The notes under the pieces were generated by a model. It saw only the letters and a list, made by a program, of their open reading frames with translations. It was not told where the DNA came from and made no database searches. A DNA stretch of 64,000 bases from Trichoplax adhaerens (Eukaryota > Animalia > Placozoa), in contig NW_002060955.1 of the NCBI RefSeq assembly GCF_000150275.1, forward strand, positions 1,634,024 through 1,698,023, given 5' to 3'. How positions within the stretch are numbered: position 1 is the stretch's first letter; each line of letters opens with the position of its first letter. This document shows positions 1-64,000 of the stretch, one piece after another. The position numbers were made by a program, and so were the translations under genes.

Positions 1-521
1 GAAATTGAGAAAGACGAAGTTAGAAACGCTGTAGCAAAAGAGTGTTAATGACCTATAGGCTGTAGGAGACTTAATCGATTGACTGACTTAATCTTTGATG
101 AATACGGTTATTATTTCTCGTCCAACTTTCATTAATGCAAGAAAATACATTGTAAACAACTAGATCACTTATTTTATTCAATTACAATACTTTAAAAATG
201 TTATTTTTGTAGATAACATTTACTGTAACACCAAACAATCCAAAATATTGATTCGTAAGAAATAATGCGTATGTGAACAGACCGCGAGCGCGTACATAGT
301 CACCCACTTTACAAAATATTCGATTAATCTTTGCGAACGATCACTTCTCTACAAGCACATATAATTGCAGTTAAGAAGTGCATGAACTATTATTTTACTT
401 ACTATATATCTATGACGAATATAGAAATGAATTAACACTAGTGATAGGTTATAAACATAACTATAATGCTGTTTATGGCACATTATAACCACGACTCTTC
501 ACCTACTTATTTCGATATTAG

Positions 522-1784
522 ATACTAAAACAATACGAAGTATTGGAAGAGAATTCTATTTCGGACTTTTCAGCTCTGGTAGTGCTGGTGCAACGGTAGC
601 TGCTATCGTCACAGCTCTAGATAAATCTGCCGCCATTACTGTTAGAAATAACTATTTCAATACAGCTACTCAATACAATGTTTCATCTTACAGCTCGACA
701 ACCGTAAAACTTAAAGCAACAAGCGAAAATAGAGTAACTGGAATAGCTTCGAAGACAATACATATCACTTCAGATGAAGATATAACTGTTACCAGTTTAC
801 AAGCATCTAGCACACTAGCAAGTTCATGTCATATTTTACCAGTCCAATTTTATGGTAAAGAATATGTTATTGCCACGTATACTCCTCTTATTTATGGACA
901 TATGTTAATAATCAGTAAAGATGCCAACACACAAGTTGAGATTAGCTTCCCAAGCAATACTAATTACGGAGGGCAAACTTATTCTAGAAATAGGAATCTG
1001 ACGATTAATTTACTACCTAATCAAGGATTCTTTTTCCAGATCGCGCAAGATCTAACTGGAACAATTATATATTCTAACAAAGATATCTCAGTTCTAGCCG
1101 GAAATCTTTGCGCTAACGTTCCTACAAGTAACAGATATTGCGAGCCTTTACAAGAACATTATATACCAAGTAAATACTTAGGCCAAAATTATATATTATC
1201 GACATTTACTGGTAGAGCAGCTGGAGATATATATCGTATCGTCGCCGCTTACGATAATACTACGGTACGCCTTCAATCAGCAAGTTCAAATTACAATTTA
1301 TCCCGAGGCGAGTTTACACAATTCGAGTTAGCTAGCGGCACTGATTCGTTTCTTACGTGCGATAAGCCATGTCTAGTTGTACAGTTCGCTAAAGGAACTA
1401 ATGCAGATCTTAAGGGAGCTGATCCGTTTATGACAATCGTACCAGCAATCGAACAATATAGTAACAACCTCGTAATAACCGTACCATCGTTATTTACAAT
1501 ATACAATATCAATCCAAATTACGTCTTAATCACGATACAAGATAAATATAAAGACGGATTAATGTTAAATGGAAAAGTATTACAAGGAATCAGTTGGCGA
1601 CAAGTCACTACGAATGATGTAAGTAATGTTTACTCTACAGCATCTATAAATATTTCGATTGGTACAAGCAGATTAACTCATAATGACAGTAGTATGACAT
1701 ATGGAGCCATTCAGTACGGTTGGGCTTCTGGTTCTATAGGTTATGGTTCATTTGGCGATATACAATGGTCTACAATGTTTTCTT
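522..1784 (+). CDS. Exon encoding IgGFc-binding protein N-terminal (FCGBP-N-like) domain of aGPCR 1
   Basis: Acceptor AG 520-521, donor GTAAGT 1785; same frame as ORF 902..1828. Begins (D)TKTIRSIGREFYFGLF; contains ILPVQFYGKEYVI, DLTGTIIYSNKDISVLAGNLCANVP..CEPLQEHYIP...LGQNY, CDKPCLVVQF, DPFMTIVPAIEQY, all typical of the IgGFc_binding family. Confidence 0.85.
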
Positions 1785-4700
1785 GTAAGTCAATTGAATT
1801 CACAGTCTACGATAATCGTATTCATTAAGTATATTTAAATTTTTATAGTAAGATCGTTCATGCATAGTATTTTAACCTATATAAGTAACGAAACTATAAT
1901 CTTACTTATACAGTAGTAAGATATTACTTATCATAAATAATAGAATTAGTAGGCTACAATATATAATCTCGTATAATCATCTATAATAATAATTGCAAAC
2001 GTTCTGCTACCGTATATCTACGAAAGCAATTCTAAATTTAACAATTGNNNNNNNNNNNNNNNNNNNNNNNNNNNNNNNNNNNNNNNNNNNNNNNNNNATA
2101 ATGTGACAGTTAGAGCTTCTACATCAGTCGGATTCGGTCCTACTAGTCCATTCGTGTCAGTCTTGACACATCAATCGGGTAAGATATTATACAGTAACAT
2201 TGTATTTGCTAGTTGTTATCAATTAAGACGGTAATACGACGTAATTTATATAGATTATAATACAATAAAAGTTTGTAAGATTACTAGTCTTATTCGATCT
2301 TAATTCAAAAAATAAATACACTTAATTAACTGTGAATTTAGTGTACTCCGTAATAAAGTAAAATAAAGTTCTTGATCTAGAGTAAATTCTAAAATAGATC
2401 GATGATGCTCACAATGTGCTTGATTCTTTGTTTATAGTACCTAATACCTATCCATCAGATGTCAATGTAACAACGTTAACATCGACCTCGATTTATATTT
2501 CATGGCAGCCAATACCATTATTCGAGCGTAATGGCATTATTACAGTTTACAATATTAGTTACCATTCCTTACAACGGAATCACAACGGTATAATCCAAGT
2601 CGATGGCTTAACATTATCTAACGTGCTATCTAATCTGCTGCCTTACACTACGTATAATGTGACAGTTAGAGCTTCTACATCAGTCGGATTCGGTCCTACT
2701 AGTCCATTCGTGTCAGTCTTGACACATCAATCGGGTAAGATATTATACAGTAACATTGTATTTGCTAGTTGTTATCAATTAAGACGGTAATACGACGTAA
2801 TTTATATAGATTATAATACAATAAAAGTTTGTAAGATTACTAGTCTTATTCGATCTTAAATCAAATAAATACACTTAATTAACTGTGAATTTAGTGTACT
2901 CCGTAATAAAGTAAAATAAAGTTCTTGATCTAGAGTAAATTCTAAAATAGATCGATGATGCTCACAATGTGCTTGATTCTTTGTTTATAGTACCTAATAC
3001 CTATCCATCAGATATCAATGTAACAACGTTAACATCGACCTCGATTTATATTTCATGGCAGCCAATACCATTATTCGAGCGTAATGGCATTATTACAGTT
3101 TACAATATTAGTTACCATTCCTTACAACGGAATCACAACGGTATAATCCAAGTCGATGGCTTAACATTATCTAACGTGCTATCTAATCTGCTGCCTTACA
3201 CTACGTATAATGTGACAGTTAGAGCTTCTACATCAGTCGGATTCGGTCCTACTAGTCCATTCGTGTCAGTCTTGACACATCAATCGGGTAAGATATTATA
3301 CAGTAATATTGTATTTGCTAGTTGTTCTCAATTAAGACGGTAATATGACTTAATTATAAAAAAATACAAAACTAAATTTTCAAGAATGCTACCTCTACCC
3401 GGTAGTAATACATAAATAATATACTTAATTGTTTCATTTAAAACGTGATCATCGAATTATAGAACCTAGATCGTATCCTCAGAATATTACTGTCTCAGCT
3501 TTATCAGCTACTGCTGTCCAAGTCTCATGGCAGCCATTAAATATATCTGATCGAATTGGTACTATAACTGCATTCAACATAAGTTATAATTCGACTCAAT
3601 GGAATAGTAATGGGATGATTCAAGTTAACGGGTCTACAAGATCAATAGTGATACAAGATCTGATTCCATTTACTTCATATGTAATTATTATACGAGCAGC
3701 TAATGCTATCGGATTTGGACCGAAAAGTCCAGCTATATTAGCCGCAACTAGGCAGGCTGGTCTGTATCTATTATTATTACATAAACTAGTAATCAATGTA
3801 AAGGTCAATATTTACTTCCAATGTAATTTTTCACCTTTTAGGATAGTAGGTTATGTAAAATATATAATTAAGTCTGTGACATGTAAATTGTTGAGAAATG
3901 TGCTAACGTAAATTCTTTATNNNNNNNNNNNNNNNNNNNNNNNNNNNNNNNNNNNNNNNNNNNNNNNNNNNNNNNNNNNNNNNNNNNNNNNNNNNNNNNN
4001 NNNNNNNNNNNNNNNNNNNNNNNNNNNNNNNNNNNNNNNNNNNNNNNNNNNNNNNNNNNNNNNNNNNNNNNNNNNNNNNNNNNNNNNNNNNNNNNNNNNN
4101 NNNNNNNNNNNNNNNNNNNNNNNNNNNNNNNNNNNNNNNNNNNNNNNNNNNNNNNNNNNNNNNNNNNNNNNNNNNNNNNNNNNNNNNNNNNNNNNNNNNN
4201 NNNNNNNNNNNNNNNNNNNNNNNNNNNNNNNNNNNNNNNNNNNNNNNNNNNNNNNNNNNNNNNNNNNNNNNNNNNNNNNNNNNNNNNNNNNNNNNNNNNN
4301 NNNNNNNNNNNNNNNNNNNNNNNNNNNNNNNNNNNNNNNNNNNNNNNNNNNNNNNNNNNNNNNNNNNNNNNNNNNNNNNNNNNNNNNNNNNNNNNNNNNN
4401 NNNNNNNNNNNNNNNNNNNNNNNNNNNNNNNNNNNNNNNNNNNNNNNNNNNNNNNNNNNNNNNNNNNNNNNNNNNNNNNNNNNNNNNNNNNNNNNNNNNN
4501 NNNNNNNNNNNNNATGGATCATTGTAAATTATAGCATAAGCTATAATTCTACTCAATGGAACGATTATGGTGTCCTGGAAGTTAATAATTCCATAATGTC
4601 ATTTACCCTACACAATTTAATCCCCTACACAACTTACAGAATTACGCTTAAAGCAGCTACAGTCGTTGGCTTTGGACCGGAAAGTCCAGGTTTAACTGTA

Positions 4701-7700
4701 ACTACGCACCAAGCAGGTTAGATTACTCAATGATCATTATCTGAATTTAATTGAACTTAATATATTTTACCTTTCTATACTGATAAAGTAAAGTAGTTAG
4801 AATATTAAATTATGTAGTTATAGCGTATTCTCATGATGAAAGTTATTTTTTGATATGTTTCTTAATCAAATATAAAACAGTGCCAGGGTCGTATCCGCCC
4901 TACATAAATTCATCCACGTTATCCGATACCGCAATTAATGTTTCATGGCAGCCATTACCGCTAATGGATCGTAACGGAATCATTGTCTTATATCATGTTC
5001 AGTATCGTTCTCTTCCATGGAATGATAACGGTGTAGTTCAAGTTGTTCCACCTAATACTACAACTGTATTAAATAATTTGATGCCTTACACAACCTACTA
5101 TATCAGTGTTAAAGCGGCTACGGTGATCGGATTTGGATTAGCTAGCCCAAATACCTCATCTATTACGTACCAAGCAGGTTTGATTTGACATAATGAGAAA
5201 ATAGAAATATAACTTTTATTTGTACTTTGTTTCGATTTCCATAATTACATTCAAATCAATTGACTGATTTCTAGAACTAAAGAATATTCTCTTGTTTGTT
5301 TTGCTTTTAACTTGTCGGAAAATATGAAATTCCATTATATTACAGCCCCGAGATCATATCCGAAAAATATAGTTTTATCAGTAACTTCGGCCACTACCAT
5401 TGATATTTCGTGGCTACCACCAGCCCCTTTTGATCGTAACGGCATTATTGTATCGTATATGATATATTATAACGCTACCCGATGGAATAGAAATAAAGTC
5501 ATTACGGCAAATAGCCCTAGGACAGCGATAACACTAAACAATTTAGTACCTTATACTACTTACTACATCGGTATTAGAGCAGCAACTGTGATCGGATTCG
5601 GACCAGAAAGTCCATCGAAATCATCTACAACTCACGAAGCAGGTTACATGCAAATTAATTTAAGTATTAAATTTAGCATAAAACCCCTACAGGCTCTCAA
5701 TTTAAATCTTAATACTTATGAAGAGTTTTTACTTTTAATTGACAGTGCCTCTTTCATATCCGCAAAATGTTAAAGGCATTGCTAAATCCGCTACATCTGT
5801 TCTACTTTCTTGGCAGCCACTCCCTTCAATCCATCAAAATGGCATTATAATAATATATGCTATAAACTATAATTCTACTCGATGGAACGACAGCAGCAAC
5901 ATTCAAATGAATGCAACAGCAAGATCAAAATTAATAACTAATCTGATTCCCTTTACTACCTACAATTTTGTTATGAAAGCTAGTACTATCGTTGGATTTG
6001 GACCTGAAAGTCCAATTGTATCTGTAACGACAAATCAATCTGGTAACTTTGATTTTAGTGTTGTTAATACGTATGATGTTAATAAGATTATTTGTTTACA
6101 TGTTTAATAAGACATCAAATAATAAATATATCATCTCCATATAGCACCTAGTAACAGTCCTCTTGTTCAATCGATTTCCCTTGTAAGCAATAATAGCATT
6201 CGAATTCAGTGGCAAGTATGTTCAAAATTTTAATTATCTGACTTAGTATACTGTTTGAGTTTATATATTAGCTTTGTACGATATTAAGCATATCACAATG
6301 TGCACGTTTTAATAGGTTATCTCAGTAAGGGAACGCAATGGAATTATATTAGGATATCAGCTTGTTCTCAACAATACTAAATTTGGACTTGTTAGCAATC
6401 GTACCCTCTATCAAAATCAGACATTGCTGACTGGAAGATCAAGAAACTATACAGCATTCAACTTGAAATATTTTTCGCAATATAAAGTATCCATATATGC
6501 TTTTACCGTAGCCGGTATGAGCCCCGGTAGTAATGAGTTAACTATCCGCACTTTGCAATCAGGTACACTCATTGGTTTGTTATCTTTCAAACTTATTTCA
6601 CTTCATTATTTCTTACTGGTAGTAAATAGTAAAGCTTATTTAGTCCGTTTTATTGCAAGTTCATTTCAAGAATATGTTGACAATAATGTTATTTAATCAT
6701 GTAATGATGGCAACTAACGAATTTTTGATAGTGCCCAGCGCTGCTCCTGTAGATGTAAGAATATCACCAACAGCCAACGGAGCGACTTCTGCTATAGTGG
6801 CATGGAGTATTCCTACATTATTTAATCAAAATGGTATAATAACTGGTTATCACATTAAATACTTTCCTCTAGATCAACTGCAAAATGAAACTGTAATCAG
6901 TTTAGGTAATATTACGCAATATACACTACTAAATTTAAATCCTAAGCGCAACTACTCCATACAAGTAGCAGCAGCCACTTCAATCGGTATCGGTCCATAT
7001 AGTGCAGCGACTATTTATGAAACGCATGAAGCTGGTATGTCAATTATTATAACGAATTCTAAACCTAACTGAAAATAGCTTTATATCATTCTTTATTAGC
7101 GTAATATTTGATAACAAACATAGCATTTTTGATTATCGAATCGAACAGTTGCTCCAAATGTTACTCAATCACCTCGAAGTAGTGTAGTAAAAGCTGGAAC
7201 TGTTATTAGGCTAGAGTGTGCCGCTACTGGTGATCCTACTCCAACTACTAAATGGATTAAAGATAATCAACCAATCAGTACAGTTTATAATGTATTAACA
7301 AATCCCGGTTATGGTAGACTAATTGTCACAGATATTGGTACGGCAGATAATGGATCTTATTGGTGCCAATTTACTAATATTAAAGCTACTATAGTAACTG
7401 ATGCAGCAATTATAGCTGTGGAGGGTGAGTTGATGGTATTGAACTGATGGATTATATTATGTCTTTTTTTGAAAAGTTCAGTTATTCAAACTTCTTTGTT
7501 CAAACATTTCCTTAATAGACTCCAATACAACAGGATTCTGCATAGATGAAATAGTAAACAACATGCGATGGCCAAAAACTTATGGTGGACAAACTGCAAT
7601 CGTTTCCTGCCCTTCACCAATTCAGGGTATTTTATATATTGCACTATAAATTTAAATTATCTAAAATTTTAGAATTACATTATTGAGTCACATTGTCAGG

Positions 7701-10700
7701 AGAACTGATCGTGATCGGAGTTATTTTATTAATTATATTATTAATAATTTTATTCAATACAGGAAATGCTACACGTTTATGTACTGCTGGAATCAATAGA
7801 GCATCCACTTGGGAACAAATTGATACAACAGGATGTCAGTCACCAGCATTTGCGGCCGCGACCAGTTTGGTAATGATATACATATTTCTATGATATAATT
7901 TTATATTGATTACTCAAGATAAAATTAAGTTGTTAAAAGCTGTATGCTAAATTCTTTTATTCACTTTCATTTTTGTATTGTTACCTAAATATCTTGAAAT
8001 CATAATTATTATCCAGATAAATAAACTAGACTCAATTGGCCAGGGTGCAGCTAATGAGACCTTAACTGAATTGGAGACATTGTCTGCTAATAAGACTTTA
8101 TATGGTGGCGATATTATTAAGGCAATAGAAATCTTAACCAAAATTAATCGCGTTTCAACATGGGTCGACGCACCTTTGCTTACTGTAAGTTCTGTTTCTA
8201 CTTCTCCAATGTTATTCTACTTATACAGGTTATCTCTTTCTAAAAGTACGATGATATTGCAATTATACGTAATTTACTAACCTCATTAAATTAAATTAAT
8301 ATCCCGAAGATAGATTTTATAAATAAAAATACTGCAATATTCATTTGCTATATTATATTTCGATAAATAGAATTATGTGAATGTTCACAGTAACCTACTA
8401 AATTCGGACAATAAGAATGCCTGGAAATATGCAAGCAAGGTATCTTTTGTGCAAAGCGATATATCGTTCTATGGAGATCAAAATAAGTTTAATCTTTTTT
8501 GAAGTTATTGCTTGGCTATGATTTTCTATGCTCTTTGAAATTAAATCAGCCGAAGAGAACATCAAAATTTTCAAATTTTATAGTTTTGTCTAGATATAAA
8601 TGGTAATACAGTTTCGGTGATGGATAATTTGGAAGAATTTGCAAGTAAAATGAATGACACTTCGAATAACAAGACAATTACAATACTATCTAATAACATA
8701 GGTAATAAAACTTATCGCTATTAACTTATTTCGTATAATATAGTGACTGTCTCTTAGAATATATTTTATTATATTGGATATTTTTATGTTGTACGGTATT
8801 ATTTGTTTGTTAATAAATACCTGTTATTTAACTATACTAATATTATAATAATTAATTTAAAATTTGGTATCGTAGTACACATCTTAGACTGATTCACAGT
8901 CGCTTGATAGCAACAAACATGCGCTTAGCTACTTTTCTTTCTGCAATACTTTTGATTGTAGCCATCAACATACGGAAATTGAATACTTTCGATAGCAATT
9001 CTTCCAACATTATCTATGTGGATGATAAAAACCTAGGAACAAACATGCAAATGATAGTGCCGGGAAAAACTGTTCAAAATCATCAGTGTGAGCATTGTAT
9101 ATGATATATTTTCCATGAATAATTAAACGGAATTGAAAACAGATAAATTTATGGATATTTAGATAATTTAGACTTCTATTTAAGAAGTAATTTTTATCCC
9201 TTACATCTTCAGTTCAAAAGCAAGTAATTGTTATATATAAAACTCTTGGTAATTTGATTCCGGCAAATCTACATAGAGATAGGTAATGCTTAGATAATTG
9301 TCTCAGCCATCATGATGTCATCTTATGATATCTGTCATTTCGAGCGTATCATAATTACAGCAATTAAATCAATTCAATCGCTTTTTTTGTTTCCAATGAT
9401 AGGAATGCGACCAGTACTGGTGTGAATAGTGTCAATTCACATATTATTTCAACTTCTATGTATCCTAATGCAGCCAAAAATTTATCTCATCCATTGCAGA
9501 TCACCTTTGTAAATAAAAATGTATGTTAACGAGCTTTCTAAATATTATCTCAGATATTCGATTTCTATCAAATATTAAATTTTCGTAGACTGGAATAATG
9601 GTAGAGAAATTAACATAGCTTTATATATTAATATGTTACGATATTAACTTGAAATAATTTTTAGGTAAATTAAGTTATTTTATAAATTTTATTACAGGCC
9701 ATCAATTCAAATAATAATTATGTTGAAATCTCCTGCACGTTTTGGCAATCTAAATCTGGGTAAATTCTAATATTTTTTCATTGTTAATCTTGTTATCTTC
9801 AACTATATCTAAATTTAAAAGTAGTTTTCTTCATCTTATGATTAATAACTATTTCTAACGTATAGCTGCGTATGAAGGCTACATACAGTATACTTATGGT
9901 TATAATCAATAATATATTAGTAAACATATTTATAATCAGTTTTGTCGTCACCGCAATTTATTAAAGAATCAATTATTTGAGGCTTAAGCAATTATTGCAG
10001 TTAAGATGTAAACCCATTAATACGAAAATAATAATTTGTATAAAAACAAGGAGGAATATGAAAGTCAAATTTTGGCGTAGTGTGTAATTTAACGAATTTT
10101 ACTTACGAAATTAACGGTAAAATGTTGTTAATTCTTGATCAACAGTCTATGCGGATGGTCTACATCTGGATGTTGGAAAGATTTAAAGTCTAATTCAACG
10201 CATACTATTTGCTATTGTAACCATACTACTACATTCGGAACCATTCTTACTCACTTACCTGTAAGTGATTCTTAACTATCAAGTTCAAATAATTCGGTTA
10301 CATGATACCAATATGCAGTCTTAATTTAAGCGAGACTGCTGTCTAGTACAACTAACGTAAACGAACGTTTAATCACCTTATTACGATTTATCCACAATAA
10401 CAATTGATACCAAACATGATACAGATACTGCGGCCTACCCAGAATAATAAATAATCTTAACTAAGTTAAATGTATAAATCAGGATACCATAGAATTTATG
10501 CTATTTAACGTATTGAAATTAACTTAATCATTTACTCAAAGCTGAATACATCCCATTTATAAAAATACTGTTGATTATTAGTAAATTACAAGAAACACGT
10601 TTCCAGCGTTACTATTATATAAACATTCATAGCATGCACACATAAGCTTAAATAAATATAAAACATTAATTTAATACAAAAAGGATCTTAAAGTTTATTA

Positions 10701-13700
10701 CTATTCTTTAATATTAATTTTAATCTCCGTACTCACTGAGTGTTACGGTTTCATTAACTTACTGATCTGATTTTCCATTCAATAATAGCAAGATAAAATT
10801 AAACTGGAAGTTATTATTTATATTGGTTGTGGCTTGGCTAGCTTCTTACTTGCCCTAACTATCGCAATTAATATTATTTATTGGAGGTACGGTATCTACG
10901 TTGATATTTTAATATAATAGCTTTAAACGGCAATATATGATTCATCTACCTGAATGTTAATTAAATTAACTCGTTTGGTTTTAATTTTACAATATTGATT
11001 CTGAAGGGATCATCTGAAATTTTTCTTGCAGTTGATATACGAATACTAACATACTTATAGTGTAAAATGTCATAAAATGTCCATTCATTTGGATAAACTT
11101 ATACATTAGACTTTATTTTAATTTTAGCGAACTTGAGCATTATAAGAAAAAACTCTACATCAATTCGGAATATAATTATATGTATATATATATATAAACT
11201 TAAAACTAACTTCTATCTATTAAATATAAAATTTACTCTTATTTCGATGACTTTAATTCTTGGAAATTAATTAGACGAACTCCTAAAATTCTCGGCATCA
11301 TCAACGTTAGTATGTTCATCTGCATACTTATTGCCAATATCATTGTCATTTTTGGATTAATAGAGACAGAGTCAAAGGTTTGATCTCATATAATATATAA
11401 TTTTAATAAATTGTAGTGCAAAATATCATGTAATGGTAAATGTATATTTCACAGTTAACATTACACATAAAAATTAATTAATCCTTTGATATATAAATGT
11501 ATTCTTATATCTTAAATATAACTTAACCGCAATATGTACTCGTTTAATGTACTCTCTATGTAATAATACATGTAGCTACGATGTACCATCGTGGCAACGA
11601 TCCTACACTATGTGTTGCTTGCAGCCTTTGCTTGGATGCTCTGTCACAGTTTCTACCTATTTAGTTCATTGACCAGCAAAGATGGTAACGGCAAATATTG
11701 CAAAAGCTTTATATTTGCTGCTTTCAGTAAGTACGCTACTAATTAAGTGAAGTAGTCTATCTGATATAAGGTACTGCTCACAAAATCATGAAATAATTTG
11801 TAACATAATTATTATTGCAGATGAAATTTAGTAACTGATTTTAATTTTCACTCCTACACTACTCAATATGGTAATCTATGGGTAAAAAATAGATGATGTA
11901 CAATTAAGGATTTTACTTATTGTGGATGTTATAGTTTTAGCTTTAGCTATTGCCATTGTAACCGCTGCTGTTGCCATTAACGGGATGGGAATGCAAAACT
12001 ATATACAAAATAATTCGTAAGTGAAATACCTATCAGATAAATACTATGGTATCATTAACATCAGCTTTTATCAAATATACGGTGTAGTAGGCCTTAGTGA
12101 GCACCAAGGGGGTGTATTAAGTTAATACTTCCTGCAATTGCCATTAATTGTTCTTTTCATCTATTGTAACGAGCTCACACGAACCTTCTCTTTATAAACT
12201 GAAATAAAGCTAACATTTATCTTAAATTAGTGTAGCCTAACTTTATTATGAGTTACGGCAGTATAGAGTAAGATATAGTAAATCTTTGATCACTTTAGCA
12301 AGCCATGATTTGAAGTTCTTGGTGATACAAATGCAATAAACTTAAATTTAGAATCTTTGAAAAATTAAGCTGATCATTTTATTTGTTATAGGTGCTGGTT
12401 AAGAACTAATCCGCAAATTGTTTTGGTCTTCGTCATTTCTGCGCTGTCGATGACATCGGTAAACAGTGCCGTGCCATAAGATGCATTACTTTTACACTGA
12501 CATTGTCCGCTATTTTCTTTTTATTAGTAATTTATATGTTCGTAATTGATAACACGAAAGATTTTTCTATCTACATTTGACTTTAACCGGTAACACAATA
12601 CATCTAACTATTTGCCTATCGATAAGCAATATTTTTTTAATGCCATTATTTTCTACTACGGAAAATGAGTCGTTATGCGCTATTGCACCGTGAGCATCAG
12701 CATATTATCGAAGATAGATAATAAATCTATTCATTGATTAGTATAGAGACAAACTTTAATTATGTAAAAGTTCTGTAATCTACCGGTATCTCGCAATTTT
12801 AAATTACTGAAATATTTTCGCGAAAAGATTAGCTAGAACGCGAAAAACTTCATCAATTAAACTTCCGTACTTAAAATACGCATTTAAAACTATAATTTAT
12901 TGATGTTCTGTCTAAGCGTTATTTAAGTAGAACCGTTAAAATTTTCTTTCGATTCATGCAAAATAACACCCAGTTGTTCACTTGATAAATAATAATTTTA
13001 AAGCAATATAAAGTATTAGAATGTAAAATTTGACTGAAGTTACTTTTATAGGTTAGTGCCATACTAATTGTACTAGGCTACAAGAATTTAAGACAGACAA
13101 GAAGTATAAAATTACATACCGAAAATGACGTGCCCTATTTAATGAAGTAAAATAAGATTGCAATATCCTATTCTGTAATTGCATTTCCGTTTAAAAGTGA
13201 TCAAGATGTAGCACTGTAATAAACTATCAACAAAATTTTGTGTTAAAAATTTTAGGAGTTTTTTGCCAGCGGCCTTAATTCTCATGCTATTACTTGTTAT
13301 TGACTGGACGCTGTTTGTATTATTTGTTGCCATCGGTAATGTTGTACTGCAATATCTTTTCGCCGTAATCAACTTTTTGCAGGTAAATGTGTAGCATTCT
13401 TAGTTATTGTATACGGTTTGCAGTTTTTGATATTATCATTAACATATTTAAATAAGAATTAGAATTTGGGGACTTTTTCGATTTGATTTAATTATTTCTA
13501 TTTACATCTTCTACCTATTGCTCGTTTATATTTATTTTTACATGCAATGTTCGAATTATGATTTGAAGAGACTACATACAATTCTGTTACTATTTGTCTA
13601 TATTGTAACTAGGAGGTCTAATTAAATTTTATTACTGAAAAAATTCAATTTATTACTAGGCACTATATATATTTGCCTTTTATGGACTTAAGCAAATTAT

Positions 13701-14090
13701 GTGCGGTAATATCGATCAGGTAGGCAATCATGCTCTCAATAATCTAAATATGTGTTACAATTACATATATTTGAAAGTTGTAGGCATGAGTAATCATAAG
13801 TAATATTCTCTCTAGAAAATTTCTAAAGTGTTTGTTTATTAGCTGATGATCTATACTTCACGACCGAATATTACTATAAACTGAATTTTAGAATAAAATA
13901 TTGAATTAAAAGATTAAATTGACAGCAATGAATAACAAAACTATTAGATTATAAAATGAACTGAATCTCTACTTTGTAGATCCTAACTAATAATCAATAT
14001 TATATTACTGTATCATGATCAACCTAGGATCAATCAAAAGCGAGCGAATTGGAATTGACAAGCATCAATAAGCAAAAACCAAAAAAATAA
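522..14090 (+). CDS. Adhesion GPCR 1 (multi-exon): IgGFc-binding - >=10 FN3 - Ig - HRM - GAIN/GPS - 7TM; signal-peptide exon not in window
   Basis: Hand-spliced exons: 522-1784, gap..2178, 2438-2734, 2991-3287, 3463-3759, gap..4716, 4881-5177, 5346-5642, 5746-6042, 6145-6215, 6316-6562, 6732-7034, 7149-7424, 7519-7626, 7763-7869, 8017-8184, 8371-8439, 8584-8701, 8962-9087, 9213-9282, 9403-9520, 9698-9759, 10146-10260, 10789-10886, (11128-11181?), 11275-11377, 11576-11726, 11935-12016, 12392-12458, 13052-13146, 13256-13382, 13660-13719, 14028-14090 (TAA). All visible boundaries are GT-AG with consistent phases. GPS motif CTFW...WSTSGC...CYCNHTTTF; class B2 7TM motifs YIGC, LHY..L..F.WML, CWL, QYLFA..N.LQ. 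Confidence 0.88.
2048..2097. other. Assembly gap (50 N) inside aGPCR 1
   Basis: Run of N; may be a placeholder of unknown true size. Confidence 1.
2098..3345 (+). repeat. Near-identical tandem repeat of FN3 exon plus intron, period ~553-556 bp, ~2.3 visible copies
   Basis: Exon ends at 2178, 2734 and 3287. ORFs 2416..2790 and 2969..3343 differ by two residues, and the introns are nearly identical. Confidence 0.95.
2098..7034 (+). CDS. Array of >=10 fibronectin type III domain exons of aGPCR 1
   Basis: Complete exons are 297 nt, phase 1-1 (last one 303 nt; one domain split into 71+247 nt exons). Motifs P.SYP.N, SWQP, NGII..Y.I.Y, L.PYT.Y...V.A.T..GFGP.S. Confidence 0.92.
3921..4513. other. 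Assembly gap (593 N) inside FN3 array
   Basis: Run of N; sequence resumes mid-FN3 exon. Confidence 1.
7149..10260 (+). CDS. Ig (I-set), hormone-receptor (HRM) and GAIN/GPS exons of aGPCR 1
   Basis: Ig: LECAATGDPTPTTKWIKD...DNGSYWCQFTN. HRM: GFCIDE...RWPKTYGGQTAIVSCP..QGNATRLC...WEQIDTTGC. GAIN: LYGGDIIKAIEIL, HSNLLN..N..AW, YKTLGNLIP, VNSHIISTS, LSHPLQITF. GPS at 9698-10260. Confidence 0.88.
10789..14090 (+). CDS. Seven-transmembrane (class B2/adhesion) domain and short C-tail exons of aGPCR 1
   Basis: TM1 LEVIIYIGCGLASFLLALTIAINII; TM2 ILGIINVSMFICILIANIIVIFG; TM3 CTIVATILHYVLLAAFAWMLCHSFYLF; TM4 FIFAAFILALAIAIVTAAVAI; ECL2 CWL; TM5 IVLVFVISALSMTSVSAILIVLG; TM6 AALILMLLLVIDWTLFVLF; TM7 LQYLFAVINFLQALYIFAFY. 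Confidence 0.85.
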
Positions 14091-15910
14091 TAAGTATTTA
14101 GTTTATCTGCGTTAAGGATGAATTATTTAAATACTGAATTATTAATCGATCTAGTTTTTAATTTTATCGTACATTCTTCGCTGGGTAAATTAGGATTGTT
14201 AAATATCAAATTCAAAAATTTACTAGAGTAGTTTTAATCTTCCGCTGATGCATTCTCTACAATTTTGATATGTCTGGATACCATATTTACAATTTAAATT
14301 TATTTTAAATATGAATGGAACTACTGAGGATTTTCGGTTTTTGCTAGTATAGAATCTAATACAGTAGTATTATTATACTCATGCTTAATCTCTAACAAGC
14401 TATGACTAGAAAAGGTGTACCGATTAGTACGCATAAGCTAATCGTTCCAAGTAAATAGACACGTAAAACATTGCAGAAAAATGAAAAAGTTATATATTTT
14501 AACCGATCTTTACTTCTAACTTGTTGGCTTGTGAATTAAAGTTGGTATTTTTACTTAGGTACTCATACGTATATTAAACATAAAGATAGAAAATTTTAAT
14601 TGTATAGTTTGGCATTTCAAATTGATTAACTATCAATTATCATTTAAATTTACAGTAATGCATAATTATTTCAATAGACTATCTGTTCTGGCATATCGGT
14701 GATGATTTATGACTATATTACTAATTTGATAAAAATTGTAGAATAAAATCTTAAATATTATTTGGAGATCCTTTAATTCCTGTTTACGTAAAATCCAAAG
14801 ATAGTTCATTCCACTGCAATAATAGTAACATAGTAACTTAACCATCAATTTGCAGTATAGGATTGATCGTAACTTTTATCACTTATTACTTTGTCTTCAG
14901 CTGTATAGCGGAAAAGTAAAAACAATAACAACAAAGCTCGACATCCTGGCTCCAGTAGCTTTATTCCAAGATATCTATAGTAGTAGAGTTGTTTGCATAG
15001 GATTCAAGTACTGGCAACAAATAAGTAATTGATAATTACAATCATTCATTCAGTGTAGTAAATGAACCAGTTTTTGACTCTATTAGCAATACTATTATTT
15101 GCATGTCTGACTATATCGTATGCTCTTGGATATCTAGTCCAGAATCATTGAGTACAACTGTATAACAAGTCTACATCAAACGTCAAATTTGTAATGCATC
15201 CATTCAATGAAGTATAGGAAACAATGAAAATGACATTAATGTAAACTACTATGTTTGCATTATTTTATCGGTGGCTTTCTGATAAGAGTGCAATTATGCA
15301 ATTTGTAGGTTTCAAAACCTTTTCCATACTTTACATCAGACACGTAGTGCATCCTGTCAGTACGAAGAGCAGGCTAATAGACGCGAATCAAATACAATTT
15401 GTATCATTTTATGCTGTTGATCTTTGCGACTTTACTCTAGCCTTGGACAATATTTTCGAGTCGGACAACACGATGCATAATCCGTAATCTATGAAGTAAC
15501 ATTTTATTATCGTAAAGTATTGGAGAAATAAGTAGAGTAAAACTGCGGAATATGTTATTCGATTAGACAAGCAATTCTAAAGTGCATCACTATTTTATAG
15601 TATGCCATATCTTTGCCGGCTAGTATTACACCAAAAAAGTACGTTGATCAACTACAACACGCTATAAAGATAATTGATCAATGCTAGCTCTAACTATAGC
15701 TATCTTATATAGCCGAACGTCTAACAGGATGAAAATCATTCGCTAGGAAATACTGATAAAACTGCGCTGTGAAAAGTGAATAAAGATTCACTGCATCCCA
15801 TTCTTATTGTCCTACTGCTATATACAGTAGAGCCAGCTTGTACATACTGTATTACTTGACTATATCAATTGTAATAATATTAATAGGTATCCAATAGTAG
15901 TTGTTCATAC

Positions 15911-17326
15911 CTTCTTGATACTGCAACATTATCAAACATTGTTCTGTTAAAGTTATCAAGCTACCTTACTATACCTATGTTATTATCTATTGCAAATTGA
16001 ACAATTTTATTATGTTGCAATTGTGAAGTAAAACTGTGCGGCTGCAGTGATCCGCATCGGTAACAATGTGCGGTTAATTTATGTATAGAGGTGTTAATTG
16101 GTAAGGTGCTTTTATGCTTAACCTTCAAATCACGTACATAATTTGCCCTGATTAATGAATATATACCGTAATTATCCCTTACTTTGTATATATGCGTAAA
16201 GATAAGTTAAACATTGTTTTCAGGTGTCGATATTTTTTACTTTATGACACGAACCCCTTATGCACGTTTATAAAATGTAAAATTATCATTACCATTGAAA
16301 GGAAATGCCAACAAGAATCCTGCGATGAACATAATTTTACTCTGACTGAATAAGTTGCGATGATCAATACAAGTGAGTATACCATCCTGTAGTGCCACCG
16401 TTGCTTTGAATACTTCCTGTGTTTGCTGAAGATAAGAGCTTCTCCACTCGTTCCGATGAACTAAATTTATCCAAGCTTTATCAATATCCTCTTTCACTTT
16501 CATAACTTTTTCTCCTTCTGAAGATTCCTCCAGTAAACGTTGTGCCTCAGCTCGTATAATACTGACCTGCAAAAGTATAATATTATATCCTTTATGCATT
16601 CTATCTGGTGTTGGTTTAATACTTTCGATATTCAATTGCATTGAGCTTCCTGATTTTCGAAATTAGCAAATACCAATTGGAAGTTTTGATGTATACGGCA
16701 TAACGACGAAGTGGTATTTAGGTTCAATCCAAGGTCATCGACAAGAGATTGTTCCTTAAACTGTTGAGAGAATAAATTTGGATAAATAAAGTCAGTGGGT
16801 ATGAACTGCTCTAATCACAGGAGGGTTAAGAAACAGTTAAAGTAATACCCCAGTAGTTTTATTGGCTATTGAAACTAACCTGCAATTCTAGTACTAAGTC
16901 ATGAGCATCAAAGTAGTACTTGTATAATTCTCTTGTCTTACTTAATAGCTGTCAAGAATAAAATGACAGATACTGATATCAATTACAAAATATAAAACAA
17001 AATAATCAGATGACATCCTTAAAAACTATTAATTTCGAGACTTGATCTCCAACTAAATACAAAAGGGCAGTACGAGAATAATTTTAATACTGCATTGGAT
17101 TCGATTACAGTCTTAAAAATCTAGAACAAACCTCTCGTCTTTGTTTTACTTGCTGCATCAACTCGTCCTACGTTATATCCACAGAATTTATCCATTCCTG
17201 TAGTGTCTCTGTTTTTTTTGGACATGCTTCAATAATTGCGTTACCTTCTGCATGGGCCTTAGCGATGCGGTCAGAAGCTTGGATTTTAGATGTATCAACC
17301 TATTTTTCAAAAGCTTTGCTTATAAC
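15911..17326 (-). pseudogene. Beta-spectrin-like spectrin-repeat gene fragment with in-frame stops
   Basis: Minus-strand exons: 17326-17132 (VISKAFEK*VDTSKIQASDRIAKAHAEGNAIIEACPKKTETLQEWINSVDIT*DELMQQVKQRRE), 16948-16880 (LLSKTRELYKYYFDAHDLVLELQ), 16760-16650 (FKEQSLVDDLGLNLNTTSSLCRIHQNFQLVFANFENQ), 16566-16383 (VSIIRAEAQRLL...KAWINLVHRNEWRSSYLQQTQEVFKATVALQD), possibly 15974-15911. Aligns by eye, from memory, with beta-spectrin repeats ~14-15 (IAEWKDGLNEAW...YELHKFYHDA...ELGRD.NTV..LQRMH..F...QVRQLQEDAARL). Confidence 0.7.
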
Positions 17327-19283
17327 CTGTCAAGAGAAATATTATCTTGTATAAGAGAAGTAATAGAACACCATCATTTAATAGCTATCCTAATAGAGAT
17401 AAAAAGCTAGTGCACAGACGAAGTAATAAATAGTGTTATTTTGATCATCTCTACAGAACCTTACCTCTAATTATACAAGCATTACTATTCAATTATGTTA
17501 GGCTATATCCTGAGATAAGACTATGAAGAGCAGGATAACAAATTCTCTAATGTAATAATAACTAATGAAGTAGCAGAAAATAAACTGAGTGTAGAATGTT
17601 ATTGATGTGCGATATTGATGTTTAGAATTCACCATCCTAGTGTAGTTACTGAGTAAAAATGTATGCCCTGGCTTGATATTATGAAATTTCTATTATCCAA
17701 CAAAGCATAATGTAACAGGAAAGAAATCCAATATTGGGCATTATTGGATGGACTATATTAGTATTGAGCATGAATTATTCTGCTCCATCTATGAATCAGA
17801 AATTGAAATGTTTTTTTATATAAATTGGGAAGGACCAAATATAATAATTGTCCTAAACCAGAAGTTTCTGACGAGACTGTCAAAGTCTGGTGCCTGAAGA
17901 CCCACCCTTAATTAGTTAGTCGGTTAGATAGTCAACTAGTTTATCAATGGCTATTGAATTGTCAAGACTATCATCTTGGGTGATCAAGATTTCTTCAGTA
18001 ATCAATAGTAGTCCATCTCTGACTACTTCATCTACACTATCAGTGACGCTATCATTCTATTATAGTATTCGGTCGTTGGAACTGAATTATTAGACGATAT
18101 AGCGAATCTCGCCTCTTGAAATCAGTAAGTGGCGTTCTCCGCAAGGATTAGCGTGTGTAGACTACTTTGTCACTAGTGGTGTGTGACCCCATGTCATTTT
18201 CGTATCCAATATTTGGATCAAAGTAGAAATGAAATTGATTGCAATTTATACCACCATTTTTAGACATGCATACAGCTCATTCAAAGATGATCCATGTCGG
18301 TAGAAACTAGAGTATTTGCACGTTAGTTTTAGTTGCATTTTTTCCCGGTGAAAGTATCCAAAACGAAATGAAAGACGCTGACAGTCGTGAACACTTGTAC
18401 TGTATCAGACTATCAAACCATGAAGATCTACAGCGTGATCCTTTTCGTTTTACATAAATCAACACTAATGTTTTGCGATATTTTGAGAACGAAATTCATC
18501 AACATCGTTCTGTGTGGAAAGAAGAAGCTCTCAAAAACATAACCAATGCACTATCGTTTGAATTACTTTTGACATGATTTGGTCAATATTAAAGCATTTA
18601 CAGTACTTATTTATTTATAATCTGGAACGAGAAAGATCACGCGGTACAGTACAGTATTAAGTACAGGAACGTACTGTAGACTCGGTACTGTACACTGTAC
18701 TGGAAGAACACTTTCAGCGCTTCAAATTTGGAGGCCTGCAAGATTTCAACTCATCAAAAACTACACCGCTGACAGGGCTATGCTTGAGGTAGCGAAGAAA
18801 GCGCGCTCGAGTTTATAAACGATGTCCTACGTCGATATATTGTCTATAGTTGGTATTCCAATGGTGTACTGGGATGATTTTACATGCCTTTTTGACTTCC
18901 TTACTAGCTTGCATAGGTCGTGATTTTACTTGCAGTACTTTTCACTCTGTACCACCGACTTCAAGACTAATGTTAGGGTTAGGGTACTGTACCCAGTCTT
19001 CAAAGTCCGTGACTGGACTACCGGATGTACGGGTGGATGGACACTCGTCCAGTGCTGTACTCTACGGGTAAATGTTTTTCTTACTCCATACTTGAATATG
19101 GAGTTCAACACTTTAGTATCAACCAATGGAACATACTGTACAGTAATATACAATTCTACAGTAGAGATCCATGACGCACCGTAGCTGAGACAAGTTCTTC
19201 CTTATCCAAGCAAGTCGACAGATTAACGCATTATTGAGAGGGAGAAGTAGAAGTGGTGCATTGCAAAGTGTGCTTGTATCTTC

Positions 19284-21731
19284 ATGGCTAACGAAGAGGA
19301 GAGAGAAAACATCTTAGAAGTGGTAGGTTATTCACAGCTTTGCAGTAAGCCTGATGAAACCATGTTCTATTTTGCTTAGTTGCATCATTCAGTCAAGGTA
19401 GTCCAAAATAAACTAGAGTAGGACCACGCGTACCGCTGTATACGTAAGAGGATTGTTTACTGTCTTTAAGAGGATTGCAACCATCCAATGACTGAATCCC
19501 TATCATTAGCGCAAGGAATGATAGAGAGAGACCAATCGAATGGATGCTAATCAAAAGTAGTATCTTGATCATTTAGTCAATCAATCCACAAGTACAACTA
19601 CTACTGGTAAATAAAATAGTACAAACCTATAGCTAATATCAAATACGCAATGCAGCGATGTAGTACTATTTCAGCAGCCAATGACTTTGCAACTTTACTC
19701 TAGCCATTGACTGCACTTTCCAGTTAGGTAATTTCCATGCAAATGCGTTACTCATGAAACAACATGTTTTTACAATAGGTCAAAGCCAGCTCCAATCGTC
19801 AAGATTGTCAAACGTTTGTTTTACATGGTGAAAATCATACGCTTGGAAATGCTGTTCGATATCTCATTATGAAAAAGTAGGCAAGATGAAATTGTACACC
19901 ATTCTAGTTGTCTTCCTGCTCAGTAAAGAGCGATTCTGTAGTGCATAAACACCACACAGCAACGCATCTATCAATTGAATCAACTATTCCTTTGATAACT
20001 TGTGGTGTTGTACAATGTACAGTACGGAATCACCATTACTTACTTGATATCTTGACGGTAAAGCTAAGAATTTGGTGTAATACTATACAAATTGCTATAG
20101 AAGATACATACATACGCGTGCAGTAGTAGTTCATGGTCAAATATTCAAAGTGATTCAGTGATGGTGATCGAGCTACCGCCCTATTCCTACATTTTAGATA
20201 TTACAGTTTACATTGGCAGGGATGATACACTCATTACATTCTTTTGCAAATCCCTGACACTCGATCAATGCTTATCATATAGCTTGCATTATAACAGTTA
20301 CAATTTCTTGATATTATCTCCATATGTAATTACTAACTAAAAGAAAATACTACCTACTTTGTTATTGACTTTTCAAAATTGAACTATTTTATTGTAATAT
20401 AGTCCTGAGACGAAACTTTGTGGCTACAGTGTCCCCCATCCGTCACAACATAAGATAAATCTGCGAATAGAAACGAATAATGGTAAGATGTTCGTACTGT
20501 ATCGTCAAACATCTACAATATGCTCTAATTAATTATATTATTGAATCTATAGAATCCTTAGTTTGTACAAATAAAACAGAAAATTACCTTCAGTAGTAGA
20601 AGATGCTCAATAGACGTCTGAGCTTTTACCTTCGTGACTTGAGTATTTCATGTGCTACGCATTTATCGGACGTATGTCTACTATTGTAGCTTGAAGTAGA
20701 CACGTATAAGAACCCTGCTGTAAAGACAGTTTTACTTCACCTATCAAATCCTGTACTTTCATCCAATAAACCATATCCAGCTCCTTAGTAGACCAAATCA
20801 CAATCTACATAATTGCGTAATTAAAATATGTTATTACGTACTATAAATGAGCTGCTTTAGAACTAATGACCAAAATTCGCTTTATGGTTTTTACTCTTCA
20901 TGTATTTTTACAGTTACTTCTTTTGCGCCTAATACTAAGCTCTTTTATCTCTTGTGAGCTTAGAAAAAGATGCTATTGAAGTATTTCGTACTGGATTACA
21001 AGATTTGGATCAAGTTTGCGATCACGTTCTGAAGACGTTTGATGTAAGTATACCTTTTGGCTAAGTTGCACAAAGCGATACACAGGTGTCTGCGACCCGT
21101 ACGTTCAACGTCCATATAGTTATGCTGATAGGATAAGATTCAAAAGCTGGCTTTTATATTGTAGAAATGGAGTTCGTATGTATTGTTATTAATTAATTTC
21201 TACTTTGTTGGACCTTGCAATCAAAGGGCTGTAGCTTATGCACTACGTAATGGACGCTGACGTAGTTTATTGCACATGTGTGTATGAACTACTGATGTGC
21301 CAATATACTGCAGCAACGTACCCAAACTCGTATAGTATCAAACGGTATAGCTATTATATCCTCTATCATTTTCGCCAGTGAGTAATATTTCCATATGTAA
21401 ACAAGATTGAAATCATTGCTATGACACTGTAATATCTCCAATTGCTAATAATTTGCAAAGCCTACATTGATACACATCTAAATGGCATCTTTTTTTACGT
21501 TGATTGCAACCGGAAAACCTAACACGTTACAATGCTTGATAATAAGTTTTAAGTTTTATTACTTGGCATCGTTGACATTGACTATCGGAAAGCCCTATTA
21601 CTAATTGGATACTTAGGCCATAAAAACTAAATATTTCATATATTGTTAATGCTTTCTTACTGCACTAATGTTATCTATCACTTTGTTGTATTGATGTCTA
21701 GGAATGCACAGGTAAACACCAAAGTAGTTGA
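19284..21731 (+). CDS. POLR1D: DNA-directed RNA polymerases I and III subunit RPAC2 (AC19)
   Basis: Exons 19284-19322, 19779-19876, 20403-20482, 20964-21043, 21702-21731 (last exon less certain). Product [99 protein letters not shown]..., carrying the RPB11/AC19 signature TF.LH.E.HTLGN..RY.IMKNP...CGY..PHPS..KINLRI.T. Confidence 0.93.
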
Positions 21732-24700
21732 TTGTACTCACTCATATTGTGCAGTAAATCATGTTGGCTCACTCCTGTAAAGACTATATATTCAAAGTCG
21801 TTTTATTAGAGCCATAAAAATGACAACCTTGTAGCATAAAGTGATAGCAAATATTGCACTAAGTTGCATGAACAAATTTTACAAAACAGGATATGGCATG
21901 TATATTTTGTCTGTGATATTTTAAGGTAAATTAAATTTACACATAGATACCTCAAGGTATTCTACCCTGTTATGTAATTTTTCAAAGTAAATGATATGTT
22001 TTTATTCTAATGTAAATGATAAAAAATCTACGCAAACATAACTGATTTTGTAAAAGCATTCTTGCTATTGTCATGGATCTTCTGATAGTATTAAACTGCA
22101 TTATAAAATCACATGCACTACTTTATCTTCGATAAATAGACTACATGGGTTAAATAATTTGACAACTTTATTGAATTATGCGTAATTAATATCATTGATT
22201 ATTCTATAAATTCCTCCTAGTTATTACTATTCCACTTTAAATAGCAACTGATATTATTGACTACGATATTTTTTTGTACAATCCAATAACAACTGTAACA
22301 ATACTGGTTGTACTTTTATGAAAGATATAAGACTAATCCAAGACACAATCGAAGCGGTTGTATTGTTGCTAATTCAAGTTTTCGCAATGTAAACGCAGCA
22401 TCTTCCCATTTTCAACAATTGAACATTACCGGTACGTGTAAATTATTCAATTCCTAGCATGCAGCGTGTTATTTATCTTCCAATACATGGTATTCTGATG
22501 AAGATATCACATGTAAATAACTTGTCTGATAACTGGCCCAATACAATTGACAGTAGCTAATTGAACAACTTAGTAGGCTGAAACTTATTACATACTATCC
22601 GGTTTTATAGTTAAACAATTTACTAGATAATAATTTACATCTCTGTTGACCTTTCCCTAATAAGAGCACGCGATTTCAGGGTCCGTTGTGCGTGTATTTA
22701 AGTTTGGCAATAGGAAATCTAGTAATTCTATGCCATACGAATCTCGTTAATTCAAACATATGGTAATGGCAACGATAAATATATAGCACTATAGTGTTGC
22801 CATGTATTCGTGCTTGGATCACGTTTTCATCAATGTTTGCATATTGCATTATTTCAATTATGTCAACAGATAGTACCTTTACTTACAGACAATATCATGG
22901 TGATAATGTGTCCCTGAAATTGTTTGTCTGTGGTACTATGCCGTTCTAAAAATTGATCGCGCCTTGCCATAAAGACTACCTATACGATAGAGGTGATGAT
23001 ATATTTGAAGATGTCTGTGATAATATGGCTACGGTAAGATTGCGGTATGCATGCACCTCTTACATAATACCTACATAAATTTTATTTTATTTTGCATATC
23101 GAATAAGTTGTATCTTAACGAATCACCTACAAACATAACTGATCATTACAGTATCATTCTATACAACGGAAATTTAAAATGCGTGCATTGATGAGCTAAT
23201 CGAAGAAAGCAATATTTAAGCGTATTTACATTATAAGTTTAGTTCAAGTCATTACGTGTTAGACTATTTCTTTTAAGCTGTTAAAGCATCATGGAAAATT
23301 TACAATCATACCAAACGATTGGAAGCATTTTGTTATTAATAAATAAGTTAAAGTTTAATTAATTATAATTATTTACAAGCAGGAAATACGATTCTCGCTT
23401 ATGATGAGTTTGTGGGTCGTGAAAAAGTTTTATTTATTTATTAAATATGATATTGATTGGCAGCAGTCATTCAAGCACCAATTAGAATAACTTATCAATC
23501 TTGGCGTATTAGCATAGCATGCACACAAGTAATTTTATCAATAGCTACCTTTAAATATGGATATGATTACTTACTTTACTTTAATCGCTTTAGCAGTTTA
23601 GGATGTTATTAATTTGTTGTACATTTTATGAAGCTCAATCACGCTTGTGAGATTGAACCTTCTATCAATTGTTCGATATGTTTAGATCCCGCTTAAATTC
23701 TGTCCATTATTTCAGGTCGATCGAATTTCTCATACTCTTGGAGTATTTCTATTGTAGTGTTACAGTAGACTAAATGATCAATATAAATCTGCGAAATTAT
23801 GCATTTATTTGTTGTTTTTAATCTTGTATATAATCCTGAGCACATACTGTACTGCATACTCTTGCATGCCTCTAAATTGATTGAGAATATTTGATTGCAA
23901 AAATCTCCGAAGATTTACATTCAGTACAGTATAATATGATACATAGCAGGTGACTTTAATAGTAGCTACTGTAGCAAAATGCATTTACTGGAGAATATCC
24001 CATTAATCCAACTATTATATTATTATCGTATGTTGCAACTACGGTCGTATATTAGCCTTTCCTAGGTAAGATTAATGGAACAACAACAAAAATCAAGTTG
24101 TACCTTGGACGATCGATGCTACACTAGGGGTTACAATAAACTAATTATGTCCATTTTTAGATTATTTTTTATTTTCGATGGGCGACGCCCATGCCAATCC
24201 ATGAACTAATAAAAGGCTAAAGACACGCTGTTGATGCCATACGAGTAGTGGTAAGATTAGATTACTGTACACTGTACAGCCAGTCGACCGTTTATTTAAA
24301 GTTTAATCTAGATATACAATACTCACTGAAGACTCAGGGGGTCTTTTACAAGAAATAATTCTAATTGATGTATGTATCTACGTACTATTATTGTTGTTAC
24401 AAGTTGACTTTTACTGTGTATCGCTAGTTATAAATATTTCATGCGATAAGTAGCTATTACTACTATAATTTGACTTGTTGGTGACTGGTAATGCTTCAAT
24501 TATGATCATCGAAACCCCGATAATTGTACAATAGTTGATCGCTATGCACCGAAATATTAAATTAATGACTAGCTAAGGATTATTAGTAAAGTACTCGTAA
24601 GTAGAGCAGAAGATCAACTATAACGATACACAGTAGGGGCAAGTAGAGTTCCTCGCTATTGGACAATGTTGTCAATAATGAGTCTAGCACTGGTATGAAA

Positions 24701-27700
24701 TATCTATTATACGCGTACTGTAACAATGGCTATATTGCCATTTGCTTTCTACGTCAAGTTAGGCTGTCATCAGCGTAAAGTGTAATGTTGTGGATAGTTT
24801 ATGAATTGCATATGTTATTATCCAGAATATGTATTACCGCAATGCAATGATGTGAAACGGCGCGATGTGGTTTTTAGTATTTAGAAATACTGTATAAGGT
24901 ACTTTGCATTCAAAACGAAGAAGGGTTGTTTCCTTATTTTCTTTGTCACATATTTTATCAGGAAATATGACCACGATTATTAATTAATTAATTATATATT
25001 AATAATTTATTTCATGGAGACAATCCGGTAATCAGTAGACGTGATTCTATTCACTATCCATTGTTGTGAATAAGCGAGAGAACCCCAACAGACTTCACTG
25101 TTTACAAGAGCCTATCCACAGGTACACCTACATATGAAAGAATTTGCATTTGACTGCAAAATATTATTTGCTTGCCTATTTCTCGGTCATTAATAGCCCA
25201 TGACTACCCAACCTTGGGCACTGTCGTATTTTAATAATAGATAGTAATATACTGTGATAATAAAATTCCGGCAATCCATCGATGACGAAGATTAGATTAG
25301 CAAGCATTGATTATGCTGCATTCAATGATAATTTACTTGTATACAGTATGTCATATACAGTAATGCTCGTCGAATAAAGGCTACATGGAATGGCCTGATT
25401 TCCAATTGCAATTACCTTGATGATCTTGTATCATCTATGTGATCGTATCATGTTATAGAATGGTCATTTGGATGTTTCCCATTGCCATTGAATGTTGCAG
25501 AGTTGACGCGTATTTCTGCGCGTGTACTTGGTATACTGTATGTCATACTGTACCAGTTGTATTTGAATCATGGCCGATTGGCGCCAGGCTAGAGTACCGG
25601 TGTGATTGACAACATGCATTTTATTCCCTTATTTATTTATTGGGGAGTTTACTTCAATTTGTTTTTATCGTGTAGAATTTTTGCCTCATGTCACCTTGTC
25701 TATTTTGGATATTTGTGCAGCTGCATCAACCTGACAATATGTAGTCTTGTTCAGCGAGTGATTCTACTGTGTACTCGTATATGATCCATTGGTTGAGGTC
25801 CGTTCTGACTTCTGAGAAAGCGTTTGAATCATTTCATGCCTTTATTCGATTAATGTGAGGAAATTGCGAGTCAAAACCCAACACTCCACTACTGGATACG
25901 ATCCTCTTGCTACTAAATTGTGCACTGAGCGTCCGTTATTAATTGATTGGAAAGTATGAACAATTGAACTCAATTTGATCGTTATTGAATCTAAACTATG
26001 ATACACTTACAGTATCTAGATATACAGTATACAGTAGTACAACACCCATGATAATAGTGGGTGGACTGGTAGGAGGACTCTGCGATCGCAACCGTTGTCC
26101 GCGGTTGCGATCGATGCTAACAATAAATTCTCTTTTCCATTACAATCATTCAAAAGATTTTGGAAAGTTAGGTCAGCCAATGGTGAGCTCGGACACTAGA
26201 CGTCACGCTGATCTCCAACTGAATGGATCCATTTCATTGGCTTGTGGTCTCCATCACGTGTTGGCCAAATGATTCAATCGACCGATTTTTTCCAAATCAT
26301 CCTCCGCCCACGTACGGTGTTATAGGATGCGTGTTGTGGGTCAAGCGAATCTCCGCCTTCGACCACAATGTTCAAGTGTCCACTGTAATTATATTATTTA
26401 TTATTCATTATTGATTGAAGTGACGATAGCGTGTTTCTTCTTCTCTCTGCCGGGCTGTCCATGCATTATTATTGTAATAGTATTTATTTCTATAGCGTAG
26501 CCACCAGTGAGAAGACAGTTTATTGGAAAAAAAGGGAAGGCCTTATTTGATATGGCGCTTCTATCATAATAACCATTGATGGGCAGGTCATGGGCAGGTG
26601 CACGTTGTACAGTAGGAAACGATGCTCCAACAGATGACGATGCTGTACTGATAGCGTACAGTATTATGATAAGACGAGTCCACTACCCGTTGTACTGTAC
26701 ACTGTACAGTACAAACACGGAAGCATACGCTAAAGTACTAGCCTATCTTGTTTTGGACGAGTTCACGCGCTGTTTTACCTTTGCACACTCAATCATATAT
26801 CATTCATGATGGTCAATCGTCTCAGCTTGGGACAAGCGGATGATGAATCATGATATCATCCACTTAGATCATAAACCATCTGTAAAACGACAAGAGGAAA
26901 TATTACTGTACCTACAGTACAGTACTGTACGGTCGAGATATTGTTGGGATCGGATGATGTACTGTACACTGTACTGTACAGTATGCACTGTCCATTGTCC
27001 AATGGAGTGGTGTACTGTACATCTACAAGACGTAGTACTGTGCACTGTACAGTAGATTGGACTGTAGGCTACAATGCCGTACTCAGTTTGCTACAGAGAA
27101 TGGAGGCGTTGAAGCGTAGTATTTTTAGCCTTGATGGCGTACGCAGTGTATTGCAAGTAATCCTCGCTACTGTATCATCACCGCGATTGTCCAGAGTTCA
27201 ATGGACACAAGAACAGGTCGCGGCGGCAGCCGGTCTACTGCGTATATTACCATAGTACGCCTCAAGGTGGGGTTGCAGTCTTGGCAAATCCCTTAGCCGG
27301 TAGCAGATCATTTCGTCTGAGCATCAAGGCGTTTGCGATCCATTTTTGAAGGAAAAAAACATCGAGCGAGGTAAGCCGGCAATCATTGTATTTGATTTTG
27401 TAAAGAATGAGCCAAGCAAGTGCCATGGAAATAGAATAGAGATGGCCTCAGTCCATGTCCATTGCATTTTAGCATGGACAAGACGTTTACATAGTTTATT
27501 TCGCCGTTGATAAACGGTTCCAATCAAGGTGAAGGATTGGACTGCTTGGTACGCACTGTTTTGACTGGAGAATAAGTGCGCTCGGCTTGGTTTTTGTTTC
27601 CTACTGATGCTTGTACCAGTCGCGTTGTACGGTACAGTGCGTTTCCTGGCCCAACCAACTGTTCATTTTTTTTTCCAATCTAAACTCGGCAAACTTTTTT

Positions 27701-27892
27701 TTTCCTCAAGGTTCTCATTTGTCGCCATCGTGTCTTGACAATTTCTATTGCAACTGACTTGATGTTCAATACATGCCTACTTTGCACTCGCTAATTGTGA
27801 TGAAAAAAATAAAATTGAACTTCAACTGAAGCCTATCTTGTCTTTTTTTTTTCTTTTTTTTTTAATTTTGACCTTCTCCAACAGTAAGAAAC

Positions 27893-30800
27893 ATGGCAGA
27901 TAACGAAGGCAAACCTCGCAGCGTCGCTGAAGTCATCAAATCATCCGTCAAGGTACCTATTACTGGATTTGTAATTTTCTTTTCCATCTTTGCAACCATT
28001 GGTGGTTTCCTCTTTGGCTATGATATCGGGTAAGTGGAATTAAAAAAAAAAAAATAAACCACATCTTATCCATGGCGAAAGGCCAAAACTGGAGGGTGGG
28101 GTGTAGGCCTTGGCCAACACAAGATGTCATATGACGCTATGTTGTCCACTTTCCTCCACTGTACAATACAGTACTGTTGTCTTCATACTCGACTTTGCTG
28201 CTGTAAAGTTGTCATCTGTTCTGTTTACGCATTGCACACCATTTTAGATCAACGTGTTAAGTAAACTGATCCTTTGAAAAGTCAGTTGGTCAGTTTATCC
28301 GGTTTTTTTTCTTCGGTTATCCTCTCGCTGCCCATTGTATAGGCAAGCCAAGTTATTAATATCTTTTCCCATTGACTGTATACCTAGTTATACTGTCGAC
28401 TTGGATATTGGAAAGTTGACTTACTGCAAAAATTGCTCGTGTACCAGTATATTGCGCCATCATTTTGCAACCTTTCCACCCCCCTTATTGTCCACTAGTG
28501 TAAAACAGATGAGCTGATCCAATCTCCAAGGAATGATAAAAACTGCAATCATCATGATTGTTGAAAACTGAGACGATGCTGCTTTGACACCATGACCAAG
28601 CTCCCATTTGAAAAATCTTTATCATCACTCATGATAGGCGCAATCTTGCGCGAATATCGACGGTCTTTCTTATTACTGTCATTGATTGTACACTCCAAGA
28701 CAGTATACCGAAAGGGAAAAAAATGAACATAGAGCCAATTCCATTTTTATTGTCATCATTTTGTATCTCGCAAACGCTTACCGGATTAATGTTAACGTAC
28801 GTATAGAAACGCATTTGCGCCGTCTATCCCATATGACCCACCAATTTTTCGGGGGCTTTTATGCTGTTGATCCAACTTGTAGACTTGCGCTGTTTGACAT
28901 TCACTTTAGTAGATTGGATCAAAGTTGGCATGCACGTACTTGAATCATTTTTATCCCTTGTAGAGACCAGCCGTTTACTGTTCTCAATATACGCCTATTT
29001 CAAAAACTTGATTGTAATTTATGAGTTTACTTCAAAGTTTATATTGAACCGTCCAGTAGTAGCAGTCAGTAGACCACGGATAGCGTTACCGGCGCCGATA
29101 TTACAAATGTATTTTGTGTGTGAATCTACGATTGCAAAGTAGTTGAATTAGCAATTTGGAAATTAGAGTGAAGGATGACAGTTGATTGTAAGTTATGTTC
29201 GCGATGCCATATCATCCATTGAAACTAATATTGCAAACACCGAGTGTAATTGGCACATTCAACACGGAGCCTGACGGTTGTACAATGTACAGTACAACTG
29301 GTCCTTTGCTTTGGTGATTCATGGAACAAAAAATTAATGTGGTTAGCAACATCTTGAATGATTTCAATTCCTCTCGTCGATATTGAAAGAAATGAAGGTG
29401 ATGCGTAGACGATATCCTTGGATGATTGAATTATGCATGTATAGAGAGATGACTACAGTACCTTTGAAGTTCATCTTAATTGAATTAAAAATTAAAATAG
29501 GCAACTTTATACAAGTGTAGTACTCTGTACATGCAAAAATGCTGCCTATTCAGGCCCGCCCGCTCCAACTATTGCTTCCAATTGCTATCGACTAACGTCC
29601 CTTTCAAAGCATTTTCATCAGTCCAGCACTTGTAACGACTTCATTACTAACAGCAGCCTCTCCAGCCATTTTGGACGGGGAGGGGGGAAATTTTTCCATG
29701 GTTGTCTCCAGCTTTGAAGATGTGTACTTTTGTCTATTTTGTCCCTTTCAAAGCATTTTCATCAGTCCAGCACTTGTAACGATTTCATTACCAACAGCAG
29801 CCTCTCCAACCATTTTTGATAGGGAGGGGGAAACTTTTCCATGGCTGTCTCCAGCTTTGAAGATGTGTACTTTTGTCCCTTTCAAAGCATTTTCTTCAGT
29901 CCAGCACTTGTAACGACTTCATTACCAACAGCAGCCTCTCCAACCATTTTTGATAGGGAGGGGGAAACTTTTCCATGGCTGTCTCCAGCTTTGAAGATGT
30001 GTACTTTTGTCCCTTTCAAAGCATTTTCTTCAGTCCAGCACTTGTAACGACTTCATTACCAACAGCAGCCTCTCCAACCATTTTTGATAGGGAGGGGGGA
30101 AATTTTTCCATGGCTGTCTCCAGCTTTGAAGATGTGTACTTTTGTCCCTTTCAAAGCATTTTCTTCAGTCCAGCACTTGTAACGACTTCATTACCAACAG
30201 CAGCCTCTCCAACCATTTTTGATAGGGAGGGGGGAAATTTTTCCATGGCTGTCTCCAGCTTTGAAGATGTGTACTTTTGTCCCTTTCAAAGCATTTTCTT
30301 CAGTCCAGCACTTGTAACGACTTCATTACCAACAGCAGCCTCTCCAACCATTTTTGATAGGGAGGGGGGAAATTTTTCCATGGCTGTCTCCAGCTTTGAA
30401 GATGTGTACTTTTGTCCCTTTCAAAGCATTTTCTTCAGTCCAGCACTTGTAACGACTTCATTACCAACAGCAGCCTCTCCAACCATTTTTGATAGGGAGG
30501 GGGGAAATTTTTCCATGGCTGTCTCCAGCTTTGAAGATGTGTACTTTTGTCCCTTTCAAAGCATTTTCTTCAGTCCAGCACTTGTAACGACTTCATTACC
30601 AACAGCAGCCTCTCCAACCATTTTTGATAGGGAGGGGGAAATTTTTCCATGGCCGTCTCCAGCTTTGAAGATGTGTACTTTTGTCTATTGTTTGCATTAT
30701 TTATTTATTTTGCAGTTGTTTTGTTGGACTGCAATTGTGACAATTGTTCCAGCGGTCCAACGTAGTAGGCCAGCGATACAAAGGTTTTGCGCTGACTACG

Positions 30801-33800
30801 TGCTGGTACAATCAGTACGGACTGCATCCAGTCACACGCTACACCAGGTGATGCACTTGGACACCAATTGACAACGACGTTACAATGTTGCCGTTGGTCG
30901 CGCCCTTCCCTTGCCTTATTGGAATGACACCAATATGGAGTCTAGGCTATATCGCGTGCATAGGACAGTATTGCGGTACAAGGTGGAAAGGTCACGTACT
31001 TTCTTTTGCTACCGTTGACATCAGCCCAGGCTAATATCTGACACAGTCTTGACACTCGGAAACTCTTTGCTACAGTATTGTGTAGTCATAATGGATGGAT
31101 GATTGTGGCTGTCCCATGAAGGATTACTTACTGTACAGACTAGAATTAACCCTCAAGCACGCCCTACCGGAGCCGAGAAAAGCATTTCCCTTTTCTCAGC
31201 ATCAAACAGCCACTCCAGTACTGTAAGACGACATGGATAGCATGATGAGAAGGATTGTTGTCGCAGTGTTGCCCACAGTCAACTACTTGTGTACGGCCGT
31301 TGTGACTGCGATCGTCCAGGGCCGAGAAAAGCATTTCCTTTTTCTCAGCATCAAACAGCCACTCCAGTACTGTAAGACGACATGGATAGAATGATGAGAA
31401 GGATTGTCGTCGCAGTGTTGCCCACAGTCAACTACTTGTGCTCCTGTACGGCCGTTGTGACTGCGATCGTCCAGGGCCGAGAAAAGCATTTCCTTTTTCT
31501 CAGCATCAAACAGCCACTCCAGTACTGTAAGACGACATGGATAGAATGATGAGAAAGATTGTTGTCGCAGTGTTGCCCACAGTCAACTACTGGTGTACGG
31601 CCGTTTTGAACTACGATCGTCTCGACATGACGCAACAAACGATCGTACCATTTCCTGATGGCCATGTTGATCCACCTTATTCAATGTCTACAGCAACCTT
31701 GCCTACTTTGATACATCATCAATTCAGTTCTTGAAATGTCTACTCATCAATGAATGCTATCTCGAAGTCATGGACTATAGCTTGGAAGAAAAACCAACTG
31801 CGTCCAAGTAAACTCCATCTCTCACTTTCAACCAATGTCAAATGATTGAACCCATTCAGCCACGTCAGTCAAAAATCACTTTTCAACGTCAATATTTCCA
31901 CTATCAATGACCCCGGCTAAAAGCCAACATATCGACAAAACAAATGGGGATTCTATCAATGAGAAAAATAATAAAAAAAAAAACCCTGAAAACAAGATCA
32001 ATACCAACCCCCAAAGTCATTTCCAAGCCATCATTTGCCCTGTCTACATAAGTGGAGAGTAGCATTCCCTTCTGATTGGCCAATGGTGTCCTGAATATAG
32101 GATAGGTTGATCGACTTTATCCAATTGAAGCAGTTGAATACATCGACATCTGCTAGACTCGACTTGTTTCTATCTTACTCCAAAAAGTAGCTGAGTAAGG
32201 ACAATTCTTGCCAGTAATCCAAACATGGATTACAATAAAACTACTTCCATTCTTGTCATGAATTAATTAATCGGCAAAGTTGGTAGACACACCTTCCCAA
32301 ATAATACTATAATTTACTGTAGACTCTTCAACGATTCCGATCGAGTCTTATCACCATGATGGTAACATCTCGATCGAATACTATCCTACCCCTAATAGCG
32401 TACGGTGGCTGATATACAAGCTACCCAAGAGTATTTTTACATCATGTATTTCTATTAATCATTTCTTATCCTTTCCATCAGCATGGATAATGCCCAAAAA
32501 TAAATACATGGATTAATCTCCATTGAAAGGACAAAGAATTGAGTCAACTTATTAATACTAACATTGACGTGAAAGAAGTCGACAATCACGTAATCAGTTA
32601 CGCTTCGGTAGTCATACATTCTAGCCAATGTATCCTCTTCTTAGTCTCGATCTTTCTATAGCGACGATCCTATTTGGGTGATACTATACAGTCTTACCTT
32701 GACAACTTATTGTACAATGCAGACATCAACTAATGGACGATAATTGATATAATCCGGGACATCTGACAAGGGTGTTGAAGTGTATCGAATATGCAATAAA
32801 GTCAGACGCATAAACTCTGTAGATGGGCATCAACGGAATAGCTACAATGGATCACAGCTTCTCAATAAAATTACATACTGTAATACTCGCCGTACAATTG
32901 TATAGTAGTGAGTAGATATTTGTTGAAGAAAACCACTACTTGTATGTGGAAAAGAATGATGAATTGCAACTCTCCCCAACTGATATACATAGGATACTGT
33001 CAAGTCGACAGTCTAGTCAGTTTATAGATGATGGTTCACCATGATTTGAAACTTCAAAATGAAACATGACAACGTGAATAATTACTGTACTGTATTCAAA
33101 AGAAACCAAATACTTCGCTGCTGACTTTGAAAATTCATTCGAAAAGCCTTTTAGTCCACTAAATACTAATATTCTTTGCTAATCTCACTCTTGTATCGCT
33201 AATGCAAAAAGACTTATAGAAATTTCTATTTGAAACTTGTAGCATTTACTCACTTTTACTACTTCCGATCGATACCGCCTTGTGTCGCTCCCTCTTGTCT
33301 TACTATCGATATATTATATATATTATGATATGATTATAATTTGCCTGTCAATGCAATTATAGATGAAAAGAAAATTAAATTGTTTGTACTCTGTTCTCGA
33401 AAATGAATATCACTACACTTACAGTGGTAGTTACTAATATGACGTTGATCATCTTTTCCATTATAGTATCATCGGTGGTGTCACAAATATGCGACCATTC
33501 AGAATTAGCATGGGCTTACCTCCCAACAGTACTGAAGGAGAAGGTGAAGATCTTGCCAGTGCAATTGTAAGTGTTGTATACGGACAGCATTTCTCATTAC
33601 CATGCCATTTTGGGGGTTTTTCCCTACTGCACAAAGACACAAAGTGCTATGTGCCTGTCCTGTAATTAAATCATCGCAGTTATTCATTGAAAATTCTGTC
33701 GAAATTAATCCTACATACGGTACCTTTCATGATGACGAGAAATATTGAAAGCACTCAATTGTCCAATTTGATATCCGATACACAAATGGCTATAACCTAC

Positions 33801-36731
33801 CTTGTACTATAATGTACAGTACAGTGCAGTTATCCAGCCTCTTAATTTCCGTCTTGTACTGATTTTATTTAGAGTGATTGTGCGTCATAAAATGTAGTAC
33901 ATAATAATCAGTAGGGGTAGGGTCTACTGAATAAAGGACAGTAATTTATTTTAAAAGTAACTCCTGACGGTAGACATACCAAATGTTCATAAATAATAAC
34001 ATAATCGCTATTCTAAAAGCAGCTTAGCTTACTACAGTTATTCGTGCATTCAGTACGATGAAAAATTTTTACTACACAACATACACGCAACTTTTGATAA
34101 CGAACATGTTGTCAATTTGAATCCTATAATAAAAATAACGTTAATTTAGCGCTTAGCCAAATGTTATGCAACCACAAATACAACTATTTTATTGGTTAAT
34201 TGCCAAAGGAACAAAATGATTTGCAGTAATTAACACGTACTCGTATATCGATCTATTAACTGTTTAGGGAATTATTGTCTCATCTTTCTCTCTTGGCTGT
34301 ATGGTTGGTGCATTAAGTGCCGGATGTAAGTGCAGTAATTATATACTGCAAAAGTCTTTCTACAGTAGCAAAGTCATACTTTTCTCACAGTATATAAAAT
34401 ACCTTGTTGACACACGCGTATTTATTATAATTATTATGAATTACCACTTAGCAAACTAACACCTACAATTAAATGATATAGGGTTGTCCGATGTGTTTGG
34501 AAGAAAAATGACTGTTCTTGTGGGATCTACCATCTTTACCGTCGGCGGTGTCTTCCAAGGTGCCGCAATCTATTTGTGGTACGTACACGAATAATAAGAC
34601 TGATTTAATTGTTATTAATTACCGTTCGACGCTTTTTGCCAAATAATAAATGGACATCGAAAATTTCAAAATTTTATTACCATTAGGATGATGATCGTCG
34701 GCCGTGTTGCAGCTGGTCTAGGTGTCGGTATCATGAGTATGGTTGTGCCATTATTTAACGCTGAAATTTCACCGAAAGAACTTCGTGGTCGTTTAGTATC
34801 TTTACAACAACTCAGTATCACCTTTGGAATTATGGTAATTATAAAATCCATTTTTATATTCACATTGTCATATAGACTGCGTGGATGTTTACTCAGTTGC
34901 AAATAATTTTGGTCAATTAGATCAGCTTCTTGGTTAATTTAGCTGTAGAAGGTGTCGAGATTGGATGGCGTATCTCTCTTGGTTTGCAATCTGTTTTCTC
35001 AATCATTCTTGTTATTGGTATGCTCATGTTGCCTGAAAGCCCTAGGTAAGGGATAGAATATCCTTCAAGAGTCATGTTTACTTGAATGTATACCGTACCC
35101 AATCGATAATTGGAAATTAGAAAAGTAGAAATTATACAAGATCGTTCAGTATGTGTTTGCATACATTTATATGATTCGTTAGCATGTAGCCATAAGAAAA
35201 TAAGAATAAAATAGTTACCGTCGATAACTGCTATTTAAATCCAATTCTACTTTTGCTAGATGGCTAGTAAAGAATGGTGAAACTGGCAAAGCGCTAAGTG
35301 TATTGCAGCGTTTGCGAGCTGGTGCTCATGGCCAAAATGCCAATGTCGCACAGGAGGAACTTGACGAAATTGTCGATAGCATCGAGGCCGAAAGAGCTAT
35401 TGGTGAAGGTACTTGGAATGAAGTATTCTGCGCTCCAGATTCAGCTAAGAGGTAATAAAATTTGAGTCATATTATACCTTAAAATTGATACTGATTTTTT
35501 TATGCTATTTATTTATATAGAGTTGTCATCGGTTGCGGTTGTCAATTCTTTCAACAATTTAGCGGTATTAATGTTGTAATGTAAGTCCTATTACATATTA
35601 AGTTAATTAACATTTGCAACAACGAAATAATTTTATGCTGTAAAAAAATATTATTACAAAATTATGTAATATGTGACAAATTGGATGTGCAGGTACTATT
35701 CACCAATCATTTTCGATCATGTTGGTGTACCTCCTCTTATTTCGACCGCAGTCGTTGGTGTTATTAACTTTTTGAGCACATTTATTGCTCTTTATATCAT
35801 CGACAAGGTAAGTCAGATATTTGCCTACTGCAGTGAAAGACTACCCTGCTAAGTAGTCTTCCATAACCCAGATAAAGTATAGATGCTGCAATCTGTAATT
35901 CTTATCGCATTGATACTGATATATATTCAATACTGTAACAGGTTGGTCGAAAATTCTTAATGTTAGTTGGTGCTATTGGCATGGTTATTTCCCTATTCTT
36001 TGCTGGTGCTTTAATTTACGCCGTCGATGTTAGTCAAAATGTTGGTGTTGGTATCGTTATTGTCGTCTTGGTCTGCTTATATGTTAACAGCTTTGCCTAT
36101 TCCTGGGGGTAAGTTTTCAGTCTATTAATCGTGAAAGTATTGATGTAGATAGTGTTTTCTAATATCTTGCATTTACACTTGCGTAATGATATTCGATTTA
36201 TTTACAGACCTTGTGCATGGGTTATTACTAGTGAAATCTTCCCACTTCGTCTACGTGGTAAGTACTTGGCTGTCTCGTATACTATCATAGAGTATAATGC
36301 TGAGTTTAGTTACTACTATCGTGTAATATTTTGAAATTGTAATTCCAGGCAAAGCTGTCAGTATTACAACTCTTACCAACTGGATCGGAGTTTTTGTCGT
36401 TGCACAAATTACGCCATTGCTTTTGCAGCCGAATGTTCTTAACGTTCAAGGAATGTTTATCTTGATGGGAGTATTCTGTACTGCTGCCTTCTTCTTCACA
36501 TGGTTGCTTGTTCCAGAAACTAAGGTCATTAGCATTAAGTAAACAGATTGAGATATCTCAATAAAATTAATTCTGTTTTTATTTGTTGTATTGAAATGTA
36601 GAGTATATTAACGTATATATCTATGTGATAACATTGTTGGATTGCCTGATTAATAGGGTGTTTCTTTGGAAGCCATGGGCCAACTGTTTAAACGTTCAAG
36701 TTGGTTCGAAATCACTAGACCAATGGCGTAA
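27893..36731 (+). CDS. MFS sugar porter family (Sugar_tr) transporter, 13 coding exons
   Basis: Exons 27893-28029, 33467-33566, 34268-34325, 34482-34578, 34687-34834, 34921-35045, 35260-35451, 35521-35580, 35693-35807, 35942-36108, 36208-36257, 36349-36524, 36657-36731. Motifs GGFLFGYDIGIIGG, SDVFGRK, GRVAAGLGVG, EISPKELRG, PESPRWL, FQQFSGINVVMYY, DKVGRK, SWGPCAWVITSEIFPLRLRG, PETKGVSLE. Confidence 0.95.
29597..30689. repeat. Tandem repeat (minisatellite), ~135-bp unit, 8 copies, intronic
   Basis: Units start with GTCCCTTTCAAAGCATTTTC at 29597, 29741, 29875, 30009, 30144, 30279, 30414, 30549; central copies look identical. Confidence 0.97.
31172..31622. repeat. Tandem repeat, ~149-155-bp unit, 3 copies, intronic
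   Basis: Units start with GCCGAGAAAAGCATTT at 31172, 31321 and 31476. Confidence 0.95.
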
Positions 36732-39700
36732 TGCGTGAAGAATTTGCAGCATATCTTTGCTGTCGTACACCACAAAGACCTGTCTCAATCCACAAACCAG
36801 CTCGTCCTGAGCAAGCTACCGCAGCAGTATAAAATCCACCACTGACTCTTGAAACATATTATAATTATTAATGGATATTATAGTCATCATGCATCAATAC
36901 TCGATGTATTGAAGCTTTTTATATAGGTCAACACTTGTAATAGAAAATCTACGACAGCAAAATACTGCATTTCTATCTTTGAAATAATCTACCATGACTA
37001 TCGGAGCATGTTGTTAAGGAGTGTTAAAAAGTACGACAGGGAAATCCAGTTACTTTATCCAAGTCTTAAGCTGTTAAATATCATTAGCTAGATAGCAATA
37101 CTAATCAAATGATAAGTTACTTTTGTCGTTGCTATTGTAATCTTCATTTAGTTTTTAAATGTTAGCATCAAACTATTGTAATTGTTTTGAAATGAATTGA
37201 CAAAGTAGGTAAAAGGATAAATTGTTGAACTTTGGTAGTTATTTCATTATTTGCTGCTATACCATTTAGTTATACGTTCAATGATAGCACTGACTCTTTG
37301 TCGTCGATTATAGCTTTAACGTAACGTCAGTTGTTTTTTTTGTTTTTTATAATTTTAATGACTAAGTTTAGGCGATAATTTGTTTTAATTGATGTTTAAG
37401 TTATCAACATTATTTGTGTTTTGCCATCTTATTTGTGTATTTTTATTGAACGTTTTAACTGCTCTAAATACCACGTTTAGCCATGATGGCTCCAGCCAGC
37501 TTACTAGTTTAACAATACAGTCATCTACATTAAGATATTTGTCTTGTCGGTGGAGGTATATTAATTACTTATTTGTAAGAGCTGCAGGATTTGCTTTTAT
37601 TAAGTGATCTACTTTGAAGGGTACTATAAAATGATGCGTCGATCCAATGCAAAATTGCAAAATGCGTTCACTTTAATGTTGATATTCAAAGAGATTTTGG
37701 TCTTGAGATGACAGTAAAACAGTGTAGAAATAGGGTATGCAACCAAATATGGATACTTATAAGTAAATTGATATGATGGTGATATTTACGTAATCGATCC
37801 TCTCTGTTTCTTCAGCCCAGTCAATTATGTCTATTATTAATGCAGTAGTAACAAACAAAATGGAAATTCGATATTAAAAATGCACATTGTGCACGATCAA
37901 AATACTCGAAATCTTTCTTTAGTTGCAGGTCATGAATTCTTGAATTAGTCTAGAACTATTTTAGTATACGACTCGTACTAAAAAAAAATTGATTCCATGA
38001 ATTATATTTCACTTTGCGATATTCAATCTCGACACTGCCATGGAGCAATAGCAGAACAACGAAATTGTAATTTTATTTAGACTTTGTATAATATTATCAA
38101 TTTGGCAACAGCTGATACATTTATTTCCTGTGCTATGATGAATTTAATATACTAGATAGTCAACTGGCTACAGTCTATTATTATGAAATTTGTTGTAGAT
38201 ATTCAATTCTTCACAGAGAATCATGTCCAGCTACACTAGTCTGTAAATATTGCAAATTAAGATTTGTAAACAAGATTTCACCTTCTTATTATTTAACTTT
38301 TAGTTTCACATATTCATGCTAGACAGTAAATAGCACTTGTTATTTGGAATAAACAAAGGAATGGTCTACTATATCGAAAACAAGGAAATGAATTTAAAAT
38401 GAATTAAATGTACGTAGACCTATACGAATAGTATTGCATAAGACAGTAAGATATATAGCATATTATCTTATGATACACTATGGTGTAGACCATAAAAAGA
38501 GGAGTTGGCGAATGCCATTTGTAATTAAAATTACAGAGGTAGTCAGATCTACAATACCGCTTTGGCAGCAATAAAGATCTCCAACTGTACGTTACAAAGA
38601 GTGTTGTATTTTCCTATGAGGACCACTAACCTCCCTTGATATCCGATGATCGTAACATGCACCATCGTTGAATCTAACTGAACTTGACTAGAATAATCCG
38701 AATTGTGCCCACTTTACTCCAACAACTGTAGATGAGTACACTGACTTTGGCTATCCTAATTCACGACGGCTAGGCCTGCGTCAAAGTTGAGTCTCTTTGA
38801 GGAAATAATACCTAACACTATATCTAAAGTTTTTAACGGTTGTATATTCTAGATTATTGGGGATCATTATTAGGAATTTATATGTTCTCTGAGTAAAATC
38901 GTCACACCTGTTTCTTTGCTTAGGCTGTCCTTCATTTAAACGCAATATTAATTAAAAAATCGAAGACTATATCAGTATGCATTGCTTTTAGTAATATGCA
39001 AGTAGCAAGGGTAACTTACTGATATTATTGCCTATATCTATAAAAGCCGTATATTGTACAGGCTACACATATTTTCATGCATTTCATATTGCTTTGTTTT
39101 ACGAAGAGATTATTTTATTTATTTCGATTATTCTTTTAATCGACTTTGATTTATTATGTATGAATCTACAATTCTACATTATTATTGTATTTCTTTTCCT
39201 AGTTTACTTACCTAATTTAATTATTAAGCTATTCATACGCTCTTTTAATCCCTCTCAATGATGTATTTATCAATAAAATGTGCAATTATATCTAATGGTA
39301 CTACTATTCCATCTGATACTATTTCATAGACTAATATCTAGGCAGTTTGATTCAATAGTGGGATGGAGATGATCAAGAAACAGCTGTGACTAAATTTATG
39401 TATTGGTTATGTATTTATAGGATTCGAATGCTACTGATTCGTATTGGCTGTATTCCTACGGCGCCAATTGTCTTTTCCTAATATTCTCATCTTTTATTCA
39501 TGATATGCAATCCATGATAGATATTATTTGTAGTTAATTATGCAAATTAATCCATCTTGTAATGGTATCACCAGAATTACGCAAACTACACGGTCGCTAA
39601 AAGGAAATGAATAGCAATTGGCATGGAGAGCTACTTATACAAACGCAGAATATGGATAGAAAAGGTTGACAGGAAGGTGGAAAAGAAAGTTGTTGCAATC

Positions 39701-42700
39701 ATCGTTCATTGCAATTGCAATTGACCGGAATAATCGAAATCCTGCCCATTTTAACTCTACTTCAACTAGTGTGCTATAGACGAGTGCACAGTATTGAGTG
39801 ATATTGTATCCATTTATTTTGGTTTACTTAAATCCATTTTGGATCATCTTGCATCAAAGTCAAGTATCCTAGACGACATCAAAAACTTACAAGGAGAAGG
39901 TGAGAATGGTGATAAAGCGTAGAACAAGCGCAATTTCCATTTGGCATTGTCGCATTGGACACGAACTGTAGAACGACTTAAATCGATGCCCAATGGCGAT
40001 GATGATGTCGAGTGGATTACAAGCTTTCGATAAATACTTTAATGCTATAATGTCAGGCTTTCCATGCAACCATTTGATAATAGCGGTCCACAGAGTGTCC
40101 AGTAAGAGCAGATTTTACCTCGATTTCCATTATCAGCCTACCTTGAAATATCTAAAGAATTGATTCTTTGTACTTTATTTTTGGATGCAAGCGCTAACAG
40201 TTCTAGTAACTTCTTAAATGATTGAAATGCTTGTCAAGATGCTATGATGGGCATAGGTTAAACAAAGTTAATCTTTAAATCTCAGCTGTAAACGTTTTTA
40301 GCCTAGTATATTAGTTTTCACTGCTATAGAACGAAGCATAATTTGGCATTACATACTAGCATGTATACAGTATTACTACTGTAGCACCAAAAGGCATATA
40401 TAAATCGATCAAGCTTGCTAATTTCTGTAATAATTACACTAAGGATAGAGCTGTTAGGGAATAATTATAAAGGGTACTATATCTTTATATTCGTATTGCT
40501 AAAGTATTGGCTCTATTTTACCTGTGAATGAATGAAGTTTGCTCTTTTTCGGAAAGATTGCACAGAGGATAGACCTGTCAGGATATGATTATAATCCGCA
40601 AAATTTCTATCCGTTTAATAATGTTGCTGCCTTGATCTTTTATTATCTCTCCTTTTGTTAATTTTAGGCTAACCGAAAAAAGCAATTTGGAAGTTCTATT
40701 TCTTAATACTCAGAGCAAGCAAGTTATTAACAGTGAAGTTATATTAGCTCCCAGCAAATTATCTGGCTCAAAGAGCATGATATTTCTTATTCTATGATTC
40801 ACGTAGGTATTAGTGATCGAATTGGTCAAAGAAACTGATATTTGATCAGTATTAAGGTTTATTTCTTAGCCAGGCATAAGTTACGATGGTAAGAAATAAG
40901 CATCGGCCGTACTGACAAAGATAAAATCTTGAAGAGCTAGTAAATTACTGTCTATTCGATTTTGTATGCATTGATAATAGGTAGCATTACAATCCTTGTG
41001 ACAGAATTAATTAATCAAGATGAAAAGGTAGCGTAAAATTGAAGATTGTATTTTGAGAGTAAAAATAACAATAGTTGAAATTGAGATATCAGCTATGTCC
41101 ATAAAGTCTTTCTTTCTAATTTGTTCTTTTTAATGTTTGGATCTATTTTGTTTATTAATCGACTTAAATAGTGCTTGGAGTTTTAAATACTGTAAGTCTT
41201 CGTTCACTGATTAGTTATCGCTAACTGAAGTTGATATTTTTTCTATGCAGAATCATCACAGCTATATCTTTGCTGCGCCAGTCCTTCATTCAAATCCAAT
41301 ATTTGCCAAACAAAGATTAAATGAATATAAATTATCTTTAAAAGTATAGGAATAGAAAGAGTATCTTGTTGATGGGGAATTATCACAATAGTTACTCAAT
41401 TTAATCACCATGCTCATATTCAGGGCTTTTTACTATGATTATGCATTTTGGAACGGGTTAGCAACAAGTGTTGAACGAAGTATTGATAAGTCAAGCAATG
41501 AATATGATACAAACGCTGCTTCAAAATGGCTACCAGTAATGAATTCTGAACATTTTGGTTATCGTGATTATAGTTAGTACCGAGATGCGTGTGCTTACCG
41601 CTATATCGTAGCCAACCGTGGTAGTTTAGAGCGATACTGCTATATTGGATTATGAGCATATACCTGTGAGTGCTATATCAACTACTCGAGAGTTTTTAGG
41701 ATCAGTCGCCTCGAGGAAGGACCATTGCTAATTTCGATTTACAAATGTAAAGTACCAATAGTTAATGAATCTTTCTAGATTTAAATGCGGTCGAGTGTCA
41801 GTAGTTAGTATTCACGAGCAAGGAACCGTAGCTGGAGTACCTCTAGCAGAACGGCTAGATAGCGAGCCTCTACAGATTGCAACAACTAGAAAAATTGCAA
41901 CTTTTCTCAGGTTTATTGCCGTTATTTCAAATTTTAGCAAAAACTATAGATATATTTACTGCACTACGGAAAATAAAATCTATAAGCTAACTAATTAGAC
42001 TTTGTAATTATTTGATGCTAAGCAGAAATACATATAGCCTATACTTCTAGTCTTTAGCATGATATAACGAAACGATATAACGATTCGATGTAATATTCCT
42101 AAAAGTGTCCATTTTACTGTTAATCTTCAATCCAACTAGGTTTTTGAATTACATAAGCGTAGCCTATCGAAATATAGAAATAGAATATTTATAGTATGAT
42201 TCGTTTAGCGAGATCTATCTTAGCATAGTAAAGTCTTAAATAAAGTAAATGGATAGGACTGATAACAGGATACTAGATTGATCGATTTGTCGTGCTTCTT
42301 CTTCGGTTAGATACTTGAATCATGTTTACATTGATATTCGTATTGCGGAGAGAGACATTTGCTATCATTTATTTATTATTTAACTGCAAGATACTTTAAT
42401 ATAAATAACGTAATACAATAAGCGGCAATAATATAATCGCTGCAATACATGGGAATTAGAACATTCAACATTAATGTTGCAAAATTATGGCATTATCTCT
42501 TTCGTTGTTTTAGCGCTAGCGTTAATATATATTTCTGCGAAGAGTATTACTAAGGTACATATTATGAGTTAGAAATCACTTAGATTATGATTATGTATTA
42601 AATATGATATCAACTATGGTTGCAAGAAATCTCATACGGCATAGTGTGGGAGGTTAGAGACTTATTAATACAGTATAATACAAATATTTTAATTAATAAT

Positions 42701-44393
42701 AACATACGTGAATATTGCATAATTGTATATCTTCTTATTCTTCGAGGCTATCACTAAATACTAATGAGCTAGCGATACAACGCCCTTCTTCCAGGTTTTC
42801 AATATAATTGCGAATATTACTCTCAATCATAATAATAGGAATGATACTAGTCAGATTAGGATTACTACGTTGTAATGAAGTGATCTTCTTATTAATTATA
42901 AAACAAACTTCGGTTTCTAGTAAATTCACTTTATTACATAGATTAGGTTCGTCTTACAACTACCAAGAACTTTTTAGCTTCAATAGGACTATATGTGTTA
43001 CAGCGAAAGCTTGCGGCTTATATACCCTTTGTTACAGAATGAATTTTACATATTACAATCATATATTGCCAATTAAGTCGCAAGATAACGGTTTATTATC
43101 GCGCGAGCTATTCCTTATTTACGCATCGCTATATGTCTCTCGCAGTATTAACATAATTAATGTCATCTATTATTATCATGAAATCTTAATATGAACGTGT
43201 CAATAGTATCAAGACAATACGTATTGTAAACCTCTTCTACAAATAGATATCTTCAAAATCATACAATCTAATATACGAGTACTACTACTCTCGTACAGTC
43301 TTACAATCACGATCCAAGCTATATTTAGAGTTGCACTGCTGTACCATGTACATATGTGTAATCCTATATCCAACAATGCATTAAACACCAATCATGAACT
43401 AGATCGCGTGATACATATGCCATTTTTGCGATCTTTTCTTGTGTTAAAACATCTATGTGAAGTAACCTGAAGAGATAGACAAGAACTATTGTTTTTTTAA
43501 CTAAACACATGTACTTTATATGTATTCATATTTCATATCGGTCAAATTAGACTAATACATTGTATACCGTAGTACCTAACAAAAATTTAAGCTAACTAAC
43601 GCATATGATTCATATTCCAGTTAGATATCTTCAGTTACTAGTTTACAATATCAATTTTACTGCATCAACAAATTAAATTAGCCATGGTTATAGACATTGA
43701 TGTTATCGATAGAGTTCTTACTTTATGTACGGTTATTATAATAGTCTGGACGTCAAACTGCTACTTTTATGTTATATAGAATAGCGAAAAAATCATCAAT
43801 CCTTCTATTGTCTTTAGTTATTTGTTTTAACATTATTCACTTAAATTTACTGCTGTCTCGAAGGAATATAAGGAATAAGCGCTGTATTTGGATTATGGAT
43901 TTACGATAATAAAAGGACATGCTACACAAAGAAAACTGTAGACGTTAGCCTAATGATATGTGTGAAAACTAACTTGAAAGAGGATAAAGCTAAAAGCAAG
44001 GACAAAATAGTCCATTTCTGTACATGTTAATGGAATCAGTTATGAACTTTATCAATTACAAATTTTGGTAAGGTCAAAGTTCACTACAGAATGCTATGAA
44101 CAACGACAATTGTAACCACTACTATGGGTGTATTTTTATTCCATCTAATTATTAAAACTATCAAGTTGCCAATAACCTATCAGAATTTCCTAAATTGTAG
44201 AATGGAGCCTACTGTAATAGATGAACATTGATTAATTATTAAATTAGAGTAATGTCCTGCCTTACTAGCGGTATTCTAATGATCAAACAATAAATCCTAT
44301 CTCATTAACTATAGCGACCTTCTAGAAAATTTTAAGCTCAGTATGTTTTAAAGCATAAAATATTTCGTTAATACATTGGCCCATTTGTTATTG

Positions 44394-44666
44394 NNNNNNN
44401 NNNNNNNNNNNNNNNNNNNNNNNNNNNNNNNNNNNNNNNNNNNNNNNNNNNNNNNNNNNNNNNNNNNNNNNNNNNNNNNNNNNNNNNNNNNNNNNNNNNN
44501 NNNNNNNNNNNNNNNNNNNNNNNNNNNNNNNNNNNNNNNNNNNNNNNNNNNNNNNNNNNNNNNNNNNNNNNNNNNNNNNNNNNNNNNNNNNNNNNNNNNN
44601 NNNNNNNNNNNNNNNNNNNNNNNNNNNNNNNNNNNNNNNNNNNNNNNNNNNNNNNNNNNNNNNNNN
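44394..44666. other. Assembly gap (273 N)
   Basis: Run of N. Confidence 1.
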
Positions 44667-46647
44667 CCTCTGTGATCCACTTATGTGAATTATTAGTATT
44701 TTATATAAGAGGATAACATAGAGAAAAGAATTCTTAAATAAATCCTGACAGAGCACGTAACTAAAAAATTCGATTTCGACTATCATTGCCAACAAATTAA
44801 ACACGGTAAGAAAATGATTTAGTTCGCCATAAGTACAACATAAGTATTAATCAAAATGATTTATTTGGCTAATTTGAATTAAAGCAGTATATTATACTTC
44901 TCGCATAATGTACTGCAACTACCTGTATCAGTCTCAATTTAAATCATAAACATTATATTAAAATAATAAAGTATGGCTTTTCTAAGCTCGATTTTCCTTT
45001 AGTTACGGACTATCCTTGCTATTTGACTAAGTGAATCGTCATTACTTCTACTCTTAAAGTGAACCTTAACGTAATATGTCATTAATATATTTGCCGATAT
45101 TTAATTAATAAGTGTTTTTCCCTATAAATTATGTAGCGTACAAAACTACTGTAATTAGCTGAAATCACTGCGCTGTGCTAAGGATTATATTGTACACTAA
45201 TATATATGTTTTACTTAATTAACACTAGTCCAATCTACTTCATTCGAAGAAAAAATAAGTCCTCATTAAAATTTAAAACAATTTCATTGCAGTCATTTGC
45301 CCTTACCAGTTACGAAAATGTCACGTCTCCCTTTTGATACAAAGCCATATTGTTTCGTTTCTATCTACAACTAAGAACTGTAATTGTAAAAGCTTGCATA
45401 GCTGCAATCGCCTACTTTAATTGCTGTTTTTTAACTGAAAAATGCTTAAAACATAATCCACACATTACAAACTAAACTTATATTCGCTTCAATAAATTGG
45501 ACAGCGAGTAATCATACATGTATTAAATATACAGTAACTTGAATCCGAATTTCGGGTTTAAAATTATTTTTCTAGTCACAACTTTTAGTTGACTCTTGGC
45601 CGTGATCTCGCCAGCTCTCAGAATTAGCTAGTATGCCATTATTAAAAGTTATACAACGACTGCACATGTACGTGTATTCACTCTCAGTACAAATCGCAGC
45701 TAAATCTCAGGATTAAAATCACTTAAATAGTTGTTACTGTAGTTGATTTTTGACTATGCCTCGCTTATGAAAAAAATGTTGACACGCCCTTTCAAGAACT
45801 TCTGTATTCTCACTCAACAAGAATTAAATCTAAAGTTTCTTAAATTGCAGTTATTTCGATCGAAATCTACGATTCTTGATTTTTTCATTTTTTGGTCATC
45901 ATAGGCCACTGTAGCTTCTTAACGCCATCAAAAATCTACCGTCATAATTTATTAAAACCATGGAAAGGGCCAGTTTGATAACAGAATAGATCATGTTTAT
46001 TTATTCCTTATGGCAATGCTAGAGGAAATACTGTAGACTGTTACTGTGCTATTGCAATAGTGCGTCTTTTGCGTCAATATGAATTATATCCTTCATCCCC
46101 TCCAGTTAATTAAGCGAAGTAATTCTCAAATGCTCTTGTTCAATTGCTTTATATATAGTATTGAAAGTATTGCTGGCATACTAAATGATCTCATACAGAA
46201 ATGAACTCAAATTATCATCATCTAACCGTTCCTTTATCCTTGTGAATAACGAAAAGAATAGTCTCATTAAAAATCATTAGTTTAATTAATAGCAGGTTTA
46301 TTGGTAGCATCATAGAATAATAGAATAATAGGGCTGACAGTATTTAGTAATATGTAATTAATGGCTTTGCTTCTAAATTACAGTAACAACTACTACAATG
46401 TGCAAAGACTAAATATTAAAATGAGTTGAAGTTGTTGATCAGCAAAAACATGACAAAGCAGTGCCGTACCGTCGCTAATATTTTGTCAAACCGTGGATGT
46501 TATTTTAATGATGAAGCGAATTGCCTTCTATCTTTCATAAAACAGCACTCGTTGATAATATCATTATTAATAATAAATCATAATCTATTGTAGATCGTCA
46601 AAGAAATTGGTAGCTGACGATTGAAGGAAGATACCAGCAGTCCAGCT

Positions 46648-49600
46648 ATGAAAATGATCAAGTTGTTATCACTGGTCATCATTTCTATCCACTGTATTTT
46701 TACAGTTCAAGCGCAAAGTAAAATATTATGATCAATTAAACCCTTTAAGAAATTAAAGTAGTGACTTAAATCGTCGGTAGATAAATAGATATTGAAGGGA
46801 AATAAGTGGAACTTGTATTTTCTAAAGTTAATAGTAGAATGCTGCCTAGCAAAATTTTGCTTTATGTATATTTTTCCAGTATGGCATGAATAGCATCTTA
46901 TTTCTTAGTTCTATACGTAAAGCACTCGTACTGTGAAATACGTGTGTTAATTAATCGGTCTATTCAATTAATAAGGCTATTGAACTTCAGTTCAGCATCT
47001 ATACTGTATATTAACTAGGCTAGGCATTATTATGATACTAGGAATTATGGAAATTACTAGGTCTAGAGTTCAATACATGGATAATTCTATAAAATGTGAT
47101 GTTGGAAAATGATCAGTTACCGATGGGAATAGAAAGAGTAAAAAATTAGTTATGAAATTGACTGCGTTATTCTAACATGTTATGATCATGTATATGTACA
47201 AATAGCAGCATGGATAGGATATGTAATAATAATTAACAACTAAATCAGGTAGTTATCGAAATTCTATGCTAGGATACGCTACTGTACTCGTTTGTCTTGA
47301 TAAAATGAAATTTCTGTAATACTGTTTATTCGTAAATCAGATAGCTATCGATTTTGGACTCCAGTCGCACCTAAATAATACCTACTAACACTGAGTTATC
47401 ATAATTATTAAAGTTTAAAATAATTACCGGTACAGTATATCCTACTACACGATTCCATTGCAAGCAAATCAGATAGCGTAGTCGTCGATTTTCGATTTTG
47501 ATAACTTTGAAATTAGATTCGTCTGATTGGATATTGTTATTGAAGTTGATAATTATACCCGTATGCTAGCATTCCCTTATTACATGATGTACTAAAGTAC
47601 GTATTTACTGACAACCTTACTGATGTTTATTGATCGCTTTTATAGTATCGCGGCAAGGTGATGTTCACGAATCTAGCCGTGGCAGAGAATTTAACGTTGT
47701 CATCATGCATGATGCCCCACTGTTCGATAGGATACATATAACCTCCTTCGATCATCCATGTGAAGTCATTGTAACTACTAAAGTCGATAATAAGGCTACA
47801 TCTTATTCGATACCCGCATGGGAAACTTTGACTATAACCCCGAGTATAAGCACTACACTTCAAACTATCGGAGTTTCCAGCAGAATTATAAACATCTTTG
47901 CCGATCAAGATGTTTCTGTAGGAGTATACCAATCCAGGTCGACGAAACAAGATGCATATCGTGCATTACCAGTCAGAACATATGGCAAAGAGTATGTTAT
48001 AGGGCTATACAATAGCACAACGGGAAATTCGCGATTTAGTATTGTAGCAACCGAAGACAACACTGCCATTAGTATACGTACTTCAGCTACGTTAACATTC
48101 AATTCACAAACTGCATCATTAACTGATCCGGTCAATATCACCTTAAATAAGCATGAAGTCTTCTATTATAGTGCTTTAACAGATTTTACCGGTACACAAG
48201 TCTCAGCTAATAAACCAATAGCCGTATTTGGTAACAATATGTGTGCAGCGTTATTGGAAGGGCAATCTACATGTAATTACTTAATTGCTCAATATCCATC
48301 CGTGGAACGTTTAGGGAGCATTTATGTCCTCATTATTAATAATCAAAGAGTCGCAGATGTATACCGCGTTATTGGAGCATATGATAACACTGTTATCACA
48401 GCAACACAGCTCAGCTTGTCTACTACTATCAATAAAGGGGATTATTACGAATTTACTCTCACAATTCCAAGAGCTACAGTATTAAAATGCAGTGAACGTT
48501 GCTTACTCATGCATTACGATCGAGGCGTAAAAAGTGTTGGTTCTCCAAGTCAACCATCCATGAACATTGTGCCTGCAATCGATCAATTCATGACTAACTA
48601 CTTCATGTACATTAAAAGAACATCTCCGCTCTATACTGCATATCCATTTATAACTATTATTATTCCAACTAGTTATAAAGATGGAATTCGTCTAAATAAT
48701 CAACCACTCAGTTCCCATGGCGTAATATGGAATGAACGAGCAGCAGCAGGTGTTAATTATGCTATCACATCCACCACCGTTTCTTCGAGTGGTAATGGTT
48801 ATTTTATCAAGCATATCACGCCCACTGTGAGATTTGGATTAATAGAACACAGTGAATCAACTAGTAGGTCATTAACTAGCCTATCTGGTGGTTTCCAATT
48901 TCCCGCAACCTATCGCTGTAAGCTTATTAATAATACAGTAATTACTATTTTAAAACAGTGTTGCTTATGGATACTAGCGTAATTAAATTACAATTATGAA
49001 ACTGCGTTCTAATGGTAGCATCAGTAAATATTATGGTAGTGCAATTAATTATTGATGTCTTATTTTGATTTTAGCATTTATTACTGTGGTTGAAAATCCA
49101 ATAGCACAAATAGTACATGAAAATCAAGGATTTAACTTAACCTGCAGTGCAATCGGTTATCCATCATTATCCGTTGTTTGGTATAAAGATAATATACTGA
49201 TCACCGCGAATGTGCAAAGAGCTCCATATTCTGGCAATTCAACATTAACTGTTACCTCAAGTTCTTCTAGTAATGCTGGATCATATTATTGCCAGTTCTG
49301 CACTAGTATTGGCTTACTAAATAGTGCATCAGCTCAAATTATTGTCTACAGTAAGTGTTACATTTATCATTAGTAATTTTATCATCTCTATAATCCGTGC
49401 CAATAATTCTACTTACTCTTTATTATAGCCAAACCTGTTGTCAAATCAATTATTGGTGACATTTTTCCAATAGCTGGACATAATTTGGTCTTAACTTGTG
49501 ACTATACCTCTAACAATAATGCTACTGTTACATGGTTGAAAGATAACATCGTAATCGCTAGAGATACTTATTTTAATCTAACTACACTTCGAATACAAAA

Positions 49601-52600
49601 CGTATCCTTGGCCGATGCAGCTAATTATACTTGCTCCGTCGAAAATTTGATTGGAACACACAATTTTACCGCAATAGTAACAGTCAGAAGTAAGTTAAAT
49701 TAACGATATTTTATCTAGATTCGTTATTAGTAATTGTATTTGTAGCAATGAAGACAATGGCTCTTACTGACATGTTAAAATAATAACTTTAGCGAATTGT
49801 GATTATGGCCCGAATCACTTAATAATTTTATCTTGAATATTACATACAAGAATACACTCGTGCTGTAGTCGCTAGTTATTAGATAGAATGACATCATACA
49901 GACTGTCTTAACCTCCCATAAAACTGAAATGAGATTAGCAACTATGCTTTGACCTGAATTCTCTCTTCATTTTTCTTCCGAGCAATTATACAGTAGCGTT
50001 TTATATCTTCATTCTTATTCACTCCAAAATCGTCAAACACTGTTGTATAGTATTCTTATATACGTATTTTATAGTAATAGAACTAGTACAGTATGTAATA
50101 TACTCGCAGAGTATTAGATATTATAAGATACTCTATTGAGAGTAAGCAGAACACTACAGGATGTAAGGACTCAACAAGATAGATGAATAAAGTTACAAGA
50201 AATCAGCTCATTTATATAGGATTATGATAACTTGTTTACACATAACATACACGAAGTAAATAGATGGTAAATAGATTTAGTCTATGATAATGTCCTATAA
50301 GAGATAAATTTACTGGTATTTGTTAATATTACCATCTCATAGGAAGACTTACGATTAATCTCACATTTACATAGAATCAATATCATTAGAATAACGATAA
50401 TATGTCTATATTCGTATAATAATATCAATAGCAAATAACTATTACATTGCAATAACATCAAGTGACTATTATAATGCCAAACAGTAAACATGTTGATCAT
50501 AACATCATAGTAAATAGCCAGTATGTTACACCGTATACGATACAGTAGTCTCCCGACAAAGTTATAGTGCAGCCTACGAGTATATAGATACAAAGAGTTA
50601 TACAACGAGATAATTATAGGAGGCAATTGTAATCCGAAACATATTGCTATCGCTAACTGTAAATTAAAGTTATAAATACAACTTAGATCTTAGTACACCA
50701 AGTAACTGCTACGTATGATTTACTCATGGCTAGATAACTTGGGATATAATCGAGAGAGGCGATCTGTATTAGAATTATAAGGCCACTTTGAAATTTAGTT
50801 TCATACATAAATGTTAATATAATAATTAGAAACAATCAGCGACCATCTAAGAAAGATGTTTATTAGGGTTGTATAGAATGTAAGCCAAGCTAGAAGCTTC
50901 TGATCAGTATATAGCTCAGTTTTAATACTTTCAGGTAAATATTTTAACATTCATAATTAAGCACCAAATTATGGCTAAGCACACTTTTTCTACAGGGCTA
51001 TATGCAAGTTCATACTTTAACAATGTGTGAGATATGTAGGCAATCGGCCTCTCTTCATTATTAGAATTCTTTTCTGCCGATTGAGTACCAATAACAACGT
51101 CGGAAATATCGATTTAGAAGATGTACAGGCGGCGTAGATTAGCTATCTCAGAATAGAGATCTCAGTCAATGTTGTCTTGAAGATTTCGTATGCTTGATCG
51201 CTCTTGACTGAACATTCCACCCTTTCATCCTTTGCCTTCTACAAAATACTTGTTAGTAAAGCGAATATCGTGACGAATTGCGAGGCTGTCATGCAGTCGA
51301 TGCCGATACATAGAATCATACAATAAGATAATAAGAAGCGCTAGTAATCTGTAATAAAAGTAATAGGACATTATCGTAATTATCAAATTAATAAAACTAT
51401 CGCTTAGTGACGATATTAAATCATCGGGCTACGATAACAAAAAATTTCACAGTAAAAGATCATTTTCAAATAAATGTGGTTAAGACACCATCGCAATATA
51501 TTTAGATTTAACCCAGAACTAACATCGCTCGTTAATACTATCTGTAGTATTTACTTATATCGTCTTTCTTGTGTACAATGAATCTGTTTTAGTATTGAAG
51601 AATCAGAATCGTCATTCTATTACAGAATTATATTCAAAAGTAACACCAAATATTATATTTTCATCGGTGATGACTACATCTTAAAGCATTGTAGAAATAG
51701 CTTGAGTTCATAATCATAGAATTATTGCGATAATCTAATTTTATGCATATATTACCAGACCTAGATTACAAGTATTAGCAGTAAAGATGTAACAGAATTC
51801 AGATTGTAACCATCTTGAATCAGAAATACTATTGATGATCACATAGCATTGTGCGCATCTGTAATAAGATCATAAATTTTATTAATATGATGTAATTTAT
51901 CGAAAATCAGCTTGTCAGTACCATTTTAATACGCTTAATTTAAACATTAACGATAGAACTAATTATGCTGAATCAAATCAGATCTTTTCTTTATTATAAA
52001 AAAAGAACTGTTAACTGCACGAGTATACAGAAACAACTAGTGGACTTATAAATTGACACTGTATTAGATACGGTATCGAGTGTCATCAAATAATTAGCAG
52101 TTTGGTACTCTTTCCTAACATAATCACAAAAATCTACCTTAGCAAAATATAATTTCGATCATGATTTAATATTTTAATATGATTAAACTCAGTCTTATAG
52201 ATTTGTAGTACTGTAAGACCTAATTTCATAGAATTGAATTCTAATAACAGCATAAAATTCTACTATTCCACATCATTCTTTATTAATACTACATAATCTA
52301 CGGATACTAGTCACTGGAATAGACTAAGTGTTTCCTAGTATCTAAATAAAGTTGGATAGCACCATAGGAAAACAAAGTGTAGTCTAGAATAATATCCGTT
52401 TTATATCAGAATTCTTCATGTATTAGTATTTATTATTATCGTAATATTTGACATATTTCATAACGTAGAGAGCAGAAAGAACATTTTAATATCGAACGTA
52501 ATTCGGCATTGAATTACGAAAGAATTCCTTTGTAAATTTTTCTAATAAAATATTTTATATTCAATTTTTGCTACGAAACAGTTATAGCTATCTTTAGTTA

Positions 52601-55600
52601 CTTCTAACCAAATTCTATATCAATCTTATCTGCTAAATTTACTTTAGTTAGTCCATTTATTGTCCAAAATCCATTGAATGTTACCATCGACTCTGGTGAT
52701 ACATTTAAACTAGTATGTCAAATACAAGGCGAACCTAGTCCTACTATTTCTTGGCTTAAAGATAACAAAAAATTACTGGACTCCTCTTATTCCACTGAGC
52801 CGAGCGGGTTGTCTACTCTACTTATAAATAATACGTCAATTTCGGACAGTGGCAGTTATAAATGTAGAGGACAAAATTCTGCTGGCGCGAGTACGACAAT
52901 GGATGCAATTGTGATTGTTTATTGTAAGTCTACCAGAATATTGATATTTACTGCGTAATTGATAAAGACTTATAAAATAGCCAATAGAAGATGTTACTAT
53001 ATTCCAACACTAATCAATAATTATATGATCTTAATATAATAGTCATTTATCTAATGTAGTTAATATCATATGCACCAATTTTTGTAATTATGACGTTCTT
53101 CTAATAACCTGTGAAATCATCACATTAGATGCTCCAAAAATACTCCTTAATCCTAGCAATACTACTATTGTCGAAGGCGATAGAATCGAACTGCAATGTA
53201 CAGGAACTAGTTTACCGATCTTTAGCGTAACATGGCTCAAAAACAATCAGCCAACGACTTCTGATTTCACTACCTATACTAATGCAAGTAGTACCAATCG
53301 TACGGCGACACTCGTTATCTTCTCAGCTAATATTGGCGATGACGGATTTTACCAGTGCAAATTAACTAACAGACTTGGAAATATTACTAGTATGGCTAGC
53401 CGGGTTGAAGTTCAATGTAAGTGAATCAGACAAGTACCCGTAATTATCACTTGAAATTGATTTACTATTATATGAAACACGCCATGGAGAATAATTTGAT
53501 TGACTGCGAGAAAACTTAGTCTAACTAAATGTTTGCCAGATAAATTGTACGCTATCTATATTAAAATAACTTTTCATAACTATTCTATTTTGTAAGTATA
53601 ATTGTTACTCATTTTAAAAAAATTCAATTTATCCGAAACATATAGACATATTTTAATTTAAGTATCAGTTATATCAGCTGAAACACATATAATCAACTGC
53701 ATCGCGTCGATTTACTGCGATGAATGCACAAAAACCTTTTATGAAACAATAACTTTAATGCTCAAAATCTGATATATATCACTGACAGTTAGATTTTAAA
53801 CAATTACTAATATGGACGTCTATATTCTTTCTACTACATATTATTAAAAATACGTGAATGATGTACCCGATTCTACAGTTGCACCTCGTATTATAACAGA
53901 ACTTACATCCTCTAGCCAATCAGTTATAGAAAATAGCGCAATAATATTAAATTGCCAAGCAAACGCAAATCCTGTACCCACTTTTACATGGTATAAAGAT
54001 GGTATCGAAATTAATAGAACAACTTACTTATCGACGTCGTATAACCAAAGCCAAATATTATTAACCAACGTAACTGAGATGGACGCTGGAAGCTATAACT
54101 GTACCAGTACCAACCTTATTGGTAGTGCTAGCAGTAATATGGACATTACTGTGTACAGTAAGTCGATCAGTATTATAGACTAATAAGCCCAAACGACCTG
54201 TGTTCTCTTAAACTGTGTGCTTAGGCCGCTGTATAGAGTTATTAACATCATAAGGTATTATAAATCAAAATTTGCATTGATTATTAATGAAATATAAAAT
54301 ATTTTGTGATCATTTTTAATGATGTAGCAAAACCCTTCGTGATCGCTTCGCCACAAAGTGCTAATATCTACGTAGGTACATCTATATCCTTGAACTGTAG
54401 CAGCGATGGCTATCCACAGCCGAATATTACTTGGACACGAAATGGTGCTGTCATTACATCATCAAATGATCAAGAAATACTATCGCTTATTAATGTTACA
54501 ACCAAACAGTCCGGAAAATACCAATGTTTATTTCGAAATGCTGCTGGAAATATATCAAGCAATGTTGCTACCATTATCGTCTATAGTAAGTTCAAGTAAT
54601 ACCAGACATTGCAAATTTATGTTACTACTTACCTACTAGCATACTAGTCTATAGCATGTCTAAATTTTCGATCCAAGTAAGAAGTAGCTTAGGTCTGTTA
54701 TTGGTATGACAATATCTCGTAAAGTAGCAAATGGCTAACTTACTATCGGTAGCAAAATGTCAAATAAATTTTCAGTATATTTACAATTTTATTACCGAGA
54801 TACATGGTTAAGAATTGGCGTGATCTTAGCGATTTCTCTGTGGATGTCAAATTTGTTCATTTTGACTGGACTTTAGAAAGTGACTTCTTGCTTGAAGTAT
54901 AATCGCTCATTTAAACATTCTAACTGCTTAGCCAGTCTAGTAGTATAAATTGTAAAGGGCAAACAATCAAATTGTCTTCTTTTCTTATACAATGTTTAGT
55001 TTAAATGTCATGTATTGAACTGGAGTTTCTAACTTTAATTAATTATAGCTGCATTGGTTGTAACCTCACCGAACACAATAGTAGATGCTCCTATCGACCA
55101 AAAATTCAGCTTGATCTGTAGTTGTTCAGGCATACCTCTTGCTACTACAGCTACTTGGAAAAGAAATGGCACTGTCTTAAATAACCTTAATTATTCTATC
55201 TCTATTAACAAAATCGCTTCATCATCGGTTATGACCACGTTAACTATTGATGCATCAACCCACGAAGACGCTGGCAATTATAGCTGTGCTATGTCAAATA
55301 ATTATACAAGCAGTAATACTGAACTTATTTCACTTACAATATTAGGTAAGCAATCAAGACCCACTATTACAATTATTTCAGTCATGAAACCTTAGCAGAG
55401 CCTATATTATCACCATACTATATCTTACATCTAAAGATAGTCACGTCAAAAATTTAGTCTACTATTTTAATACGATACGAGTAGTCAAGTTTTAGTTTAC
55501 TGTAATATTAAAAGACTCCGTTAATGATTAGTTTTATATATTATACTGTAGACGGAATACAGCTTGATCCCATAGTATATAAAACAATTTAGATAGACGT

Positions 55601-58600
55601 ATAAAATCAGTGAAATATTTACCTCAGTATATTTCAACAGTACAATTAAATAATGAATTATCACTATTATCGTTTAAATCCTCATTACCTCGACTTTTTT
55701 TTATTATATTAGCTCATTAGAAATAATTATCACGATATAATGTTATTTAGATTATTATTTTTGTTATAGCATGTTTAATACGGTGCGTTGGCAAACAAAT
55801 CTTTATTTGTTGTAATACTTTAGTTGTAATGAATTAACCTGAGGATTTATTGCGACTCCCTTGCTATTATTATTACTGAAGAAAGACGGAGATATAAAAT
55901 TGTATTTATTCTACTAAGCTATAGCGTGATTTAAACGTTAAACTTCTTTTTGGGGGTTATGATTAAAATGCTAGAACCACCGTGGTCTGTACAAAGTGTG
56001 CAAATATCAAATATCATGCCACGTTCCTTGACAATATCCTGGGATTTTCCTATATTTACTGGAAATACGCCGTTAACTAACTATTCTGTAACCATTACTA
56101 ATGTCGATAATCGAACAATTGCAATTAACTGTTCATCAAGCATCGTCACTAACGCCTGTGTCGTGCCTCCAACGATAACATCAGTCAATTTTAGCGGATT
56201 AAAACCTAACACCTTCTATTATATTTTGGTCTGGGCAAGTAATGCTGTTGGTAATAGCGGAATAATATCCACTTCGTCCACAACTAATGAAACAAGTACA
56301 AAATAGTCAATACTAAAAAATTATTCCTATGTTAAATTAGTATATATCAGCGTATTCATATGACTGATGATATCATCACTTCTAAACTGCAAGTAAACCC
56401 GATATGTACTGTTACTGTTTTAGAAGTAACTCATCTTATCCGATTATCTTTATGTAATTATTACAGATCCTGAAGATACTGTCAATAATCTATATGCATT
56501 GGGATATAATTCTACCACTATTCGAATAAAATGGACACCACCTAAGCTACCGAACGGTCAAATCAACTACCGATTGTACCAGTGGAAAGCTACTTACCCT
56601 TATAATGTCACTGATATACAATCAGCAGTTTTGTATGATGGAGGAAGTACTAGTTTTGATTCTACCAATTTAGAAGAAAATCAAGTTTATTTTTACCAGG
56701 TCATACCATATAATATTAAGTATGGCCTGATAGGTCCAATGGGAATGATTATAAATGGCACAACTCATGAAGATGGTAAGTAAATTCGTAAATAAAAATA
56801 ATTGTGTTGTATTAATCGCGATACGTTCACGATTACGTACATTATAGATTAGATTTTAAATGTGCTATCTTCTAGTAGTACCGTCTGAATGAGCCAGTAT
56901 TTTTGCATGATTACTTTTGAATACTGAGATTTCGAATTACAGTAATACCTAGTGTAATATTCGAAAATGTAAATTTCTACCAGTTATAATCCTCTTTTGC
57001 ATGTTGTATCATAGTTCCTAGTGCACCTCCAACAAATATTAGCGTTATATCCACAACTCCGTGGTCAATTTCTGTTACGTGGTTGCCGCCACCACTATCC
57101 CATCGAAACGGTGTTATTATGAGTTATAACATTTCCTATTACTCAACAAAATGGAGACATGGCGGAAGCACACAAGTTAGTGACGGTAAAACAGTATCAG
57201 TTCTTGGAGGGTTAATACCATATACTGCTTACAACATTACAATTAAAGCAGCGACTATCATTGGATATGGGCCCAGTAGTGACGATATAATATCTGTAAC
57301 AGAACAAACTGGTAAGAATTACGTGCTATAACATATTCTGTTATTAAATAGTACCTACTATCATCAAGATCTACTTTAATTTTCATGGTGTAGACGTCGT
57401 GTGATTCAAACATTGTAAAAACTTGATACATAACAGATAACTTTGTAAAACGTTATACACAGAATATCTGATGATACTAATTTTGACTTGTTACGATCTA
57501 TTCTACGTCCTCTATTATAGTTCCTAGTGCTTCTCCAGTTAACGTTAGCGCTACAACAGTATCGGCTTGGTCAATAGTTGTTACCTGGCTACCACTACCG
57601 ATATCTTATCAACATGGCGTTATAATTAATTATCATATTTCATATTATTCTAGCGAATGGCAACATGGTAATACTATAAAAACCACTGGAAGTGCTACAT
57701 CATTAGTACTTAACAGATTAATACCATATACAGATTATAACGTAACAGTTAAAGCAGCCACTATCATCGGATTCGGACCTGAAAGTATCGGTATAGTAAC
57801 AAGAACCTTCCAAGCTGGTAAGCTTATTACATGCTATAATAAGTCAAACTATAATATGATTTTAAGCATTAGCAGCTACGGATATCAATATGGTTATGTA
57901 ACGGTAGCAAAATGCATACAATATTTTATTGAACGAGATTAATTCTTATTATGATTACTTTTATTTTGCCTTATTATTATAGCTCCTGGTGCTCCTCCAG
58001 CTAATATTAGCACCACATCAATATCGGCTTGGTCAATCTTTGTGGACTGGCTACCACCACCATTAATCGATCAAAATGGAATTATAATTAATTATAATGT
58101 TACTTACTATTCTAGTAAATGGAAAGATACCGGTACTATACAAGTCGATAACAATAATACATCATTAGTGCTTGACGGATTAAGGCCATATACAGATTAT
58201 AATGTAACAATTAAAGCGGCTACAGTCATTGGATTCGGACCTGACAGTATGGGTATAATAACAAGAACATTACAAACCTGTGAGTATTACGTGCTGTGAA
58301 TAATCACGTCTTCGTTTATGATTATTGACTATATTATTATCATTTTAGCGTAATTTATCTACAGCAAGATATGAATATATACAACACAGTACGATAAATT
58401 AGACAATATCTTCTGATTTACCTTGAATTTACCTTTATTCTAATAGTTCCTACTGCTCCTCCAAGCAACGTTAGTACGATACCAATTTCCGGCCGGTTAA
58501 TCTCTGTTGCTTGGCTGCCGCCACCGATATCTGATCAAAATGGTGTTATAGTCAATTATAACATTTCTTACTATTCTAATGAATGGAAGCATGGTGATAC

Positions 58601-61600
58601 TATACAAGTTAGCGGTAATACAACATCCTTGCTTCTTGAAGAATTAATACCGCACACAAATTATAGTATCACTGTTAAAGCAGCTACTATTATTGGATTT
58701 GGACCAGCCAGTATCGGTATAGTTACAAGGACACCACAAATTGGTAAATATCGTATGCTATGATTATAATTAGTCTTGTCACGAAGCAGGCATACAAATC
58801 ATCTTACTTTAATGATATGGATATGAAAATACCTATATTATATACAGGAAAATTTGGTAATATTTAACTGCTATTCATTTTTATTTGTTATTCGTTATTT
58901 GTCGATAGTACCTAGCAGTCCTCCAGTTAACGTAAACGCTACAGCAATATCGGCTTGGTCAATCTCCGTTACTTGGCTACCTCTGCCGATATCAAATCAA
59001 CATGGCGTTATAATTAATTATAATATTTCTTATTATTCTAATAAATGGCAGCAAGGTAGTACTATACAAACTAGCGGAAATATCACAACGTTGGTTCTTG
59101 TTGGATTAATACCATATACAGATTATAACATAACAGTTAAAGCAGCCAATATCATCGGATTCGGACCGGACAGTATTGGTATATTAACAAGAACATTTCA
59201 AGCCGGTAAAACATGTCAAATACTACGACTAAAAATTTAAAACCTTATTAGTAGCTAGTAATATCATCTTGATTTAATATAACTGTAGTACTGTGCACTC
59301 TCTATAGCCAAATTTAATGTAACTAACCTTGCTTTTGCATTTATCACTAAAGTTCCTGGTGCTCCGCCATCTAATATCAGCGCTATGTCGTTAACCGCTT
59401 CGTCAATTTCTGTTAGTTGGCTGCCGCCACCGTTATTGGATCAAAATGGAATCATTATCAATTATAGTATTTCTTATTATTCTAATATACGGATGCATGG
59501 TAGTACTATACAAGTTAGCGGCAATACGTCATCGCAGATTCTTCGCAGATTATTTCCATATACATATTATAATATTACGATTAAAGCAGCAACCACCGTT
59601 GGATTTGGATCCAGTAGCACCAATATATTAACAAATACACTACAAACTGGTAAGCACATCTGATGCTATGATTAACGATGTTAGGCCCATTATAATTAGT
59701 AATTGCAACATGCACAGAACTTTCGACAGTCTTAATTTCTATATGTCGTATTTAATATTTCTTTATTCCTAGTTCCTTCTGCTGCCCCAGCTAATGTTAG
59801 AGCTACAACAATATCTGCTCGATCAATTTCTGTTACCTGGCTACCGCCACCGAAATCAGATCAAAATGGTGTTATAACCAATTATAATATTGCTTACTAT
59901 TCCAGTAAATGGAGCCATGGTGGTGAAATACAAGTTAGCGGCAATATCACAATGCTGGTTATTGATAAATTAATAGCTTACTCAGATTACAATGTAACAG
60001 TTAAAGCAAGTACCATTATTGGATTTGGACCTAAGAGTATCGGTATAATAACGAGAACATTACAAGCTGGTAAGTTTCCTTTGTTAATTATATCGCCTTT
60101 CTACAGCTTCTGCAAGTACTGACTGGTATTATGTTGATCTAATTTAATGATAGTATGAGTAGAATACGCGTGCACTATGTACAGGAACTTCTCGTACGCG
60201 ATATTATTTGTTTCTTATTATATTTTCCATTTACCGTTATATTTTAGTTCCTAGTTCTCCTCCAACTAACGTTAGCATTATTCCGATATCTGCTCGGTCT
60301 ATCTCAGTGAGTTGGCAGCCACCACCGATATCTGATCAAAACGGCATTATAACCAATTACAGTATCTCCTACTACTCCACTAAACGGAGTCATGGCGGTG
60401 AAATGCAAGTTAGCAGTGAAACTGCATCGTTTGTTATTCGTCAATTAATACCTTACACAGATTACAATATAACAGTTAAAGCAAGCACTATTATCGGGTT
60501 TGGACCTTACAGTATGGGTATATTAACAAGAACATTACAAGCTGGTAAGTATAGTACGCTAGTTACATCGCTTTCTTACGCCTTCTGCACCTACTAATAC
60601 GGTATTATGCAGGTCTAATTTAATTATTATACGACTGTAGTATGCACAAGAACTTCTCGTACGCGATATTACTTATTTCCTATTATACGTATATTTCATT
60701 TACGGTTATATTTTAGTTCCTAGTGCTCCTCCAACCAATGTTAGCATTATTCCGATATCCGCTCGTTCTATCTCAGTGAGTTGGTTGCCACCACCGATAT
60801 CTGATCAAAACGGCATTATAACCAATTATAGTATCTCCTACTATTCCAGTCAACGGAGTCATGGCGGTGAAATACAAGTTAGCGGCAATATCACATTGTT
60901 GGTTATTCGTCAATTAATACCTTACACAGATTACAATATAACAGTTAAAGCAAGTACTATTATCGGATTTGGACCTTACAGTATCGGCATATTAACAAGA
61001 ACATTACAAGCTGGTAAGTATAGTACACTAATTGCATCGCTTTCCTACAGCTTCTGCAACTATCAATATCATGCAGATCTAACTTAATCGTACTACGAGT
61101 ATAGCATTGACAAGAATTTCTTGTACTATATTACTTGTTACTTATTATATTGTTAATTTACCATTATATTTTAGTTCCTAGCGCTCCTCCAACTAATGTT
61201 AGCGCTATAGCGATATCCGCTGAGTCTATCTCAGTCAGTTGGCTGCCACCGCCGATATTCGATCAAAATGGTATAATAATCAGTTATAACATCTCCTGCT
61301 ATTCTAGTAAATGGAGTCATGAGAGTGAAATGCAAGTTAGCGGGAATACCACATCGTTAGTTGTTCATAAATTAATACCTTACACAGATTACAATATAAC
61401 AGTTAAAGCAAGCACTATTAATGGGTTTGGACCTGGCAGTATTGGTACATTGACAAAAACGTTTCAAGCTGGTAAGCTTGCCATTCATTTAATTGATCAT
61501 AATGTTTAGCAACTACTAACATCATCTTGATATAATTTTCATTCAATTTATTATTATAGCACCTGCTAGCCCTGTAATACAGAACGTTTCCCTTATAAAT

Positions 61601-64000
61601 AATAATAATACTGTCCGAGTTGGCTGGCAAGTAAGCTGAATGATTTTACTGATTTCAATAGTTATTACCGTTTGAATTAAATACAGCATCTGATGATTTT
61701 TTCTGGCGTCTATCAGTTACCGTTATAGTAATAGCATAGTAATACAAAAAGCATCGTAGGTAAAAGAACCTCCCAAAAAATGATTGATGAAGTAATTGTG
61801 TTAGATTTCTATAAAGACGTTACTTTCATCTACAGTATTCCTATCTATTAATTGAAACTATAGTTCATGATAATTTTCTAATACCAGTTAAACATATATT
61901 TGCCCGCGTAGTATTTAACTCCTAATGTAAACTGTTAACAGAGCGCCAAATATTATTGATCATGTCCTTAATAATACTATATTAGGCTTTATGATGTACC
62001 TAGATCTATGTTCGGCCATAATAAATTATATTGCCACCCAAGTAAATATGACTGCTGGTAATTCCAGTAGAAAGTAGTATTAGCAATTATTTGCTATATA
62101 TTCGAAAAGATCAAAATATAACAACTTGTAAATTTGTCTATGCGATTGTAAACTAGAAGGGTAGTTGCTAGCCAATACTAAATAGTAGTTTTGTAGATGC
62201 AATTCAGAAGCGTAATAAAATTTACTTTATCCTCAGGAATATAAAAAGATAGTATCATGATGTTATTCTCAATGCATTTCATTTTATTTTACTATTATAT
62301 AAACTAGTTAATACCAGAAAGACAACGTAATGGTATCGTTCTTGGATATTATATCGTCTTCCGTAATACCAAGTTTGGATTTTTCGATAATCGTACTATT
62401 TACGTTAACCAAACAACGACCAACGTCAACACTAGATATTATAGTGCTGCTAACCTAAAGTATTATTCAACCTATCTAATATTCTTATACGCTTTTACTG
62501 CTGCGGGCACAAGTCCAAAAAGCTTACAGAAATCGATTGAAACATTAGAATCAGGTCAGTATCCATGAAACTTTTAGTAAACTATCTTAATTTATTGCGT
62601 AAACAGTATTTTCAGGTAACGAAAAATTTATTTTACACTAGCTGCATGGATATTTTTACAAAAATTGGGCGCCATTACGCAATAAAATATTATACCAATT
62701 CGTTATAGGCTTATTAATATTATAAAGTTTAAGTATACCTGTAAACCTATCTACTGAACAAAGATATAATGTATAATAAGCGTACATATTGTTACTGAAC
62801 ATTCACTGTGTTTATATTGACTCGCAGTCCCTTCGGCATCTCCGATCAATGTAATGACTACATCTGGAACTTTAGCTGCTACATCAATCGTTATTAGTTG
62901 GAGTCCACCTCTGCTAGTCAATCAAAACGGAATTATCACAAAATACAAAGTATCATATTCCCTGCAAAATAAAAATAGTTTGTCTAATAGCACTATTATT
63001 ACGCTCGGAAATGTTAATCAGCACTCCATATACAATTTGCTGCCATCTACTAATTATTCCATACTAGTAGCGGCAGCAACTTCGGTTGGCTTCGGACCAT
63101 ATAATTCACCCGTTACTCATTTAACTTATCCAGCAGGTAATCGACTAAATTTAAAGATTAAAATCATTTCACACTACTAATACAGTCTTTGATATTATTT
63201 GTAACCAAATGAAATAGTGGCTCCAAATGTAACCCAACAGCCTCGGAACAGAACTGTTGCAGCTGGAACAGATATAACCCTAGAGTGTAGAGCAACCGGT
63301 GATCCAGTACCTACTGTGCAATGGTTGTCCAATGGCCAATTAGTATCATCCATATACAGCGTTGTTACTAAAGCTGGTTATGGAAGTTTATTCATAAAGA
63401 ATAGTAATACAGCAGATAATGGAACTTATCAATGCCAATTTACAAATAGTAAAGGATCAGTAATGTCGAACTCTGCCTATATATACGTTAATGGTAATCA
63501 AACTACTCCATTGAGTAGAAGTTTAAATATATTTTTAAGTCAACAGCAGCCCGATATTGCTTTTCATTTAAAAGTCATATACTAGCGCTAATAATTTCTA
63601 ACGTATAGAAAAGCAATCGTTAGAATATACCTTGAAAGAAATTTATATTGATATCCTATTTCTTTTTTGTGATTATATGGTATATCAGATGGCAACATTA
63701 CAGGGTTTTGTCTTGGTGAAATTACAAGTGATATGAAATGGTCTAAAACATATAACGGTTATACTGCGATAGCAAAATGCCCTGTATCTGCTAAAGGTAA
63801 AAATCTCTATTTTGATTTACATGTTAATTTTATCGCTTGCAGAATTGATTTCTAACACCCAATATACCTGTTATAAATAGTTTAATTTTGCAATTAAAGT
63901 TGTCTTCTATAAATTAAATATGATTCTATGATCAGGTAATGCTACTCGTTCATGTAAGCTTAATACCAATGGCAATTCCGTATGGGATGATATCGATACG
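46648..64000 (+). CDS. Giant receptor gene 2, paralog of aGPCR 1 (3' truncated by window): signal peptide - IgGFc-binding - 7 Ig - 14 FN3 - Ig - HRM...; probable adhesion GPCR
   Basis: Signal peptide exon 46648-46717 (MKMIKLLSLVIISIHCIFTVQAQ); IgGFc exon 47646-48917; Ig exons 49075-49350, 49429-49689, 52648-52923, 53129-53416, 53879-54157, 54328-54585, 55049-55345; FN3 exons 55975-56295, 56467-56775, 57015-57311, 57521-57817, 57983-58279, 58447-58743, 58909-59205, 59353-59649, 59773-60069, 60248-60544, 60717-61013, 61175-61471, 61560-61630+62308-62554, 62828-63136; Ig 63218-63493; HRM 63689-63796 and 63936-end. GAIN/7TM are not visible and are inferred from paralogy. Confidence 0.87.
47646..48917 (+). 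CDS. IgGFc-binding (FCGBP-N-like) domain exon of gene 2
   Basis: ORF 47630..48982; SRGREF, DAYRALPVRTYGKEY, DFTGTQVSANKPIAVFGNNMCA, CNYLIAQYP, MNIVPAIDQF. Confidence 0.87.
49075..55345 (+). CDS. Seven immunoglobulin (I-set) domain exons of gene 2
   Basis: Each exon is phase 1-1 and has C...W..D/N and D/N/Q.G.Y.C-type motifs (e.g. LVCQIQGEPSPTISWLKD...DSGSYKC; LNCQANANPVPTFTWYKD...DAGSYNC). Confidence 0.92.
55975..63136 (+). CDS. Array of 14 FN3 domains of gene 2, including ten paralogous 297-nt exons (57015-61471)
   Basis: Repeated VPS.PP.NVS....SA.SISV.WLPPP...QNG.I.NY.ISYYS..W.HG...QVSGN...L.L..LIPYTDYNITVKA.TIIGFGP.S.GI.TRT.QA; exon spacing about 420-510 bp. Confidence 0.93.

Follow-up and report, generated by a model that had tools for sequence, protein, structure and literature searches.

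The 64,000-nt stretch of DNA analysed here (the window), from a Trichoplax-like placozoan, carries two paralogous adhesion-type GPCR genes on the + strand, gene 1 spanning 522 to ~13803 and gene 2 running from ~46648 to 6.3 kb beyond the window end. Both very probably share a single order of parts, namely an IgGFc_binding head, an Ig/FN3 exon array, an Ig domain, HRM, GAIN/GPS and 7TM, and each gene product is in all likelihood a very large adhesion-class (B2) GPCR. This reading draws on domain matches, exon layout and open reading frames, on spliced gene 2 RNA spanning FN3 to TM2, and on recurrence of the architecture at nine loci; the layout put forward in the original prediction was thus recovered in both genes from per-exon domain matches, exon structure and open frames. 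What is novel is the domain combination (an FCGBP-N-like head on an Ig/FN3 rod), the receptor class itself being already known. No paper, public protein model or catalogued description joining an IgGFc_binding head to Ig/FN3 and GPS/7TM was found.

The features of gene 2 (window coordinates) are as follows.
44394-44666: assembly gap 3 (273 N), lying before the candidate first exon and touching no identified exon
46648-46717, + strand: candidate first exon with a putative signal peptide, MKMIKLLSLVIISIHCIFTVQAQ, and a phase-1 donor, GTAAAA
47646-48917, + strand: head exon, IgGFc_binding, 424 codons (PF17517, E 1.2e-52, 179 bits)
49075-49350, 49429-49689, 52648-52923 and 53129-53389, + strand: Ig exons 1-4 (I-set/Ig_3)
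53879-54157, 54328-54585 and 55049-55345, + strand: Ig exons 5-7 (I-set/Ig_3)
55975-63136, + strand: stretch of 14 FN3 domains in an open chain (fn3 E 8e-13 to 2e-18)
55975-56295 and 56467-56775, + strand: first two FN3
57015 to 61471, + strand: ten 297-nt FN3 exons (E 1e-13 to 2e-18)
61560-61630 + 62308-62554, + strand: split FN3
62828-63136, + strand: last FN3, its donor at 63136 confirmed by an RNA contig
63218-63493, + strand: membrane-proximal Ig exon, with RNA evidence for the junction on either side (63136>63218, 63493>63689)
63689-63796 and 63936-64042, + strand: two HRM exons, the second crossing the window end (RNA joints, frame check)
Beyond the window, in window-equivalent positions: seven GAIN exons; GPS at 68192-68306; TM exons as far as 70152, with a candidate stop following at 70335

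The seven distal Ig exons match I-set/Ig_3 at E 1e-12 to 1.5e-19 with predicted AG/GT boundaries in phase 1-1, the second being followed by a 2.9-kb intron, and the FN3 region consists of 469-bp tandem units. The + strand open reading frames flanking gap 3 gave no domain matches. The candidate first exon chains openly into the head exon and, starting at the candidate ATG (46648) and reaching 70152, the whole chain is open with AG/GT at all junctions, for a predicted size of ~3,200 codons in ~45 exons. A GAIN/7TM part had been expected downstream of gene 2, and it was found past the window end, 0.5-6.3 kb beyond base 64000, where the gene extends on the same contig (G000:C1402) to about 1704358.

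The membrane-proximal part is covered by a spliced contig of run X5 (2,917 nt, on window-equivalent 63001-69000) that carries 13 GT..AG joints in frame and joins gene 2 FN3, Ig, two HRM exons, seven GAIN exons, GPS, TM1 and TM2. The labelling of run X5 as RNA is a guess, though a source other than RNA would hardly account for a contig with 13 spliced joints. The contig covers gene 2 from FN3 to TM2 only, with gene 1 and the head exons outside it; since it begins inside an FN3 exon and runs into the 7TM, the stalk is part of the receptor transcript, placing ectodomain and 7TM of gene 2 on one polypeptide.

The corresponding part of gene 1 mirrors this block exon for exon.
7149-7424, + strand: membrane-proximal Ig (I-set) exon, 276 nt as in gene 2
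7519-7626 and 7763-7869, + strand: HRM exons, 108 + 107 nt as in gene 2
8017-8193, 8371-8439, 8584-8701 and 8962-9087, + strand: GAIN exons 1-4, matched to gene 2 exons
9213-9282, 9403-9520 and 9698-9759, + strand: GAIN exons 5-7, matched to gene 2 exons
10146-10260, + strand: GPS exon, ..CYCNH-T|T-TFGTIL
10789-10886, 11275-11377, 11576-11726 and 11893-12016, + strand: 7TM exons 1-4
12392-12458, 13052-13146 and 13256-13382, + strand: 7TM exons 5-7
13660-13803, + strand: candidate terminal exon, completing TM7 and adding a short tail and the stop

Exon sizes are equal in the two genes both within the membrane-proximal block (276, 108, 107, 69, 70, 62 and 115 nt) and within the 7TM (98, 103, 151, 67, 95 and 127 nt). 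The Ig exon of the block, which in gene 1 matches I-set at E 1e-15 (7133-7444), is 53% identical between the genes, and the gene 1 GAIN exons form an open chain matching the RNA-confirmed gene 2 exons one by one. Domains were scored per exon against Pfam, with HRM and GAIN subdomain A falling below the Pfam cut-offs. The first-half HRM exon scores E 2.5e-4 (21.8 bits) in gene 1 and E 0.033 (15.0 bits) in gene 2, below the cut-off of 26.2 and at profile positions 3-34 in both; the second-half exon has no Pfam match in either gene and keeps G.A.R.C...W.....C in both. GAIN subdomain A is weak (E 2.4e-3, 17.8 bits in gene 1; 14.4 bits in gene 2; cut-off 26.5), and the seven exons between HRM and GPS have a length that fits GAIN and are all spliced in gene 2 RNA. 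The GPS itself, with its pattern C..W..W..C..C.C, is clear in gene 1 (E 1.2e-8, 35.8 bits) and gene 2 (E 5.6e-10, 40.0 bits; cut-off 22.5), and the next exon after it is TM1, the gene 2 RNA containing this junction. In both genes, by per-exon scoring, 7-8 exons carry seven hydrophobic segments in 7tm_2 profile order, the TM3 exon scoring E 8e-8 (32.2 bits) in gene 1 and E 1.2e-4 (21.8 bits) in gene 2 (cut-off 20.6) and the gene 1 TM6-7 exon E 6e-3 (16.2 bits, profile positions 198-246). Pieced together from these exons, a GAIN fold and a seven-helix bundle are predicted. The candidate terminal exon of gene 1 has a phase-0 acceptor and its 'ALYIFAFYGL..' would continue '..VINFLQ'; between 4881 and the stop codon at 13803 the gene 1 chain is open with AG/GT at all junctions.

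We hypothesize, at roughly even odds for the mechanism as a whole, that these receptors bind through the head and report through the GAIN domain to G proteins. The head (~420 residues, all-beta) would bind an extracellular partner (a surface, the matrix or another cell), the rod would hold it up to ~80-90 nm from the membrane (our own estimate from domain count), and binding or pulling would be passed via GAIN to the tethered-agonist strand (TTF..I/L), leading to G-protein signalling. The GPS of both genes carries H-T|T in place of H-L|T, which leaves self-cleavage in doubt, and because of this motif the mechanism may work without autoproteolysis. The consensus for autoproteolysis is His(-2), aliphatic(-1) and Thr/Ser/Cys(+1), the conserved -1 residue sitting in a hydrophobic pocket, and GAIN domains that stay uncleaved nonetheless arrive at the surface (PMC3321182). 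A Thr at -1 is common to five of the nine head-linked loci (genes 1 and 2 and three further paralogs), and other GPS motifs in the same genome retain H-L|T or H-M|T. It is therefore conceivable, if somewhat unlikely, that the two proteins are adhesion GPCRs by descent and not cleavage-dependent mechanosensors, H-T|T leaving GAIN uncleaved, and that they serve as adhesion or recognition molecules or as a ligand-induced conformational switch that releases no N-terminal fragment; both genes nevertheless retain the catalytic His (-2), the nucleophile Thr (+1) and Phe +3 of the tethered-agonist strand. The GAIN-mediated mechanical signalling originally proposed hence stays plausible, weakened by the Thr before the scissile bond in both genes.

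Towards its 5' end, gene 1 is interrupted by assembly gaps.
522-1784, + strand: head exon, IgGFc_binding (FCGBP-N-like, Pfam PF17517), 421 codons, phase 1-1
2048-2097: assembly gap 1 (50 N), falling in one FN3 exon copy of a tandemly repeated exon+intron unit of 553 bp
2098-2178, + strand: 3' remnant of an FN3 exon after gap 1, its end placed by register with 2654-2734
2438-2734, 2991-3287 and 3463-3759, + strand: three 297-nt FN3 exons, AG/GT, phase 1-1, open
3921-4513: assembly gap 2 (593 N), removing the 5' part of an FN3 exon
4514-4700, + strand: FN3 exon following gap 2 and lacking its 5' part, with an approximate end
4881-5177, 5346-5642, 5746-6042 and 6732-7034, + strand: FN3 exons (open chain, splice sites, phase)
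6145-6219 + 6326-6562, + strand: split FN3 (open chain, splice sites, phase)

The head matches PF17517 over profile positions 4-297 of 297 (E 3e-62, 211 bits) within the open frame 467-1825, its acceptor AG lying at 520-521 and its donor being T|GTAAGT at 1784/1785; the head exon donors of the two genes fall in one and the same Cys codon. Its AlphaFold model (pLDDT 95.5) is all-beta and has no close match among solved structures. Directly upstream of the window start lies a 3,292-N gap, adjoined by ~100 bp of odd GC-rich sequence; on its far side are an Ig exon and the beginning of another head exon. The gap thus hides the 5' part of gene 1, and a second head may lie there. The description of the receptors as capped by an IgGFc domain accordingly needs qualifying for gene 1.

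At least 10 FN3 domains make up the gene 1 stalk, where six open frames, each a single exon, match fn3 at E 1e-12 to 3e-15 and further matches lie at 6316-6693 (partial) and 6644-7069. The three 297-nt exons score E 1.3e-14, 1.9e-14 and 3.4e-15 in order, the first two being 98% identical, and the exons in 4881-7034 score E 1.8e-12 to 1.4e-14; at 4515-4718 the match spans fn3 profile positions 29-83 only (E 2.2e-8). Translation of the remnant after gap 1, '..NVTVRASTSVGFGPTSPFVSVLTHQSG', is identical to neighbouring FN3 exons. The stretch 2098-2250 is 98.6% identical to 2654-2806, and 2098-2806 is 98.6% identical to 2654-3358, so that the FN3 copy at gap 1 lacks its 5' part. Since both internal gaps cut FN3 copies, the FN3 count is a minimum and continuity is not readable from the assembly. 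All stalk exons on both sides of the gaps start and end in phase 1, and the reading frame is therefore kept whatever gaps 1 and 2 contain; of the in-frame splicing across the two gaps that was originally described, it is this frame compatibility, given by construction, that stands.

These gaps, the one directly upstream of the window with its GC-rich edge, the 98.6% identity of exon+intron units and the confinement of RNA support to gene 2 would suit a gene 1 that is a decaying or misassembled copy, with gene 2 the sole working receptor. We consider this very unlikely: the readable exons from 522 to 13803 are all open, have AG/GT sites and the paralog's exon sizes, and gene 1 domain scores are no worse than those of gene 2. 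Gaps of this kind are to be expected in a Sanger-era assembly where exons have recently been duplicated in tandem.

Between the two receptors lies an unrelated gene.
27872-36539, + strand: sugar porter (MFS) gene, from Sugar_tr matches
27872-28030 (weak), 34619-34903, 34921-35046, 35670-35849, 35939-36109 and 36327-36539, + strand: its open frames, not exact exons

The porter matches Sugar_tr at E 4.9e-18 to 6.9e-7, with profile positions 100-444 in sequence order, and has a PESPR motif; PDB sugar-porter matches of its N-terminal exon are weak (E 0.06). Because this gene intervenes, the receptors are not directly adjacent, and calling them a tandem pair overlooks both the transporter and the age of the duplication, the heads of genes 1 and 2 being 26% identical. 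By this divergence the two are anciently separated paralogs. The ten 297-nt FN3 modules of gene 2 are 53-87% alike mutually and 35-47% alike to gene 1 FN3s, and the membrane-proximal FN3s of the two genes are reciprocal best matches. In each gene the rod lengthened as exon+intron units in phase 1-1 were duplicated in tandem, and the membrane-proximal block kept its exon sizes.

Across the whole genome (105.6 Mb), we found 23 head exons and 58 GPS matches, and at nine loci (11 head exons) a same-strand GPS lies 5-21 kb downstream of a head exon, a pairing expected by chance at ~0.7% per locus (our own arithmetic). The proposal of a lineage-specific family is supported by these nine loci. They also bear on the link between head and stalk, which is suggested by the open chain, the splice phases and paralog annotation. 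Each locus could instead hold two transcription units, one for a secreted head+Ig/FN3 protein of hemicentin type and, after it, another for a shorter adhesion GPCR starting near the membrane-proximal Ig/HRM, the giant receptor being an artefact of reading the exons jointly. Public models fit such a division (P0001 ends with the head open frame, and P0025 from Trichoplax sp. H2 is named 'Hemicentin-2, partial'), none of 155 head-domain relatives has a GPS motif or 7TM cluster, the genome has head-only tandem arrays (for example, four head exons at C1412:787-801k, where no GPS is found), and the RNA contig covers FN3 to TM2, not the head-to-stalk junction. Yet that contig begins within an FN3 exon and reaches the 7TM by way of Ig, HRM, GAIN and GPS; the introns between head, stalk and HRM are mostly <200 bp, the stalk exons are uniformly phase 1-1 and no stop interrupts the path from candidate ATG to TM7; P0001 is an ab initio read-through of a consensus GTAAGT donor; P0025, an independently annotated paralog that combines a signal peptide with head, Ig and FN3 in a single model, is cut by its contig end, not by a stop, and its ortholog in this genome has a GPS 6.4 kb further on; and head-GPS pairing is repeated at nine loci. 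None of the transcript evidence divides either gene. Two units per locus are therefore highly improbable, and a single receptor transcript from head to 7TM is the reading we prefer.

Placozoans are gliding, surface-feeding animals without neurons. A more far-reaching and clearly unlikely extension of the single-receptor reading is a placozoan-private family of at least nine surface-probing receptors that would report biofilm, algal food, mucus or cell contact to G proteins, with the five-gene H-T|T subgroup switched to cleavage-independent activation. If true, a head otherwise known from gliding bacteria and the mucus protein FCGBP would tip rods of gene-specific length, and that length, adjusted through tandem exon duplication, would set each receptor's sensing distance.

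Among known systems, the head shares its Pfam family (PF17517, matched over the full length at E 1e-52 to 3e-62) with human FCGBP-N1 and its gliding-bacteria/T9SS cargo relatives and, as in FCGBP, would form the N-terminal end of an extended extracellular protein. The mucus, microbe or IgG ligand once suggested derives from the domain name alone: IgG binding by FCGBP has been contradicted, and its N1 domain, also found in gliding bacteria, has an unclear role (PMC11796319). FCGBP is secreted, with repeated vWD assemblies and GDPH cleavage, whereas genes 1 and 2 continue into Ig/FN3 and then 7TM; open frames of >=60 aa scanned between head and HRM contained only Ig/FN3 and no vWD-C8-TIL repeats, and we reject membership in the FCGBP/gel-forming-mucin family.

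The rod recalls Dscam, sidekick and LAR-type RPTPs, in which Ig and then FN3 arrays are likewise encoded as one domain per phase-1 exon, and the stalk gives weak extra matches to the DSCAM C-terminal Fn3 model. Those proteins are single-pass with a cytoplasmic signalling domain, whereas here the rod ends in HRM-GAIN-7TM; identity as an Ig+FN3 single-pass receptor is ruled out by gene 2 RNA, in which the rod runs into HRM-GAIN-GPS-7TM.

Closest in the membrane-proximal part are ADGRA2/3, latrophilins/ADGRL and BAI/ADGRB (adhesion GPCR structures 4DLQ and 4DLO; PMC3321182), compared here by domains, not phylogeny. They have an Ig-HRM-GAIN-7TM or HRM-GAIN-7TM core in the order found here (Ig, HRM, GAIN/GPS, 7tm_2), a tethered-agonist-like strand after the GPS and a large modular ectodomain. 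Genes 1 and 2 differ in having no LRR, lectin, olfactomedin or TSP modules, and in having a distal IgGFc_binding head, 10-22 Ig/FN3 domains, a GPS reading H-T|T and a very short cytoplasmic tail. Furthermore, sponge and other invertebrate adhesion GPCRs combine fn3, Ig/I-set, HRM and GPS on 7tm_2 (Krishnan et al. 2014, PMC4302439, Fig. 4 legend), and share with the present genes a lineage-specific expansion in an early-branching animal; an IgGFc_binding head is mentioned nowhere in that paper, and the arrays of genes 1 and 2 are much longer.

Each exon or open frame of the two paralogous giant receptors (gene 1 and gene 2) was scored singly against Pfam, and both genes were found to lead from an FCGBP-N-like head (IgGFc_binding, PF17517) through an Ig/FN3 rod to a base of Ig, HRM, GAIN/GPS and 7TM. 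The features of the distal parts are as follows.

467-1825, plus strand: gene 1 head, open frame matching the whole IgGFc_binding profile (E = 3e-62)
2398, 2951, 3429, 4787, 5264, 5739 and 6644 (starts), plus strand: gene 1 single-exon FN3 open frames (fn3 E = 1e-12 to 3e-15)
6316-6693, plus strand: open frame with the second half of a split gene 1 FN3
7133-7444, plus strand: open frame with the gene 1 I-set Ig
46648-46717, plus strand: candidate signal-peptide exon that we infer for gene 2, MKMIKLLSLVIISIHCIFTVQAQ
47624-48979, plus strand: gene 2 head (IgGFc_binding E = 1e-52)

Within the base of gene 1, the GPS (E = 1.2e-8) and the 7tm_2 TM3 exon (E = 8e-8) score above the Pfam cut-off, accompanied by the first half of HRM (E = 2.5e-4), the TM6-7 exon (E = 6e-3) and a weak match to GAIN subdomain A. 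In a genome-wide scan (E <= 0.001) the window had appeared devoid of 7tm_2, which was at first counted against a 7TM; per-exon scoring returned the matches, and the blank arises because short exons fall below the scan threshold, not from absence. The gene 1 chain stays open between 4881 and its stop at 13803, and at least 2,000 codons are visible.

Behind the gene 2 head come seven Ig exons, with the FN3 exons after them. Inspection of 20 kb beyond the window (and 10 kb upstream) recovered the GAIN and 7TM that the original prediction had expected downstream of gene 2: past base 64000, in continued window numbering, lie the second half of HRM, GAIN, a GPS at 68148-68360 (E = 5.6e-10) and a 7tm_2 TM3 exon above cut-off (21.8 bits), with more TM segments to ~70150. 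The chain is open from the candidate signal-peptide exon to 70152 (~3,200 codons). The one long intron of the stalk (49690-52647, 2.9 kb) contains a 135-aa minus-strand open frame (50285-50689) without a significant Pfam family.

Sequencing reads link the rod of gene 2 to its first TM exons. Among read contigs placed on window-equivalent 63001-69000 (L005:1-6000), one 2,917-nt contig from run X5 aligns in 14 pieces with GT..AG at all 13 joints (with stated cut shifts). Its frame is open from the end of the last FN3 (63136) through Ig (63218-63493), HRM (63689-63796 and 63936-64042) and seven GAIN exons, and is still open through GPS (68192-68306) and TM1 (68470-68567) into TM2 (from 68910); the contig extends ~1.2 kb beyond the placed stretch. 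X5 was typed as RNA by guess, and the contig, lacking 13 introns, is cDNA-like; it shows that the gene 2 stalk and 7TM form one transcript. Further upstream, 24-29% of the words sampled from 47001-57000 occur in RNA-type runs, a share close to exon-only coverage (exons make up ~38% of this interval), which hints at expression of gene 2's N-terminal half.

The original prediction further held that gene 1 splices in frame across its assembly gaps. All head, Ig and FN3 exons start at codon base 2 and end at codon base 1, at AG and GT, and because every such exon has the same phase, any number of hidden FN3 exons keeps the frame. For the frame, the claim is thus true by construction; the physical continuity of gene 1 is presumed, and its FN3 count is a minimum. 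From 2098 onwards the sequence shares 98.6% identity with 2654-3358, which places the gap at 2048-2097 within a copy of a 553-bp exon+intron unit for FN3 and leaves that exon without its 5' half; the near-identity of these units is the likely cause of the gap. The gap at 3921-4513 also cuts an FN3 exon, leaving fn3 profile positions 29-83 only in the exon that follows, and the gap at 44394-44666 precedes the first candidate exon of gene 2.

A fourth gap, of 3,292 N, ends exactly at the window's first base, and two further pieces were found on its far side.

L003:5319-6709 (4.7-3.3 kb upstream of the window), plus strand: I-set exon (E = 1.8e-16) and start of a second IgGFc_binding exon (first ~60-90 residues, "SIGREFHFGYL...")

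Both pieces are used by the public model P0001, which maps to the window at 100% identity; two paralogous loci (contigs C1396 and C1397) each carry two head exons ~3 kb apart, and the order in public model P0003 is head-Ig-head-Ig-FN3. From these three observations, gene 1 probably begins upstream of the window and may well be double-headed. Between the two pieces and the gap, right at its edge, ~100 bp stand out from the adjoining sequence as GC-rich, which a contaminant or the end of a misjoined read could explain.

To compare the two receptors, gene 1 exons were modelled by projecting the RNA-confirmed exons of gene 2, requiring AG/GT borders and an open frame, with a local check of each exon. 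Sizes are equal for Ig (276), HRM (108, 107), GAIN (69, 70, 62), the GPS exon (115), TM1 (98), TM2 (103), TM3 (151), TM5a (67), TM5b-ICL3 (95) and TM6-7a (127). Identity between the genes is 46-53% across the membrane-proximal Ig, HRM, GPS and TM1, 26-36% in the other TM exons and 26% in the heads; judged by sequence, the duplication is old. The ten 297-nt FN3 modules of gene 2 are 53-87% identical to one another and 35-47% identical to those of gene 1, which has 98%-identical units of its own; Tandem Repeats Finder reports 469-bp exon+intron units in gene 2; and the last FN3 ahead of the Ig in one gene and that in the other are each other's best match. On a base that stayed fixed, the rods were therefore lengthened by tandem duplication of exons in each gene independently. 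At 2098-3358, the 98.6% DNA identity of the 553-bp units points either to gene conversion or to a tandem duplication of very recent date.

The two receptors, described as a tandem pair, are not adjacent but are separated by an unrelated gene.

27872-36539, plus strand: sugar porter (MFS, Sugar_tr), between gene 1 and gene 2

Exons at 34619-36539 cover Sugar_tr profile positions 100-444 in order (E = 5e-18 to 7e-7), with a PESPR motif at ~35032 and a probable first exon at 27872-28030 (MADNEG..GGFLFGYDIG). A motif led to the gene, and Pfam confirmed it; the genome Sugar_tr scan scored 9 of 75 candidates, with this gene outside them. Two satellite arrays (29597-30685, 135 bp x 8 copies, 97% match; 31172-31621, 155 bp x 3 copies) apparently lie inside its long first intron, GC around both being 0.40-0.44 compared with ~0.31, and a 304-aa open frame at 29957-30868 is just satellite repeat. 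Scans of the window returned no Rfam RNA and no tRNA, and the larger intergenic ORFs of both strands matched no Pfam family.

The same combination recurs across the genome searched (105.6 Mb, AT-rich, 1,414 contigs), which holds 23 head exons and 58 GPS matches. Nine loci, with 11 head exons, carry a same-strand GPS 5-21 kb downstream; by our own arithmetic (58 GPS in 105.6 Mb), the chance of a GPS so placed at a random locus is ~0.7%.

C1410:729k, C1396:1298k, C1397:485k, C1402 (twice), C1401:1379k, C1410:7427k, C1412:2863k, C1414:11117k: the nine head+GPS loci

Public gene models of the family are broken into fragments or carry the wrong name. One such model, "Hemicentin-2, partial" (P0025, from Trichoplax sp. 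H2) comprises a signal peptide, head, Ig and FN3 before being ended by the contig end, and is the ortholog of the C1412 head+GPS locus (94-99% per exon), where the GPS lies 6.4 kb further on. Head-only multi-copy proteins exist beside the receptor family, since an array at C1412:787581-801744 (plus strand) holds four head exons at ~3.3-kb spacing with no GPS nearby, and the 7,017-aa public relative P0002 has 17 matched head-like stretches.

The AlphaFold model of the gene 1 head exon, built from a 36-sequence alignment, is all-beta (mean pLDDT 95.5, pTM 0.94). A Foldseek search of the PDB gave only loose multi-sandwich adhesin and complement-like matches (TM 0.1-0.15), the head profile matched no PDB sequence, and a wide structural search (VIA) aligned ~100-residue sub-parts only (best Z 9.7, to 1nc7; others <= 7). 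Our conclusion goes no further than a predicted compact bundle, made up of about four parts resembling beta-sandwiches, that has no solved relative. That FCGBP binds IgG has been contradicted, and its N1 domain, which gliding bacteria also possess, is missing from the mouse protein (PMC11796319). The placozoan heads offer a testable route into IgGFc_binding/FCGBP-N1 function.

Of all GPCR classes, adhesion GPCRs are understood least, and what they sense is defined by how their ectodomains are combined. With ~4 nm per sandwich domain, a rod of ~22 such domains would extend an estimated ~80-90 nm. The distal module would bind a partner, the long rod would link this module to GAIN, and GAIN would act through the tethered agonist on the 7TM. 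The anatomy fits this usual adhesion-GPCR scheme, to which we give roughly equal chances of holding or failing here. The main alternative is a cleavage-independent variant of the scheme, on which the residues around the cleavage site bear. Five head-linked paralogs share C-Y-C-(N/S)-H-T-T-T-F, with Thr at -1: gene 1, gene 2 and the loci at C1410:715k, C1396 and C1397.

Window 10146-10260: GPS exon of gene 1, H-T|T
G000:C1402:1702216-1702314: GPS exon of gene 2, H-T|T
L007, L008 and L009: stretches with the GPS exons of the C1410, C1396 and C1397 group, H-T|T

All others compared, namely those of the remaining head-linked loci and six unrelated ones from elsewhere in the genome, read H-L-T or H-M-T. 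The -1 leucine sits in a conserved hydrophobic pocket, and uncleaved receptors are still able to reach the surface (PMC3321182); the H-T|T paralogs retain His(-2), Thr(+1) and Phe(+3). Position -1 of the GAIN cleavage site thus varies naturally within one genome, which is directly testable.

Searches across 8.4 million papers and preprints found no literature joining IgGFc with "adhesion GPCR" or with Trichoplax, and those on placozoan adhesion GPCR ectodomains gave no description of the FCGBP-N-like head architecture. Searching representative proteins with the head exon gave fragments as well as mucin-type and bacterial proteins, none with GPS or 7TM, and the gene 2 head found two relatives only (36% identity). 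Among the 8,000 candidates sharing most words, alignment gave only P0025 and bacterial proteins as long head-bearing proteins. Exact-product look-ups gave none for P0001 and P0003, and short or truncated contigs for P0004 and P0025. Given the length window and the word filter, these blanks do not amount to absence. The combination of very long Ig/FN3 rods with an FCGBP-N-like head is absent from the literature searched and from the nearest public models, and it recurs at nine loci of an animal that is among the simplest.

Domain shuffling and lineage-specific expansion of adhesion GPCRs are well known, and for the specialist the present family is a useful addition, not a surprise. The fn3/Ig/HRM/GPS ectodomains described in a sponge GPCR paper (PMC4302439) are as here, but no IgGFc_binding head is found there. 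To a familiar receptor class, in which shuffled modules and lineage expansions are familiar too, the family adds new details: its head, the lengths of its rods and its H-T|T subgroup.
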